From Chitinophagales bacterium (GTDB taxonomy: Bacteria > Bacteroidota > Bacteroidia > Chitinophagales > JADJOU01): a stretch of DNA of 64,000 nucleotides. The notes under the pieces were generated by a model. The model saw only the letters and a list, made by a program, of their open reading frames with translations, ran no database searches and was not told the origin of the DNA. Positions within the stretch are counted from its first letter, which is position 1. Each line of letters opens with the position of its first letter. Below, in pieces: positions 1 to 64,000 of this stretch. The stretch covers positions 19,441 through 83,440 of the forward strand of contig JAEUUY010000023.1 of the NCBI GenBank assembly GCA_016787225.1, in the 5' to 3' direction. A program made the position numbers and the translations under genes.

Positions 1-25
1 TAATTTAAAATTTATCACGAATAAT

Positions 26-991
26 TCAACCCTTAAAACTATTCTGAATCATAATATCAAAAGCTTCTTTCAAACTAAAGCCATAATGATTTAACTGTTG
101 AGGGAAAATACTAGCTTCGGATAAGCCTGGTATCGTGTTGATTTCCATAAAATAGACTTCCTCTCCTTTTAGTAAATAATCGACACGCGCTAAGCCTCTA
201 CAGTTCATTACTCGGAAAATTTTTTCAGTCAAAGTTCTCATTTCATTTTCAACCTTGGGACTGAGATTTTCTGCTGGGGTCACCTCCTTGGATTTGCCTT
301 CATATTTCGCAGCATAGTCAAAAAACTCCGTCTCTGGAATAATTTCAGTAATTGGCATGATGTGGAGTTTCTCACCTTCCTGCAATATGCCATGCGAAAA
401 TTCTCTACCTTCTATAAACTCTTCGATTAAAACCAAGTCATCGTGTTCTAGTGCATCCTGAATGGCTTTCTTTATTTGTGAACGTTCTTTAACTTTTGTC
501 ACACCAAAACTAGATCCAACGCTATTCGGCTTGATAAACATAGGAAAACCAAGATGTTCATATTTCGACTCATCTATAGTTTCACCTTTGGTATATATTT
601 CAAAGGATGCCGTACGAATCCCATGGGTATTCTTTAGAATTTGCTTTGTCAGAATTTTATCCATAGTGATAGCCATAGTCCTTCCATCGCAGCCTGTATA
701 AGGTATGCCTAACATTTCCAAATAACCTTGAATTTTGCCATCTTCTACTGGGGAACCATGTATAGCCATAAAACAAGCGTCGAAATTCACTTTTACTTCC
801 GGAATGGTAATCGAAAAATCATTCCTATCGACCACTTCACCATCTTCACTATGCCAGATGGATTTATCGATATCGATAATAAATGCATTATACTTTTCTG
901 GATCAAGGTTTTGCTTTACTACCTGAGCACTTTTGAGAGAAATAATACGCTCTGATTCGAAACCGCCAGCTAGAATAGCAATATTAAGCAT
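26..991 (-). CDS. ddl: D-alanine--D-alanine ligase
   Basis: 321 aa, full-length ATP-grasp Ddl pattern (N-term MLNIAILAGGFESERIISLKSA, C-term FMEINTIPGLSE). Confidence 0.9.
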   Translation of the reverse strand: MLNIAILAGGFESERIISLKSAQVVKQNLDPEKYNAFIIDIDKSIWHSEDGEVVDRNDFSITIPEVKVNFDACFMAIHGSPVEDGKIQGYLEMLGIPYTGCDGRTMAITMDKILTKQILKNTHGIRTASFEIYTKGETIDESKYEHLGFPMFIKPNSVGSSFGVTKVKERSQIKKAIQDALEHDDLVLIEEFIEGREFSHGILQEGEKLHIMPITEIIPETEFFDYAAKYEGKSKEVTPAENLSPKVENEMRTLTEKIFRVMNCRGLARVDYLLKGEEVYFMEINTIPGLSEASIFPQQLNHYGFSLKEAFDIMIQNSFKG

Positions 992-1002
992 AACCTATAA
1001 AA

Positions 1003-1407
1003 TTAAAACTTGACATGAACTTTAACCTTTAAGGACTCTAATCCATCTCGAATCAGCCTTAATCGCTTGACTAAGTCATAGTTATTATTAATATTTACCA
1101 TTGTTTGGTTTTCGATGCTATTTTCTTCAACTAAATCGCTGGAGTTTAATGTATCTTGATTCAAGTCTACTTTATTTATTCCCTGCTTTAATCGTTTTTT
1201 AGCACCTTCAATAGTATATCCTTCATCTTTTAGCATTCGCTGAATTAGTTGCAATTTTTCTAAATCATCTTTTTGGAATAGACGGTCTCCTTTTCTATTT
1301 TTTCTTACATTTAAGTGAAACTCTCCACTCCAATATCGAAGCTGAGAGGTGGAAGTTTGCATAATTTCAGCAACCTCGCCTATCGTGTAATAAAATTTAC
1401 CTTCCAT
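1003..1407 (-). CDS. MerR family transcriptional regulator
   Basis: 134 aa. N-terminal MerR-type HTH (YYTIGEVAEIMQTSTSQLRYWSGEF) followed by a helical region. No Cys metal site. Confidence 0.75.
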   Translation of the reverse strand: MEGKFYYTIGEVAEIMQTSTSQLRYWSGEFHLNVRKNRKGDRLFQKDDLEKLQLIQRMLKDEGYTIEGAKKRLKQGINKVDLNQDTLNSSDLVEENSIENQTMVNINNNYDLVKRLRLIRDGLESLKVKVHVKF

Positions 1408-1506
1408 AAACTAATATATAATGTACAAAATTAGACACTGATTAATCATTCCATATTTAGATTGTAAACGAAACTTAAAGGTTGTATATTATATTAAACA
1501 ATAACC

Positions 1507-2247
1507 TCAAAGCAATTGTGTCAAATCGCTGACCCCCAAATTTCTTTGTACATGAAATCCTTCTGCATACTGTACTCCAATACTTTTACCTAAAATCGCA
1601 TCATGGTATCGTATGATATCTAAAAATGATTTATCAGAGATAAATGTTTCTACCTCTTTACTTTTCGGATCATAAAATTGAGAGCTGTAGGCACGTATAG
1701 CTTCAAACTTTTTATCTTCGAAATCTGAAGTATCTAAAACAAAGTCAGGTTTTTGAAACTGAAATTGAATATAATTATAGACCACAGAAGGCCTGAAATG
1801 TTCTTGCAACTTTCCTTCAAACTCAGTCTCTATTTTTATTAGACCGGATAAAAAAGCTGCTTTTTGCACAATATCTGCACCTTTCGCGTGGTCAGGATGT
1901 CGATCTTGTTTTGCATTACATATAATGATGCGCGGACGATACTTTCGAATGATCTGAATGATTTTCAAGCAATTTTCTTGATTGTCGAGCATCCATACAT
2001 CAGGAAGTCCTAGATTTTCACGTACATCGATACCGAGTATGCTAGAAGCTTTCTCAGCCTCTTTTAGACGCAATTCGCCGCTCCCGCGAGAACCCATTTC
2101 TCCATGAGTCAAATCACAAATTCCAACTTTGTAACCTAATGCTTTATGCTTAAGAATAGTGCCACCTGCACTAATCTCAACATCATCAGGATGAATACCA
2201 AAAGCTAAAATATCTAAATACACTTCCTTCGTTATTGTATGCAACAA
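1507..2247 (-). CDS. bshB1: Bacillithiol biosynthesis deacetylase BshB1 (PIG-L/LmbE family)
   Basis: 246 aa. PIG-L signature AFGIHPDDVEISAGGT and CDLTHGEMGSRG, as in BshB1. Confidence 0.8.
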   Translation of the reverse strand: MLHTITKEVYLDILAFGIHPDDVEISAGGTILKHKALGYKVGICDLTHGEMGSRGSGELRLKEAEKASSILGIDVRENLGLPDVWMLDNQENCLKIIQIIRKYRPRIIICNAKQDRHPDHAKGADIVQKAAFLSGLIKIETEFEGKLQEHFRPSVVYNYIQFQFQKPDFVLDTSDFEDKKFEAIRAYSSQFYDPKSKEVETFISDKSFLDIIRYHDAILGKSIGVQYAEGFHVQRNLGVSDLTQLL

Positions 2248-2311
2248 ATTTAAAATATTTCAGACTATTAGAATAAAATAGATTTCATATCATAGTAAAT
2301 CCACCCATACC

Positions 2312-2653
2312 TCAATCTTCTACATTCAGGATATGCAGCAGCCTGTGAATAAGAGGTGCGAAGAAGACTGCTGTTATACTAAGAAATGCAACACCACTGT
2401 AAAGTGCATAAAATGATGAAAACAATTTAGCATTATATGATTTCATTTCAACTACTGGCCCCATACCCGTCAATATCATACACGCCATATGAAAACTATC
2501 TAACCAAGATATGTTTGCAAAATAATGATATCCTAAGGTGCCAATCCATACAGAAATAAAAACCAATGCAAAGGCGAATAAGGCATAGCGTACGACTCGG
2601 ACTAAAAACAATGACCAAGGAGCAATTTTCTCGCGATTATGTTCTAATTTCAT
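2312..2653 (-). CDS. Small 2-TM pore-loop ion-channel-like membrane protein (non-canonical filter)
   Basis: 113 aa. Layout is TM1 (ALFAFALVFISVWIGTLGYHYF), then a pore-helix-like SWLDSFHMACMILTGMGPV, then TM2 (LFSSFYALYSGVAFLSITAVFFAPLI). It aligns by eye to the K-channel segment SW..S.Y...VT..TVGYGD, but the filter is degenerate (TGMGP). It starts 12 nt after the dabB stop. Confidence 0.5.
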   Translation of the reverse strand: MKLEHNREKIAPWSLFLVRVVRYALFAFALVFISVWIGTLGYHYFANISWLDSFHMACMILTGMGPVVEMKSYNAKLFSSFYALYSGVAFLSITAVFFAPLIHRLLHILNVED

Positions 2654-2665
2654 ATTATAATTTTA

Positions 2666-4540
2666 TTATGAATTTCGATAAGCAATTTCATGATAAGTCT
2701 TACTATGAGGACCAAGAAATAACATAGAATACATTCGAATTACGGCTAATCCATCTATCACAAAAGAACTTGCAACCAATACGGCTAAAATTATTTGATT
2801 TTCATGAATATGAGAAAACATCAAATCTTCTCCTAAAAAAGTTGGAGATATCGGGAATCCGGTCAGACCAAGACAAGCCAGCAAAAAAACAATTGAAAGT
2901 ATAGCGTGTTCGTAGGCATGACCATGAAATCGATCTAAGGTAATGTTCTCTCCTTTTTTTGATAAGAACATGAGGCAAAGTCCACCCACGGTAGAGGCAG
3001 CAATAACTCCGCTGATATAAATAATGATTTCATTCCATTCTAAATGCTCGTTAAAAAAAACAGCTAATGCTATCAAAATATGATTGGAGAATATTAGTAA
3101 TAACGTATTAAAGGCAGTTTTCTTTTCTGAAAATGCTTTGAATGAAAATAATAAAGCTATCAATCCAAACAATTCTGGTGTGAAATGAAAATGGTAATGC
3201 AAATCTAACCAATGAGCTATGACAATGATAATAGCTAAAAAAGGAAGAATATACTTTGAATTTTTCCATGATAAAAAACTCAATTTCTTCCCAATCCATT
3301 TAATTGGTTGCCACCAATAATGATAAAGTATAGTATCTAAATTCCATTCTTTGAGACATAGAATATACATTGCATACTGCCACTTGACTGGAAAAAAACG
3401 CTCGATAGTTTTCTGATAAGGTGTGAACGTATAAAACTGCTCTCTGATTTTATAACTAACTACAGATGGACTAATAAGTAATTGATAAGTTCGTAAAATG
3501 GCGTTGCCAAAAAAATGTATTAAAGCGAGGTTATGCCAGCCCATTGCTACTTCGATAAACATTATTCCTATATGTGCAATTGAGGTGTAAGCAACTTGTG
3601 CTTTGATTGAACTTTGTACCCTAGAAATACCCGTAGCCATATAGAAGGAAAACAATCCTATTAAAACAAGAAATACTCTGATGGAAATCTGGAATTCGAT
3701 CAATGGAAAGACTCGAAATAATAAATAGACACCCATATGTACTGAAAGTGAACCGTAAAATATAGCACTTGATGGAGTCGGACCTTCCATAGCTCTTGGC
3801 AACCAAAAAGAAAAAGGAAATTGAGCAGATTTGGCAGCCGCAGCTATAACTACCCCCAATGCTATAAATATACCTAAAATGGAATGCGAATGAATATGTT
3901 CACTTAGTATTTCTGCATTACTCATTTTTAGAAAAGTAACGTTTTCATGCCAAAAGTGATGACTAAGCCACATGGCTATTAAAAGTCCAACATCTCCCAA
4001 ACGATATATAGTAAATACTTTTACCGCATTCTTTACAGGTAAATATCTATATCGATAAAAGGCAATTAATAAAAAAGACGATATGCCCAATACTTCCCAA
4101 CCAATGAAAAGAGTTTCGAAATTACCCGCAAGAATGGTAAGATTGAATCCAAAGAAAAAAAGCAAAATGGTAAGAAAAAAACGCTTATAGCCTTCTTCCC
4201 TATGCATGTAATATTGACTAAAAATAGTTACCATCAAAGCTACAAAACTTCCAGCCATTAAAAACAAAATGGAAAATTTATCTATTAATAAATCGATGAA
4301 AAAATGATAGCTAGGGTTTTTGTAAATTGTAAGTTCCGATAAGTTTATTGTTTGGAAGTCTTGATATATCCACAGAACTAGCAGCCAAGCGGATAAGCCA
4401 AACTGCAATATAACTATTGATTTAGAAAGCAAGGCAATTCCTTTTTCACTACTTTTTGATAAGTAAATTCCAGCTAAATAACCTATTAACGGCAACAATA
4501 TTATTGAAAGAACTAAGTTATGCAGCATAGTTGATATCAT
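2666..4540 (-). CDS. dabB: DabB: proton-conducting NuoL/MnhA-like membrane subunit of the DAB inorganic-carbon pump
   Basis: 624 aa polytopic protein with complex-I subunit-L/Mrp antiporter-like motifs (WEVLGISSFLLI, PTPSSAIFYGSLSVHMGVYL). It overlaps the DUF2309 gene by 23 nt. Confidence 0.8.
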   Translation of the reverse strand: MISTMLHNLVLSIILLPLIGYLAGIYLSKSSEKGIALLSKSIVILQFGLSAWLLVLWIYQDFQTINLSELTIYKNPSYHFFIDLLIDKFSILFLMAGSFVALMVTIFSQYYMHREEGYKRFFLTILLFFFGFNLTILAGNFETLFIGWEVLGISSFLLIAFYRYRYLPVKNAVKVFTIYRLGDVGLLIAMWLSHHFWHENVTFLKMSNAEILSEHIHSHSILGIFIALGVVIAAAAKSAQFPFSFWLPRAMEGPTPSSAIFYGSLSVHMGVYLLFRVFPLIEFQISIRVFLVLIGLFSFYMATGISRVQSSIKAQVAYTSIAHIGIMFIEVAMGWHNLALIHFFGNAILRTYQLLISPSVVSYKIREQFYTFTPYQKTIERFFPVKWQYAMYILCLKEWNLDTILYHYWWQPIKWIGKKLSFLSWKNSKYILPFLAIIIVIAHWLDLHYHFHFTPELFGLIALLFSFKAFSEKKTAFNTLLLIFSNHILIALAVFFNEHLEWNEIIIYISGVIAASTVGGLCLMFLSKKGENITLDRFHGHAYEHAILSIVFLLACLGLTGFPISPTFLGEDLMFSHIHENQIILAVLVASSFVIDGLAVIRMYSMLFLGPHSKTYHEIAYRNS

Positions 4541-7109
4541 TTATAATTTTGACTGGAATGTTTTCATTATTAGTTTCAAATATTCTTATTAAGTCTTGAC
4601 TAGAAATGCTAGGAGTTGTCATTAATTCTAAATCTAAAATAGTGAATTCCCCTTTCTGAAATCGCAGCATTTTTTTATGAGTAGGATGAAAGCAAATGAG
4701 ATGGATCCATTCATTAGCAAACCACTCGTAGGTCGCTGGATTAGCTTGAATAGCGTTTAATATAATCTCAGGAAATTGTTCTACGATTATCATAAGACGT
4801 ATTGGGTCATGAATTTCAATCATCTGTGCGGGCAATCCTGGTCTCAGGTCACCATCTATACCGTTGGCTACTCCGAATAGACCTATGATATTATGCGGTA
4901 GTTTACTACCTGCTCCTAATTTTTGATTGTCTGTTCTGGAAAAATAGTATTCTAAATTAATCCCTCCACAAACGGGTGCAGCAGCATTTAAAATTCCTTG
5001 AAGATAACTACCATCGCTATCTTTTCGATAATCATAGCTATTGAGAAATGCACGTCGATCCAAGAATAAACCTCTAGTCATATCCCTTCTACCCACTATA
5101 CATAGAGCATTAGTAGCGTGATTATACTCTGGTCTCGGCTCAAAAAACGATACAGATCTGCGTTTAATTTTATTGTGTATTTTATCTATACTTTCAATTG
5201 TCGCTATATTTTCAAATCTACGTGAACGCTCCTTAGCATTAAGTTTCAATGCTTCTCGCATATCTTTTTTATTTGCATTATGAGAACTTCTATATGTAAA
5301 GGATAGAGAAATATCTTTATCGAAAAATTGAACTACATCTTGTGTCGTATCATGTAGTCCTCCCAAAAAAATAGTTCCCAGAGGTATATCAATACCCTTT
5401 TCCCTTAATAACTCTCTTACTTTAGGGTCATTGACCATCATCGAGAATACTCGAGCATTTACTGAGCCAGCTCTGCCACTGCAAGCTCCACATTCATAAC
5501 CGGCATAGTAAGGATTATTAGTACTAGAAGAACCATGACCAATGACATAGACAATAGGTGCAAAATTCTCAGTAAGACCAATACTTTTGAGCATATTGTA
5601 TACCCGAGTTGCCATTTCCTCCTTCGTAAAGCCAATATTTAATCCATTTTCTTGACTATGGTCATGGTTCTCAATAGCCAAAGGAAAATTTTTCTCCATG
5701 TGCATAAATGGATTGGAAGTAGCTGCGCTTCGCTTAGGAAATAAAACGGCAGAAACTAATTTTAATGCTGAAAAAAAGCCGATAAACTGAGATACAAACC
5801 AGCCTAAAAGGCTGTTGTGGCTATGCTCTGAAAAATGTATATCAGGTTCATGATGATGTATCGATGATTGATTTAACTTTTCAGTGACTTTTTTCTTCAG
5901 TTGACTAAGTTTTTGGTCCTTTGCTACTTCTTTAACCAAGTATTTGGGAGTCATAGGGGCTGGACATATCTTGGTATAAAATTTCCCACCTTCAGGCTGA
6001 AAAAACATATCCAAACCAAAAAAACCTGGCGTTCCATAAGTTTCACAGTCTGGTACAATGTATTCTATATGCCTTCTCCATGAACATATTCTGTCATCTA
6101 TACACATGATGGTTTGAAATCGCAGATTCTTTTCATAGTGAGTCTGAGGCTTATCAATTATTCCATTTAAAACAGAGTTATAATATGTCCATTCAAAGGC
6201 TTCCTGCCATAGCCTACCAATCGTAAATACATGCGTTTGTTTTACTGATTCAAAAATCATTTTAGGAGTATAATCGATATAACCTTCCAATGGGTACCAA
6301 TTTCCTTCACCAAATTTATAATCCAACGCATCAATTTCCAATAAACATTCCAAATAAATTAACTCTTTAGTGCTAATCTTTCTCTGATCAAAAAGCATGG
6401 CTGGCATTTTTTCTACTTCGGACACAAAACCGCTCCATCCCTGATGTTCAAACTGCTGATCAAAGAGATAGTTTTCATAGAAATTATAATTTTTACCAAC
6501 AAGAATTTCAAGCAAATCATGAATACTAAGACTTCGACTTTTAAAAATTTCACGTGCTCTTTTTCGTCTAAAAATACTGACAAGACCATTATTTTCTATC
6601 ACTGATAGAGCCTCAAGAAAAGTTTTATCTTTTATGGGGAATTTCCAGATGGCAATACCTTGATCTAAATAATTGCTCAATAATCTGAATAAGGTGGGAT
6701 AAACCATAGCATCCATATCTACTCCAAGTTTAGTTCTCCAATTTTCTCTCAAATTCCCTATTCTGGAGTCAAAGTCATGTACCAGGTTAATCTCCATCAT
6801 ATCTTCAAATAGTGCTTTTCGTTGATTTTCGTCACTGGTAAATTCCTTTAAAACCTTATGAACAGCGTTTTCAGAAATTTCTCCATTTCTATATTTTTTT
6901 TGATATTCATCAATAGTTAAGGTAATTTTATAGCCAAAGATTTCATATGCTTGATTCAATCCCTCAAAAAATGGTAAATGCTGAAAAGCATGTAAAGAAT
7001 TATGATGAATAAAATCTTTTAATGCCCACTGCGAAGGCAGATAATGCTTGATATGTTTAATGACTCTTTCTAAGTCAAAATTATTATTAACTAATATCTC
7101 TGTGTTCAT
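4518..7109 (-). CDS. dabA: DabA: DUF2309 family inorganic-carbon pump subunit (beta-CA-like)
   Basis: 863 aa. DUF2309 N-terminal motif (LPSQWALKDFIHHNSLHAF). Beta-CA-like CxDxR at aa 336-340 (MCIDDR; Cys codon at nt 6102-6104). Later HGSSSTNNPYYAGYECGACSG supplies His/Cys ligand candidates. Confidence 0.85.
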   Translation of the reverse strand: MNTEILVNNNFDLERVIKHIKHYLPSQWALKDFIHHNSLHAFQHLPFFEGLNQAYEIFGYKITLTIDEYQKKYRNGEISENAVHKVLKEFTSDENQRKALFEDMMEINLVHDFDSRIGNLRENWRTKLGVDMDAMVYPTLFRLLSNYLDQGIAIWKFPIKDKTFLEALSVIENNGLVSIFRRKRAREIFKSRSLSIHDLLEILVGKNYNFYENYLFDQQFEHQGWSGFVSEVEKMPAMLFDQRKISTKELIYLECLLEIDALDYKFGEGNWYPLEGYIDYTPKMIFESVKQTHVFTIGRLWQEAFEWTYYNSVLNGIIDKPQTHYEKNLRFQTIMCIDDRICSWRRHIEYIVPDCETYGTPGFFGLDMFFQPEGGKFYTKICPAPMTPKYLVKEVAKDQKLSQLKKKVTEKLNQSSIHHHEPDIHFSEHSHNSLLGWFVSQFIGFFSALKLVSAVLFPKRSAATSNPFMHMEKNFPLAIENHDHSQENGLNIGFTKEEMATRVYNMLKSIGLTENFAPIVYVIGHGSSSTNNPYYAGYECGACSGRAGSVNARVFSMMVNDPKVRELLREKGIDIPLGTIFLGGLHDTTQDVVQFFDKDISLSFTYRSSHNANKKDMREALKLNAKERSRRFENIATIESIDKIHNKIKRRSVSFFEPRPEYNHATNALCIVGRRDMTRGLFLDRRAFLNSYDYRKDSDGSYLQGILNAAAPVCGGINLEYYFSRTDNQKLGAGSKLPHNIIGLFGVANGIDGDLRPGLPAQMIEIHDPIRLMIIVEQFPEIILNAIQANPATYEWFANEWIHLICFHPTHKKMLRFQKGEFTILDLELMTTPSISSQDLIRIFETNNENIPVKIINDINYAA

Positions 7110-7114
7110 TACTT

Positions 7115-7864
7115 TTATTTCTTATATTTAATTAAATCTAGTGTAGAATTTAGGCCAACTTGAAAGGTGTGATTGTATTCTACCTGTAAACCATTTGGAC
7201 GAAACATAATCTGATTCATATACCCCATTTCTAATCTACCTATTTTTGGAATTTTGTATCCCAGTGCTAAATATGCTCTATTCTGGTCAAAAAGATTCAT
7301 ACCGACATGTTCACCAAAGCTAATCATAATTTCATCATAGGCTGAAACATAGAAGGATTTGTCCTCTATTTTTTTTCCATTTAAAGGGATAGAAAATCGA
7401 TTGAGTAGCCTGAAACGATTGGTAAACATGGCGTCTCCGGGCTCAAAAATTACTCCAGTATTGACGGGCAATTGAGAGAAACGCTGTTCTAATCGAAAGC
7501 GACTAATCCATTCAAAAGAAGATAATTGTGTTTTAATTTGGATCTGTTCCCACAGTCTATGCTCAGGGAAAGTAGATTTTACAGCAAATTCTCCATAAGG
7601 ATAGGTTTCTACAAAACAATACCCAACTGTAGCGAATACATTTGAATTTAAATGATAATTTAAACCCGTTCTTAAAAGTAATTGCTGACCTTTGGTGATG
7701 ACTTCATTTCGTCTAAACTGAGCTTCGATATGTACGCCCCATTTCTCTGCAAATTTATGATCTCCAAAATACATAAACCACCCATTAAAGTTGTCGGTGG
7801 ATTGACGTTGTGAGTAGGAGTATATAGAAACTAGGCCTGTTACTAATAAAATAATATACCTCAT
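7115..7864 (-). CDS. DUF2490-type outer-membrane protein (paralog 1)
   Basis: The ORF runs to 7897, but the ATG at 7864 gives a clean signal peptide (MRYIILLVTGLVSIYSYSQ). Alternating beta-strand pattern. Clear paralog of 16685..17509 (shared WxxH.E.QFRR..VIT..QQ.LLR.G.NYHLNS...GY...ETYPYGE). Confidence 0.65.
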   Translation of the reverse strand: MRYIILLVTGLVSIYSYSQRQSTDNFNGWFMYFGDHKFAEKWGVHIEAQFRRNEVITKGQQLLLRTGLNYHLNSNVFATVGYCFVETYPYGEFAVKSTFPEHRLWEQIQIKTQLSSFEWISRFRLEQRFSQLPVNTGVIFEPGDAMFTNRFRLLNRFSIPLNGKKIEDKSFYVSAYDEIMISFGEHVGMNLFDQNRAYLALGYKIPKIGRLEMGYMNQIMFRPNGLQVEYNHTFQVGLNSTLDLIKYKK

Positions 7865-7868
7865 AATT

Positions 7869-8591
7869 TTAAGTTTTTGGTAAATAAGTGAATTCAAAAA
7901 CTAAGCCATAACTATTTTTTTGTGTATTATTGGGTATTTGGATACCAAGAGATAAAGGTATTTGAGGATGCACAAAGTATTGTCCACCTAGAACACCTAA
8001 TCCTATATAATTATTCCCTGAAATCCAATCTCCTACTAGGTGAATTTTATTTGATAGCTTAAAATCACAACCTGTCATCACACCGAGTCCATTATCAGCC
8101 CCTTGATAGGCTTTGTTTGCATAATATATTCCAGCTATCAAATGCAACCTTTCATTTAAAAATGAATTATTTGAATTGAAATAGATGAAATTAGTAAAAA
8201 ACATATTTTTACTGTGCCTAACGAAAAAATTGCTGCCTATTTCAGCTCCAATGCCCAAATGAGTGTTTTTTGAAACTTTAAACAATTTTTGAATTGTAAA
8301 CATAGAACTTGGAGAGATAGGCCCTTCGCCTAGTGTTTCATTGGTTAAAATCGACTGGTAGTTATATACAAGTCCTATAAGATTAACACCAATTTCAAAT
8401 TCATGCTCAAGTCCATAACATATATTGGTGTTTGACTGCAATACGTTTCCTACATTAAATTGTTGCTGAAAAAAAAACTTATTTTTTAAGGTAATCTCAC
8501 TCGAAGGCACATTAAATAAATTCTGTTGAGAAAAGCTATGCAACGAAGTCAAGCAAAAAACAGCAAATAGGCTGCTTAGTTTTAATTTCAT
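7869..8591 (-). CDS. Putative outer-membrane beta-barrel protein (unassigned family)
   Basis: 240 aa. Signal peptide (MKLKLSSLFAVFCLTSLHSFSQQ), Gly/aromatic-rich alternating pattern, C-terminal GLVFEFTY. Its start overlaps the sulP stop as ATGA (8588-8591). Confidence 0.45.
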   Translation of the reverse strand: MKLKLSSLFAVFCLTSLHSFSQQNLFNVPSSEITLKNKFFFQQQFNVGNVLQSNTNICYGLEHEFEIGVNLIGLVYNYQSILTNETLGEGPISPSSMFTIQKLFKVSKNTHLGIGAEIGSNFFVRHSKNMFFTNFIYFNSNNSFLNERLHLIAGIYYANKAYQGADNGLGVMTGCDFKLSNKIHLVGDWISGNNYIGLGVLGGQYFVHPQIPLSLGIQIPNNTQKNSYGLVFEFTYLPKT

Positions 8592-10177
8592 TTGTTAATT
8601 TTCTTGATAGTTGAAAGCTCATGATTAGAAAGTTGTTTCAAATTATCTAGGCCTACAATTTCAAATTGACCGCCATTTTCCTTGTACTTTTTCTCAAAAA
8701 TTTTAATATTAGATAAAGCACTATGATCAATCATTTGCACCGAAGAAACGTCCAAAGTAATTTTATTCGCTGGAGGTATAGCATCCAATTTATCCTTTAA
8801 TCTTATGAAATTGGTAAACACTGCGGCTCCCTCTAATTTCAAGATATAATGTCCATCATGGAAGGATACAGATACAGGAGTAGAAAAGAAATGTTTAAAT
8901 GCTACACCATGTGCGAGATGCAAAGTCATTTCTAGTGCCATTCCAGCTAAAATACCAACCAATAAATCTTCATACAAGGTAAAGAAAATAGTTGTTAAAA
9001 ATATAGCTAATTGTTCCTTACCTATTTCAAGCATATGAGCAAATTCTTTAGGGTGAGCTAATTTAATACCCACAGAGATGAGCATAGCAGCCAAAGCACA
9101 ATTTGGTATTAATTCTAAAAACTGAGATGCAAAAAGCACAAAAAGTAAAATGCAAAGTCCATGGAAAATATTTGCCCATCGCGTTCGCGCGCCAGCATTA
9201 ACATTGGCAGTGCTTCGAGCTACTTCGGATATCATAGGAAGGCCACCTAGAAGTCCAGCAAATGTATTCCCTACACCAATAGCTACAAGTTCTTTATTGG
9301 TGTCCGATTTACGTTGATATGGATCCATCATATCTATCGCTTTAACAGTAAGAAGTGCTTCTAACGAACCTACTAATGCAAACATAATTACGTATCTGAT
9401 AAAAGTTCCTGATTGCTGTAATCCAGAAAAATCTGCATTATACTTTATTGAATTGAGAAAATTACCAATGTGTAGCAAAGTAAATTCAGGTTCAGTATGA
9501 CTAAAATCCATGATAAGCTCAGCAGGAATGGCAAAAATTAATACTATAAGCGGCGCAGGCAATTTGGATACAAAAGGTATATTAAAGGTATTCCAAAAAA
9601 GCATTATGATAAGACTAATAACACCTATGATAGTGGCTCGTAAATCAAATCCAGATAGAAACTGGGGAATATGGGCTATGAGATCAAAAGGTGTCATCCC
9701 CTTCATGACTTGAGGATTCTCACCTAATAATATTGGAACTTGTTTTAATATAATAATAATTCCAATAGCCGCTAACATACCATGCACTGCTGACAGAGGA
9801 AAAATTTCTGTATATTTACCTAATTTGAAAACCCCAAATAAAATTTGAATGAGACTGGCTACAACAATTGCGCCACAAGCCATGTGCCAACCAGTCTGTC
9901 CTCCCCCGAAATCTGTAACAGCACCAACCAATATGACAATGAGACCCGCTGCTGGTCCTTTTATAGTAAGATAACTGCCGCCTAATAAGCCACCAATAAT
10001 GCCGCCTATAATTGCAGTTGTTAAGCCCATAATTGCTGGAAACTCTGAAGCCTTGGCTATACCTAAACTGAGAGGTAGGGCTAATAAGAATACGCTAAAT
10101 CCAGCATTGAAATCTTGAAAAAAATTTTGTTTTAAACCTTGTATTCCATCGAATGGAACTGAGACATTTTTGTTCAT
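8588..10177 (-). CDS. SulP family inorganic anion (bicarbonate/sulfate-type) transporter with C-terminal STAS domain
   Basis: 529 aa. SulP motifs (GPAAGLIVILVGAV, ARSTANVNAGARTRW) and a STAS-like tail (LDVSSVQMIDHSAL). Confidence 0.9.
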   Translation of the reverse strand: MNKNVSVPFDGIQGLKQNFFQDFNAGFSVFLLALPLSLGIAKASEFPAIMGLTTAIIGGIIGGLLGGSYLTIKGPAAGLIVILVGAVTDFGGGQTGWHMACGAIVVASLIQILFGVFKLGKYTEIFPLSAVHGMLAAIGIIIILKQVPILLGENPQVMKGMTPFDLIAHIPQFLSGFDLRATIIGVISLIIMLFWNTFNIPFVSKLPAPLIVLIFAIPAELIMDFSHTEPEFTLLHIGNFLNSIKYNADFSGLQQSGTFIRYVIMFALVGSLEALLTVKAIDMMDPYQRKSDTNKELVAIGVGNTFAGLLGGLPMISEVARSTANVNAGARTRWANIFHGLCILLFVLFASQFLELIPNCALAAMLISVGIKLAHPKEFAHMLEIGKEQLAIFLTTIFFTLYEDLLVGILAGMALEMTLHLAHGVAFKHFFSTPVSVSFHDGHYILKLEGAAVFTNFIRLKDKLDAIPPANKITLDVSSVQMIDHSALSNIKIFEKKYKENGGQFEIVGLDNLKQLSNHELSTIKKINK

Positions 10178-10246
10178 TTTAAAAACTTTAGAGATAGAAA
10201 ATTATAAAAAAATAGAAGTCAAGCTTCAAGTTTCATTTATAATTTT

Positions 10247-10570
10247 TTAAATTCTAAAATTCTGAATCCAAATGATTAAGGAAGTATTGTTTATAAATAA
10301 AGTGCGAGTCCTGATAATAGTATCAATACTATTGTTGAACTCGGATAGGGATTTTATAATCCAAACAGAGTTGAAGTTGCAATTAAATGGCAACCATTTT
10401 GTTTTGTTATCTTCTTCTTCTTCCCATTCCTCCAAGATATCCAAGTTAATGGGTGTTTTTTTCTCATGGGAATATTCAGATCTACAATTTTCTAGATTTA
10501 ACGCCACGCCAACTGGAACAGCAAGGCTCTGTAAAATGAAAATAATGAGAAATAAAGACTGTTTTAACAA
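10247..10570 (-). CDS. Small hydrophobic-N-terminus acidic protein (paralog of 19881..20195)
   Basis: 107 aa. N-terminal hydrophobic segment, then an acidic block LDILEEWEEEEDNKTK that matches IDIAEETDAEESEKTK in the other copy (9/16 identical). It holds the same position immediately upstream of a sulP gene. Preferred over the antisense ORF 10272..10616. Confidence 0.4.
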   Translation of the reverse strand: MLKQSLFLIIFILQSLAVPVGVALNLENCRSEYSHEKKTPINLDILEEWEEEEDNKTKWLPFNCNFNSVWIIKSLSEFNNSIDTIIRTRTLFINNTSLIIWIQNFRI

Positions 10571-10635
10571 AACAATTATTTGTTTTACAAAGTTAATTCA
10601 ATTTGTAGTCTATTAATTGCTAAAATTTCTAAAAC

Positions 10636-11562
10636 TCAATTATAACGATTAATCCAGGAGAATTTTTCATTAATTATCTGAACCTTTTTTTGCTCAATGT
10701 AATCCATATAGGCTTTTGCCACCGAAGAATGTTTTTTATCTTTTAACCAAATTAGATACCACGTCGATTTGATCGGAAAACTCTTGACTGGAATCACTTT
10801 TAATAGATTATTTTCTAACTCGTTTTTTATTCCTATTAGTGGCATAATCGAATAACCCAATCCTGCTAATACAGCTTGCTTTACCGCTTCATTGCTCGTT
10901 AACTCCATTTTTTTCATAATATTAATTTCATTTTTTATCATGTAGCGTTCCATTACTTGTCGGGTACCTGAACCTTTCTCTCGATATATCATTGGTATCT
11001 GTGTGAAAATCTTTTTGTCAAATTCTTTTTTATTATTTTCAAGGTCTTCTGAGCCTACTAAAAATAATTTATTCTCCATAAGTTCTATTTTATTTAATCT
11101 CATGTTTTCTGGCAAAACACTTACTAAAGAAAAGTCCACTTCATTATTTTCTAGACTCTCTATTACTTTTGCTTTATTTGTTACATCAAGTTCCAATTGC
11201 ACAGCTGTGTGAAGCTTTAGGAAATCCGTTAGAAAATACGGTGCTATATATTTACCAGTAGATACAACAGAAATTTTTAAGCGTCCTGTCAGTTTACCTT
11301 TATAATTCATTAATAAAGTGTCAATAGATTCTACATCCGCAATCACTTGATTGGCCAGTCTAGCTATTTCCATTCCAAATTCTGTAATATATATCTTTTT
11401 AAGAACGATTTCGTAGAGCGGTGTTTCTATGAGATCTTGAAAATTTTTTAACTGAATAGATACCGCTGGCTGCGTAAGATGTAACTCCTCTGCTGCCTTG
11501 GTAATGCTCAATGTCTGCGCTACTTTTAGAAAAATTCTCAACTGCTGTAAAGTATAGTTCAT
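10636..11562 (-). CDS. LysR family transcriptional regulator
   Basis: 308 aa. N-terminal LysR HTH (LQQLRIFLKVAQTLSITKAAEELHLTQPAVSIQLKNFQ) plus a LysR substrate-binding domain. Confidence 0.9.
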   Translation of the reverse strand: MNYTLQQLRIFLKVAQTLSITKAAEELHLTQPAVSIQLKNFQDLIETPLYEIVLKKIYITEFGMEIARLANQVIADVESIDTLLMNYKGKLTGRLKISVVSTGKYIAPYFLTDFLKLHTAVQLELDVTNKAKVIESLENNEVDFSLVSVLPENMRLNKIELMENKLFLVGSEDLENNKKEFDKKIFTQIPMIYREKGSGTRQVMERYMIKNEINIMKKMELTSNEAVKQAVLAGLGYSIMPLIGIKNELENNLLKVIPVKSFPIKSTWYLIWLKDKKHSSVAKAYMDYIEQKKVQIINEKFSWINRYN

Positions 11563-11651
11563 AAATATTATTTATATTGTAAATAGCAAAGATATATATT
11601 TATTTATGATTATTCGCTTCATATTTGCAGCAAAATTTTAATAAACAACGT

Positions 11652-13088
11652 ATGACAAGAATAACCATAGCTAAGGGCGACGGCATAGGGCCAGAAATTA
11701 TGAATGCTACCTTATCCATTCTAAAAGCCGCAGGAGCAGCCATAGAAACAGATGAAATAGAACTGGGAGAGAAACTATATCTGCAGGGTAATACCTCTGG
11801 CATTGACAATAAATCTTGGGATATTATTCGCAAGAATAAAATTTTGCTCAAGGCTCCTATTACCACTCCACAAGGAGGTGGATATAAGAGTTTGAATGTG
11901 ACGATGCGAAAATTTCTAGGACTTTATGCGAATATTAGGCCTTGCTTTTCATTACACCCATTTGTAGCAACCAAACACCCAAAGCTAGATCTGGTTATCG
12001 TACGTGAAAATGAAGAGGATTTATATGCTGGTATCGAACACCAGCAGACGGATGAAGTGATACAATGCTTGAAGCTAGTCAGTCGACCAGGTTGCGAAAA
12101 AATAATTCGCTATGCCTTTGAATATGCAAAACTTTATGGACGCAAGAAGGTGACCTGCTTCTCCAAAGATAATATCATGAAGCAGACAGATGGTCTCTTT
12201 CACAAAGTATTCGACGAAATAGCAGTGGAGTATCCTAATATCGAAGCTGACCACTGGATTATCGATATAGGAGCTGCTTTATTAGCAGATTCTCCTGAAA
12301 AATTCGATGTCATCGTTACGCTAAATCTTTATGGGGATATTATCAGCGATATTGCTGCTCAGGTGGCTGGTTCCGTAGGGCTAGCTGGCTCTGCCAATAT
12401 CGGCGAAGAGTGCGCATTATTTGAAGCTATTCACGGATCAGCCCCTACAATAGCAGGTCAAAATATCGCCAATCCATCGGGACTACTTCAGGCTGCTGTA
12501 CAAATGCTGGCTCATATAGGTCAAGGTGAGATAGGCGAAACCATCCAAAATGCTTGGTTAAGAACGATAGAAGAGGGCTATCATACTGCGGATATTTATG
12601 AAGAAGGATTGAGCAAGGAAAAGGTTGGCACTCTTGAATTTGCCAATGCTATAATACGCCACCTCGGACAGAAGCCAAGCCAATTAACTGCCGTAAACTA
12701 TGGTAAGGCATTACAACTTCAATTACCAAAATATACGCGTAAAAAGCCAAAAACTAAAACACTTGAAGGTGTTGATTTATTTATCCATTGGCCGGGAACC
12801 AATCCGAATGAATTAGCAAAAAAAATACATGAAATAGAATCAGAGCAAGTGGGTCTATCAATGATTACCAATAGAGGTATCAAAGTGTATCCAGATGGAT
12901 TCCCTGAAACTTTTTGCACGGATCATTGGCGGTGTCGATTTAAACCAAAATCGAGTAATTCGTTAGACCCAAAGACCATTATCGAACTAATGAATAAAGC
13001 CCTCGAATTAAATATCGACATTATCAAGACTGAGAATCTCTATGCATTCGATGGGATCTCCTCATATTCTCTAGGTCAAGGACAATAA
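11652..13088 (+). CDS. icd: Isocitrate dehydrogenase (isocitrate/isopropylmalate dehydrogenase family, long C-terminal extension)
   Basis: The ORF opens at 11625. The ATG at 11652 gives the family-typical N-terminus MTRITIAKGDGIGPEIM. Also has NLYGDIISD and HGSAP motifs, plus ~140 extra C-terminal residues. Confidence 0.85.
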   Translation: MTRITIAKGDGIGPEIMNATLSILKAAGAAIETDEIELGEKLYLQGNTSGIDNKSWDIIRKNKILLKAPITTPQGGGYKSLNVTMRKFLGLYANIRPCFSLHPFVATKHPKLDLVIVRENEEDLYAGIEHQQTDEVIQCLKLVSRPGCEKIIRYAFEYAKLYGRKKVTCFSKDNIMKQTDGLFHKVFDEIAVEYPNIEADHWIIDIGAALLADSPEKFDVIVTLNLYGDIISDIAAQVAGSVGLAGSANIGEECALFEAIHGSAPTIAGQNIANPSGLLQAAVQMLAHIGQGEIGETIQNAWLRTIEEGYHTADIYEEGLSKEKVGTLEFANAIIRHLGQKPSQLTAVNYGKALQLQLPKYTRKKPKTKTLEGVDLFIHWPGTNPNELAKKIHEIESEQVGLSMITNRGIKVYPDGFPETFCTDHWRCRFKPKSSNSLDPKTIIELMNKALELNIDIIKTENLYAFDGISSYSLGQGQ

Positions 13089-13098
13089 ATTATAAAAA

Positions 13099-13278
13099 AT
13101 GAATAGAAAAATATCTATTATCGTGCTTTATATCCTTTCAATTTGCTTTATTGTATTTTCGTTTTACTCATCTGAATGTATAAGCGGTAGTTATTGGCTC
13201 ATATTATCAATAACAACTTCTCTTGTTATTTTAAAAATACTTTCAAAGAATCAAGATAATCCTCAAGCTCTTGAATAA
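13099..13278 (+). CDS. Unannotated small membrane protein (59 aa, two predicted TM helices)
   Basis: Hand-translated ATG..TAA: MNRKISIIVLYILSICFIVFSFYSSECISGSYWLILSITTSLVILKILSKNQDNPQALE. It fills the icd to next-gene gap exactly (stop 2 nt before the 13281 ATG). It is below the 60-aa cutoff of the ORF track. Confidence 0.35.
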   Translation: MNRKISIIVLYILSICFIVFSFYSSECISGSYWLILSITTSLVILKILSKNQDNPQALE

Positions 13279-13280
13279 TA

Positions 13281-14135
13281 ATGATAGGACCCAACACTTT
13301 CTTCGTCAATAGAACTGTTGTAATAGCCACGATGCATGGCAAAGAGACTGTTATAGCTCCCCTCCTAGAAAAAAGGTTGGGCGTAAAACTACGTCTGGTT
13401 GACAATATGGATACGGATATATTAGGCACATTTACAGGCGAAGTCGAGCGAAAAGATAGCCCAATAGATACCTTACGAAAAAAATGTCAAATGGCTCTAG
13501 AAATTACAGGTCTTGATTTAGCAGTTGCTAGTGAAGGTTCTTTCGGGGCTCATCCTAGTGCTTTCTTTGCTCATGCCAATGATGAACTAGTCATGCTACT
13601 CGATACAAAAAATAATCTTGAAATAGTAGCTAGAGAATTAACTACAGACACCAATTTTAATGGGGCTATAATAGAAAGTGAAAATCAATTGGTAGATTTT
13701 GCAACTAAGGCGCTTTTCCCAAGTCATAAGTTGATACTCAGAAATGGTGAAAATAAAAAAGATAAAATCATAAAGGGAATCGGTGACTGGGAAGAGTTAA
13801 AGGCTCAATATCATAAACTTCTAGAAGAATATGATAAGGTATATGCTGAGACCGATATGCGAGCTATGCATAATCCCACGCGTATGCGAGTGATAGCCAA
13901 GGCTACTAGTAACTTAATTGATAAACTTAATTCTCTGTGTCCGCAATGCCAAACACCAGGATATACCGTGACTAAAGTAATACAAGGTTTGCCCTGCGGG
14001 CTTTGTGAGCAACCCACGGCATCTACCTTGTCGCACATTCTATCATGTAGTCTTTGTAGACATAATGAAACGATTCTATATCCTAATAATAAAAAAACTG
14101 AAGATCCCATGTATTGTGACTTCTGCAATCCTTAA
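13281..14135 (+). CDS. Conserved hypothetical protein with C-terminal 4xCxxC (two zinc-ribbon-like knuckle pairs); possibly DUF6671-type
   Basis: 284 aa. The C-terminus has CPQC..CGLC and CSLC..CDFC. The family assignment is from memory only. Confidence 0.5.
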   Translation: MIGPNTFFVNRTVVIATMHGKETVIAPLLEKRLGVKLRLVDNMDTDILGTFTGEVERKDSPIDTLRKKCQMALEITGLDLAVASEGSFGAHPSAFFAHANDELVMLLDTKNNLEIVARELTTDTNFNGAIIESENQLVDFATKALFPSHKLILRNGENKKDKIIKGIGDWEELKAQYHKLLEEYDKVYAETDMRAMHNPTRMRVIAKATSNLIDKLNSLCPQCQTPGYTVTKVIQGLPCGLCEQPTASTLSHILSCSLCRHNETILYPNNKKTEDPMYCDFCNP

Positions 14136-14150
14136 ACATAATAAATTAAA

Positions 14151-15128
14151 ATGAACTTAGATTTTCAAGTACTTCATAGCAATCTTACCAATCCTACATT
14201 TCTTTTTTTCCTTTTAGGTGTAGTTGCGGTGCGCATCAAGAGTGACCTAGAAATACCAGCACAGAGCATAAAATTTATTTCTCTTTACTTACTTTTTGCT
14301 ATTGGATTCAAAGGGGGGCAAGAATTGTCGCATAGCACAATAAATGCTGAGGTTATATACTCGGCTCTATTTGGTGTATTCATAGCTTTGATGATACCTC
14401 TCTATACTTTTTTTATATTGAAGAAAAAACTAAGTGTAAGTGATGCAGCTGCTATTGCAGCTTCCTATGGTTCCGTGAGTGCGGTCACTTTTGTGGCAGC
14501 CGTGTCATTTCTAGAAATGCAAAAAATAACTTTCGGCGGACATATGGTAGCTATCATGGCTTTGATGGAATCGCCAGCTATTATTATTGCAGTGATACTG
14601 TTGATGAAATATGATCGTTCTAGCTCTAGAGAAGATATAAGTCTCCGAAAGCTTCTTCATCATTCTTTGACCAATGGTAGTGTTTTGTTGATATTAGGTA
14701 GTTTAGTGATAGGCACGATTGCTGATACTAAACAGGCAGAAGGTATTAAACCATTCACCACCGATATATTCAAGGGATTTTTAGTAATTTTCTTGTTAGA
14801 AATGGGGATGGTAACAGCCAAACGCTTTGGTTCATTTATGAAATATGGTTGGTTTGTAACCTTCTTCGCCATTATTATTCCAGCCTTAAATGGTTGTGCA
14901 GTGGCATGGCTGAGTCAGTATATATCGCATGATATTGGGAATCGTTTCATTTTTGCCATTCTAGCTGCCAGTGCTTCCTATATCGCTGTACCTGCTGCTA
15001 TGCGACTGGCAGCGCCGAAATCTGACCCTGGTCTTTATATTCCTATGGCATTAGGACTTACCTTTCCCTTTAATATTACGATAGGTATTCCTCTCTATTA
15101 TTTGATTATTTCTAACACTAATTTTTAA
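14151..15128 (+). CDS. SbtA-family (Sbt_1/DUF897) sodium-dependent bicarbonate transport family permease
   Basis: 325 aa, ~10 TM. The N-terminus (FLFFLLGVVAVRIKSDLEIPAQSIKFISLYLLFAIGFKGG) matches the family signature as I remember it. Confidence 0.8.
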   Translation: MNLDFQVLHSNLTNPTFLFFLLGVVAVRIKSDLEIPAQSIKFISLYLLFAIGFKGGQELSHSTINAEVIYSALFGVFIALMIPLYTFFILKKKLSVSDAAAIAASYGSVSAVTFVAAVSFLEMQKITFGGHMVAIMALMESPAIIIAVILLMKYDRSSSREDISLRKLLHHSLTNGSVLLILGSLVIGTIADTKQAEGIKPFTTDIFKGFLVIFLLEMGMVTAKRFGSFMKYGWFVTFFAIIIPALNGCAVAWLSQYISHDIGNRFIFAILAASASYIAVPAAMRLAAPKSDPGLYIPMALGLTFPFNITIGIPLYYLIISNTNF

Positions 15129-15194
15129 CTAATTAACGAACACGGAATAGCCGAACACCGTTTTACAAAGTAGGCAAAATTAAACTTTTAAACA

Positions 15195-15854
15195 ATGAAA
15201 AAGAACATCATTACAACAACATGCATGCTTTTCGGACTACTGTCTTGTGACCAAGTAAACAATGCAGCAAAAGAAGAAGTGAAATCTACCATTCAACAAA
15301 CTAGTCAGGAAGTACAAAAAGTTATAGACGAACTTGGGCTAGTTTATGTAGAGGAAGGAGCGCAAGATATTATAACCTATGATGAGGTAAATGCAGCACA
15401 GCAAGCATGGTGTGATGCATTAGTCAAAATTGGTCAGATCAAAGAAGAAGGTGGAGATTATAAAGCCTTCGCTGAGCAAGTCCTTTCGGAGGCATACAAT
15501 TATGATTATGGAAAAGTATTTTTCAAACCTACATTAGCTTATGGCGACCAGACCTTCAGAAATGATAAGAAAGGTGCTTTGGCCTATTTTATTGGAGGTG
15601 ATCCAGCCTATCCTAATGATAAAGGTTTTGCATTAACTCCATGGGTAAAAGCCCGCTATGATAACGCTGGAGAAAAAAACGAAGGTATTCAAATCTATGG
15701 TTCCGTAGCTATTACAATGGGTAATGTATGGGTTACAGGTAAAGATGGTAAGGAGGTCATGGTGGACAAAACCTGGGTCTTCAAAAAAGGAAAAGATGGA
15801 AAACTCAGAATTATAGTTCATAAATCAGCTTTACCATTCTCGCCTTCTAAATAA
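15195..15854 (+). CDS. NTF2/SnoaL-like (CaMKII-AD/COG4337-like) lipoprotein; candidate iota-class carbonic anhydrase
   Basis: 219 aa. Lipoprotein signal (MKKNIITTTCMLFGLLSC). Core AWCDALVKIG...AYNYDYGKVFFKPTLA...ALAYFIGG...VDKTWVFKKGKDGKLRIIVHKSALP resembles COG4337 proteins, which end in the HHSS-type signature. Confidence 0.45.
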   Translation: MKKNIITTTCMLFGLLSCDQVNNAAKEEVKSTIQQTSQEVQKVIDELGLVYVEEGAQDIITYDEVNAAQQAWCDALVKIGQIKEEGGDYKAFAEQVLSEAYNYDYGKVFFKPTLAYGDQTFRNDKKGALAYFIGGDPAYPNDKGFALTPWVKARYDNAGEKNEGIQIYGSVAITMGNVWVTGKDGKEVMVDKTWVFKKGKDGKLRIIVHKSALPFSPSK

Positions 15855-16020
15855 CTCTGACTATATTGATATAAAAGGCTATATTTTCATTTGCCACAAA
15901 CAAATTAGTTTAAATAGTTATTAAAAGAATTATAATTAACTAAATTTCTTTGTGGCTTTCAATGAGATTTCTATTTTTTCTATAAGATTTCATCAATTAA
16001 TTCTAAACCAAAATTTTACT

Positions 16021-16683
16021 ATGAGCTTTCCATTTTTTTTCAATTGTCGATTTCTTTTAATAGTATTCTTAGGTATTCAATCTATGTATTTATTGTCGCA
16101 GAAAACTGATTCATCAAATTTACAAAAGGAATATAATAATTTAGAAGAAGCATTAAAAAATCCTGCAAGAGTAATTAGGCTCAACCTAAGCAATCAAAAA
16201 ATAAAATTTATAGCCGACAGCACATGGGCAAAATTTAGCAATCTAGAGTATTTAAGCCTGAAAAATGATCATTTAAAGGAAGTCCCTAGTGGAATTGGAA
16301 ATCTGAAAAAGCTGAAAATATTGGATTTGGGTGGTAATGATTTTAAATTTCTTCCTCCATCGTTCTCAAATCTCAAAAATCTCAACGAGATCTATCTCGA
16401 CAACGATAAAAATTTAGATTTTAATCAAAGTTTTTCGATTCTCAAAGACCTACCTCAATTGAAAATTCTGCATTTAGAAAACCATAGACTTAATCGGCTT
16501 CCTCAATGTATATTATTTATGAACAATATTGAATACCTTTACCTCAATAAAAATGAGTTCAAAGAATTCCCTTCAGAATTAAAACAATTGAAGAATTTAA
16601 AACATCTAGATTTACATGATAACAAATTTCGTATCAGGCATCCAGACAATCCACAAACGGAAAGTTTTAAAATTGTTTTTTAA
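16021..16683 (+). CDS. Leucine-rich repeat protein (N-terminal signal/anchor)
   Basis: The ORF opens at a GTG at 15952. The ATG at 16021 gives MSFPFFFNCRFLLIVFLGIQSMYLLSQ. There are about seven LxxLxxLxLxxNxLxxLP repeats (e.g. LEYLSLKNDHLKEVPSGIGNLKKLKILDLGGNDFKFLP). Confidence 0.8.
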   Translation: MSFPFFFNCRFLLIVFLGIQSMYLLSQKTDSSNLQKEYNNLEEALKNPARVIRLNLSNQKIKFIADSTWAKFSNLEYLSLKNDHLKEVPSGIGNLKKLKILDLGGNDFKFLPPSFSNLKNLNEIYLDNDKNLDFNQSFSILKDLPQLKILHLENHRLNRLPQCILFMNNIEYLYLNKNEFKEFPSELKQLKNLKHLDLHDNKFRIRHPDNPQTESFKIVF

Positions 16684-16684
16684 A

Positions 16685-17509
16685 TTGAAAGTTTTACTAC
16701 AGTTCTATTTTCAAAAAAAATATTCTTTTCTTAGTAAAAGAATTACTACAACTGTGGCTTACTTTTTTATATTCAGCAATCTTTTCAGCCAAAGTAATAG
16801 GCTGAATACTTCAGGCGAAATAGGATGGTATAATTTGTTTTCTACATTTAAGATTCATAATAAATGGAGTATTCATAGTGAGTACCAGTTTCGAAGGGAT
16901 CATGTTATCACCGATTGGCAGCAAAGTTTATTGCGTATGGGTATCAATTATCATTTGAATTCAAGAGTACTTTTCAGGCTTGGTTATGCATGGATAGAAA
17001 CATTTCCTTACGGAGAGATTCCTATAAATGGCATGGGTAGAGATTTTACTGAGCATCGACTTTTTCAAATGATGCAATTGACCAACAAAGAGGGACCATT
17101 TCAATTATCTCATCGATTCATGCTCGAACAAAGATGGGTAGGACGATATAGCAGCTTAGGTTTTGAACACGAAGATGAGTTTCCCTTAATGCATCGCATG
17201 CGATATATGTTCAGAGCCCAGCTTCCTCTGAAAGGCAAAGAGATGAAAAACAATACACCATATCTCGCAATGTATGATGAGATATTTATTGGATTTGGAG
17301 AAAATGTTAATGCCAATGTTTTCGATCAAAACAGACTGGGTATTTTAGCAGGCTATCAATGGAATGATAAACTGAGATTAGAAGCAGGCTACCTCAATCA
17401 AATTATTCAATTTGGTCGGCAAATCAATAACCAGTCTGTATATCAATACAATCATGGACTGATCGTAAATTTAAACCTTAATTTAGATTTAACTAACGCG
17501 TTTAAATGA
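16685..17509 (+). CDS. DUF2490-type outer-membrane protein (paralog 2)
   Basis: The ORF track starts at an ATG at 16616, inside the LRR gene. A TTG at 16685, just after the LRR stop, is more plausible, but the start is uncertain. Strong similarity to 7115..7864 across the length. Confidence 0.65.
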   Translation: MKVLLQFYFQKKYSFLSKRITTTVAYFFIFSNLFSQSNRLNTSGEIGWYNLFSTFKIHNKWSIHSEYQFRRDHVITDWQQSLLRMGINYHLNSRVLFRLGYAWIETFPYGEIPINGMGRDFTEHRLFQMMQLTNKEGPFQLSHRFMLEQRWVGRYSSLGFEHEDEFPLMHRMRYMFRAQLPLKGKEMKNNTPYLAMYDEIFIGFGENVNANVFDQNRLGILAGYQWNDKLRLEAGYLNQIIQFGRQINNQSVYQYNHGLIVNLNLNLDLTNAFK

Positions 17510-17520
17510 AAAAAAAATTC

Positions 17521-18159
17521 TTACAAATCATCAAACTCATACAATGGATCTAAATGATCCTTGTAGGTCATCGTGCAGATAGGTTTGATTAGCCCATCTT
17601 CAAGGCTATATACCCAGCCATGAATATCTGGGGCTTTTCTTCCCTTCCAAGCCTTTTGAACTATACTTGTCTTGGCTAGATTCATCACTTGCTCTTCGAC
17701 ATTAAGTTCAATTAGCTTATCGAGTCTCTGCTCAGGTTTTGTTTGATAATCGATAGCTTCTCTATGCATTCGATAGACATCTTTTATATTTCGAATCCAC
17801 TTATTAATAAGGTCAAAATTGTGTCTAGACATAGCTGCCTTGACCCCGCCACAGCCATAATGTCCGCATACGATGATGTGCTTTACTTGGAGATGATCTA
17901 CCGCATATTCTAGAACAGATAGCAAATTGAGGTCGGTATGAATAACCATATTGGCTATATTTCTGTGTACAAAGATTTCTCCTGGTTGAGTTCCAGTGAT
18001 TCTATCGGCTGGTACACGACTGTCGCTACAGCCTATCCAAAGAAATTCAGGCTTTTGTACATTTGATAATCTGGAAAAAAACTCTGGGTCTTCCTTGACT
18101 ACAGAGCTAGCCCAGTTGGCATTGTTATCTAAGAGTTTTGAGATGCTATTCTTCTTCAT
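17521..18159 (-). CDS. can: Beta-class carbonic anhydrase (E. coli Can-like)
   Basis: 212 aa, near-collinear with E. coli Can as I recall it: FLWIGCSDSRVPADRITG, FVHRNIANMV, IIVCGHYGCGGV. Confidence 0.95.
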   Translation of the reverse strand: MKKNSISKLLDNNANWASSVVKEDPEFFSRLSNVQKPEFLWIGCSDSRVPADRITGTQPGEIFVHRNIANMVIHTDLNLLSVLEYAVDHLQVKHIIVCGHYGCGGVKAAMSRHNFDLINKWIRNIKDVYRMHREAIDYQTKPEQRLDKLIELNVEEQVMNLAKTSIVQKAWKGRKAPDIHGWVYSLEDGLIKPICTMTYKDHLDPLYEFDDL

Positions 18160-18189
18160 TGTTTATATGGGTTTACTTTTAAATTGATA

Positions 18190-19767
18190 TTATGAAACAT
18201 GATGACTATCTTCCATGTTATAGTCCTCTCTGAAATTAAGTAATTCTACTTGAATGTTTTTGTCTTTAGAACCTATTTTGACGAAATCTTTAATAAGTTC
18301 TATAACATCAAAATCGACATAGACAGTTTCTTTAGCATCGATGGTAACTTTACTATTGATAGGTAAATGAGCGAGGGTTTGTTTAATTGCTGCCTTATTC
18401 AGAAAAGAAACCTCCTGAGCTAGATCGATTCGGATAGTTTCCCCTTCTTTATGCTTTTCACTATTGAAAAAATAGGCTAGTCTCATATTTCCTCTGAGAA
18501 TAAAAAGAATACTGATAGCTAATCCTATTCCTACGCCTTTTAATAAATCTATACCTACTACTCCGATTACGGTTACTATAAATGGTATAAACTGAGACCA
18601 ACCTGCCTGCCACATATGTTTGAATACCTTCGGGCTAGCCAATTTCAATCCTATCATAATCAAAATAGCTGCCAAGCACGCCATTGGGATTTTATTCAAT
18701 AATGAAGGAATTAATAGTGCAGCTATAAGCAAAAATAAACCGTGAATAATAGCCGAAAGTTTGGTTCGAGCTCCGGCATTGATATTGGCGGTTGTGCGCA
18801 CGATAACAGAAGTCATAGGTAAACCACCAAGCAGTCCCGATAAAATATTCCCCATTCCTTGTGCTTTCAATTCTGTATTGGCATTGGAGTAGCGCTTTAG
18901 TGGATCCATTTTATCACCAGCTTCTAGGCATAATAGTGTCTCTATACTCGCCACGGCTGCTATAGTGGCTGCCGTTACCCATACCGCTGGCTGAACAATG
19001 CTAGCAAAATTAGGCAAATGAAATTGAGACATAAACTCTGTCAAAGATGAGGAAATAGGAAGATTGACGAGATGATTTCCATCAAACAAATATGACGATC
19101 CTTGAAGTCTGAAAATTTCATTAATTACAATGCCTACAATAACAACGACCAACGCTCCAGGAATGGCCTTTATTTTTTTGAGCACAGCTATATTTTGAAA
19201 TGCAACTAATATGGCAATAGAAATGACGGTGATAAGAATAATACCTGTATGAGCCATATTAAAGGAGTGAATCAACTCTCCCCAAAAACCTTGATCTGCT
19301 TTGTCCATAATATGATAGGAGAAGAAATCCCCTTCGTGCTCCGTATCATATCCTATAGCATGAGGAAGTTCTTTTTTAATAATGATAATACCGATACCCG
19401 TCAGCATGCCTTCTATGACTCCAGAAGGTATATAATTGGAGAGCATACCCGCCTTGGCATAGCCTAGAATCAACTGAAAACAGCCGGCTAGAATAATGGA
19501 CAAAAGGAAGGCTTCATACCCTAGATTATTTATTGCAGCTAAGACAATGGCTATTAATCCCGCCGCAGGTCCTGAGACACTTACATTCGAATTGCTCAGA
19601 AAACCTACGACGACACCACCAATGACGCCAGTAATAATTCCTGCAAAAGGTGGTGCTCCTGATGCTACGGCTATACCTAAGCAAAGTGGCAATGCTACTA
19701 GGAATACGACTAATCCCGAGAGCGCATCAGTCTTAACTGTTGACTTAAATGATTGAATAGAGTTCAT
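18190..19767 (-). CDS. SulP family inorganic anion transporter with STAS domain (paralog 2)
   Basis: 525 aa. GPAAGLIAIVLAAI, VRTTANINAGARTKLS, and a STAS-like tail. It lies 30 nt upstream of can on the same strand. Confidence 0.9.
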   Translation of the reverse strand: MNSIQSFKSTVKTDALSGLVVFLVALPLCLGIAVASGAPPFAGIITGVIGGVVVGFLSNSNVSVSGPAAGLIAIVLAAINNLGYEAFLLSIILAGCFQLILGYAKAGMLSNYIPSGVIEGMLTGIGIIIIKKELPHAIGYDTEHEGDFFSYHIMDKADQGFWGELIHSFNMAHTGIILITVISIAILVAFQNIAVLKKIKAIPGALVVVIVGIVINEIFRLQGSSYLFDGNHLVNLPISSSLTEFMSQFHLPNFASIVQPAVWVTAATIAAVASIETLLCLEAGDKMDPLKRYSNANTELKAQGMGNILSGLLGGLPMTSVIVRTTANINAGARTKLSAIIHGLFLLIAALLIPSLLNKIPMACLAAILIMIGLKLASPKVFKHMWQAGWSQFIPFIVTVIGVVGIDLLKGVGIGLAISILFILRGNMRLAYFFNSEKHKEGETIRIDLAQEVSFLNKAAIKQTLAHLPINSKVTIDAKETVYVDFDVIELIKDFVKIGSKDKNIQVELLNFREDYNMEDSHHVS

Positions 19768-19880
19768 TGAAATTTTTGAATCTTAATTTTTAAAGTGACT
19801 AACTACAGTAAAGCGAAGTTGATTTATCAATCACTTGTTTCCGCTAGAAAAGATGTTTTAAGTAACATCAAACCTTCAAT

Positions 19881-20195
19881 CTAAGATTCTGGTGGTGGAC
19901 TGAATGCAAGTAAATACGGGGGTGGAAATAATCTAGTGTCGCATCGGAGTATATCATTTCGATAAATACGAGATAGAGTAATATGCGAATAATTTATTAC
20001 CCGAGAAATTTTATATTCATTTTCTTCTGAAAGTTCCTTCGTTTTTTCAGATTCTTCTGCATCCGTTTCTTCAGCTATATCTATACAATACCCTGACTTA
20101 GTCTCATCCACAAATACATTTAAATTCATATTGACCATATAAAAAGCCAAATAAACCAAAATGATTCGAGTATAAAACAAGTTTATGTTTAACAT
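19881..20195 (-). CDS. Small hydrophobic-N-terminus acidic protein (paralog of 10247..10570)
   Basis: 104 aa. It shares the acidic KTK block and the position upstream of sulP with the other copy. Confidence 0.4.
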   Translation of the reverse strand: MLNINLFYTRIILVYLAFYMVNMNLNVFVDETKSGYCIDIAEETDAEESEKTKELSEENEYKISRVINYSHITLSRIYRNDILRCDTRLFPPPYLLAFSPPPES

Positions 20196-20701
20196 AAGAC
20201 AAATTTATAATATTTCCCTTATAGTGTTTAGTTTAAAATTTACTTTAATAGATTTGAGCATATCATATAATAAATTTATGCCCTCTAGCAAACCGTTAAG
20301 CTATAGAAGTATATATTTGCTGCAATGTATATATCCTATTTTTACTAATGTGTCATAAAAACCACAGCGCTGCTTTCTGCACTAGAAGGGGAAATGGGAG
20401 AAATTCAATCCAATATAGGAATTGGGAAGAAGCTACCACAAGTCGAGTTAAATAAAATAGAATAAAAAACTAAACAATGGAAGCCGAACACTAAAATATT
20501 TAAAATAAAAAGTTAAAGCTACAATTATTGGATTATTTTCAATCTTAAACAATCGCCACAAAACTAAACCTGGAGAGATCATCAATCCAGTAACAAGGGT
20601 CTATGCCATGAGCTAATTAAACCCCTCTAGTCATCAATAAGATAATTCCAGTTATAGTATTAAATGCACCTAGCGCTTTGTAACCAAAATAAGGAAAACT
20701 C

Positions 20702-22000
<1,299 letters not shown>

Positions 22001-22020
22001 TTATAAATTAAAAATTATAA

Positions 22021-22521
22021 TTACAATGACATATCCTCTTCGTCATCGCTATATTCTTTCACATCGTCATTGGAGAAATTGAGTTTATTCTCTGACATGG
22101 TCTTAATATTGTCTGTACGAAAATCGTAGTCTTTGTTGGGTCTAGAACCATTGGCTGGTTTACTTTCATTGATAGAAAACATCACACCTTCATCCTGAAA
22201 ATCAGCTCTGTTATATCCTTCACGTTTGGTAAATTTCTCACCTAAATGAATTTTAATGAAATTGATTCTATCGAGACGAAATGTGCGCCAATCTTCACGC
22301 AACTTACACCACCCAGCAAGGTTCTTTTTCCCATTGCGAATTACAATATCCATAGGCTCTATATCGCGCTCTGTGATACCTTTTTCATTGGAATAGTAAT
22401 GTATAGTTATTAAATTTCTACTTCTAGCAGCATTGATAATAGTGCTAACAAGATTTTGTGAATAACTCTCCTTTACTATAACGTATTTTGACTGTGAATC
22501 GTTTTTTCTGTTATTACTCAT
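22021..22521 (-). CDS. WYL-domain-only protein with acidic C-terminal tail
   Basis: 166 aa. WYL-like core (ITIHYYSNEKGITERDIEPMDIVIRNGKKNLAGWCKLREDWRTFRLDRI). No recognisable N-terminal HTH. The C-terminus is DDVKEYSDDEEDMSL. Confidence 0.55.
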   Translation of the reverse strand: MSNNRKNDSQSKYVIVKESYSQNLVSTIINAARSRNLITIHYYSNEKGITERDIEPMDIVIRNGKKNLAGWCKLREDWRTFRLDRINFIKIHLGEKFTKREGYNRADFQDEGVMFSINESKPANGSRPNKDYDFRTDNIKTMSENKLNFSNDDVKEYSDDEEDMSL

Positions 22522-22556
22522 ATTGTTCGTTGTTTTAATTGTTTTTTTCGCTGTAA

Positions 22557-22619
22557 AGACAAGGCAGGCCTTGTCTCAAATTGTGCGCCGTCGCACAATA
22601 GACAACGCATGCGTTGTCT
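22557..22619 (-). promoter_or_regulatory. Three consecutive GC-rich stem-loops between the valS stop and the WYL gene start
   Basis: AGACAAGG-cagg-CCTTGTCT (22557-22576). TTGTGCG-ccgt-CGCACAA (22581-22598). A 20-nt perfect palindrome AGACAACGCATGCGTTGTCT (22600-22619) abuts the valS stop codon. No adjacent U-run on the transcribed strand. Confidence 0.5.
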
Positions 22620-25262
22620 CTACTGCATCATTTGTTCTAATTGTTTTAATTTTTCTTGTCCATCTGCTAATTTTTTTCTCTCCATTTCCAAAACCTTTTC
22701 AGGCGCCTTGGCTACAAATCCTTGATTGCTCAATTTTGCTTCAATAGATTTAATAAATCCTTTTGTATATTCAATATCCTCCTTTACTTTTTGTAATGCA
22801 TCCGCATTATCTATTTTTTTATCTGAAACTACGACTAGTTTTTTACCTCCTACGATAGCTGTATTTGTCGATTGTATATCTGTATTGGTATCAATCTGCT
22901 CGGCCCAAACTAGTTTTTTAATCTTTGGGATAAACACTTCTACTTGCTGTAACAATTCACTAGTTATACCTAGACCAATAGTTTCTCTATTTTTCAGTTT
23001 TAAATTCGCTCTGATTTCTCTTGTCTTGACAATGAGCTCCGCAAACAGCTTTTGTTTATTGATTATTTGCTCATCGAAACTAGACTTGGCTGGTAGTTGA
23101 TGTTCAGAACATAAATCTCCCGATTTTCGTTCTCTAATATATCCCCACATTTCTTCTGTAATAAAGGGCATTATTGGGTTTAAGAGTGAAACCACTGTTT
23201 CAAAATACCCAATTGTTTTCTCGTATGTATAGACATCAATAGGCTTCTCAAAATCGGGTTTAATCATTTCGAGATACCAAGAACACATATCATCCCAGAC
23301 AAAAGAATAAAGTTCTTTTAGCGCTTCAGATATACGAAGATTGTCCACATTGTCAAGAAAACTATTGATATTCTTTTGAAGTAATGCATCAAACCATTCT
23401 ATTACAGCACTATTATCTTCATTTTTTCCTTCAGCAATGTCCCAGCTTTTAATGAGTCGGAATGCATTCCAAATTTTATTTGTGAAATTTCTACCTATTT
23501 CAAGTGATTTTTCATCAAACAAGATATCATTTCCTGCAGGGCTGATACTCATCATGCCATAGCGTATGCCATCCATTCCATATTTATCAATAAGTTCATA
23601 AACATCGGGAGAATTTCCCAATGATTTTGACATTTTACGTCCTAACTTATCCCTAACTATACCAGTATAAAAGACTTTTTCAAATGGCTTTCTATCTGTA
23701 TATTCATAATTAGCAATAATCATACGCGTGACCCAGAGAAACATTATTTCTGGCGCCGTCACTAGTATTTGAGAAGGAACATAATAGTCTAACTCCTCTG
23801 ATTTATTAAGCTCTATTTTACCTGTCTCTTTATTATAATTTTCAAAACCATGAAAAACCTCCAAGGGCCATAACCATGAGGATGCCCAGGTATCGAGAAC
23901 ATCTTCATCTTGTTTTAAATCTTCCATTTTAAGGGAAGGATTTTTCTTTAAAGCTTCTTGATACGCTTCCTCAATGGTTTCACCTACATAGAAATTACCT
24001 TCTACATCATACCATGCAGGTATTCTATGCCCCCACCATAGCTGACGTGATATACACCAGTCACGTATATTCGTCATCCAATGATGAAAGGTATTTTTGT
24101 GATAAGCAGGGAAAAATTGAACTTCGTCGTTCATAACCACTTCGTAGGCTTTTTTCGATATATTTTTCATATCGACATACCATTGCATGGAGAGCTTTGG
24201 CTCGACAACGGAATTCGTTCGCTCGCTTCTTCCTACTTTATTGACAATGTCTTCCACTTTTTCGAGACAGCCTTCTTCTTCTAATTTTGATTTAATAGCC
24301 TTGCGAACTACAAATCGATCCTTACCGATAAACTCAGGATAGCCACAGAGTTCATTGAGCGTACCATCATCGTTGAGAATATCGATGACCTCTAAATTAT
24401 GTCTCAATCCTATCTCATAGTCATTAATATCGTGTGCAGGAGTCACTTTAAGGCATCCTGTACCAAACTCTTTATCGACATAGCTATCTGCGATGATTTT
24501 TATTGGTTTATTGATAAGTGGAATTGAGACCTCCTTACCCAGCAAAGATTTATAACGTTCGTCATCTGGGTTTACGGCCACCGCCATATCGGCAAATATA
24601 GTCTCAGGTCTAGTGGTAGCAACTGTCAAGTGACCACTATCATCGACATATTTATATTTTAGATGAAATAAATGACCTTTCTCACCTTCGTCTTTATATA
24701 AAACTTCTTCATTAGACAAAGCTGTTTTAGCTTCACAATCCCAGTTGATGATGCGCTTGCCTTTATAGATATATCCTTTCTTATATAAATCTACAAATAC
24801 TCGAATAACTGCCTTGTAATAATGGTCATCTAAAGTAAAGGTGACTCTATCCCAGTCACAACCTGCACCGATTGTTTTGAGTTGGTCAATAATGATACCG
24901 CCATATTTCTCTTTCCATTCCCAGCAATACTCCAGAAATTGCTCACGAGTTAAGTCGCTTTTCTTGATACCTTTTTCACGCAAATAACCTACGACCTTTG
25001 CTTCTGTAGCAATAGCGGCATGGTCTATACCTGGCACCCAGTTGACATTATAGCCTTGTTTGCGAGCTTTGCGAATAAAAAAATCCTGTAATGAATTGTT
25101 CAATACATGACCGAAATGTAAGACTCCAGTTACATTGGGCGGTGGTATTAAAACGGTATAAGAAGGTCGGGTTTTGTCTATTTCCGACTTGAATGTTTTA
25201 TGGTCTAACCAATATTGACTCCACTTTTTCTCTACCTCTTTTGCATTAAAATTCTTTTCCAT
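22620..25262 (-). CDS. valS: Valine--tRNA ligase
   Basis: 880 aa. Class I HIGH (PPNVTGVLHFGHV) and KMSKS (GRKMSKSLGN) motifs, with a C-terminal coiled coil. Confidence 0.97.
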   Translation of the reverse strand: MEKNFNAKEVEKKWSQYWLDHKTFKSEIDKTRPSYTVLIPPPNVTGVLHFGHVLNNSLQDFFIRKARKQGYNVNWVPGIDHAAIATEAKVVGYLREKGIKKSDLTREQFLEYCWEWKEKYGGIIIDQLKTIGAGCDWDRVTFTLDDHYYKAVIRVFVDLYKKGYIYKGKRIINWDCEAKTALSNEEVLYKDEGEKGHLFHLKYKYVDDSGHLTVATTRPETIFADMAVAVNPDDERYKSLLGKEVSIPLINKPIKIIADSYVDKEFGTGCLKVTPAHDINDYEIGLRHNLEVIDILNDDGTLNELCGYPEFIGKDRFVVRKAIKSKLEEEGCLEKVEDIVNKVGRSERTNSVVEPKLSMQWYVDMKNISKKAYEVVMNDEVQFFPAYHKNTFHHWMTNIRDWCISRQLWWGHRIPAWYDVEGNFYVGETIEEAYQEALKKNPSLKMEDLKQDEDVLDTWASSWLWPLEVFHGFENYNKETGKIELNKSEELDYYVPSQILVTAPEIMFLWVTRMIIANYEYTDRKPFEKVFYTGIVRDKLGRKMSKSLGNSPDVYELIDKYGMDGIRYGMMSISPAGNDILFDEKSLEIGRNFTNKIWNAFRLIKSWDIAEGKNEDNSAVIEWFDALLQKNINSFLDNVDNLRISEALKELYSFVWDDMCSWYLEMIKPDFEKPIDVYTYEKTIGYFETVVSLLNPIMPFITEEMWGYIRERKSGDLCSEHQLPAKSSFDEQIINKQKLFAELIVKTREIRANLKLKNRETIGLGITSELLQQVEVFIPKIKKLVWAEQIDTNTDIQSTNTAIVGGKKLVVVSDKKIDNADALQKVKEDIEYTKGFIKSIEAKLSNQGFVAKAPEKVLEMERKKLADGQEKLKQLEQMMQ

Positions 25263-25357
25263 TTCTAGTTCTTATCTCCTCATTGGATAGCACAAATATA
25301 TAAAAACTTTACATTTACTTAATGATAGATTGAAAATTTTAGCATTTTTAGAGAGTT

Positions 25358-26281
25358 TTGCGATTTAGGTTGATTTCTTCGCTAATTAGAAACAAACCTA
25401 ATATTTTTGTTCGTGTAATAAGCGTTTTGAAGAAAATAATTCATTCTTTTATCAATTTATATCCTGAAGAGACTGAACAAGAAACCTACGAGGAAATTGT
25501 AGAGGGGGTTAGGCTCAGAGGCTATAATTTCTGGATTCTAGGTTTTGCTATGATAATAGCCTGCATAGGACTCAATACCGATAGCGTGAGTGCTGTAATC
25601 GGTGCTATGCTCATATCGCCTCTTATGGGGCCTATTTTAGGTTTTGCCTTTGGACTAGCAATACAAGATCATCGCATTAAGCGAATAGCAATATTGAACT
25701 GGTTATATATGACCATAATATGTCTTGCTGCAAGTACTTGCTTTTTCATAGTTACACCCTTTGATTTCAATACCTTACAATTAAGTGCTTTCAAACAAGC
25801 TACAATATTTGATATTTTGCTCGCATTTTTCGGTGGCTTGGCAGGATTTATAGGAGTAGTCAAGCGCGATGGAACAAAGGTCATATCTGGAGTAGCCGTA
25901 GCCACAGCATGCATGCCTCCATTATGCACTGCTGGGTATGGCATAGCACATTTAGACTGGGCTTGGTTTCTAGGAGGGCTTTATTTTTACCTTATCAATT
26001 GCCTCTTTATTGGTTGGGCTACATTTTTACTAGCACGATTTACACGTTTACATCTTCGTATGAATCGTTTGAATTCTGAGCTTAGCCATGGTCAAAATAG
26101 GATTTGGATAATTTTGATAGTTTTAATGACTATACCAGGCATATATCTTGGATACAAAAAATGGCAAGACGAATCTCAAAAAGTAAAATTCAAAAGTGAT
26201 AAGGAGCGAATAATGGAATTGGAAGCGAAAGTGGCTCGATTAGATTCAGTTGTTTACTCTAGACCTAATCAAAAACCCTAA
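25358..26281 (+). CDS. DUF389 domain membrane protein
   Basis: 307 aa as tracked (TTG start). A TTG at 25427 (LKKIIHSF...) is an alternative start. DUF389-type motif GAMLISPLMGPILG. Confidence 0.7.
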   Translation: MRFRLISSLIRNKPNIFVRVISVLKKIIHSFINLYPEETEQETYEEIVEGVRLRGYNFWILGFAMIIACIGLNTDSVSAVIGAMLISPLMGPILGFAFGLAIQDHRIKRIAILNWLYMTIICLAASTCFFIVTPFDFNTLQLSAFKQATIFDILLAFFGGLAGFIGVVKRDGTKVISGVAVATACMPPLCTAGYGIAHLDWAWFLGGLYFYLINCLFIGWATFLLARFTRLHLRMNRLNSELSHGQNRIWIILIVLMTIPGIYLGYKKWQDESQKVKFKSDKERIMELEAKVARLDSVVYSRPNQKP

Positions 26282-26294
26282 ACTTCTATTAACT

Positions 26295-26831
26295 TTAGAA
26301 ATGTACTCTATATCCAGCATTGGTTATAAAACCATTTGAATAGATATTCGAATTTGGAAGCTTATCTGCTTTGGCACCCGTTCCGCCACCACCAATTTCT
26401 ATGAAATAAGATGATTTTGAATTTTTCATAAGGAATTCAAAACCAAATAGACCATAACCTCCAAAATGAATAGTTTGAGTTGAAAATTTTTCAGATGGAG
26501 CTACCATAAGCAATCCGCCTTCGCCATATAATCTGATTCTATCATCTATTAGCATTTGAGAGCCTATTATACCAAAATTATAACTCATATATGGATTCCA
26601 AGTGCTACTTCCATTTTCAATATGATCTAACCAGTAAACATTGGCTCTCGCTCTAAATGCAATGGATTCATTGGCAAAGTATGGAGTAGCAGCTTGAATG
26701 CCAATTCCAAAATCATTTTGTAAACGACTTACTTGCATTCCTATTTCTATAGACTTAGTTTTTTTAGGTGCTGACTGAGAGAATACAAGATTCGAAAGTG
26801 CAATACTTGTAATTATTAAGATATTTTTCAT
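26295..26831 (-). CDS. Small outer-membrane beta-barrel protein
   Basis: 178 aa. Signal peptide, alternating Gly/aromatic strands, and a terminal ...GYRVHF. Confidence 0.5.
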   Translation of the reverse strand: MKNILIITSIALSNLVFSQSAPKKTKSIEIGMQVSRLQNDFGIGIQAATPYFANESIAFRARANVYWLDHIENGSSTWNPYMSYNFGIIGSQMLIDDRIRLYGEGGLLMVAPSEKFSTQTIHFGGYGLFGFEFLMKNSKSSYFIEIGGGGTGAKADKLPNSNIYSNGFITNAGYRVHF

Positions 26832-26953
26832 GTGTTTATTGTTTAATGGGTAAATGCCTTTCTAGACAAGGCGGTCAATTCGCATAGAAAATAATATTCA
26901 AGAATTTTGTGCATTCAATGAATGTCATTTTTAAATATCAGTTTTTTTTAGAA

Positions 26954-27322
26954 TTAAGACATAGAATGCAAGCCAATTTTATTTCCTTCAGAATCCATAA
27001 ATAAGGCTATAAATCCAAACTGACCAATGGAAGTTTTTGGCAGAACAACCATCCCTCCAGCTAGAGAAACTCTATCAGTTTCTATTTCGACATTTTCTGA
27101 ATGGAAGTAAATATAAACCCCTTCCTTAGAGGGAACATTATCAGGGGATAGCACCAAAGAACCACTGCAACCATAAGATTCATAGTCCGTTTTAAACATG
27201 TACATTTTAGCGTCGGGCATTTCAACAAACTCAAATTCAGCATTAAAAACTTTTGAGTAAAAGGTTTTGGCTCTTTCTAAATCATTACAAGCGATTTCGA
27301 ACCAAGAGATTGGATTTGACAT
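26954..27322 (-). CDS. VOC (glyoxalase/bleomycin-resistance fold) family protein
   Basis: 122 aa. N-terminal ISWFEIACNDLERAKTFY is typical of single-domain VOC proteins. Confidence 0.75.
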   Translation of the reverse strand: MSNPISWFEIACNDLERAKTFYSKVFNAEFEFVEMPDAKMYMFKTDYESYGCSGSLVLSPDNVPSKEGVYIYFHSENVEIETDRVSLAGGMVVLPKTSIGQFGFIALFMDSEGNKIGLHSMS

Positions 27323-27399
27323 AAATATTAGATTTTAAATGAAATGCAAATTTAGCTTATTCATTTAATCTAAAAATTGATCTAGGGCAAAAAAATAAA

Positions 27400-27981
27400 C
27401 TAAGAAGTTATTTCACTTCTAATTCTGGATAATGTAGAATTTGTAATGCCTAAGTATGAAGCTATTTGTTTTAAAGGAGCATTTTGAATAATCTCTGGAA
27501 ATTGGTTTGCCAAGGCAGTATATCTTTCTAATGCTGGTGTTGATATTAAGTCAATGCTTCTGGCTTTATATTCGATAAGTGATTCTGTCATCCATAGTCT
27601 TCCCCATTCTCTAAATTTTGGTACCGTGTGAAACAAATTTTGAAAACTATCTAAACTTATTATGTAAACCTTGCAATCTGTAATAGCTTGTATAGATTCT
27701 TTTGCTCTCTCTTGTTTAAATAATGATGCTACGTCAATAGCTATTTGATTCCTAGTAAAAAAATTTGTAGTGACTTCATTTCCTTTCAAGTCATTAACGA
27801 ATGAACGCATTATTCCTGATTCAATACAATAATACTCATTAGAAATTTGCCCCCTTTTTATGAAATATGCATTCCGCTTTATCTCAAAAGGAGTATGACT
27901 GTTTAGGATTAATTGAACTTCTTCATAAGTATAACGATTCAGGTTATAAACTTTATTTAAAGCACTAGGTATTATGTTCAT
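27400..27981 (-). CDS. Crp/Fnr family transcriptional regulator
   Basis: 193 aa. cNMP-binding-like barrel plus a C-terminal HTH (PLKQIASYLGITNSTLSRIR). Confidence 0.85.
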   Translation of the reverse strand: MNIIPSALNKVYNLNRYTYEEVQLILNSHTPFEIKRNAYFIKRGQISNEYYCIESGIMRSFVNDLKGNEVTTNFFTRNQIAIDVASLFKQERAKESIQAITDCKVYIISLDSFQNLFHTVPKFREWGRLWMTESLIEYKARSIDLISTPALERYTALANQFPEIIQNAPLKQIASYLGITNSTLSRIRSEITS

Positions 27982-27987
27982 CCTATT

Positions 27988-28647
27988 TTATATTGTCTCT
28001 GTTTTTCGGTGCTTTGGGTGATACTGCGAAGTAAATTTTCCTATATATTTCGCTCCACTATAAATCAAGCTTGGCATTTTTAAATTATCAATATCGGTTT
28101 GATTTACTCTCCGATGGATAGGATGCAATGTTCCTCCTTTCTCACCTGGTTTTACATGCGGGTCATATTGAAATTCTGGATCGACCAAAGTACCTCTCGG
28201 ATACATAATGCCTGGTCTTCCCTGCCCTATGATAACTAAATTCTCTGGGTGGTCAAGTCCCAAAGTATGTCCGTACTCATGTGCACCTGTAGTAGAACCT
28301 GCATAGAGGTTTTCGATAAACATATATCCTGTATTGGAGCCCACACCATCGACCCACGAGATATTCAGTGGTGAGAAATCCTCTACTCTGAAGTAATTGT
28401 TTCGTGGATTGGTATTGGATAGAACCTCTTCTACTGATAGGTTTGGAACATAGAATCCATTCATCTTAAAAACCACTTGATATCGCTCACCTTCCAATTC
28501 AATCATCCCCTCTGGCTCATTCCACAATTCCTCTATTTCTCGATAAAATTGACTGGTTACTTCCTCTGATGCTAAATCACCGTATAAATAGAAATCAGAA
28601 CTAATTTGGACAATTCTTTCAGATTTTAAAATTTCGATTTCTCCCAT
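27988..28647 (-). CDS. Metzincin-type zinc metalloprotease, no signal peptide
   Basis: 219 aa. HEYGHTLGLDH fits HExxHxxGxxH exactly. There is no N-terminal hydrophobic segment. Confidence 0.7.
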   Translation of the reverse strand: MGEIEILKSERIVQISSDFYLYGDLASEEVTSQFYREIEELWNEPEGMIELEGERYQVVFKMNGFYVPNLSVEEVLSNTNPRNNYFRVEDFSPLNISWVDGVGSNTGYMFIENLYAGSTTGAHEYGHTLGLDHPENLVIIGQGRPGIMYPRGTLVDPEFQYDPHVKPGEKGGTLHPIHRRVNQTDIDNLKMPSLIYSGAKYIGKFTSQYHPKHRKTETI

Positions 28648-28648
28648 G

Positions 28649-29653
28649 TTATAATTTTTCTAGTTCCCTTACAGCTTCGATCATGGTCGTATCAAAGTTT
28701 CTAGCATTTTGAAAGGCGTTTTTAGCCAATGGTTTATTTCCTAAGGCTAATTGGGCTTTACCGATCATATAATAGGCCAAGGCGTGTTTAGGATCCATTT
28801 GAACACAGATTTGCATTTTCTTGAGCGCTTTTTCAAATTGCTTTTGTTCATAGGCTATGACGCCGAGGTTATAGATAGCATCTGCGTTTTGAGGAGATTC
28901 TAATACTAGGTCTTCATATATTTTTTCTGCATCTTTTAGTTTACCTTGTGATTTGAGATAATAGGCTTTCTGTAGAATGGCAGAAGAATTATTTTTATTA
29001 GCTTTTACTGCATTGTCGTAAAATTTAAGACAAAGATCATCTTTTTTGTCAGCATAAATATCGCCTAGTATTTCAAAGGGCGCATCCCATGTCGGGTCTT
29101 GCTCTGTGGCAGTGGTTAAATTTGAGATTGCTTTATCTATTTGATTGGATTCTTTGTAGACAAGACCTTTGAAGAAGTATGCCTCTGGATAGTATACGTC
29201 TCGCTTCAAGGCATTGTTTAAATGATTGATGGCATCTTGATATTTTTTTAGTATTAAACTATATTTACCTTGCAAAACATGATAACGGGCATTCTCAGGA
29301 TCTAGACGAATGGCAAAATCCAAGGCATCGATGCCCCTTTGAACATTCGCATTTTGAACGAAAAACTCAGCTAGTGTCTCATAATAGATTGGCTTAGTTG
29401 AATCATAGCTGACCATTTTATAAAAATCATTGAGTGCTTTTTCATTTTCGAAGTTCTGCCATAATAAATTTCCCCTTTGATAATAAAGAAAAGCATTTTT
29501 GGGCGAATCAATAATCTTCTCAGAAAGAATCGCAATCTCCTTTTCTATAGGTGAATTCGTAGGTAGGTTTTGATTAGGTTTTTCTTTTTTGTCGAATAAC
29601 TGACAAGCGGATAAAAAACATAATATGATAACAACAACCTTTAAATACTTCAT
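28649..29653 (-). CDS. TPR-repeat lipoprotein
   Basis: 334 aa. Lipobox (CFLSAC) followed by multiple TPR units (AxxYYxxGxxxxxxxxxxxAIxxF-like). Confidence 0.8.
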   Translation of the reverse strand: MKYLKVVVIILCFLSACQLFDKKEKPNQNLPTNSPIEKEIAILSEKIIDSPKNAFLYYQRGNLLWQNFENEKALNDFYKMVSYDSTKPIYYETLAEFFVQNANVQRGIDALDFAIRLDPENARYHVLQGKYSLILKKYQDAINHLNNALKRDVYYPEAYFFKGLVYKESNQIDKAISNLTTATEQDPTWDAPFEILGDIYADKKDDLCLKFYDNAVKANKNNSSAILQKAYYLKSQGKLKDAEKIYEDLVLESPQNADAIYNLGVIAYEQKQFEKALKKMQICVQMDPKHALAYYMIGKAQLALGNKPLAKNAFQNARNFDTTMIEAVRELEKL

Positions 29654-29736
29654 GGATATAGAATTATAAGTTAAGCCCTGATAAAAAATTCACCAAGATG
29701 ACACAAAAATAAGTAAAGAAAAGGGAAATTAGAATC

Positions 29737-30081
29737 TTAGTTTCTCTTATGATGAGGAATATCCTCTAAAAGTAAGTTACTACTAATCGTATCAGAGCTG
29801 TGTAAATTTGGATCGTTCGTGGAACGAATAGTTGTTGAATTTATAGAAGGATTTTCTTCAATACTATTTGTGGAGGTATTTTCACTAGGCGCTGTGTTTT
29901 GATTTTTTGATATTACCTGTACGGTCTTATTGGATTCAGTATCCGTAGGTGTATGTATTTGGTTATCGTCGGTCATAGACTTATTGATATCCTTTATCAA
30001 AGGAAAAAGAACCGTAGAGGATATAACAATAGCCCCAACCGCAGAAGCTACAGCAATTTTAATTGAATTACTTAATGGCAT
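29737..30081 (-). CDS. Small N-terminally anchored Ser/Thr/Asn-rich protein (tandem paralog A)
   Basis: 114 aa. A single TM (IAVASAVGAIVISSTVLFPLI) followed by a low-complexity tail. Confidence 0.4.
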   Translation of the reverse strand: MPLSNSIKIAVASAVGAIVISSTVLFPLIKDINKSMTDDNQIHTPTDTESNKTVQVISKNQNTAPSENTSTNSIEENPSINSTTIRSTNDPNLHSSDTISSNLLLEDIPHHKRN

Positions 30082-30090
30082 TTTCTATTA

Positions 30091-30420
30091 TTAAAAGCTT
30101 TTTTTTGTAGGTAGCTCATCTTGAAGCATTTCAGATTTCAATGGATTTTTATAGTTTTCGTCACTAGAAATCAGATTTAAACTATCTTCGCTAACCTTGA
30201 CACTTGGATTTTCCAAATATGAAGCTGTGGACTCATCCTTGATTTCTATTTGAGATTCAACTTTATTTAAATCATAACTTTTTTCAGTACTAATTGTATT
30301 TTTCTCAGCAGTATTATTAAATAAGGCATTAATATTACTAATAACAGGGAAAAAATATGTAACACTCCCTGTCAAAACAAGAAAAGCCGATATAATACCA
30401 TATAATGCCGCCTTTGACAT
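30091..30420 (-). CDS. Small N-terminally anchored Ser/Thr/Asn-rich protein (tandem paralog B)
   Basis: 109 aa. Same architecture as its neighbour (LYGIISAFLVLTGSVTYFFPVI + tail). Confidence 0.4.
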   Translation of the reverse strand: MSKAALYGIISAFLVLTGSVTYFFPVISNINALFNNTAEKNTISTEKSYDLNKVESQIEIKDESTASYLENPSVKVSEDSLNLISSDENYKNPLKSEMLQDELPTKKSF

Positions 30421-31175
30421 TGTGCAAAAATTTAGTTTAAATGAATTTAAAAATTTAGTTTTATTTGGGGTCTAAAACTATAACTAGTGCAAATGTAGTA
30501 AAAAAAATACAAAATTCTAAAGAAATGTAGTTTATTATAGAATTAACTAGATATTTATTTGATTAATAAATTTTTATGAAATTGTTAATTTTTATCATTA
30601 GTTCTGATTAATACCGAATTATGTTTTAAAATCTTAGGTCGTCTGCTTATTTTAGTTAACTAGATAATATAATTGATCTTCACAGCAAAAGTATACAAAA
30701 AGAATATTTGAAGTTAACCAAACTAATGACCATAATTCTAAATTTTTACAATTAATCTTAATAATAAATTAAATAATTCTGCCTTACTGAATATTTTGTT
30801 AGACAATTAATTCTTAGGTTTCAATTCTTGGTTAGAAAAAATATAAAAAAACTCCCTAATCTCAAAGGATAAGACTTGTGTTGTGATTCATGGGTTCATC
30901 TAACTGCAGTAAACAGGACCTCGTCCGATCTAAAATGAAGAAGTTGTTCATTCTTTTTCATTCCTCGTTTGACATCGAAGCTAACGGATAAAGTAAAAAT
31001 CTAACCAAGACTTTGAATTCATTGTGATTGAACCCTCTCTGCAGGTGAACCTCTACATTATGCCATTAGCTTAAACATTAAAACCAACCTCCTCAAGTAA
31101 ACAATTCATATTAAATGAAATCATTGAACCGCTAATCTAACTTTCCTTAACTTTGTATTTCATTTATTTAGCTAA

Positions 31176-33542
31176 TTGAAAGCAGGTTTATTATTTTGGT
31201 TTCTTTTATTGTTTTACAACTATACCTATTGTCAGAATATTGGTATTAGAGACACTATTTATATCACACAATGTGATACGAGTCATAGAGGCATTATGTC
31301 TTTTGATATAGAAAAAATTAAAAACGATGTTCATTCCAATTCTGGCAAAGCCGTAAGTCCTACTGTTTATATTTCTACAGCCAATGGTGGTATTATCAAG
31401 GTCATCAATGTCACTACCAATCCCACCATAGTCAATGTATGCAATCTAAGCTATTCATGGACTGATATCGCTATCAATAAAGATAAGGATATTTATATGA
31501 CCACAACCAGTGCTATTGTCAAAGTAAAGGAATCAAACTGTACCGCACAGACTTTCTTCAACAATCCTGAATATTATATGGTTGCTCTTTCATTTGACAC
31601 GAAGAATAATCTATATATATCAAACGGTACCGAAGTTCTTCGATTCAATAACTCTTCGGGAAGTCCTACCCTATGGAAAGATTTTGGGTCAGGTACTGCT
31701 AGTGGTGACTTCGTAATGAAAAATGACAAAATGTACATTTCATGGGATAATGGAGGTGTAGATTTATACGAAGTGACGGTCGATGCCAATATCAACTATA
31801 TTTCTCATAAGAATAAATGTAGAATCAAATCAAAGACATATGGATTAGCCAGCGAACTAGGTCAGTTGTACGGAATAACACCAACCGAACTTTATAAGAT
31901 AGACGAAGAAAAATGTCAATACACAACTGTTTTATCAAATAATTCTGGCGTATCATGGTATGGTGCTGCTGGATATCACGAAGCACAGAGCTCTGTCACG
32001 GCCCATCTCACCTACACCGATGCAGTTAAACTATCTAACACTATAGGCGGTATTTGGAAGAACACAGTTCCTTATAATCAAATTATCTACGTAGCTATCA
32101 ATGATAAAATTCGCGATAGTATATTGATTTATCCAGTGAAGATAAGTATCATACCTAGTATAAAAACTAATGAGTCAAAAACGATTTGTCGAGGTACTAG
32201 CTACAAAGGATATTCACAGGAAGGAAGCTACATTCAAAAATTAAAGTCGAAAGATGGCTGTGATAGTACACACAATATTGAATTAAAAATCCAAGATACT
32301 ATTTTCCATTCAATCAATGTTGCCATTTGTGAAGGAGAATCATATAAGAATTATAACACGAGTGGCACCTATAAAGACACCCATAAAACCAACAATAGTT
32401 GCGATAGTATAGTAACAATACGATTAATAGTAAACCCTAAGCCTATTGTAACAAAACATAAAACGATATGTCAAGGTAAGATATATGCTGGAAGGACAAC
32501 TTCTGGCAGTTATCGTGATACTTTTAAAACCAAGGCAGGCTGTGATAGTATTCGCATTCTCCACCTTACAGTCATCACTATCCCTAAACCCATAGTCGAT
32601 AAAGATGCTTGTATAGTTTCCAATCAAAGATTTAAATTCTATAGTCAAATTATAACTGCCCCAGGTATCTATATTGACTCCACTAATCATATCGAAGAAT
32701 GTGACAGTATTTTTAGGCTACATGTCCACCTAGAGATTCCCAAGTCCGATACTATGGCTTATACCAAGTGTCAGGGTTATATCTTTAAAGATATTCAATT
32801 AATGAGCGACACCTCCCTTTTTGATACCCTTCGCAGTTGGCTAGGCTGCGATAGTATCTACCGTCTGCATCGAATCAATATTCAAAAGCTCCTCCCTTCT
32901 TCTGCTATTACCAGATTTTACTGTGATACCTTTCAATATAGAAACAATGTATACGATTATAATAGTACTGTACGAGATACTCTTCGATACAGTTTCTATC
33001 CTTATTGCGATAGCTTACATAGAGTGTTTCAATATAGAAAAGCACCAAAACCAACCATCAGCATATATACTACCTCTGGAAATTATCTAGTAAAAGGAGA
33101 AGCTATGACGATAGCAGCTAAAGGTGCAGATAGCTATCTCTGGTCCACCAACGAGACCACGGCTGCCATTCGCATTCAGCCTGCACAAAATTCCAAATAC
33201 TGGGCGATAGGTAGCAATGAATATAGATGCCTAGATACTACATTTATTGATATTGAGGTCGAAGATTTCATTCACTTTGATTTACCAGCTGCCTTCACTC
33301 CCAATGGCGATGGCAATAACGATGAATGGACTCCAAATAGCAGTGGTGAATACCGTATAGTCCATTTGGATATATTTAATCGATGGGGAGAAAAAGTATT
33401 TTCTGGCGATAATAAAACAAGAAGCTGGAATGGAACCTATAAAGGTCAAATGCAGAATGCAGGTTTATTCACCTATTATATACTTGTAGAGAAAAATCGA
33501 AGATTGTTTGAACGAAAAGGAAGTTTTACTTTAATGAGGTAA
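31176..33542 (+). CDS. Secreted T9SS type-B (gliding-motility-associated) C-terminal-domain protein with six Cys-containing internal repeats
   Basis: 788 aa. TTG start straight after an in-frame stop. Signal peptide. C-terminal AFTPNGDGNNDEW...F..RWGE motif. Six ~47-aa repeats of the form CxGxxY...G(S/T)Y...(G)CDSxxxLxL. Confidence 0.8.
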   Translation: MKAGLLFWFLLLFYNYTYCQNIGIRDTIYITQCDTSHRGIMSFDIEKIKNDVHSNSGKAVSPTVYISTANGGIIKVINVTTNPTIVNVCNLSYSWTDIAINKDKDIYMTTTSAIVKVKESNCTAQTFFNNPEYYMVALSFDTKNNLYISNGTEVLRFNNSSGSPTLWKDFGSGTASGDFVMKNDKMYISWDNGGVDLYEVTVDANINYISHKNKCRIKSKTYGLASELGQLYGITPTELYKIDEEKCQYTTVLSNNSGVSWYGAAGYHEAQSSVTAHLTYTDAVKLSNTIGGIWKNTVPYNQIIYVAINDKIRDSILIYPVKISIIPSIKTNESKTICRGTSYKGYSQEGSYIQKLKSKDGCDSTHNIELKIQDTIFHSINVAICEGESYKNYNTSGTYKDTHKTNNSCDSIVTIRLIVNPKPIVTKHKTICQGKIYAGRTTSGSYRDTFKTKAGCDSIRILHLTVITIPKPIVDKDACIVSNQRFKFYSQIITAPGIYIDSTNHIEECDSIFRLHVHLEIPKSDTMAYTKCQGYIFKDIQLMSDTSLFDTLRSWLGCDSIYRLHRINIQKLLPSSAITRFYCDTFQYRNNVYDYNSTVRDTLRYSFYPYCDSLHRVFQYRKAPKPTISIYTTSGNYLVKGEAMTIAAKGADSYLWSTNETTAAIRIQPAQNSKYWAIGSNEYRCLDTTFIDIEVEDFIHFDLPAAFTPNGDGNNDEWTPNSSGEYRIVHLDIFNRWGEKVFSGDNKTRSWNGTYKGQMQNAGLFTYYILVEKNRRLFERKGSFTLMR

Positions 33543-33628
33543 TAATTTGTGTTATTAAATTATCAAAGAAATTTCACTGCAATTATTACTACTCCTATAA
33601 ATTTGCTTTTCATTAAAAAAACCTAACA

Positions 33629-34519
33629 ATGAATGTATCCGTAATAGGAGCTGGCACCATGGGCAATGGGATAGCTCACGTCTTTGCACAATCAGGGCAT
33701 AAAGTTAATCTCATTGATGTATCTCAACCTGCACTCGACAAGGCACTGTCGACTATTGCTGCCAATCTAGACAGACAAGTATCCAAAGGAACCATAGATG
33801 AAGCGACCAAAAATTCAACTCTCGGTAATTTAACGACACTTACCGATATACCAAGAGGAGTCCAGTCGGCTGAAATTATTGTGGAAGCAGCCACCGAGAA
33901 TCAAGATTTAAAGCTCAAAATATTCTCTCAAATAGATGAACATGCTCCAGCTAATGCTATTTTAGCGAGCAATACTTCATCGATTTCTATCACCAAAATA
34001 GCTGCTGCTACTAAAAGACCAAACAAAGTAATAGGTATGCACTTTATGAATCCAGTGCCTATCATGAAGCTAGTGGAGATTATAAATGGCTATGCTACCG
34101 ATAAAGAAGTAACTAAAACGATTATGGATTTATCTATACAACTTGGAAAAATTCCAGTTGAGGTCAATGATTATCCAGGATTTGTAGCCAATAGAATTTT
34201 GATGCCTATGATCAATGAATCGATATGTACCCTCTTCGAAGGTGTAGCTGGTGTGGCTGAGATTGATACTGTGATGAAACTAGGAATGGCTCATCCTATG
34301 GGACCTCTACAATTAGCTGATTTTATAGGTCTTGATGTGTGTCTAGCTATACTTCGTGTCATGCATGAAGGTTTCGGCAATCCCAAATATGCACCTTGTC
34401 CATTACTCGTCAATATGGTTACAGCGGGGTATCTTGGAAAGAAATCAGGTGAAGGCTTCTACGACTATTCAAATAAAGAAAGTAAAGAGCTTGTGGTGAG
34501 TAAAATGTTTAATTCATAA
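33629..34519 (+). CDS. hbd: 3-hydroxybutyryl-CoA (3-hydroxyacyl-CoA) dehydrogenase
   Basis: 296 aa. VIGAGTMGNGIA Rossmann motif, and NTSSISIT and HFMNPVP motifs. Confidence 0.9.
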   Translation: MNVSVIGAGTMGNGIAHVFAQSGHKVNLIDVSQPALDKALSTIAANLDRQVSKGTIDEATKNSTLGNLTTLTDIPRGVQSAEIIVEAATENQDLKLKIFSQIDEHAPANAILASNTSSISITKIAAATKRPNKVIGMHFMNPVPIMKLVEIINGYATDKEVTKTIMDLSIQLGKIPVEVNDYPGFVANRILMPMINESICTLFEGVAGVAEIDTVMKLGMAHPMGPLQLADFIGLDVCLAILRVMHEGFGNPKYAPCPLLVNMVTAGYLGKKSGEGFYDYSNKESKELVVSKMFNS

Positions 34520-34572
34520 ATGAAAAAAGCATTATCTTGTATTCAATTATTAAACTTTAAACTACAACTATT

Positions 34573-35496
34573 ATGATGTATTCATGGATTCCTTTATTAG
34601 TATTTGGATTGATTATCCTATTCAGTGGTCTGGTAACGGTGCAGCAAGGCACGGTTGCGGTGATTACTATGTTTGGCAAGTACCGTCGTGTACTACAACC
34701 TGGATTAAATTTCAAAATTCCTTTGATAGAGCAAATATTCAAAAGAATATCTATACAGAATAGATCAGCAGAGTTAGAATTTACAGCCATAACGATAGAT
34801 CAAGCGAATGTCAATTTCAAAGCTATGCTTCTGTATTCTGTAATTGATGCGGCTGATGATACGATTAAAAATGTTGCATTCAAATTCGTAGATGACCGAA
34901 ACTTTATGCAAGCGCTTGTGAGAAGTATAGAGGGTTCTATAAGGGCGTTTGTAGCTACCAAAAAGCAAAGTGAGGTTCTAGGCTTGCGCAAAGAAATAAC
35001 ACATGAAGTAAAAGACCATTTGGATTCTACGCTGGCTGAGTGGGGTTTTCACCTACTAGATTTACAACTTAATGATATTACCTTCGATGAGGCTATTATG
35101 CGTTCGATGGCACAGGTTGTGGCTTCTAATAATTTAAAGGCAGCAGCTGAAAATGAAGGTCAAGCACTATTGATAACCAAAACCAAGGCAGCAGAAGCTG
35201 ATGGAAATGCCATAAAAATCCAGGCTCAAGCAGAAAAAGAAGCAGCACAACTGCGAGGTCAAGGTCTAGCGCTGTTCAGAGAAGAGGTAGCAAAGGGTAT
35301 GGCGCAAGCAGCGAAAGAAATGCAAGATGCTAATTTGGACGCTTCTTTGGTTATGTTTTCTATCTGGACGGAATCTATCAAACATTTCGCAGAGCAAGGC
35401 AAAGGAAATGTTCTATTCTTGGATGGCTCTACGGAAGGATTTGAAAAAACCTTGAAACAAATGCAGGGCATGCAATTATTGAAGGAGGTTAAATAA
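34573..35496 (+). CDS. SPFH/band-7 (stomatin/prohibitin-like) domain protein
   Basis: 307 aa. N-terminal TM, then an SPFH core (QGTVAVITMFGKYRRVLQPGLNFKIP) and an Ala/Glu-rich coiled coil. Confidence 0.85.
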   Translation: MMYSWIPLLVFGLIILFSGLVTVQQGTVAVITMFGKYRRVLQPGLNFKIPLIEQIFKRISIQNRSAELEFTAITIDQANVNFKAMLLYSVIDAADDTIKNVAFKFVDDRNFMQALVRSIEGSIRAFVATKKQSEVLGLRKEITHEVKDHLDSTLAEWGFHLLDLQLNDITFDEAIMRSMAQVVASNNLKAAAENEGQALLITKTKAAEADGNAIKIQAQAEKEAAQLRGQGLALFREEVAKGMAQAAKEMQDANLDASLVMFSIWTESIKHFAEQGKGNVLFLDGSTEGFEKTLKQMQGMQLLKEVK

Positions 35497-35574
35497 GCTA
35501 ATGTTTCATTAGAAAATTTTAGCTCAAACTACCTGATTAATTTGACTCTGAACTTACAACTATAAACTCGAAGT

Positions 35575-36303
35575 TTGCGAAAAAGAGATTTACATAGTTT
35601 ACCCAATTTGTTTACGGCAGCTAATTTGATTTCTGGTGCTAGTTGTGTTTTTGCATTGGTAACTAGATATGACAACCTCGTACCTTATTGTATAATTTTT
35701 AGTCTCATCTGCGACTTTCTAGATGGCTTTGTAGCGCGTAAAATGAATATTCAATCAAATATTGGTAAGGAATTGGATTCCTTGGCAGATGTTATTAGTT
35801 TCGGATTAGTGCCAGGCTTTATGCTCTTGAGAATGTTTAATCCTGAATTGCAATTTCAATTTGACCTAAGTGGAATATTGTTATTCATTTTACCACTAAC
35901 GATTCCTATATATTCAGCTTTCCGACTAGCTAAGTTTAATCTGGAAACTCGTGATTCGGAGTATTTCTATGGCCTCAATACACCATCGAATACCCTCATG
36001 ATACTCGGAATTTACCTTTCCTGGCTCAGCAATGATTTTAATCTCATTAATTTATTTGATAAAAATATATTTCTACTTATTGGCATTGTTGTATTGATAA
36101 ACTATTTATTAATCAGCAATACTCCCATGTTTTCGAATAAATCAATAAAGAAACAGTTTCGAGGAAACTTGCCTTTTATCCTAGTGGGCATTATTGGTGT
36201 TACGGGAATACTTATATTTAAATATCTGGGTATTTCTATAGCGATATTATCATATGTATTACTATCACTTCTGGTTTTGAGATGGAAGGTGGTGAAGTTA
36301 TAG
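35575..36303 (+). CDS. pssA: CDP-diacylglycerol--serine O-phosphatidyltransferase
   Basis: 242 aa (TTG start). CDP-alcohol phosphatidyltransferase motif DFLDGFVARK...GKELDSLADVISFG. Confidence 0.85.
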   Translation: MRKRDLHSLPNLFTAANLISGASCVFALVTRYDNLVPYCIIFSLICDFLDGFVARKMNIQSNIGKELDSLADVISFGLVPGFMLLRMFNPELQFQFDLSGILLFILPLTIPIYSAFRLAKFNLETRDSEYFYGLNTPSNTLMILGIYLSWLSNDFNLINLFDKNIFLLIGIVVLINYLLISNTPMFSNKSIKKQFRGNLPFILVGIIGVTGILIFKYLGISIAILSYVLLSLLVLRWKVVKL

Positions 36304-38340
36304 TTTTTTTAATCTATCTTCTAATTCTGATTTCGTAAGAATTTTATAACTTAATTGTAGATTCCTTTCTTTTTCTGGAGAGAATGGAGCCTCAGCATAA
36401 TTGATTCTTTTTTCAGCATCCATAAAATAGGATACAATTAATCCGCTAAGATTATCTGGAAGTTTAACATATGAATTGTGCATATAAACACTAGAATTTA
36501 TTTTAGGAATTATTGCATAAAACAATGGTGCGCTATCTTCATTTAGTGGAGCATTTATCACTTTGTATTCTGCTAACTTATTTTGTTGCACATTGTAATA
36601 CCTATCACAGTTAAACCATGTAAAAGAAGACAAATTCGCCCTAAAAAAATCCTCTCGTAAGACTCTAACGTTCCTAGATGCTATAACATCTTTTTTGACA
36701 TAATCACCTGAAACTCGATCCAAATAGACTATAGCAGAATCAATTGATTTATCTTTTAGTGCATTCAAAACACTATAAAATCTGCGGTTAGTTTCAGCAA
36801 TATCCTCGCTACAACCCTTAAATTGCCTTACTCTAATTGCTTTTGGATTACGAACTTCATAGAATTCTTTCAAGCTATTATTTAGTAGTTTGACTAATGA
36901 TTTATAATAGTCATTAGGTTTAAACTTAATTACTGCGCTCTTGGAGGCTATTAAATCATCAAAATTATGTTGAAAAAAACTATCCTTCGAAGCTAATGCT
37001 TTTGCTCTATCCTTATTTTCACTTAACTGTCTGATATATTCTCTTTCCAACCAAGCGAGTTTGTAATTAATTATATCCTTGTATAATGAGTCTAAATCAT
37101 CATTAAATTTACGTACAGCTTGATTATATTCTCTTGTAGCCTCATTATATCTTTCTACCAAAGGCTTTTTTTTATCATATCGCTTCTCGAACCTAGCCAG
37201 TTTTTTTAAATAATCATTATAAGCAGGGCTATACTTTCTCTCTCGAATACTATCTTCCCTCGAGGTGTTGAATATAATTTTTTGAAACAAATTTGGACTA
37301 TATCGTGGTTCATTAATATGTGGCTTTTTTGGCTCACAAGGATATTTAGCTACAATAGGTGTTTCAGGAATTTTAATGTTATAATCTCGTTCTATTAAAA
37401 AATGGCTCAATTTAGGTCGCGAGTACCAACTATCTATAGAAATAGTATTTAATTTTACTTTAGGAGATTCTTTTGTTATAACGCTTACATTGTCAAATCT
37501 CCTTTCTTCCTTTTCCCATTTAATAACATCGTATTCAGATTTTTTTCCTTTAAAAACAAACATATTATCTGTTTTAAATTTATTCGGCAAACTAGCCTTA
37601 TATTCCTTGCCCGGGGCTAATTTTAGCTCTTTTTCATTCGATGTTAAGGATACATTGAACATGCCGCCGCTTTCTAAGATTTTCCCATCGTGTGTTTCGG
37701 TAGATATATTGGCTTGCAGCTGATCCATAAAAGATTGAATTTCATTTAATTTCACTTTAATTTCATCGTTCTCGCCTAGAGGACTTCCATCTTCATATAC
37801 TAAATCTTGACGAAGTATTTCTAGTTTCGTTCCTTTTTTACCCTTCACTTCTAGTTTTATTTTCTCCGGAGAGAATTGAAAAATTTGATTGAAATCTGGT
37901 TGAATGACATTCACTATATCTTGGATATTTCTTGCATGAATGAATTGAAAATTCAATTCTACTCTGCGATTCTGAGACTTTTCAATCTCATTTCGCTCTC
38001 TGTTTAAGAGTTTATTTTCTCCGAAATAGCTAGATGAAAAAATATCTGAAACCACAGAATATTCTTGAAGTAGTTTCTTTATATGTATTGTGCGCCTATT
38101 GGAAAGAGCAATATTGTAAGCCGAACTACCATCTCCGTCTGTGTGACCAGACATATTTATGGAAACGATATATTGTTCCTTATTACTTTTTATGAATTGA
38201 CCTAGTTTGAGTTTTTCCTTTTCATTTAATGTGTCTATATCTTTTGCAAAAAGAAGTACTAGGTTTTTATAACTTTGAGTTTGGCTAAATAGAGTCGTGA
38301 TGGATAGAATGCACAATCCTTTAAAAATAATTCTACTCAT
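36298..38340 (-). CDS. OmpA-family protein: N-terminal OmpA/peptidoglycan-binding-like domain plus ~545-aa uncharacterised region
   Basis: 680 aa. Signal peptide. GHTDGDGSSAYNIALSNRR...NRRVEL lies within the first ~135 aa. The rest is Lys/Glu/Asn-rich with no motif I recognise. Confidence 0.7.
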   Translation of the reverse strand: MSRIIFKGLCILSITTLFSQTQSYKNLVLLFAKDIDTLNEKEKLKLGQFIKSNKEQYIVSINMSGHTDGDGSSAYNIALSNRRTIHIKKLLQEYSVVSDIFSSSYFGENKLLNRERNEIEKSQNRRVELNFQFIHARNIQDIVNVIQPDFNQIFQFSPEKIKLEVKGKKGTKLEILRQDLVYEDGSPLGENDEIKVKLNEIQSFMDQLQANISTETHDGKILESGGMFNVSLTSNEKELKLAPGKEYKASLPNKFKTDNMFVFKGKKSEYDVIKWEKEERRFDNVSVITKESPKVKLNTISIDSWYSRPKLSHFLIERDYNIKIPETPIVAKYPCEPKKPHINEPRYSPNLFQKIIFNTSREDSIRERKYSPAYNDYLKKLARFEKRYDKKKPLVERYNEATREYNQAVRKFNDDLDSLYKDIINYKLAWLEREYIRQLSENKDRAKALASKDSFFQHNFDDLIASKSAVIKFKPNDYYKSLVKLLNNSLKEFYEVRNPKAIRVRQFKGCSEDIAETNRRFYSVLNALKDKSIDSAIVYLDRVSGDYVKKDVIASRNVRVLREDFFRANLSSFTWFNCDRYYNVQQNKLAEYKVINAPLNEDSAPLFYAIIPKINSSVYMHNSYVKLPDNLSGLIVSYFMDAEKRINYAEAPFSPEKERNLQLSYKILTKSELEDRLKKL

Positions 38341-38430
38341 AATTATAAAAATTTTGGGTGAGGTAGAATTCTTTCTTACATAAATTTTACGGATTTATTT
38401 AGATAACGAGAACATATTTATTTTAGTATG

Positions 38431-38460
38431 CAAAAAAAGCCACCAAAAAAATTGGTGGCT
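38431..38460 (-). terminator. Rho-independent terminator
   Basis: AGCCACCAA-aaaaa-TTGGTGGCT (38438-38460), followed on the minus strand by a U-run (plus-strand caaaaaaa, 38431-38438). It lies downstream of the 95-aa gene. Confidence 0.7.
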
Positions 38461-38495
38461 AATATTAAATATACCTAACAAACAATTTATTTAGC

Positions 38496-38783
38496 CTAAG
38501 TTTCAGACTTATCATCATCTGATAACGTATCCTTGGCAATTTCTATTATTTCTCCACCTTTCTCCACAACTATATCTTTAGCATGTGAAAGAGTTTCTGC
38601 TGACTTATCGATAAACTCCTTGCCACTTTCCGCAATTTCATTAGCCGCATTGGTGACTGCATTTTTTATATCATCTATAGATCCTGATGAGTTTTCTACA
38701 ACAGTTTTTGCTTTTTCAGCTGTTTCTTCTATTTTATGTGAGGCTGATGAAAATAAGTTTTTTACTGAATCTAATAATCCCAT
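38496..38783 (-). CDS. Small hydrophilic helical protein (stress-protein-like, unassigned)
   Basis: 95 aa, Ala/Glu/Lys/Ser-rich, with no TM. The antisense ORF 38533..38793 is judged spurious. Confidence 0.4.
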   Translation of the reverse strand: MGLLDSVKNLFSSASHKIEETAEKAKTVVENSSGSIDDIKNAVTNAANEIAESGKEFIDKSAETLSHAKDIVVEKGGEIIEIAKDTLSDDDKSET

Positions 38784-38809
38784 GTTTATTTGATTTAATT
38801 GGTAATGAA

Positions 38810-41365
38810 CTATATAGTAGTTGTTTCTACTTTAACCTTGTTAGATATTTTTTCTGAAGAGCTCACTTTGCGTGTTGCATAAGTTTTGGACTCTTCTTCC
38901 TTATAATCAACAATGAAAATTTCATTGGCTAAGATTTCCCCATTAAGTATTTCTTCTGCCAAGACATCTTCAATATGTTTTTGAATAGATCGCTGCAGAG
39001 GTCTAGCCCCAAACTGCACATCATATCCTTTCTCGCAAATAAAGTCAATAGCTTTTTCAGAAACCTCAAATGGATATCCTAGTTCAAGCATACGTTTTTT
39101 TAGACTTGAAAGCAGTATACCTACTATTTGACGTATATGCTGAGGTTCTAGAGAATTGAAAAGTACCACATCATCGAGTCTATTTAGAAATTCGGGAGCG
39201 AATGTTTTTTTCAATGCCTTATCTAAAACTGTTTTGACATATTCATCCTTATTATCCTGCTTTGCTTGTGTCGCAAAACCTACACCTTGACCAAAATCTT
39301 TTAAATCACGAACTCCCACGTTAGATGTCATAATAATGAGTGTATTTTTAAAATCCACTTTGCGACCAAGTCCATCCGTCAATTGACCGTCATCAAAAAC
39401 CTGCAATAGAAGATTAAAAATATCAGGATGTGCCTTCTCTATTTCATCTAATAATACTACAGAATAAGGTTTACGTCTTACCTTTTCCGTCAATTGACCT
39501 CCCTCTTCATAACCCACATAACCCGGAGGCGCTCCTACCAATCGAGATAACGTAAATTTCTCCATATACTCACTCATATCTATGCGAATAAGTGATTCTT
39601 CGGATTCAAACAAAGTCTTAGCTATAGATTTAGCCAATTCTGTTTTACCGACTCCTGTAGGACCCAGAAAAACGAAAGTTCCTATAGGTTTGTTTGGATT
39701 TTTTAATCCGATTCTATTGCGCTGAATAGCCTTAGTTATTTTTTCTATAGCAGCATCTTGACCTATAACAGATTTTCGGAGTTCAATCTGCATACTTTTC
39801 AGCTTGGCTGATTCATCAAATGCAACCTTTGATACTGGTATGCCAGTCATCATAGCTATCACTTCCGCTATATGATCCTCGGTAATAGGAAATTTAGAGC
39901 CTTTGACATCGTTTTCCCATTTCAATTTCAAATTTTCATACTCTGCTTTCAATTCATTCTCCTTATCCCTATATTCAGCAGCCTTCTGAAAATCTTGTAC
40001 TCGAATTGCATTTTCTTTTTTAACCTTGCATTCTTCCAATTTTTCTTCAAATTGAATCACATTATCGGGGACTTTTATATTTTTTATATGAACTCTAGCA
40101 CCTACTTCATCTATGACATCGATAGCCTTGTCAGGCAAAAACCTATCCGTAATGTAGCGTTGACTCATTTTGACAGCAGCTTCTATAGCCTTGTCATCAA
40201 AAAGAACATTATGATAATCTTCGTACTTTGATTTTAAGTTTCTAATAATTGTTATGGTTTGTTCTACAGAAGGTGGGTCTATTTGTACCTTTTGAAATCT
40301 GCGTGCTAAAGCACCATCTTTTTCAATATACATTCGATATTCATCCAAAGTAGATGCTCCTATGACTTGCAATTCACCTCTAGCCAGTGCTGGTTTAAAA
40401 AGGTTAGAAGCATCGAGAGAGCCCGAGGAGCCGCCTGCTCCTACAATTGTGTGCAACTCATCAATAAACAATATGACATCTTTGTTTTTCTCCAACTCTG
40501 CCATTATGGCTTTTATCCGTTCTTCGAATTGTCCACGATACTTAGTTCCAGCTACAATTGCTGCCATATCCAGCATAACGACTCTTTTGTCAAACAAAAT
40601 ACGGGATACTTTTTTCTGAACAATTCGCAAGGCTAAACCTTCTACAATAGCAGTCTTTCCTACTCCAGGTTCGCCTATTAGGATAGGATTATTCTTCTTT
40701 CTTCTACTTAATATTTGAGATACACGCTCAATTTCTTCATCCCTTCCTACGATAGGATCAAGGGCGTCCTCTTCTGCTAACTTAGTAACATCGCGTGAAA
40801 AACTATCTAAAACAGGGGTTTTAGACTTAGAGTTCGAACGAGTTCTCGAACTAGATACTTTTTTTGGATTTAAATTGTCTTCAAAGCCATCCTCATCATC
40901 ATTCTCATACATTGCTTTTGGTGCAAAATTTAAAGTAGTTTCATAATGATCACGAAAAATTTTATCATCGATATCATAATCCCTGAAAACTTGGCTGACG
41001 ATATTATCCCTAGAGCGCAATATAGCCAACATCACATGTTCGGTATGAATTAATGGACTCTTATATTTCTTTGCTTCTAGAATCGCTACCTTGAGTATAT
41101 TATTGGTTTGTTTAGTAAGGGGAATATCGCTATTTTTTGTAAGAATTGAACCTGTATTTGATGACACCGCTTTTTCAAGCTGCTTTTTAAAAGAAGCTAG
41201 GTCTACATTCAGGTTTATCAACGTTTGACACACAAAATCTTCTTTCTCCCGAATGAGGCTAAGAACAATATGTTCTGCTCCAATACTATCATGTTGCAGA
41301 CGAATCGCTTCATCTCTGCTAAATCGCAGTATTTCTTTGACCTTGTCACTAAAACTAGCTTCCAT
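38810..41365 (-). CDS. clpC: ATP-dependent Clp protease ATP-binding subunit (ClpC-type AAA+ chaperone)
   Basis: 851 aa. Clp_N repeats, two Walker A sites ([21 protein letters not shown]) and a UVR-like linker. Confidence 0.9.
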
Positions 41366-41519
41366 TATTCTATTGTTATTATGCTACAAATGTAATAATC
41401 AAAAGTCAGACCAGAAAAAACATTAAGACGTAAATTCACAATTCTTCTTAAAATGTATAAAAATTACTTCAATACCTAGATAAGACCAAGACAAAATGTC
41501 AATGAATCGAAATAATTCA

Positions 41520-43892
41520 CTAATGCTTTTGAATTTTTATGGTTTTATTACCTAATTCTTCATTCACTATATTTAACCAATAAATCCCATGATTTAGGGT
41601 AGAAATATCTATAAACTCTAGATTCAAACTATTATCATGCTGCTGTATCAATTTACCTTCTATAGTGTAAACATAGAGGCTATATCTCTTCGAAGCATCT
41701 AATCCACTAAAATAAATCTTATCAGAACTTGGATTTGGATATATAGTAAAATCAAGAGGATGCTTTACAGAGGAAATAGAAACCGGCGGTGGCGGTGGAT
41801 CTTTGACTCCAGTAAGGCTATCAATAGAAAACATTTGAACTCCTCCAGCATAGTTACCAAAAATTATTTCTGCTTTCCCATCATCAGTCACGTCTTTAAT
41901 AGCTATAGTTGGGCTATGATTGATTGAAAAATTGGGATAGAGACTTTTGTGTTCGTTTTTCAATATTAGCGAGCGATTATTATTTAATTTTTGAGTGTCT
42001 ATAAGCGCTTTTCCCACTTTGCCTCCGTATAAATTATAGGCAAAAATGAGGTAATCTTTACTATCATTAGGATCAGTCCAAACAGCTGGGTGGTATATGA
42101 ATTGAAATGGCAGATTTATAGGATCTAATAAGTTTTCGGGATTAATCACAGAATCACAACTCGGCTTTGAAAACTTGACTATAGAATCTTTGCTAATATT
42201 TTTGTAATATTTCAAATGAAAGAGATCTCCCATAAACATATCAACTTTCCCATCTTTATCTACATCATGAAAACAGATATTCGAACGACCATATTTATCC
42301 TCATACTCCAAGGATAGATTCTGAGTGGTATACAGAAATCCTCCAGATCCACCTTTATGGAAATACATTTCTCCTATAATGGGTAAGCTTCCATTACTGG
42401 CAAATGGTCCACTGAGATTTCTATCGAAGGATGTGATTAAAATATCATCGATCTTATCACCATTTAAATCCCCAACCGCAATTTTAATATTCGCCCTGTT
42501 TTTTGATTTATAGCTAAACAAATCATTGGATTCTAATTTATAAAGAGGCTGTTTCTTATTACCTATGTTTCTGTAATAAGTAATATATCCGATCTCCCAA
42601 GAATCGCGTTTCATAATATTAGGTATCAAAAGATCAATCAAACTATCTTTATCATAATTATAAAAAACAGGTGCAGAACCAGTTCCTACATCAATGGTTT
42701 CGTCTGCTAAGAAATCGTCATTTATAAATGCGAAGCTATCGTGATAGGTGTTTGTCGTAAGATCTAACTTCTTTCGTTTCCCTAGGTTTCTATATTGATG
42801 AATGGTTTTTACGTCATCATTAAAAAGTTTCTGAGATAACTGAACTCCTGAAAAATCTCGCTCTATGAGAAAAGAAACCAAGATGTCTTTTGCTTTATCA
42901 TTATTGACATCGTACCAAAAACCAATAGGCATCATGAGATCTATGGGCCTAGAAGAATAGCTTGGGAAACGAAAATCATCTCCTTGTTTCAAATAGGCTG
43001 AATCTTTGGTACCAATATTCAGACCTAATGGAGAGTTCTTTTGATTTTCACTATAAGCAAAGGCATCATAAAGTTTATTGCCATCAATATCAATGTTCCA
43101 TATCATTTGAAACTCGTCATGTCGAGGTGTTAATATTGGGTCTTTTTTTGGAGGAGGTAAGAATTTTTCCATATTGGGATGGCAGCCCGACTTGAATTTA
43201 AGTGGATTGAAATCTGCAAAACATGCTTGTCCATAAAATTTATTGTCTCCCTTCCAGAAGTTTTCCTTCGAAGGTAATGTCATTTCTTTTTTATAGTTTT
43301 TATAATATCTTAGGTGATTAAATGATCGAGAAACATATACAAAATCTACATCACCATCCCCATCTAAATCTTCAAACATGGGTAAATATTTATTAAGGGC
43401 TATTAACTGCGTTCTTCCATACAGCGGATCATAACTCGTATATTCTATTGAATCATAAAAGTCAAATTGAAATGTAGAATCATTGGTTCGTTTACAATAG
43501 TGAATAAAAAAATAGCTTTGTGTTTGAATTATAAGGTCTTCTGTAGAGTCTTCATCGAGGTCATGTAATAAAAATACATAGGAGCCTTCTTTAGGGAAAA
43601 ATGCTTCATAACGAGGTGCATAAACATAACTTCCATTCGGTTTTTGTATAAAAGGCTGAATTCTACCCGCACTTACACCTACCTGATGCACCACCACTAG
43701 GTCCTTGATACCATCTTTATTCAAATCCATTTGATTTATTATGCAACTATTCATGCCACCTGTAAATGGATTTAATATTTGTTTTGAACCATGATAAACT
43801 GGAACATTATTCATTCGAAACAATTCCTGCCCATGCAGATTCTTTTCAAATACCAACAAAATAGCTGCAACAAACAATATTGTTCCTTTCAT
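41520..43892 (-). CDS. FG-GAP/VCBS-repeat protein with T9SS type-A C-terminal sorting domain
   Basis: The ORF extends to 43952. The ATG at 43892 gives the signal peptide MKGTILFVAAILLVF. Repeated D.D.DG..D motifs. The C-terminus (TIYPNPSSDKIYF...IQKH) is typical of type-A CTDs. Confidence 0.75.
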   Translation of the reverse strand: MKGTILFVAAILLVFEKNLHGQELFRMNNVPVYHGSKQILNPFTGGMNSCIINQMDLNKDGIKDLVVVHQVGVSAGRIQPFIQKPNGSYVYAPRYEAFFPKEGSYVFLLHDLDEDSTEDLIIQTQSYFFIHYCKRTNDSTFQFDFYDSIEYTSYDPLYGRTQLIALNKYLPMFEDLDGDGDVDFVYVSRSFNHLRYYKNYKKEMTLPSKENFWKGDNKFYGQACFADFNPLKFKSGCHPNMEKFLPPPKKDPILTPRHDEFQMIWNIDIDGNKLYDAFAYSENQKNSPLGLNIGTKDSAYLKQGDDFRFPSYSSRPIDLMMPIGFWYDVNNDKAKDILVSFLIERDFSGVQLSQKLFNDDVKTIHQYRNLGKRKKLDLTTNTYHDSFAFINDDFLADETIDVGTGSAPVFYNYDKDSLIDLLIPNIMKRDSWEIGYITYYRNIGNKKQPLYKLESNDLFSYKSKNRANIKIAVGDLNGDKIDDILITSFDRNLSGPFASNGSLPIIGEMYFHKGGSGGFLYTTQNLSLEYEDKYGRSNICFHDVDKDGKVDMFMGDLFHLKYYKNISKDSIVKFSKPSCDSVINPENLLDPINLPFQFIYHPAVWTDPNDSKDYLIFAYNLYGGKVGKALIDTQKLNNNRSLILKNEHKSLYPNFSINHSPTIAIKDVTDDGKAEIIFGNYAGGVQMFSIDSLTGVKDPPPPPVSISSVKHPLDFTIYPNPSSDKIYFSGLDASKRYSLYVYTIEGKLIQQHDNSLNLEFIDISTLNHGIYWLNIVNEELGNKTIKIQKH

Positions 43893-44089
43893 ATCTTTTG
43901 AATTTATACAAATATACGTATAAAAACATAGAAAATCAATATCAAAATTCACGATATGTTAAGAGTATTTTATATAATAAAACACTAAAATTAAATCAAG
44001 TTTAAGGATCAAAACACCAACAGGATAGTATTCAACAAAGAATTATTAATTGAAATTATTCTTATATTGTTAATAGTTATTGAGTTCCT

Positions 44090-45568
44090 TTATTTTAAAT
44101 TATGTTTTTCCATAATATAGCTCTCAAAGTATCCGAAATCAAGTGGCTTGCCTGTTGCTTTGATGCATAATTCCTCTGAAGTAAAGAGAGAACCATATTT
44201 ATGAATATTTTCGCTGTGCCAATTATTAATTTCTTTAAACTTATTTTGCTTGATTTGCTCAATCAACTGATTATTTTTATTCATTTCCAAATACCATTGC
44301 GCGGCGAAAAATGAGCCTAAAGAGTAGGTTGGAAAATAACCCATACCTCCAAAACTCCAATGAACATCTTGTAAACAACCATTGGCATCGTCTGGCACAT
44401 CTAATTTTAAATATTCCTTATACATGGCATTCCAATAATCCCTCACCTCGCTCACTTTCAGTTCACCACTAATCAATTTCTTTTCAATTTCATAGCGTAT
44501 CATAATATGATAATGATAAGTCAACTCATCTGATTCTGTACGTATCAAACTAGGCTCTATAAAATTGATTTCTAAGAACAAATCATGAGGCGACAATCCT
44601 GCCATTTGTTGTGGAAATATATCTTGAATCAATGGGAAAATAGCCTCAATAAATACCTTACTTCGTCCAATATTATTCTCCCAAAAACGTGATTGACTCT
44701 CATGAATGCCCAAAGAAACGGAATTTGAAGAAGGCAATCCGATTATACCTCGATTTAATCCCATTTCATAAAGACCATGACCGCTTTCATGAATAGCCGA
44801 CCATATCGAAGACATCAAATCATTCTCATTGTATCTTGTGGTCATTCGAATATCTGAACTATGGAAATTCGTACAAAAAGGATGAGAAGAAATATCCATG
44901 CGAAAAAGGTCTTTATTGACTTGCAGGAATTCCAATATATCCTTTACTAATAATTGTTGCTTTGCTAATTCAAATTTCTGAGATAGAAAACCGGTCTTTG
45001 ATCCTTGTTTTGATAGCACTTTGTTTATTAAACTACCAAGCCGAATTTTAACTTCTTCAAATAATGGATCTAGCTTAGCTACCGTCATTCCTTCTTCAAA
45101 ATTATCCATTAAGGCATTATATGGGTGATCTTCATAACCTAGTAAATCACATTTCTCCTTTAACATATCTACAATGGATGCAAGCGATGGTAAGAAAAGT
45201 TTAAAATCTGAATTCAATTTTGCCTTTTCCCATACTGAATAGGCTTCACTCGTTAGTTTGCTCATACGCTCCACAAATTCTGTATTGAGTTTCTTCGATT
45301 TCTGAATATCTTTTTTTATTATAGAGACTTCTTTCCTGTCTTGATCTAGGAGTTTTTGATCTTCTAGCAAAGAATCTACCAGCTTTTCTAAATTAGGATC
45401 CGTCAATCGTTCATGCGTAAGTCCATTTATTAAGGAGGATTGATCTGCACGGAAACCCCTGTCGGAACCATGAGGCATCATGACTTCCATATCCCAGCTA
45501 AGCAGTGCTCCTATGGATTCTAACTGTTTTATTTCATACATTTTTTTCTTTAGAAGTTCGTAAGACAT
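44090..45568 (-). CDS. Carboxypeptidase M32 (Taq-type metallocarboxypeptidase)
   Basis: 492 aa. HESGHGLYE zinc motif with M32-type flanking sequence. Confidence 0.9.
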   Translation of the reverse strand: MSYELLKKKMYEIKQLESIGALLSWDMEVMMPHGSDRGFRADQSSLINGLTHERLTDPNLEKLVDSLLEDQKLLDQDRKEVSIIKKDIQKSKKLNTEFVERMSKLTSEAYSVWEKAKLNSDFKLFLPSLASIVDMLKEKCDLLGYEDHPYNALMDNFEEGMTVAKLDPLFEEVKIRLGSLINKVLSKQGSKTGFLSQKFELAKQQLLVKDILEFLQVNKDLFRMDISSHPFCTNFHSSDIRMTTRYNENDLMSSIWSAIHESGHGLYEMGLNRGIIGLPSSNSVSLGIHESQSRFWENNIGRSKVFIEAIFPLIQDIFPQQMAGLSPHDLFLEINFIEPSLIRTESDELTYHYHIMIRYEIEKKLISGELKVSEVRDYWNAMYKEYLKLDVPDDANGCLQDVHWSFGGMGYFPTYSLGSFFAAQWYLEMNKNNQLIEQIKQNKFKEINNWHSENIHKYGSLFTSEELCIKATGKPLDFGYFESYIMEKHNLK

Positions 45569-45750
45569 TAGAGAAGTTTTTTAAATTTACATATGTGATT
45601 TAAATAGTAACATTTACAAAGGATGTAATGTTAATTAATAAGTAGTTAGTATAGATACAAATTATTTTTTAGTTGTTTTCCTTGTAGATTCTGATTTTGG
45701 AAATATGATATATTTATACCATAAAGAGAAGGGAGGACAAGCTACATTCT

Positions 45751-46089
45751 TCAGTTTTTATCTTCTGAAAAAATATAAATAACTTCGTTTGGCTTTTTGA
45801 GAAGGTAGGTTTCACGGACAAATTTTTCAAAATATTCATCGCTATGTTTCAGTGCTTTTTCTTCTATTTTTGTTTGCACTAATTCTTTCTTATAGTAAGC
45901 AATTTCTTTATTCAGTTTGACAATCTGATACTTTCTCTGTGCCTGTCGAATGAGACTATTATTGTCAAAAAAAGAAATCCAGACAATAAAGAGAATTAAT
46001 GCTGTCCAATATTTATTGCGGAAATACTTCTTTATAAGATTTGATAAATTATTATAAGCTTTTATCAGCTTGGATTCCAAAACTGTCAT
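45751..46089 (-). CDS. Septum formation initiator family protein (FtsB/DivIC-like)
   Basis: 112 aa. A single TM (WTALILFIVWISFF) plus a coiled coil. Confidence 0.7.
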   Translation of the reverse strand: MTVLESKLIKAYNNLSNLIKKYFRNKYWTALILFIVWISFFDNNSLIRQAQRKYQIVKLNKEIAYYKKELVQTKIEEKALKHSDEYFEKFVRETYLLKKPNEVIYIFSEDKN

Positions 46090-46163
46090 AATGCAAATTT
46101 AACTACCTGAAATTTTAAGATTATAAATTCTATCCACAATACTATGTATAAATTAATATTCCA

Positions 46164-48617
46164 TTAGACATCCACAGAAATATCTATACTAAAGTTTTTA
46201 TTGTTTAGAGTCATGAGTTCAAAGGCAATTACATCTTGTATTTTTTGCTTTTCTGCGGCAAGGTCTTTATTACGTGGCAGTTTTACCAATATTTCCCGAA
46301 TAAACTGATTCCTAATTTTTGAAATTGGAGGAAGATTAGGTCCCAATACTATTCCTTTAATAGTAGCAGATAATTTATTATATAGTTTATCTGCATATAT
46401 TTTAACTAAGTCTTCTTTAAGATGCTTTATTGAAATTTTAATCAATTTACAATATGGTGGATATATAAATTTCTCTCTTAACTTCAATTCTTGTTCTACG
46501 AAACCTTTCCAATCATGATTCAGTACATATTGAATGACTTTATTTTCTGGATCACTTGTTTGGATAAGCACTTTACCAGGAAGTTGACCGCGTCCAACTC
46601 TGCCTGTTACCTGGTGAAGGGTTTGAAATGCACGCTCATCTGTTTTATACTCGATAAATGAGAAGAAAATATCTGCCTGCACAACTCCTACTAAAGTTAA
46701 ATTATCAAAATCCAAGCCCTTCGAAACCATTTGCGTGCCGATAAGTACATCGAACTCTTTATTTTTAAATTGATTTAAGATAAGGTCGATTTTAGAAACA
46801 CTGCTAGCTGTATCCAAATCTAGTCTACCTAGTCTTATATTAGGAAGAAATAGATGAATTTCCTCTTCTACCTTTTGAGTTCCCAACCCTTTAGTTTTCA
46901 ATTCTGAACTACCACATTCTAAACAGGTTGGCTTTACACTATACTTTTTATTGCAATAATGGCAAACGAGGAGTTTGTAATAGGAGTGGTAGGTGAGCCT
47001 CACGTCACAATGGTCGCATTTTTGGACATATCCACAGGTATTGCATTGAATATAAGGTGAATAGCCTCGTCTATTTTGAAAAAGTATAGCTTGTTGTCCT
47101 TGGCTTATGGTTTTTGAAACCTCTGTCAACAGCCTTTCGGAATAAAAGCTTTTCATACCTTGAACTACCAGAGGGTCTCTTAGATTGATTAATTCAACTT
47201 CAGGCACCTTGGCCTCTCCGAATCGACTCAATAACTCCACGAAACCATATTTGCCGCGATGAACATTAAAATAGGTCTCCACGCTTGGGGTCGCAGATCC
47301 TAACAAAATTTTAGTGCCTAGAAACTGTGAATAGTGAATCATAGCATCTCTACAATGAAATTTAGGTTGGGTATCTGATTGTTTCAAAGAGCCATCATGT
47401 TCTTCGTCAATAATGACTAAATCAAGCTTTTGATATGGTAAGAATAAAGTAGAGCGTGTACCGACGATAAACTTTATCTCCCCTGTTTCTACCTTTTTCC
47501 ATATCTCATAGCGTTTATTTTGACTTATCAAGGAATGATAAATTAAAAAACTAGAGCCAAAATAGCGATTTAATCTGCTCACAATTTGTTGTGTAAGCGC
47601 TATTTCAGGTAAAATAAGAAGGCATGTTTTATTGTCAACGAGATAGTCTTGAATTAATTTAATGTAGACTTCTGTTTTACCGCTGCCTGTGATACCCCGC
47701 AATACTACAACGCTTTTTTCGGTAAATTGTTTCGTTATGGATGCATAGGTTTCCTGCTGCGCTATACTTAGCTCTGCCTTTTGAATCTCCTTATTTTTTT
47801 GGATAGAAAAGCGATCTACTTGCTGTAGATACTCAACCAAGATACCTTTGTCAATAATGGATTTCAGAATGGTAGCACTCGCATCAGCTTTATGCAATAA
47901 TTCTGACTTTAAGACTCCATCATGATTTCTAGTTAAGGAGAAATATGTCAGTAGAATTTTGTATTGTTGAGGACTTTTGGATTGTAATAAATTAAATGCT
48001 TCGTTGATTTTAAAAGTATCGGTATAATCATAATGCAGTCGAATGAATTTTTCATACCGAGCTTTATACTTATCCTTAACGATATCTACTGGTTCCACAA
48101 GCCCGCAGTCTATCAATTTATTGAGACTAATCAATCCTTTTTTATTGCCAAAATTTTCTTTGATTTCTTTAAATGAAATCTGTCCCATACTTCTAATGGA
48201 TTCCAATAAAATTTCCTCATCGCCGTCATGATTAAGCATAGTCAAGGTCGATGGATTCTCTATAGCTTCATCATGGATTTTAAAAAAGCGCTCACTCGAC
48301 AGTTTGAAATAATTAGGTAGGGCTGTATCCATAACCTCGCCAATGGTGCACATATAATAATCAGCTAACCATTTCCAGAATTGTAGATTTTTTTCGTAAA
48401 TAATTGGCTTATCATCGAGGACTTGTTCAATCAATTTTACTGTTTCTATATTAGGTTTATCGTGGTGTAACCTCGCTATGATTCCAGCATAATATTTACT
48501 ACGACCAAAAGAAACTAAGACACGCTTTCCCACCTGAACCTCATCTAGAAGTTCCTTAGGAACCATATAGGTATAATAGGAAGCAAGTTTTAGGGGTAAA
48601 ATGACGTTTGCAAACAC
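46164..48617 (-). CDS. priA: Primosomal replication restart helicase PriA
   Basis: 817 aa. Walker A GITGSGKTEVY, DEEHD box, and a Cys-rich zinc insertion (CNTCGY..CDHCD..CHYC). Confidence 0.95.
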   Translation of the reverse strand: MFANVILPLKLASYYTYMVPKELLDEVQVGKRVLVSFGRSKYYAGIIARLHHDKPNIETVKLIEQVLDDKPIIYEKNLQFWKWLADYYMCTIGEVMDTALPNYFKLSSERFFKIHDEAIENPSTLTMLNHDGDEEILLESIRSMGQISFKEIKENFGNKKGLISLNKLIDCGLVEPVDIVKDKYKARYEKFIRLHYDYTDTFKINEAFNLLQSKSPQQYKILLTYFSLTRNHDGVLKSELLHKADASATILKSIIDKGILVEYLQQVDRFSIQKNKEIQKAELSIAQQETYASITKQFTEKSVVVLRGITGSGKTEVYIKLIQDYLVDNKTCLLILPEIALTQQIVSRLNRYFGSSFLIYHSLISQNKRYEIWKKVETGEIKFIVGTRSTLFLPYQKLDLVIIDEEHDGSLKQSDTQPKFHCRDAMIHYSQFLGTKILLGSATPSVETYFNVHRGKYGFVELLSRFGEAKVPEVELINLRDPLVVQGMKSFYSERLLTEVSKTISQGQQAILFQNRRGYSPYIQCNTCGYVQKCDHCDVRLTYHSYYKLLVCHYCNKKYSVKPTCLECGSSELKTKGLGTQKVEEEIHLFLPNIRLGRLDLDTASSVSKIDLILNQFKNKEFDVLIGTQMVSKGLDFDNLTLVGVVQADIFFSFIEYKTDERAFQTLHQVTGRVGRGQLPGKVLIQTSDPENKVIQYVLNHDWKGFVEQELKLREKFIYPPYCKLIKISIKHLKEDLVKIYADKLYNKLSATIKGIVLGPNLPPISKIRNQFIREILVKLPRNKDLAAEKQKIQDVIAFELMTLNNKNFSIDISVDV

Positions 48618-48681
48618 AGTTGAAAGCTCATTATTTAATAGTAAAAGTTAGTATGCAATAGACATTCATTTTGACCTAACA

Positions 48682-49506
48682 TTAATTATTCGTTATTAAT
48701 TGTACTTCATACCCTGCATGACTGCGAATATTTAGAACGGTTTTCTCGTCGAATATCATGTACTGACCTTTAATACCTGTCAAAATGCCATCTATTTTTG
48801 ATTGTTTATCTAGTTTGATAGATTGAATGGATGATGTTAAGACAGTAGTTGGATAATTCAATTGATATATGGTATCATCCTCAGATAGGAAGTGTTCAAA
48901 TTCTTCTTGACTTTGTACCAACCATTGACTATATTTCCTTTTTTCAGCTAATAAATCTATAGAAGTGTCTTTAATATTTTTCAACATAGCCCTCCAATTC
49001 GTTTTATCACTGAGTACATTTTTTAAGGTTACTTCTATATGACCTGCTAATTGTCGGTAAGGCGTTAACGCGAGTATAACTGCTTCGTCGGCACCTTGAT
49101 CTATCCAGCGACTAGGAATTTGATCTACACGTGTGACCCCTACTTTCAGGCCTCCGGAGTTAGCCAGATATACGATGTGTGGCTTATTGTGGTGTTTTTC
49201 TTCCCATTCTGGAACCTTGCCTTTTCCCAAATGAGCCTCGCATAATTCTGGATTAATAATACAAGGTGAATTTAGAGCAGAACTCATCATACAGACATAA
49301 CACAAACCAGGCGCGTAAAACTTTTTAACCAATTTGCGACAATCAATACATTCTAGGTGCCCTGTAAATTCAATTGATATTTTTTTGCCTATATGATAGT
49401 TCAAACAATTGAAATCAGCCTCTGTATGATCTAAATAATATATCACCTGGTCGTTTTCCAGTTTCGCAGGCATTTTTTCCAGAAATAGGGAAATAGCTAA
49501 ACTCAA
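48682..49506 (-). CDS. DUF2797-type protein
   Basis: 274 aa. CIDCRK...CYVC zinc-ribbon-like segment. Family assignment is from memory. Confidence 0.55.
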   Translation of the reverse strand: MSLAISLFLEKMPAKLENDQVIYYLDHTEADFNCLNYHIGKKISIEFTGHLECIDCRKLVKKFYAPGLCYVCMMSSALNSPCIINPELCEAHLGKGKVPEWEEKHHNKPHIVYLANSGGLKVGVTRVDQIPSRWIDQGADEAVILALTPYRQLAGHIEVTLKNVLSDKTNWRAMLKNIKDTSIDLLAEKRKYSQWLVQSQEEFEHFLSEDDTIYQLNYPTTVLTSSIQSIKLDKQSKIDGILTGIKGQYMIFDEKTVLNIRSHAGYEVQLITNN

Positions 49507-49799
49507 TTGGAGAAGTATCTATACACGAAATAAATACCCACGAGAATGACGGATAACAAAACTCCTTTCATGGCATAAACCTTATCAAAATAATTCAAGA
49601 CAAGGAAGGTAAATAATCCTCCAAGCAATGATAGTTTTAGGATATCATCCTTTATTCCTTCACCATAATTTCCAAGTGCTTCTATATTATAGTAAGCAAT
49701 TTGTAGATTATAAGCAAGCCCGATAGCCAGGCAGCCTAGAATAAAGCCAGTAATCATGTTATCTAGTTTTTCATACCCAATAATTCGTTTATAATTCAT
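49503..49799 (-). CDS. Small membrane protein (3 TM)
   Basis: 98 aa, hydrophobic. It overlaps the downstream gene by 4 nt. Confidence 0.4.
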   Translation of the reverse strand: MNYKRIIGYEKLDNMITGFILGCLAIGLAYNLQIAYYNIEALGNYGEGIKDDILKLSLLGGLFTFLVLNYFDKVYAMKGVLLSVILVGIYFVYRYFSN

Positions 49800-49867
49800 T
49801 TTTAAAAATATATTTGTTTGTATGGTTTGTATAGTTTATTTAGTTGTTCATTGGTAGCTATTCATTT

Positions 49868-50665
49868 TTAATTTAACTCCCAGTTATTGTGTATATAATT
49901 AATATTGTGATAGTTGGTGAGATCAAACTGGATAGGAACTATGGAAACATAATCATTAGCTAGTGCCCATTCATCCGTATCATGGCCTTCATCAAAGTTA
50001 ACAAACCTACCCGTAAGCCAATAATAGTGTCCACCTCGTGGATCTTTGCGTTCTTCAAACTCCTCTACCCATTTTGCCTGCGCTTGTCTGCACACCCGAT
50101 AACCCTTTAAGTTTTCAGCTTTTACTTTGGGTATGTTTACATTCAGCAGACTAGGCTTCGTCATTGGATGTTCTAGCATTTGTATAGTCAATTTGCGAGC
50201 TACAGACTTCGCTACTTCAAAATCAGCATCTAAATCATGATCACATAAGGAAAAACCTATAGAAGGAATCTCCTCAATAGCCGCCTCTACTGCTGCACTC
50301 ATGGTTCCTGAATAAATAATATTGATAGAAGAATTAGAACCATGATTGATACCAGAAAGACAAATATCAGGTTTGCGATCTAAAATAACATCACGAGCAA
50401 TTTTTACAGAATCTACCGGTGTACCGCTGCAGGCAAAACTACCCAAAATACCATCAAATCGCTGAATAGGTGTGAGGCGTATAGGTTCTTTGAGCGTCAC
50501 AGCATGTCCCATACCACTCTGCGGCAGACTAGGAGCCACCACCACAACTTGGCCAAGGTCTTTCACTGCATCTATTAGACTTCGTATACCTTTTGAATAA
50601 ATACTATCATCATTGGTGATTAGTATTAAAGGTCTATTCGGATCAGAAATTATTTTATGAATCAT
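49868..50665 (-). CDS. surE: 5'/3'-nucleotidase SurE
   Basis: The ORF extends to 50692. The ATG at 50665 gives MIHKIISDPNRPLILITNDDSIYSKGI, the SurE N-terminal motif. Confidence 0.9.
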   Translation of the reverse strand: MIHKIISDPNRPLILITNDDSIYSKGIRSLIDAVKDLGQVVVVAPSLPQSGMGHAVTLKEPIRLTPIQRFDGILGSFACSGTPVDSVKIARDVILDRKPDICLSGINHGSNSSINIIYSGTMSAAVEAAIEEIPSIGFSLCDHDLDADFEVAKSVARKLTIQMLEHPMTKPSLLNVNIPKVKAENLKGYRVCRQAQAKWVEEFEERKDPRGGHYYWLTGRFVNFDEGHDTDEWALANDYVSIVPIQFDLTNYHNINYIHNNWELN

Positions 50666-50759
50666 AATTGTAAAAATAAATAGAAATAGCATACTTAGCT
50701 GTTAATTGTTTTATCCCAAATTCCGCATTAGAAAATGAAGAATCGATTAAGAAATTGTA

Positions 50760-50787
50760 TTTCAATCCCGTACGTAAGGGATTGAAA
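50760..50787. repeat. Solitary CRISPR-repeat-like perfect hairpin
   Basis: TTTCAATCCC-gtacgtaa-GGGATTGAAA, followed by C. This gives a ...GGGATTGAAAC end like Cas6-type repeats. There is only one copy in the window. Confidence 0.4.
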
Positions 50788-51028
50788 CAAAATCTAAATC
50801 GTCCGAAGAACCCTCGGGACAACTAAATCATATAGTTCGCCACGTTGTGGCTTCTAATGATTAATTCGGGTTTAAAGTATTTTTTCTCTCTCAGCCAGAG
50901 CATTTATACTGGCACATACTAACTATGGTGCATTTAAACACTCTAATACCGTAAGCGTATTAGTATTAGTCCAATGTCGCATGGCTCATTGCACTAAACA
51001 AATACAGCTACGGGATTTACCATAGCAA

Positions 51029-51060
51029 GGTTTTAAAATGGGTTGGACCATTTTAAAACC
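51029..51060. repeat. Perfect 13-bp stem hairpin in a long intergenic region
   Basis: GGTTTTAAAATGG-gttgga-CCATTTTAAAACC. Confidence 0.5.
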
Positions 51061-51389
51061 GCTATTGGTATAACTTAAAATCGCATTTTTCAATGTATAT
51101 CTGCATTATATTATCATTTTATGAACTATTTATGATTAAATAGCTAGATGAAAAATGGTGGAATTTTAATGCTTACATTCTGCACTCAAGCTTTTAATTC
51201 CTTAATAATCTCTACATTTTTTTGTTTTTCAAACTACCTATGAGTCGAACATCAGTGTAGTAAGTAGGAATAGATAGAGTTTAAAAGCAAACCAAAGTTA
51301 GGTTGTCTAGCATGATTAAAGTAGATTTTAGCGAAAAAAACTCTAAATATTCAGCGAATTATCTATCTTAGTCATCAAATTCTAATTCT

Positions 51390-51812
51390 ATGCAAAAATT
51401 ATTATTGTGCATGTTATTCATTGGCATTTATTCCTTAAAAATGAGTGCACAATCATCTCCTATCGGTATCTGGGTTACCATTGATGACGAAACGGGCAAG
51501 GAAAAGTCACATGTAGAAATCTATGAAAGAGATGGGAAGTTATTTGGAAAAATTATAAAACTGCTGCTCAAGCCTAATAACAGTGTATGCGAAGTCTGCG
51601 ATGGTGACCGTAAGAACAAGCCACTGGTAGGAATGGTAATCATTTATAATATGAAAAAGCACGGAGACAAATGGGATGGCGGTAAGATATACAAAGCAGA
51701 TTCGGGCAAAGAATACAATGGTTTTCTCAAAATGAATGGTCCTGATAAACTGATAGTGACTGGAAAGGTCTTATTTATCACCAAATCTCAAACATGGAGA
51801 AGGTTAAAATAA
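51390..51812 (+). CDS. DUF2147 domain protein (secreted)
   Basis: 140 aa. Signal peptide. PIGIWVTIDDETGKEKSHVEIYERDGKLFGKI is typical of DUF2147. Confidence 0.7.
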   Translation: MQKLLLCMLFIGIYSLKMSAQSSPIGIWVTIDDETGKEKSHVEIYERDGKLFGKIIKLLLKPNNSVCEVCDGDRKNKPLVGMVIIYNMKKHGDKWDGGKIYKADSGKEYNGFLKMNGPDKLIVTGKVLFITKSQTWRRLK

Positions 51813-51971
51813 TATGCCATCCAAACTTTTTATTGACTCTATCTTCCGTCTATTGTCCAAAATTAAAATTCAATATTAAAAATCATAATTTAGACAATAA
51901 CCTCTCATTTTTTTAGGGATTAAATTCTAAATTTATTTTTCAAAAAATCACCCTTTAGAACTATTACTCAA

Positions 51972-52373
51972 ATGATTTTAGACCACATAGGAATAGCGGT
52001 AAAAGATATAGAACAAGCCAAAATCATGTATGAAAAAATTCTACAGAGCAGCGCATATCATGAAGAAATTTTAGAAAATCAAAAAGTAAGAGTAGCATTT
52101 TTTAAAACAGGTCAAGACTCTAAAATAGAACTACTCGAAGGTATAGGAGAAGATTCCCCTATATCGAAATTTATTATGAAAAAAGGGGAAGGAATACATC
52201 ACATGGCTTTCTTAGTTCCAGATATTTATAAGGAAATAGAACGTATGAAAAAGGAAGGCTTCGAACCACTGCAAGAAGCTCCCAAAATTGGAGCAGCAAA
52301 TAAGTTAGTTTTCTTTTTTCATCCAAAGACTACAGGTGGTAGTCTCGTGGAACTTTGTCAAAAACAAAATTAG
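51972..52373 (+). CDS. mce: Methylmalonyl-CoA epimerase (VOC fold)
   Basis: 133 aa. LDHIGIAVKDIEQA...GEGIHHMAF...GGSLVEL. Confidence 0.85.
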   Translation: MILDHIGIAVKDIEQAKIMYEKILQSSAYHEEILENQKVRVAFFKTGQDSKIELLEGIGEDSPISKFIMKKGEGIHHMAFLVPDIYKEIERMKKEGFEPLQEAPKIGAANKLVFFFHPKTTGGSLVELCQKQN

Positions 52374-52376
52374 ACA

Positions 52377-53165
52377 TTGAAAGCATTCGTTTTCACTCTT
52401 AGTTCTCTATTTGTATTTAGTATACTCCATAGTCAATCTCGAAGTAAAGATTTATTACCTGTAAATCAATTTAAATCAGGTGAATATTTCAAATATAGGG
52501 TCATATATAAATTCAGTGAGGTTTGGGTTACAGCAGGCAATGTTATCTTCGAATTAAGCGAACGAGCGGTAAATGATAAACATCATACGGTATTAATAGC
52601 CAGAGGTAGCACTGCCCCAGCTTTTGATTTATTTTACAAGGTTAGAGATGAATATGCTACTGTCACGGAGACAAATACATGCCTACCAAAGTTTTTCCTG
52701 AGAAGGGTAAATGAAGGTGGACTAAAAATACATAATGACTTCAATTTTTTTCACGAGAAGCAAGAAGTAATCGCAGAAATGCAAGATTTTAAAAAATCTC
52801 ATATCATTGATACGATGACCATACCGGAGAATACTCAAGACGTGGTATCAGCAATACTTTATGCTAGAACACTGGACTATAAAAAATTAGATAGTGGCGG
52901 ACAATTTAGCTTTCCTTTATTTATAGACAATGAAGTTTTTACCATAGGAGTTAAATATCATGGTAGTCAAGAAATTTCAACAGAATATGGTAGCTTTCAA
53001 TGCCTAGTCTTACAACCTATTCTCATCAAAGGAAATGTATTCTCAGAAGTTGATAAAATGAGAATTTATATGACGGATGACGACCTCAGACTTCCTGTTT
53101 TCATTGAATCTCCGATTAAGGTTGGCAAAATAGCCGCTGTATTGACTAAGTATAAGGCCAAATAG
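52377..53165 (+). CDS. DUF3108 domain protein
   Basis: 262 aa (TTG start). Signal peptide. GEYFKYRVIYKFSEVWVTAGNVIFEL pattern. Family assignment is from memory. Confidence 0.55.
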   Translation: MKAFVFTLSSLFVFSILHSQSRSKDLLPVNQFKSGEYFKYRVIYKFSEVWVTAGNVIFELSERAVNDKHHTVLIARGSTAPAFDLFYKVRDEYATVTETNTCLPKFFLRRVNEGGLKIHNDFNFFHEKQEVIAEMQDFKKSHIIDTMTIPENTQDVVSAILYARTLDYKKLDSGGQFSFPLFIDNEVFTIGVKYHGSQEISTEYGSFQCLVLQPILIKGNVFSEVDKMRIYMTDDDLRLPVFIESPIKVGKIAAVLTKYKAK

Positions 53166-53232
53166 CTTTCAAAACATCTAAAATAAAAAAAATGAAAGTT
53201 ATTTTTAAGTTTAATAGCATCAAACTATAGCA

Positions 53233-53562
53233 GTGAATAAAAAAGTTATAGAAAATTTCCATGTGCTTCTATGGTTAGTTAAAGATTTATGCTGGGCTAT
53301 GGATTTTAAAATTTTAGGAACTATCATGGTATTACCTACCATAGCAGCCGCTTTTTGGATTTTAATGATTACAAAAAAACAGATTGATTTCTGGGTTAAT
53401 CTATCCGTATTATTTTGGATACTTGCTAATTCTACCTGGATGACGCTGGAGTTTTTTAATAAAGGAGAGGTATATTTCAGTCTACCCTTTTTCATTGCAG
53501 GTATTCTTTCGTTTTTACTTTATATTTATAAGCTTTATAGGAATAGTTATGAACGAGGTTGA
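53233..53562 (+). CDS. Small membrane protein (3 TM)
   Basis: 109 aa (GTG start), hydrophobic helices. Preferred over the antisense ORF 53220..53495. Confidence 0.4.
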   Translation: MNKKVIENFHVLLWLVKDLCWAMDFKILGTIMVLPTIAAAFWILMITKKQIDFWVNLSVLFWILANSTWMTLEFFNKGEVYFSLPFFIAGILSFLLYIYKLYRNSYERG

Positions 53563-54007
53563 GTTTAAAAAATATCTCGAAAAACTGGAGCATTATTGCG
53601 CATATCAAGAGCGCTGTATTTCGGAAGTTAAATTAAAAATGACCAAAATAAAAGTCCCTAGCGAGTTTACTGATAATTTAATAAATTCTCTTCTAGAGAA
53701 TAAATTTATCGACGAGGAGCGATATGTCAGAGCCTATGTCCACTCAAAAGTCACCTATAAGCGTGATGGGGTAGAAAAAATTCGTTATGGATTAAAACAT
53801 AAAGGTATTCGAGATAATCTCATTAATGAGGTTTGCGCTGAGTTAGATAAAATATGTTACCAAGCAAATTTGGAAGCATTAATAAATAAAAAGAAGGAGA
53901 CTCTCATAGCTAAATATGATAAACAAGAAACTAAAACTAAGCTGGTAAGATACTTATTATCAAAAGGCTATAGGTATGATGAGTTCAGAAACTTCATAAG
54001 TCAATGA
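53549..54007 (+). CDS. recX: Regulatory protein RecX
   Basis: The ORF opens at 53495. The ATG at 53549 gives MNEVEFKKYLEKLEHYCAYQERCISEV, a RecX-type N-terminus. Confidence 0.8.
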   Translation: MNEVEFKKYLEKLEHYCAYQERCISEVKLKMTKIKVPSEFTDNLINSLLENKFIDEERYVRAYVHSKVTYKRDGVEKIRYGLKHKGIRDNLINEVCAELDKICYQANLEALINKKKETLIAKYDKQETKTKLVRYLLSKGYRYDEFRNFISQ

Positions 54008-54057
54008 ACTAGCAGTTATTTTGATAAATTTATTAACTTTGCCCTATATTTAAAATT

Positions 54058-54576
54058 ATGCGAAACATTTGGAAATTAGCTACCATTTTACTGTTATTTA
54101 TATGCTTATTTTTAGTTTATATTTTAGTGGATAAACAGGAAAATAGTTCAACTGAAAACGGCTTAGTTTCTTTAAATGAAAAGGTCAAAGCAGAAGCTGA
54201 GTATAATAAACTTCAAAATCCAATTTTTGGAGCTGATAATAATGACTATTTCTATCAAAACCCAACAACCATAGAGTTTTTAATGAATGAATACGATTTT
54301 GATACGATACCAAAGAATAAGGTCATAACTAGAGAAATAAAATTTATCAATTCTGGTAAAAATCCATATTTCATAACAGATATAAAGGTCTCCTGTGGCT
54401 GTACAATACCGAGCTACGACACTAAACCAATTCAAGCTGGAGACACTGGGACTGTCAAAATAGAGTATAATAGTGCCAAAAAAAGTGGATTTAATATGAA
54501 TAAGCTCTCCATTTTTGGTAATACAGAACCTAAAGAGAAGCCTGTTTATTTCAAGATTTATGTAAAATCAAATTAA
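54058..54576 (+). CDS. DUF1573 domain protein
   Basis: 172 aa. N-terminal anchor. FDFDTIPKNKVITREIKFINSGKNPYFITDIKVSCGCT is the DUF1573 signature. Confidence 0.75.
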   Translation: MRNIWKLATILLLFICLFLVYILVDKQENSSTENGLVSLNEKVKAEAEYNKLQNPIFGADNNDYFYQNPTTIEFLMNEYDFDTIPKNKVITREIKFINSGKNPYFITDIKVSCGCTIPSYDTKPIQAGDTGTVKIEYNSAKKSGFNMNKLSIFGNTEPKEKPVYFKIYVKSN

Positions 54577-54578
54577 TT

Positions 54579-55001
54579 TTGAGAATCATAGGGATTGATT
54601 ATGGTAAAAAACGTTGCGGATTATCTGTCACAGATAACTTGCAGATCATTGCTACACACTTAGTATCAGTTGCTTCGAATGACTTATTATCTTATTTAAA
54701 GGGCTATTGCGAAAAAGAAGTTGTCGAGGGTTTCGTTATAGGAAAACCTTTAAAACTCAATAATCAACTAAACGAAATAGCCAAGGATATAGTCGAATTG
54801 AAAATAAAACTAAATCAATGTTTCCCTGATAAATACATCGAAGAAATAGATGAAAGATTCACCTCTAAAATAGCATTTCAATCCATTCTAGATAGTGGTG
54901 TAGGAAAGGAGAAGCGAAAAAATAAGGCTAATATTGATGTGGTTGCAGCAGTTATTATACTTCAAAATTATTTAGATTTAAAATCCAATTTAAACAAATG
55001 A
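54579..55001 (+). CDS. ruvX: Holliday junction resolvase-like RuvX (YqgF)
   Basis: 140 aa (TTG start). RIIGIDYGKKRCGLSVTD. Confidence 0.85.
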   Translation: MRIIGIDYGKKRCGLSVTDNLQIIATHLVSVASNDLLSYLKGYCEKEVVEGFVIGKPLKLNNQLNEIAKDIVELKIKLNQCFPDKYIEEIDERFTSKIAFQSILDSGVGKEKRKNKANIDVVAAVIILQNYLDLKSNLNK

Positions 55002-55561
55002 TACTCCCTATTTATGCCTTTGGACAACCAGTTCTAAAGAAAAAAGCGAATCCTGTAGAACTCGATGGGTCCAAGCTCAAACCCATTATTTCAGATATGT
55101 TTGAGACTATGTATCACTGTAAAGGTGTAGGATTGGCAGCTCCTCAAGTAGGATTATCCATTAGACTATTTATAATAGATAGCAGCAAAGTCAATGATGA
55201 TGATGAGCGGAAAGACAAATCTGAAGAAGGCTTAAGGGAAGTGTTCATAAATGCTGAAATGATTGAAGAAAATGGCGGACTGCATTCATTAGAAGAGGGT
55301 TGCCTCAGTATCCCCAATATTTATGGACATGTAGAACGAGAAAAAGCGATAAAAATTAGATACTATGACGCCCAGCTAGAACTAAATGAGAAGGTATTTA
55401 CAGGTTTTACAGCCAGAGTTATTCAGCACGAATATGACCATATCGAAGGTATACTTTTCATTGAGAAATTAAAACCGCTTAAAAAGCAGATGATAAAAAG
55501 AAAATTAGAAGATATTAAAAAAGGCGATATCAATTGTAGATATAAAATGAAATTTGCATAG
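54998..55561 (+). CDS. def: Peptide deformylase
   Basis: 187 aa. GVGLAAPQVG, EGCLSIP and HEYDHIEG motifs. Confidence 0.95.
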   Translation: MILPIYAFGQPVLKKKANPVELDGSKLKPIISDMFETMYHCKGVGLAAPQVGLSIRLFIIDSSKVNDDDERKDKSEEGLREVFINAEMIEENGGLHSLEEGCLSIPNIYGHVEREKAIKIRYYDAQLELNEKVFTGFTARVIQHEYDHIEGILFIEKLKPLKKQMIKRKLEDIKKGDINCRYKMKFA

Positions 55562-56906
55562 AAAATTGAAGCTGATATTTAAAATAACTATTCTACTATT
55601 TTGGGGTTTATCTGCTTTAGCGCAGACCGAAACATTTGTTCAAAGCTCCTCTCTTCAGTTTCCTTTTAAGTTAAGTATAAAGAAATTAGAAGAAACGACG
55701 AATCAGGCTATCAAGGGAATCATTTACAAAGATAGTCTCTACACAGATGAAAATAATGATCAACTAAAATGTACCGTATGGAAGGATGGGGATATACGTT
55801 TAAGTTCCGTGAAAAATAATGTACTCAAAGTAGACGTTCCACTCAAAGTGTGGATTGAGAAAGGAGTTGGTGCACTAGGTATATATACTTATAAGAATAC
55901 TGAATTTAGACTTATTATGTCCTTTCACCTCGTATATAATATTTCTAAGGATTGGCAATTGACTACTAAAACTCTGAAAAATGGTTATATCTGGACGCAA
56001 AAGCCAAGTCTGAATTTTGTATCACTTCAAGTTCCTATCACTCCAATTGCAGAAAAGATTTTAGATAGTAAACAAGGAGAATACGCTGGTATTATCGATT
56101 CTCAGATAGCCAAAAATATAAATTTAAAAACTCAGATAATCGATGTATGGAATCTAATGAAGGAACCGCAAAAAGTATCTGATGACTATAATACCTGGCT
56201 CGCGATCATTCCTCAAAATATTGAAGCTCTGCCATTTACACAAGACGAAAATTATATTATATCTGCTTTCAAGGTCAATATCAAAGTCATATCATCCATA
56301 GGATATGATTCTATGTTAAGCACCCCGAAGGTTCAGGATATACCGCCTTTGAATTATAAATTGTTTAATTACGACAGTTTTAGCTTATATACTTTGGTGA
56401 CTATACCTTATTTAGAAGCTAGTAACATAGCGAGGAAAAAATTTTTAAATCAGGAGTTTAGTTTTCAAGAGCGCAAATATAAGATCACTGTAAACGATAT
56501 CTCATTATACGCAAACAACAATAAGTTGATGATAGAAAGTGACCTAACGGGCTCATTCAATGGAAAAGTTTTTATACAAGGAAATTTATACTATGACGAA
56601 TTAAACAGGACGGTGAAAATGCGAAACTTGGAATTTGATTTCAAAACTAAAAACATTCTACACAAGATAGCCAATTGGCTATTTAATGGCAAAATTGAAA
56701 GAAATTTAGAGGAAAATTTTTCCATGCCAGTAAATGAGCTACTGGATTACTGTTTATTATCAACCAACCAAGCGCTCAATAGGACTCAGAATGGGTTCAA
56801 GATGACAGGTAAGGTATGGCAACTGATGCCGAGTTCTCTTGTTTGTAATGAAACAAACATATTACTTACTCTTATAGCGAAAGGCAGCCTTGAAGTAGAA
56901 AAATAA
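55554..56906 (+). CDS. DUF4403-type protein (secreted)
   Basis: 450 aa, with a signal peptide. Family assignment is from memory. Confidence 0.5.
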   Translation: MHRKLKLIFKITILLFWGLSALAQTETFVQSSSLQFPFKLSIKKLEETTNQAIKGIIYKDSLYTDENNDQLKCTVWKDGDIRLSSVKNNVLKVDVPLKVWIEKGVGALGIYTYKNTEFRLIMSFHLVYNISKDWQLTTKTLKNGYIWTQKPSLNFVSLQVPITPIAEKILDSKQGEYAGIIDSQIAKNINLKTQIIDVWNLMKEPQKVSDDYNTWLAIIPQNIEALPFTQDENYIISAFKVNIKVISSIGYDSMLSTPKVQDIPPLNYKLFNYDSFSLYTLVTIPYLEASNIARKKFLNQEFSFQERKYKITVNDISLYANNNKLMIESDLTGSFNGKVFIQGNLYYDELNRTVKMRNLEFDFKTKNILHKIANWLFNGKIERNLEENFSMPVNELLDYCLLSTNQALNRTQNGFKMTGKVWQLMPSSLVCNETNILLTLIAKGSLEVEK

Positions 56907-56907
56907 A

Positions 56908-56939
56908 AAAGGGTTGACCATTCTGATAGTCAACCCTTT
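56908..56939. terminator. Bidirectional rho-independent terminator between convergent genes
   Basis: AAAGGGTTGAC-(10 nt)-GTCAACCCTTT. A/T runs flank it on both sides, with a strong U-run on the minus strand. Confidence 0.7.
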
Positions 56940-56964
56940 ACAATTCATATATACCTTTATATGA

Positions 56965-57150
56965 TTAATGTGCAGCTGGATCAGCAGCAGAATCAGTAGC
57001 TGGTGCTACTACATTTGCAGAATCTAATGCTTGTGTCATTTGCTCTACAGCTTGATCCATAGTTACTTCTTCAGTTTTCTTCTCTTCATTATTACAACTA
57101 AGGATAGTAAGTGAAGATGCAGTCAATGCGATAAGTGCTAATTTTTTCAT
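56965..57150 (-). CDS. Mini-lipoprotein, Ala/Asp/Thr-rich (paralog A)
   Basis: 61 aa. MKKLALIALTASSLTILSC lipobox. Confidence 0.5.
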   Translation of the reverse strand: MKKLALIALTASSLTILSCNNEEKKTEEVTMDQAVEQMTQALDSANVVAPATDSAADPAAH

Positions 57151-57232
57151 TAATTGATTTTTTAAAATTCAATGCAAAGTTAGAAAACACCCTTGACTAT
57201 ATTGTCGCAAGTATCAACAATTTCAAACTAAT

Positions 57233-57266
57233 GTAAAAAAAAATAGACTGCCTAAAGGCAGTCTAT
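57233..57266 (-). terminator. Rho-independent terminator
   Basis: ATAGACTGCC-taaa-GGCAGTCTAT (57243-57266), with a long U-run on the minus strand (plus-strand aaaaaaaaaa). Confidence 0.7.
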
Positions 57267-57310
57267 CTTATAGAACGTTCTAAATAATTATCTTAATAGA
57301 CCAATTATTC

Positions 57311-57505
57311 TTACTTCGTTGCAGGAGCAACAGCAGCAGCAGCAGAATCAACTACAGCAGTAGCAGCAGCAGTATCTACAACTGCAGCAGCAGCGTCTGT
57401 AGCTACCTCAGCAGTAGCCTCTACAGCCTCTTCAGCTGGCTTAGTCTCGTTACAAGAAGTGATTGCGAAAGTTGCAACTGTCAATAAAAGTGCTAATTTT
57501 TTCAT
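57311..57505 (-). CDS. Mini-lipoprotein, Ala-rich (paralog B)
   Basis: 64 aa. MKKLALLLTVATFAITSC lipobox. The body is encoded by imperfect GCT/GCA triplet runs. Confidence 0.5.
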   Translation of the reverse strand: MKKLALLLTVATFAITSCNETKPAEEAVEATAEVATDAAAAVVDTAAATAVVDSAAAAVAPATK

Positions 57506-57594
57506 TTTTCTAAAATTTATATGTTTTTTAAAATTCGCTGCAAAGATATAGCTAATTTGGTATTTGCAACCATTATTTTGTTAAAAATAATTAA

Positions 57595-58923
57595 TTACTT
57601 TTCTTTAAAAATTAGGTTTATGTTGATTCCCTTAAAATCAAAATTTTCTCTCAGTTTATTTTTTAAGAAGTTCTTATAGTGCTCTGGCACATATTTCGGG
57701 TGATTGCAGAAAAAAGCAAAGGTTGGCGTATGAGCGTGCAATTGGGTTATATATTTTATTTTAATAAAATTACCTCTATGCGATGGTGGTGGTGTAGCTT
57801 CGATAATTTTAAGCATGACATCATTCAATTGGCTAGTAGGTATTCTTCTTCGCTGTGCCTTCGATACAGACTCTATAAATTCTAATAACTTAAATATCCT
57901 TTGTTTTTCTGTTACAGAAGTGAATAGAATAGGAATATCATTAAAAGGAGCTAATTTCGCTCTTAATTTTGCTTCATATTCTTTCATAGTATTCGTCTCC
58001 TTTTCCAACAAATCCCATTTATTGACTATGATAACTATGGCTTTTCTTCTCCGTTGCACTATTTTAAATAGAGACATATCCTGAGCCTCAATTCCTGTTT
58101 GCGCATTAATCATAAGCAATACGACATCTGCTTCTTCTATCGATCGTATCGCACGAATAACAGAATAAAATTCTAAATTTTCATGGACCTTGGTTTTGCG
58201 TCTAATACCAGCAGTGTCAATAAAAACTAGGTGTTTATCAAATTTCTTGTATTCGGAGTATATCGAATCGCGTGTAGTTCCTGCGATATCTGTTACGATA
58301 TTGCGTTCCTCTCCCATGAGTGCATTTACGAGAGAACTTTTACCCACGTTGGGTTGTCCAATAATTGCCACTTTGGGTATTTCCATAGCTTCAATTTCCT
58401 CTTTAGTCAATTCATCTTCAGTAGTTTCCTTAGGCAATTTCTCTACTATAGCATCTAAGATTTCTCCCGTACCTGAACCAGAAATAGAGGATAATGGATA
58501 CATTTCAGCAAAACCCAATCCATAAAACTCAGCACTTTCATGCAATCGTTTAGTATTATCTACCTTATTGACGACTAGTAAGACATCCTTATTAGATTTT
58601 CGCAGCATATCCGCTACATCATCGTCCAAGGAGGTAATTCCAGTGGTGACATCTACAACAAACAATATGATTCGAGCCTCGTCTAAGGCAATTTTTACCT
58701 GCTCTTTAATCGCCTTTTCAAACACATCTTGACTGCTATCGACATAGCCTCCTGTATCTATTAAATCAAAAATAACACCATTCCATTCTACTTCTCCGTA
58801 GATTCTATCACGCGTTACTCCGCTAATATCATCTACTATAGCTTTGCGTTCACCTACCAATCGATTAAAAAGTGTGGATTTACCTACATTCGGCCTACCG
58901 ACTATTGCTACTGTCTTGTTCAT
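57595..58923 (-). CDS. der: Ribosome biogenesis GTPase Der (EngA)
   Basis: 442 aa. Two G domains (GRPNVGKST, GQPNVGKSS) plus a KH-like C-terminus. Confidence 0.95.
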   Translation of the reverse strand: MNKTVAIVGRPNVGKSTLFNRLVGERKAIVDDISGVTRDRIYGEVEWNGVIFDLIDTGGYVDSSQDVFEKAIKEQVKIALDEARIILFVVDVTTGITSLDDDVADMLRKSNKDVLLVVNKVDNTKRLHESAEFYGLGFAEMYPLSSISGSGTGEILDAIVEKLPKETTEDELTKEEIEAMEIPKVAIIGQPNVGKSSLVNALMGEERNIVTDIAGTTRDSIYSEYKKFDKHLVFIDTAGIRRKTKVHENLEFYSVIRAIRSIEEADVVLLMINAQTGIEAQDMSLFKIVQRRRKAIVIIVNKWDLLEKETNTMKEYEAKLRAKLAPFNDIPILFTSVTEKQRIFKLLEFIESVSKAQRRRIPTSQLNDVMLKIIEATPPPSHRGNFIKIKYITQLHAHTPTFAFFCNHPKYVPEHYKNFLKNKLRENFDFKGININLIFKEK

Positions 58924-59837
58924 TTCTTATCTATCTTCTTCGGATTGAAGTATCCAAACTTTTCGAGTATCTTGTCTTTACTCCTCCAGTCTTCCAATAC
59001 TTTGACAAAAATAAACAAATGAATCTTAGTGCCCGTATAAGATTCTATTTCATGACGAGCTTCAGCCGATATTTTCTTGATTTTTTCAGCCTGATGACCT
59101 ATCAAAATTCGTTTTTGTGATTCACGCTCCACATAGACAATAGCCTCTATAATAGACTCTCCACTGTCTTTTTCCTGATACTTACTTATAACTACTTCTG
59201 TACTATAGGGAATCTCCTTCTGATAGCTTGAAAATATTTTTTCTCGAATAATTTCAGAAGCGAAAAACCGCATATTCCTGTCCGTCCAGTCCTGATGATC
59301 ATAATACGGTGGATGAATCGGTATATGCTTTACTAATAAATCTAAAAATCCTTGTTTGCCAAGATGAAGTTCAGCGGAAATGCATACAATTTCATCAAAC
59401 TTTAAAATTGATTCATAATAGGAAATTAACTTTTTGACCTCTTCTGGTGAACATTGATCCACTTTATTAATAACCAGAAATATCTTCTTTTTTACTCTCT
59501 TAATTTCCGAAATCAGCGGATGGTCATCTTTTAATAAATTATATTTATCGACTACTAAAACGATGATGTCCGCTTCTTCTAAGGCCAACTCAATGTATGA
59601 ATTCATATTGATTTGCAGCTGATAAGCAGGCTCGTCAATAAAGCCCGGTGTATCCACTAAAATCAATTGATAGCCCTCTGCGTGTATAAAACCTTTGATG
59701 TTTTGACGAGTGGTCTGGGATTTACTATTCACTATCGAAAGCTTTTCTTCTAAAAGCATATTGATAAGCGAAGATTTACCTACATTAGGCAATCCAACTA
59801 TATTGATAAAACCAGATTTAAAATTTGATGACGTCAT
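58920..59837 (-). CDS. era: GTPase Era
   Basis: 305 aa. GLPNVGKSSL and DTPG motifs, with a KH domain at the C-terminus. It overlaps der by 4 nt. Confidence 0.95.
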   Translation of the reverse strand: MTSSNFKSGFINIVGLPNVGKSSLINMLLEEKLSIVNSKSQTTRQNIKGFIHAEGYQLILVDTPGFIDEPAYQLQINMNSYIELALEEADIIVLVVDKYNLLKDDHPLISEIKRVKKKIFLVINKVDQCSPEEVKKLISYYESILKFDEIVCISAELHLGKQGFLDLLVKHIPIHPPYYDHQDWTDRNMRFFASEIIREKIFSSYQKEIPYSTEVVISKYQEKDSGESIIEAIVYVERESQKRILIGHQAEKIKKISAEARHEIESYTGTKIHLFIFVKVLEDWRSKDKILEKFGYFNPKKIDKK

Positions 59838-60017
59838 GAAGAAACCAAGGCAAAATTAAACTAATTGTATTACTGTTTGGGATTTTTAAAAGAAAAGCTA
59901 GTTGTTAGTATACTTAGCCAACAATTTAAACCTTAGTTAAAATTTTATATCCAAGTTAGGAACAAAAAAATAAAAGAAATTTCGATTCGTTTATATTTAC
60001 AAGTAATTTCCTAAAAC

Positions 60018-60653
60018 ATGAAACTGAATAAAATCATTATATCCCTCGCTATATTTTCTATCCATTCTGTTCAAATTACTGCACAATCCACGCCTGTCCA
60101 AGATGAAGTCAAGCCTGCTGAGACTATAGAAATAGACCGAACTATCAATCCTCATGTGGACACGGTATTAAAAAAATCATTGCCCCAGGTAGATATAACA
60201 GAAAAGGGCAATGTGAGAACTCCCGAAGAAGAAGAAGCCTATCAGAAGTTAAAGCGTCGAGTCATCAAACTCTACCCTTATGCACTAATGGCTAAACAAA
60301 TTTATGAGACTTCTTCTCAGGCTACGAGCAATATGTCAAATAAAGAAAAAAGAACTTATCTCAAAACAAAAGAAAAAGAACTTAGAGATCGGTTTGAAAA
60401 TGAAATTAAAGCCCTTTATACTACTGATGGACCAGTTCTAGTAAAATTAATTCACAGAGAAACTGGTAAGACTACCTATCAGCTTCTGCGAGAATCAAAA
60501 AGCTGGATTAATTGCATTTTCTATCAATTTGCTGCAAAAAATCATGGGTACTCTCTAAAAGACACTTTTGATCCAGCAATAGATAAGGATATAGAAAATA
60601 TGGTTCAACTATTGAAGTCAGAAGGTCAGCTGCCTGTATATTCAGGCATTTAG
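60018..60653 (+). CDS. DUF4294-type secreted protein
   Basis: 211 aa, with a signal peptide. Family assignment is from memory. Confidence 0.45.
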   Translation: MKLNKIIISLAIFSIHSVQITAQSTPVQDEVKPAETIEIDRTINPHVDTVLKKSLPQVDITEKGNVRTPEEEEAYQKLKRRVIKLYPYALMAKQIYETSSQATSNMSNKEKRTYLKTKEKELRDRFENEIKALYTTDGPVLVKLIHRETGKTTYQLLRESKSWINCIFYQFAAKNHGYSLKDTFDPAIDKDIENMVQLLKSEGQLPVYSGI

Positions 60654-60737
60654 TTGCTAGTGGTTTGTCACTAGTAACTAGTATTTATACAAACAAAATA
60701 AACGAATTTCTTCTTTTTGAGTTAATTTCGTTCTTGA

Positions 60738-61154
60738 ATGATTTTGAACTATAATCTTGCTGATATAGAGTCGATAGTTAAGGAGCTAGTCAAGCACTTT
60801 GAAGATTATCGAATTTTCTGTTTTGAAGGTCCATTAGGTGCAGGCAAGACCACTTTAATAGAAGAAATTTGCCGCTGTTTAGGAAGTACTGACTCTCTTT
60901 CTAGCCCTACATTCTCGATTGTCAACGAGTATAATTCAACTCTAGGGGTATTATATCATATGGATTGGTATCGATTGAAAAATGAAGACGAAGCAATACA
61001 TATAGGGATAGAAGATTACCTCTTTAGTGGGAGTTATTGCTTTATTGAATGGCATCAGCATGCAGAAAAACTGATTCCTAAACCTTATGTCTTAGTAAAT
61101 ATTTCTCATCAAGGAGAAAATCACAGACATATTATAGCTAAGGTTATTGAATAA
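60738..61154 (+). CDS. tsaE: tRNA t6A37 biosynthesis ATPase TsaE
   Basis: 138 aa. GPLGAGKTTL, SPTF and HMDWYR motifs. Confidence 0.85.
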   Translation: MILNYNLADIESIVKELVKHFEDYRIFCFEGPLGAGKTTLIEEICRCLGSTDSLSSPTFSIVNEYNSTLGVLYHMDWYRLKNEDEAIHIGIEDYLFSGSYCFIEWHQHAEKLIPKPYVLVNISHQGENHRHIIAKVIE

Positions 61155-61157
61155 CAT

Positions 61158-61820
61158 ATGACTAGACTAGAACAAACCAAAGACCTCTCCCCTACACTCT
61201 TTAGTGAGACCTTTCAACAAACCTATCACTCTATACATGGCGCTATATCTGAGAGCAATCATGTATTTATTGAACATGGCTTATCAGAAATTTTAAAAAC
61301 TAAAAGCAAGATATCCATCTTTGAAATGGGCTATGGAACTGGTCTCAACGCTGTATTGACATGGCAGTATGCCATCAAAAATAAGCTAGATATTCAATAC
61401 TATTCCATCGAAAAATTTCCTGTTGAGAAAAATGTATATCATGAATTTAAAACACAAGATGATCAACTTAATCTTTTATTAAGCCAATTGAATCAATCAG
61501 AATGGGGTGAAGTACATAAATTCAATAAATTCCAATTTCAAAAATCAATTGATGACTTGATTAGTATCAAATTCAATCAAGTTTTCGATTTAATCTATTT
61601 CGATGCATTTTCACCCAATGCGCAACCTGAACTTTGGACAGAGTCAATATTTAAAAAAATCTACGAAAGCATGCATTCAGATGGCATACTAGTTACTTAT
61701 TGTGCTAAAGGTCAGGTTAAGCGCAATCTCAAAACGGCAGGCTTTCTCGTAGAATCACCTGCAGGTCCAGTTGGGAAACGAGAAATGACAAGAGCACGAA
61801 AAACAATAACAAATCACTAA
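61158..61820 (+). CDS. mnmD: tRNA (mnm5s2U34) methyltransferase, MnmC-methyltransferase-domain-like (MnmD/DUF752)
   Basis: 220 aa. EMGYGTGLN SAM motif and YFDAFSPNAQPELW. Confidence 0.7.
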   Translation: MTRLEQTKDLSPTLFSETFQQTYHSIHGAISESNHVFIEHGLSEILKTKSKISIFEMGYGTGLNAVLTWQYAIKNKLDIQYYSIEKFPVEKNVYHEFKTQDDQLNLLLSQLNQSEWGEVHKFNKFQFQKSIDDLISIKFNQVFDLIYFDAFSPNAQPELWTESIFKKIYESMHSDGILVTYCAKGQVKRNLKTAGFLVESPAGPVGKREMTRARKTITNH

Positions 61821-61836
61821 TATTTCAAAACAATAC

Positions 61837-63000
61837 ATGCGCTTATTTCCCAATCAAATTAAAGCTTTAGAAGAAGTCTTGGACCTTGTAGGACAAGGTG
61901 CTGTATTAGACAATGAACTCAAAAAGAAAGTTGATTTTCACAAAAAATGGGGAGCTAAAGATCGACGAAACTTTTATCAGGCAGCTTATGATATCGTGCG
62001 TCGCTTTGAATTGTTAGAATACATTGGAAAATATGAAAACAAAGGTGTTATAGGAGCTTACCTCAGCAATATGACAGAACATGCTACAGATTATGAAACT
62101 CTTAAATCAAATATAGATTTAGAAGAACACATTCGTCTTTCATTGCCTAAATCCTTACGGGATATTTATCAAAAAGAAGATCCGAATAGTTCAGACAATT
62201 TAAAGGCCATGCAGCAGCCTGGTAATATTTACCTAAGAGTCAATACCAGTTTATTAAGCTTAAATAAATTTGCCCAAAAGCTTCAGGAGCAAGAAATACC
62301 ACATGAAATAATAACTAAAGTCAAAATCGAAGGGCGTACATTTAACTTGAATTGTATACGCCTATTGAACCGGACTCAGACGCACCGCCAATTTTTTCAT
62401 GAGAATCAGAGTTTTTTCGAGATACAAGATATCGGCTCACAAATAATAGGAGAGTTTGTCGATTTTTCAAATGCCAATACCATAATAGAATCCTGCGCAG
62501 GAAATGGCGGCAAAACGACTCATATCATTGATAAAACGAGAAACTATAATCCTCTTCATTTAGCATGTGATAATGAACGTAAAAAACTAGAACATCTGAG
62601 ACTACGTATTAATAAATGGAAAGACCATAAAGTAGTGACGGATATGGCTAAAGATAAAGTGCTGGAAAAATACCAAGGTATGGCGGATATCCTCTGTATG
62701 GACGTACCTTGCACTGGTAGTGGAACGCTGAAAAGGCAGCCTGACATCAAATACAGAATCTCTCAAAAAACACTCGAAGAAAAATTAACAAAACAGCGCG
62801 AACTTTTCCATTTATTTGATAAAACTTTAAAATCTGGTGGGCAGCTGCTATATTCTACTTGTAGCCTATTTGAATCTGAAAATCAAAAGCAAATAGAATA
62901 TATCACTCGCAATGGATATAAAATGGAAGACCAGCTAGTATTAGAGCCAAGAAACTATGCAGGCGATGGATTTTATATGGCGAAATTGAGGAAGAATTAG
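61837..63000 (+). CDS. RsmB/NOP-family SAM-dependent RNA cytosine-C5 methyltransferase
   Basis: 387 aa. CAGNGGKT, DVPCTGSGTLKRQPD and YSTCS motifs. Confidence 0.8.
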   Translation: MRLFPNQIKALEEVLDLVGQGAVLDNELKKKVDFHKKWGAKDRRNFYQAAYDIVRRFELLEYIGKYENKGVIGAYLSNMTEHATDYETLKSNIDLEEHIRLSLPKSLRDIYQKEDPNSSDNLKAMQQPGNIYLRVNTSLLSLNKFAQKLQEQEIPHEIITKVKIEGRTFNLNCIRLLNRTQTHRQFFHENQSFFEIQDIGSQIIGEFVDFSNANTIIESCAGNGGKTTHIIDKTRNYNPLHLACDNERKKLEHLRLRINKWKDHKVVTDMAKDKVLEKYQGMADILCMDVPCTGSGTLKRQPDIKYRISQKTLEEKLTKQRELFHLFDKTLKSGGQLLYSTCSLFESENQKQIEYITRNGYKMEDQLVLEPRNYAGDGFYMAKLRKN

Positions 63001-63039
63001 ATTCACTTCTCGGAAGTCTCTGATTTCCGAGAAGTGAAT

Positions 63040-63360
63040 CTAATAAGCACAATGCCTGCACCCACTCCCGCAGCAGAATCCTCGCTTGATATGAAAATAT
63101 TCTGTCATTACTTTGTAAGGACCTTCGTAGTAATAATCCAAGCCTTCTATCATAACAGAATTCGACACTGATTCTTGACTTATCTCTTTAAGTATTTGAT
63201 TGAACTCCTTTAAGCAGTTATTGCAAAGGCAATTATACTTGGTCTTGGCCAAGTAAGTTTTTGTTTCAGAAGAAAGTTGGATAGAACTACAAGCGCAGTG
63301 AGCTATATCATTGGTGAGGCAAGTAAAGTCAGAACTGCAGCGTTGACAGATTTTTTGCAC
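63040..63360 (-). CDS. Cysteine-rich CWC-like / DUF5522-like protein
   Basis: 106 aa. N-terminal CQRCSSDFTC...HCAC. C-terminal RGFCCGSGCRHCAY. Confidence 0.55.
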   Translation of the reverse strand: MQKICQRCSSDFTCLTNDIAHCACSSIQLSSETKTYLAKTKYNCLCNNCLKEFNQILKEISQESVSNSVMIEGLDYYYEGPYKVMTEYFHIKRGFCCGSGCRHCAY

Positions 63361-63365
63361 AATGA

Positions 63366-63941
63366 TTATGCGTACTTCAAATACGGAAGTCTAATTGATG
63401 CGAAGCGATTCTGCAATACAAAATATCCTCCAAAAAGAAGACAAGAATATATCAAATCACTGAGCAACGTATTTTTTATAAATGGAATACCAGCTGCATA
63501 GGAAGCCATTAAACCAGAAATATCTTTAGTATAAAATGGAAGAGAAATCCAAGCACCAAAATTAGAAATTAGAAAAAATACTAGTGTTGTAGCTAAACTG
63601 CCGCCAACTACTTTAAATTTATTAATACTAGTAAAAATTTTAGAACCTAAAAATGCTATAGCTGCATAGGCCAAATATTGCCAAATAAAACCATCATAGA
63701 AAATAGTAAATCCATTATTCATAGAAGAATAAATGGTATTATTGAGAATAAGATCACTAAAAAAAGTTGCGAATAAGGTCACTGCAATAGCCTTCCATAA
63801 TTTATCAAAATGGGCTGCACAAAATAATGCAATGGCTGCCATAGGAGAAAAATTTGGCATAGCAGGAATCAAGCGAGCTAAAGCTATTAGTATAATAATT
63901 CCAACTAAAGCACTTAATTTCAAATCTATTTTATTATTCAT
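63366..63941 (-). CDS. DUF6580-type putative transport membrane protein
   Basis: 191 aa, ~5 TM. N-terminus LARLIPAMPNFSPMAAIALF. Family assignment is from memory. Confidence 0.5.
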   Translation of the reverse strand: MNNKIDLKLSALVGIIILIALARLIPAMPNFSPMAAIALFCAAHFDKLWKAIAVTLFATFFSDLILNNTIYSSMNNGFTIFYDGFIWQYLAYAAIAFLGSKIFTSINKFKVVGGSLATTLVFFLISNFGAWISLPFYTKDISGLMASYAAGIPFIKNTLLSDLIYSCLLFGGYFVLQNRFASIRLPYLKYA

Positions 63942-64000
63942 AATTATATAGTAGTTATTGATTCTAATGCAAAAATATAAGATTCATTTCAAACAAAAAG

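Follow-up and report, generated by a model that had tools for sequence, protein, structure and literature searches.

Why would a bacterium that is most likely a heterotroph carry genes for almost all known types of CO2/bicarbonate uptake in one variable locus? The question is raised by an approximately 18-kb locus (positions 2312-20195) in the window, as the whole 64,000-nucleotide stretch of DNA analysed here, from a soil/freshwater-type Chitinophagales bacterium, is called. The ORF list, together with Pfam and NCBIfam profile searches, placed in this locus DabA and DabB, two SulP permeases, an Sbt_1 permease, a Can-type beta-carbonic anhydrase (CA), an iota-CA, a LysR regulator and icd, as well as two DUF2490 proteins, a 12-stranded barrel, a DUF6671 protein, a leucine-rich-repeat (LRR) protein and two small leader ORFs. 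Every gene named in the original prediction was present with its identity and coordinates as given, and, as also anticipated, no RuBisCO, PRK or BMC-shell domains were found among ORFs of at least 120 aa in the 64-kb window. The combination of DAC/DAB, SulP, SbtA and CA has already been discussed as a 'DIC toolkit' of autotrophs and heterotrophs (PMC10880623), and heterotrophs are known to carry DABs (PMC13144422; 10.64898/2026.05.01.722082). The components are those of a known toolkit, and the suggestion that the combination had not been described as a unit holds only in part; what appears new are the leader ORFs and the links to outer-membrane proteins.

The 18 kb had been proposed to form one unit, a view contradicted by relatives in which the same flanks hold different subsets of the genes. 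The island is instead a hotspot for variable modules between conserved housekeeping flanks, ddl-MerR-bshB1 and eno-WYL-valS. Four modules could be distinguished: module A (10570 to 2666, minus strand; leader ORF, SulP1, barrel, DUF2490, DabA, DabB), module B (20195 to 17521, minus strand; leader ORF, SulP2, beta-CA), module C (LysR, optionally icd, DUF6671, Sbt_1) and module D (iota-CA, LRR, DUF2490). Four genomes (the window, L171, L088 and L087) have common flanks, with 63-94% identity, and different cargo, namely A and B side by side in L171, C and B in L088, and part of A in L087. The modular layout that had been foreseen was borne out, with A and B recurring in other Bacteroidota and all four modules found separately from each other across that phylum. 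Module statistics were drawn from 80 Bacteroidota dabA loci and 80 Sbt_1 loci; dabB adjoined dabA in 79-80 of the 80 dabA loci, SulP lay within 10 kb in 59-61, DUF2490 in 22-24 and the SulP2-beta-CA pair in 6. It is reasonably probable that the region is a variable supply locus for inorganic carbon (Ci) built from four separately mobile modules between housekeeping flanks, an assessment that takes in the whole explanation, including the leader-ORF pausing described below; the function in CO2/bicarbonate supply we infer from context.

In module A, DabA (4518-7109, minus strand; PF10070, E 3e-216) is assigned as a beta-CA-like vectorial CO2 hydratase subunit and DabB (2666-4540, minus strand; PF00361 and PF00662) as a proton-conducting membrane subunit that matches NuoL/NdhF and DabB2 (9rd0_B) in the PDB. 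When the window protein is aligned with the solved structure of H. neapolitanus DabA2 (9rd0_A), its C336, D338, R340, H525 and C540 fall on C351, D353, R355, H524 and C539; both the zinc ligands (C336, H525, C540) and the D338-R340 dyad are intact, and the ligand candidates earlier picked out in the motifs CIDDR and HGSSS..CGAC are confirmed. DabAB would use proton-motive force for the irreversible hydration of CO2 to cytosolic bicarbonate. SulP1 (8588-10177, minus strand; PF00916 and, for its STAS domain, PF01740) is the first long gene of the module and may import bicarbonate or a related anion; it scores under the NCBIfam cut-offs for BicA, DauA and SulP. The 240-aa barrel with a signal peptide (7869-8591, minus strand) was modelled by AF2 as 12-stranded (pLDDT 89.8), with Foldseek matches to FapF, KdgM, NanC and OmpG that point to a KdgM/NanC/FapF-like fold. 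Its family is rare (50 matches), the barrel-DUF2490 pair being found again in L171 and L170 and the barrel alone between dabB and SulP in L077. DUF2490 copy a (7115-7897, minus strand; PF10677, E 2e-51) belongs to a family listed as putative porins, TC 1.B.81 (PMC4827864), that adjoins dabAB/SulP in the dabA loci counted above. These two barrels could provide an outer-membrane route for Ci species.

A 113-aa protein (2312-2653, minus strand) had also been counted in the Dab module as a 'mini-channel'. It has no Pfam or NCBIfam match, and its AF2 model (pLDDT 79; best Foldseek matches to NaK) suggests a pore-only, NaK-like two-TM channel with TM1, pore helix, TGMGPV loop and TM2. Since its ORF starts 12 nt past the dabB stop, it is probably co-transcribed with dabB in this locus. 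It has no conserved place in Dab modules: it was found in 0 of 80 other dabA loci and is absent from L171, and its family, with over 3,119 clusters (68-79% identity), is widespread in Bacteroidota, with homologues in varied and unrelated contexts. Its role as a Dab accessory was rejected.

Module B joins SulP2 (18190-19767, minus strand; PF00916) in an operon with a cytosolic Can-type beta-CA (17521-18159, minus strand; PF00484) that has the motifs CSDSR and HYGCGG and matches the NF007756 equivalog at 268.8 bits, above the cut-off of 251. The pair also occurs in L015, L017, L031, L033, L048, L069, L088 and L171, and would combine an anion importer with cytosolic CO2/HCO3- equilibration. Two SulP/STAS paralogs had been expected; the SulP pair is present (33% identity), with a Pfam STAS match in SulP1 and none in SulP2, whose C-terminus still aligns to the SulP1 STAS region. 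Against the NCBIfam BicA equivalog model the two score 141 and 131 bits, far under its cut-off of 880, an observation counted against the Ci-supply reading. Also counted against it is that a cytosolic beta-CA would short-circuit the DabAB bicarbonate pool if both were co-expressed.

Module C contains a LysR-type regulator of CbbR-like subtype (10636-11562, minus strand; PF00126 and PF03466), divergent from icd, whose best NCBIfam model is CbbR at 184 bits, below the cut-off of 450. NADP-isocitrate dehydrogenase (icd; 11625-13088, plus strand; NF006673, 770 bits vs cut-off 509) is a housekeeping gene tied to the island by lineage-level synteny only; the order LysR-icd-DUF6671-Sbt_1 is kept in L088, L090, L110 and L121, and L153 has LysR-icd-Sbt_1 without DUF6671. 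The DUF6671 protein (13281-14135, plus strand; PF20376, E 1e-93) bears four CxxC motifs and occurs in 12-15 of the 80 Sbt_1 loci, directly upstream of Sbt_1 in 8 of 48; LysR is linked to Sbt_1 in 15 of 80. The 325-aa Sbt_1-family permease (14151-15128, plus strand; PF05982, E 1e-116) aligns to PDB 7cye at 90 bits in two blocks, skipping SbtA residues ~165-210, and is a distant relative of cyanobacterial SbtA that lacks the long cytoplasmic loop. No SbtB gene lies near Sbt_1 in the locus, and this, with the distance from SbtA, was likewise counted against Ci supply. Neighbours of Sbt_1 in relatives include purK (19 of 80 loci; directly downstream on the same strand in 10 of 46), purE (11), beta-CA (12), LysR, iota-CA and dabAB-SulP, with dabAB-DUF2490-SulP adjoining it in L125. 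PurK uses HCO3-, and purK mutants require high CO2 (PMC10880623). Module C may represent a regulated Na+- or H+-coupled permease of bicarbonate type.

In module D, what had been described as an NTF2-like lipoprotein is indeed a lipoprotein (219 aa; 15195-15854, plus strand; lipobox LLSC), now identified as an iota, or metal-independent, CA by PF27546, by NF047901 (E 8e-54, under the model cut-off) and by alignment to PDB 7c5v/7c5x (7c5v E 1e-43), in which all four catalytic residues (Thr, Tyr, His, Ser) are kept; it is predicted to be periplasmic. With DabA and the beta-CA, this gives the three CA-type activities that had been suggested, each predicted from sequence. A secreted protein with LRR Pfam families (15952-16683, plus strand) accompanies iota-CA and DUF2490 in L091 and L092. 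DUF2490 copy b (16616-17509, plus strand; PF10677, E 4e-46) is 42% identical to copy a; its reading frame shares 68 nt with the LRR gene, which leaves the choice of start codon uncertain. Its orthologues (61-62% identical) adjoin iota-CA in L091, L092 and L099, placing it in module D and not, as originally thought, with module B. Among the 80 Sbt_1 loci iota-CA occurs in 4, three of these with an adjoining DUF2490. Module D would interconvert Ci in the periplasm beside an outer-membrane channel. At low external CO2 the combined modules would supply bicarbonate for PurK, biotin carboxylases, carbamoyl-phosphate synthetase and anaplerosis, that is, for biosynthesis and not for a carboxysome.

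The small acidic proteins, correctly seen at the outset as part of both modules A and B, are a previously undescribed, fast-evolving class of leader ORF. The class-1 ORF (107 aa, TTG start; 10247-10570, minus strand) and the class-2 ORF (104 aa; 19881-20195, minus strand) each have an N-terminal hydrophobic segment, followed by an acidic run (EEWEEEED and EETDAEESE) and a tail at the stop codon (SLIIWIQNFRI and SPPPES, respectively). Tails are class-specific, P-L-[FYW]-h-h-x-[RC]-x-h-[LR]-[IL]-stop vs PPP(P)-x-x-stop; class-1 orthologues in L171, P0172 and P0173 end in IIW[IVY]QNFRI, and of the class-2 orthologues that in L088 is 84% identical (dN/dS 0.33) and that in L171 ends ISPPPEV. Leader ORFs precede 49 of 92 Ci operon heads vs 4 of 261 other heads (Fisher p = 1.6e-29, p-values being optimistic for phylogenetically non-independent loci). 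With any start codon allowed, they precede 46 of 56 dabA, 14 of 22 SulP1-type and 7 of 7 SulP2-type heads, the last all of class 2; none was found before Sbt_1 (0 of 60), purK, LysR, beta-CA or DUF6671.

Leader ORFs are under purifying selection (median dN/dS 0.19, 24 pairs), and this acts on the peptide, since the last 12 residues show dN 0.067 vs pS 0.49. The acidic run is centred at a median distance of 56 aa from the C-terminus (IQR 55-59; 45 representatives <40% identical), a spacing tighter than in all 2,000 random placements, and these ORFs fit all four published screening criteria for arrest peptides (10.1101/2023.09.02.556018). The spacers between the conserved parts retain a dN/dS of about 0.22-0.24, as would also suit a folded functional protein. 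The leader ORF looks like a translation-stalling sensor, a putative pausing peptide in the mode of SecM or VemP. Its N-terminal part would serve as an export or anchor segment, and pausing in cis, sensitive to secretion or membrane potential, would set expression of the downstream transporter genes. RNA at the junctions has more structure than in controls (z -1.48 vs -0.49), and pairing between the downstream initiation region and the 3' end of the leader ORF is more frequent than in two control sets (48% vs 26%; p = 2e-4 and 5e-4); across nine aligned junctions no consensus RNA structure emerged, and no compensatory changes supported the long-range stems. A consensus search found no Bacteroidota-type -7 box directly before SulP1 or SulP2, and boxes, as consensus matches only, at TAACTTTG (10588-10595, minus strand), 17 nt upstream of the class-1 start, and TAAATTTG (20200-20207, minus strand), just upstream of the class-2 ORF. 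In L023 and L001, operons for RND/OEP efflux also begin with a leader ORF of the same type, and the type is therefore not specific to Ci genes.

The genes of the island were assigned by ORF listing together with Pfam and NCBIfam profile searches, and the gene list of the original prediction proved accurate in content and position. On the minus strand, p113, a 113-aa "mini-channel" with no family match (2312-2653), is followed by dabB (2666-4540; PF00361 and PF00662), dabA (4518-7109; PF10070, E 3e-216), a first DUF2490 gene (DUF2490a, 7115-7897), a 240-aa barrel protein also matching no family (7869-8591), the STAS-domain permease SulP1 (8588-10177), a leader ORF of 107 aa (10247-10570) and a LysR regulator (10636-11562). 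The plus strand then carries NADP-IDH (icd, 11625-13088), DUF6671 (13281-14135), Sbt_1 (14151-15128, E 1e-116), a 219-aa lipoprotein (15195-15854), an LRR protein (15952-16683) and a second DUF2490 gene (DUF2490b, 16616-17509); a Can-type beta-CA exceeding its equivalog cut-off (17521-18159), SulP2 (18190-19767) and a second leader ORF, of 104 aa (19881-20195), complete the set on the minus strand. The island is bordered by ddl, a MerR-type gene and bshB1 on one side and by eno, a WYL-domain gene and valS on the other, and the remaining genes of the window are housekeeping genes (ClpB, PriA, Der, Era and others). The window DNA is also present in two Logan assemblies.

Conservation of the 18 kb as a unit did not hold up, while the modular layout proposed originally did, with modules recurring across Bacteroidota dabA and Sbt_1 loci. 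Four related genomes share the flanks (63-94% identity) and differ in cargo. Between bshB1 and eno the window holds p113, the DabAB-SulP1 module (leader ORF, SulP1, barrel, DUF2490a, DabA, DabB), LysR-icd-DUF6671-Sbt_1, the iota-CA lipoprotein with LRR and DUF2490b, and the SulP2-beta-CA module. One relative (L171) has only the DabAB-SulP1 and SulP2-beta-CA modules between the same two genes, and lacks p113; a second (L088) has a 2OG oxygenase, DUF2490, an MscS-like gene, LysR-icd-DUF6671-Sbt_1, a 108-aa ORF and the SulP2-beta-CA module; and in a third (L087) bshB1 is followed by a 109-aa ORF, a p113 homologue, dabB, a 5'-shortened dabA and a transposase. Because the same flanks hold different cargo in the four genomes, the 18 kb is read as an accretion of four modules and not as a conserved super-operon. 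In L088, which lacks the DabAB-SulP1 module, the 2OG-Fe(II) oxygenase, DUF2490 and MscS-like fragment occupy positions 1943-4090 at the same hotspot position. In L087 (positions 19-3991), the nearest relative with dabAB-p118, a DDE transposase abuts the shortened dabA (775-808 aa versus 863) and the SulP-barrel-DUF2490 part is missing, a state that suggests a recent rearrangement of the hotspot.

Recurrence of the modules was evaluated by tblastn and all-against-all clustering at 80 Bacteroidota dabA loci (anchor identity 48-54%), many of them on short contigs, such that the counts are lower bounds. A SulP gene lies within 10 kb in 59-61 of the 80 and DUF2490 is present in 22-24, nearly always beside SulP or dabB, whereas the SulP2-beta-CA pair was found in six and the 240-aa barrel in one (L077, between dabB and SulP). 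Homologues of p113, Sbt_1, the iota-CA, DUF6671, LysR and icd were found in none of the 80. Gene order varies among dabA-dabB-SulP-DUF2490, SulP-dabA-dabB-DUF2490, and divergent SulP and dabAB. Shuffling of this kind is expected from functional linkage and not from synteny by inheritance. A 450-aa protein without Pfam match was also seen within 6 kb of dabA in 18 of the 80 loci (e.g., L071:3501-4853).

A further component is a class of unannotated ORFs of 100-140 aa, without Pfam match, each of which is the next gene upstream, in the same orientation, of dabA or SulP at many loci. Defined strictly (a length of 80 aa or more from an ATG, N-terminal hydropathy of 1.8 or higher, and six or more Asp/Glu within 15 residues), a leader ORF precedes 49 of 92 Ci operon heads as opposed to 4 of 261 other heads (Fisher p = 1.6e-29). 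With any start codon allowed, leaders were found at 46 of 56 dabA heads, 14 of 22 SulP1-type heads and all seven SulP2-type heads, and at loci with SulP and dabAB in divergent orientation a separate leader stands before each (L005, L017, L035, L046, L071). None precedes Sbt_1 (0 of 60), purK, LysR, beta-CA or DUF6671. The leader type is not strictly Ci-specific, because RND/OEP (TolC-type) efflux operons beside dabAB at two loci, L023 and L001, are also headed by leaders of class 1 (defined below); one further positive among the other heads precedes a transposase insertion (L007). The L023 leader lies at 14532-14885, before MFP-RND-OEP genes at 15024-20803, and its tail reads ...PLFRLHCVFLI; that of L001 lies just upstream of 18080 and ends ...IHVLNCTFLI.

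The leader architecture consists of an N-terminal hydrophobic segment that follows basic residues, an acidic run flanked on both sides by variable stretches, and a conserved tail running to the stop codon, with a conserved length of about 95 residues after the hydrophobic segment. The tails fall into two classes that track the downstream operon. Class 1, at dabA and SulP1-type operons, follows P-L-[FYW]-[LI]-[LV]-x-[RC]-x-[FIL]-[LR]-[IL]-stop (e.g., PLFIQFRNIRL, PLFRLHCVFLI), and the tail of the 107-aa ORF of the window is SLIIWIQNFRI. Class 2, at SulP2-beta-CA operons, follows (E)I[VI]PPPP[QK][VA]-stop or [ST]PPP[ER]x-stop, and the 104-aa ORF ends SPPPES. The two window proteins align weakly (38% over 60 aa). 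A word-indexed homologue search with the 107-aa ORF returned the self match only, and phmmer against 1.84 billion representatives returned two relatives at 35% identity, both of which end IIW[VY]QNFRI, as does the L171 orthologue.

Among 24 orthologue pairs leader dN/dS was 0.08-0.37 (median 0.19), and the substitution pattern indicates that the leader ORFs are translated and under selection. Segment identity was 0.77 for the N-terminus, 0.59 for the first spacer, 0.83 for the acidic run, 0.59 for the second spacer and 0.89 for the last 12 residues, with spacer dN/dS of about 0.20-0.24. An RNA-level explanation of tail conservation was rejected: the constraint acts on the peptide, since the tail codons diverge far more at synonymous sites (pS 0.49) than at non-synonymous ones (dN 0.067, pN 0.064). 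The position of the acidic run is likewise constrained, its centre lying a median of 56 residues from the C-terminus (IQR 55-59, SD 7.4; 45 representatives less than 40% identical) as against an SD of about 22 for uniform placement, and none of 2,000 simulations was equally tight. Class 2 leaders keep this distance of about 56 residues despite an N-side spacing that is about 14 residues shorter.

Evidence at the nucleotide level is modest. The junction between leader ORF and gene (last 48 nt to +30) exceeds its shuffles in stability, and does so by more than at 70 control heads (mean z -1.48 vs -0.49; Mann-Whitney p = 8e-7). The downstream initiation region pairs with the leader 3' end over at least 6 nt at 48% of loci, compared to 26% in two control sets (p = 2e-4 and 5e-4, values from loci that are phylogenetically non-independent). 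In a Flavobacterium group the pairing joins the last two codons and stop to the bases immediately 5' of the dabA AUG. In a Crocinitomicaceae group tail codons pair across that AUG, and the partner of QNFRI-stop in the window is the -25 to -5 region of SulP1. No consensus RNA structure was predicted across nine aligned leader-dabA junctions; two narrower groups gave stems between the leader 3' end and the region of dabA initiation, but none of these long-range stems showed compensatory changes. Rfam models applied to the whole window at gathering thresholds returned no RNA family, hence no known riboswitch or leader, and the DNA upstream of SulP1 and SulP2 shows weak similarity only when aligned. 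A scan for sigma-70 promoters and terminators gave counts equal to those of shuffles and is uninformative for Bacteroidota, whose -7 box has the consensus TAnnTTTG. Both leader ORFs of the window have a box of this form upstream, and SulP1 and SulP2 have none directly before them, which fits a single transcript for each leader and its operon. About 500 bp between the class 2 leader and eno (20196-20701) contain no assigned ORF and a second TAnnTTTG box, at 20566.

Four features used in a published screen for arrest peptides occur together in these leaders: an unannotated upstream ORF, an N-terminal signal or transmembrane segment, a conserved C-terminal motif and a spacer of more than 30 aa. 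That screen recovered stop-codon-dependent Bacteroidota-specific motifs and an LPPP motif (10.1101/2023.09.02.556018). As in the known arrest peptides and monitoring substrates, the small ORF lies directly upstream of its target and has a 3' end with a tendency to pair with the initiation region of that target; the leader motif either runs up to the stop codon or consists of a PPP run, and overall sequence similarity is lacking. The downstream genes are not secA, secDF or yidC but dabA, SulP and, at two loci, RND/OEP genes; the tails (PLF..R.hRL/I-stop; PPPPQV-stop) are new, and the acidic run at about 56 residues is an addition. From these sequence features the leader ORFs are tentatively proposed to be cis-regulatory pausing peptides, a reading given somewhat less than an even chance.

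A more specific proposal, drawn by analogy and more doubtful, is that they are new force- or voltage-sensing translational arrest peptides, which would be the first known for solute transporters (DabAB, SulP, RND) as opposed to the Sec/YidC machinery. With the ribosome at the tail or stop codon, the acidic run some 56 residues back would lie in or just past the SecYEG channel. One study (10.1101/2021.12.23.474019) puts the first encounter of transmembrane segments with the membrane at about 45 residues from the peptidyl transferase centre, and work summarized in PMC6028853 (Ismail et al. 2015) indicates that the pull of proton-motive force (PMF) on acidic residues of a translocating chain can release SecM arrest. 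Because of that distance and that pull, a tail pause would respond to export as well as to the membrane potential, or the pH of the periplasm, acting on the acidic run. The length of the pause would then report PMF or external pH, which would decide whether CO2 capture by DabAB or bicarbonate import by SulP pays, and the start site downstream would be unmasked when the pause lengthens. Attenuation of the classical amino-acid type at the Asp/Glu run was also considered, and is unlikely given that the run lies about 50 codons before the stop in ORFs of more than 100 codons.

The main rival to pausing peptides is that the small ORFs encode stable acidic proteins, periplasmic or membrane-anchored, that act as accessories and not in cis; they might serve DabAB/SulP as a subunit or chaperone, act as an antenna for cations or protons, or plug or partner the outer-membrane barrels. 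A small folded domain would then account for the fixed spacing, and the tail would be a motif for interaction or sorting. Purifying selection along the whole ORF, spacers included, agrees with this, as do the signal-peptide-like N-terminal segment and conserved length, and a small third membrane protein, DabC, is required by DAB1 systems (10.64898/2026.05.01.722082). However, divergence is extreme, with only the two phmmer relatives, and conservation is concentrated in the last 11-12 residues up to the stop. Tail class, moreover, follows the type of downstream operon, the ORF is always 5' and separated by a non-coding gap (median roughly 85 nt), and the same ORF type heads RND efflux operons. 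Divergence, tail conservation and class, position and RND occurrence fit leader peptides better than subunits, and accessory proteins are regarded as the less likely of the two readings.

The predicted pairing of a DUF2309 protein with a NuoL-like protein was upheld by profile, DabA matching PF10070 over its full length (E 3.4e-216, positions 1-747 of 747) and DabB matching PF00361 and PF00662. DabA residues C336, D338, R340, H525 and C540 align to C351, D353, R355, H524 and C539 of 9rd0_A, the solved H. neapolitanus DabA2, in which these positions are the zinc ligands and Asp-Arg dyad and mutation abolishes function; the beta-CA-type zinc site (Cys, His, Cys) and the dyad are thus intact. The two ORFs overlap by 23 nt, and dabB adjoins dabA in 79-80 of the 80 Bacteroidota loci. 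Like the DAB2/DAC/MpsAB systems (H. neapolitanus DabA2B2, 9rd0; S. aureus MpsAB), the window therefore has adjacent PF10070 DabA and NuoL-like DabB with the Cys2His site and dyad, in the two-gene type without DabC. The closest DabA among 185,579 species genomes is only 54% identical to that of the window. The match to DabA2 scores only 212 bits and lies mainly in the C-terminal half, and DabB (624 aa) scores higher to NuoL/NdhF than to DabB2. Unlike those systems, the window pair shares its operon with SulP, a leader ORF and the genes of two outer-membrane barrels, and co-occurs with beta- and iota-CAs, in place of a pump or a CA on its own. The DabC that marks the DAB1 subtype was not found, the only small membrane gene near the window dabAB being p113.

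The 12-nt spacing of p113 after dabB suggests that the two are co-transcribed in the window, but the original view of this mini-channel as part of the Ci unit was not sustained. The protein is predicted to form TM1, a pore helix, a loop and TM2 (pLDDT 79), with the NaK channel as best structural match (TM-score 0.52-0.65); a TVGYG-type K+ selectivity filter is lacking, its position being taken by an invariant TGMGP. The family, without a Pfam model, comprises more than 3,119 clusters at 68-79% identity across Bacteroidota orders, and homologues in Pontibacter and a Chitinophagaceae MAG lie in unrelated contexts without Ci-gene neighbours. A role as DabC or another Dab accessory was rejected given its NaK-like fold and its absence from all 80 other dabA loci and from L171.

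SulP1 and SulP2 score 141 and 131 bits against the NCBIfam BicA equivalog, under its cut-off of 880, and are far under the DauA and sulfate-permease cut-offs as well; what can be assigned is membership of the PF00916 superfamily. The CA that adjoins SulP2 is of the Can type (NF007756, 268.8 bits vs a cut-off of 251), with the motifs CSDSR and HYGCGG (CxDxR / HxxC).

Sbt_1 (325 aa) matches PF05982 and aligns to Synechocystis SbtA (7cye) in two blocks that skip residues of about 165-210, the long cytoplasmic, SbtB-binding loop of SbtA, and no PII-like (SbtB) gene was found in the window or in the Sbt_1 loci examined. The likeness to cyanobacterial SbtA/SbtB with CbbR-family regulators (CmpR/CcmR) thus extends to an Sbt_1-fold permease and a divergent CbbR-like LysR (best NCBIfam model CbbR, score under the cut-off), whereas the loop region and SbtB are missing and the partner genes are DUF6671, purK/purE and beta-CA instead. 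In a comparison set of 80 metagenomic loci (anchor identity 70-86%), LysR was present in 15, beta-CA in 12, purK in 19, purE in 11 and DUF6671 in 12-15; DUF6671 was the commonest immediate upstream neighbour of the window-type Sbt_1 clade (8 of 48 loci), and purK lay directly downstream on the same strand in 10 of 46. One locus has the order LysR-betaCA-purK-purE-Sbt_1 (L114), and in another Sbt_1 adjoins SulP-DUF2490-dabB-dabA (L125). PurK catalyzes a bicarbonate-using step of purine synthesis, and purK mutants require high CO2 (PMC10880623). Because of this bicarbonate use, the purK/purE linkage is taken as the strongest contextual evidence that the Sbt_1 clade may supply bicarbonate to biosynthesis. 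Proteins 70-77% identical to the window Sbt_1 were also observed in apparent purK/purE operons at L134:8001-10157, L150:8001-10623, L162, L158 and L114.

The 219-aa protein, earlier called an NTF2-like lipoprotein, is a lipoprotein as stated (lipobox LLSC), and its identity can be refined to an iota or metal-independent CA (PF27546, 7c5v); counting it, the predicted three CA-type modules are all present. It scores E 8e-54 against NF047901 (182 bits, under the equivalog cut-off of 350) and E 1e-43 against 7c5v, with the segments fkpTla, galaYf and vHkS conserved, and retains Thr106, Tyr124, His197 and Ser199 (all2909 numbering), which are supported by mutagenesis. The lipobox makes a periplasmic location probable, in line with the prediction for the majority of bacterial COG4337 proteins (PMC8132391). 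It shares with Anabaena all2909 (7c5v; PMC8132391) the single COG4337-type domain, the four residues and an N-terminal export signal, and differs in being a lipoprotein under the NCBIfam equivalog cut-off that is linked to an LRR protein and a DUF2490 barrel. This linkage recurs, with iota-CA beside a DUF2490b-type barrel in L091, L092 and L099, and an LRR gene between them in the first two. In its longest version the DUF2490b ORF shares 68 nt with the LRR gene (16616-16683), and its true start is probably further downstream; the Logan gene call is shorter (251 aa).

DUF2490 is a family of unknown function (PMC4827864; 10.64898/2026.07.29.741452). The 240-aa protein of the DabAB-SulP1 module, which shows no similarity to DUF2490 and so is not a paralog of it, is predicted to form a 12-stranded barrel behind a signal peptide (pLDDT 89.8) and resembles FapF, KdgM/NanC and OmpG. 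Its family is rare (50 matches), with closer members beside DUF2490 whether Dab/SulP is present (L171) or absent (L170); a Ci-specific family was rejected, distant members lying in unrelated contexts. Barrel and DUF2490 may work together independently of the pumps, because in L170 they form a pair without Dab/SulP within 8 kb. That stand-alone pair occupies L170:8001-9492.

Taken together, the locus probably serves inorganic carbon acquisition for a heterotroph. In the proposed scheme the DUF2490 barrels and the 12-stranded barrel would be channels of the outer membrane, the iota-CA would interconvert CO2 and HCO3- in the periplasm, DabAB would capture CO2 as bicarbonate at the inner membrane while SulP1, SulP2 and Sbt_1 import anions, the Can-type CA would equilibrate CO2 and HCO3- in the cytosol, and the CbbR-like LysR and the leader ORFs would regulate. 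The modules are probably used under different regimes, because a cytosolic CA would dissipate a pumped bicarbonate pool, and the goal of the island is likely bicarbonate flux and not a far-from-equilibrium pool. DAB/MpsAB systems are established in heterotrophs (PMC13144422; 10.64898/2026.05.01.722082), and a recent preprint describes B. subtilis anabolism as largely bicarbonate-dependent (10.64898/2026.09.08.750065).

The nearest competing role is pH and ion homeostasis, an alkaline or low-PMF adaptation in which the NuoL-like DabB, SulP/Sbt_1 cotransporters, CAs and NaK-like channel would buffer cytoplasm and periplasm with CO2/HCO3-. Such control by CAs and bicarbonate transport is classic (periplasmic COG4337 proteins; PMC8132391), and the channel gene co-oriented with dabB, the MscS-like gene at the same hotspot in L088 and the leader type shared with RND operons are in keeping with it. 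The role is considered improbable, however, as Sbt_1 homologues are in operons with the bicarbonate consumers purK/purE, the regulator is CbbR-like, the channel gene is unlinked to dabAB in other lineages, and characterised DAB/MpsAB systems restore growth at air-level CO2 (10.64898/2026.05.01.722082; PMC13144422). It is less probable still that the clustering is largely coincidental, with SulP carrying sulfate or another anion, only DabAB and the CAs concerning Ci, and DUF2490, the barrel, LRR, DUF6671 and icd being unrelated neighbours. The failure of both SulP proteins at every curated equivalog cut-off, the distant barrel homologues in unrelated contexts, the housekeeping nature of icd and the non-conservation of the full 18-kb arrangement would all allow this; on the other hand, the associations recur in shuffled orders across Bacteroidota families and orders, the cargo between fixed flanks is drawn repeatedly from the same gene families, and dabA and SulP operons have a leader-ORF class in common. 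That the island belongs to an autotrophic CO2-concentrating mechanism (CCM) with RuBisCO and carboxysome elsewhere in the genome is scarcely credible: a CCM typically includes DAB, SulP, SbtA and a regulator of the CbbR kind (PMC10880623), but, in agreement with the original prediction, no RuBisCO, PRK or BMC domain was found by Pfam in any ORF of at least 120 aa across the 64-kb window, nor were shell or carboxysomal CA genes, and the purK/purE linkage points to biosynthetic demand. The carriers, moreover, are Chitinophagales, Cytophagales and Flavobacteriales, known heterotrophs, and a classical CCM is not compatible with a cytosolic CA of the Can type.

A heterotroph with these transporter families is not surprising in kind, and the claim that the combination had not been described as a unit stands only in part: the families are those of the known DIC toolkit (DAC, SulP, SbtA and CAs, including a SulP gene adjoining a beta-CA), with the same inferred purpose of bridging Ci supply and demand (PMC10880623). 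That review does not mention Bacteroidota (no word-start match for 'bacteroid'), and the literature searched, of incomplete coverage, on DUF2490, on DAB with SulP in Bacteroidota and on arrest peptides in Bacteroidota yielded no account of these linkages. By comparison with the toolkit, the window has all families in a single hotspot of a Bacteroidota heterotroph and adds DUF2490 with the 12-stranded barrel, a periplasmic iota-CA and leader ORFs. What appears new is this concentration in one variable hotspot, the recurrent linkage of DUF2490 and the rare barrel to Dab/SulP and iota-CA genes, the Sbt_1-purK-purE operons and DUF6671-Sbt_1 pairing, and above all the leader-ORF class.

Beyond a few model organisms there is little understanding of the way heterotrophic bacteria obtain bicarbonate when CO2 is at or below its level in air, or of how a shortage of Ci is sensed. 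The locus shows common freshwater and soil Bacteroidota combining an energy-coupled CO2 pump, two to three anion permeases, periplasmic and cytosolic CAs and dedicated outer-membrane barrels in exchangeable modules. The leader ORFs are a widespread class invisible to sequence searches, whose geometry suggests a nascent-chain sensor coupled to membrane energetics; if true, arrest-peptide regulation would extend to nutrient transport and provide a natural voltage- or pH-responsive expression switch. Testable functional leads are likewise obtained for DUF2490, the 240-aa barrel, non-cyanobacterial Sbt_1 (through purK/purE) and DUF6671. The last of these (13281-14135, plus strand) contains four CxxC motifs within its C-terminal 70 residues.
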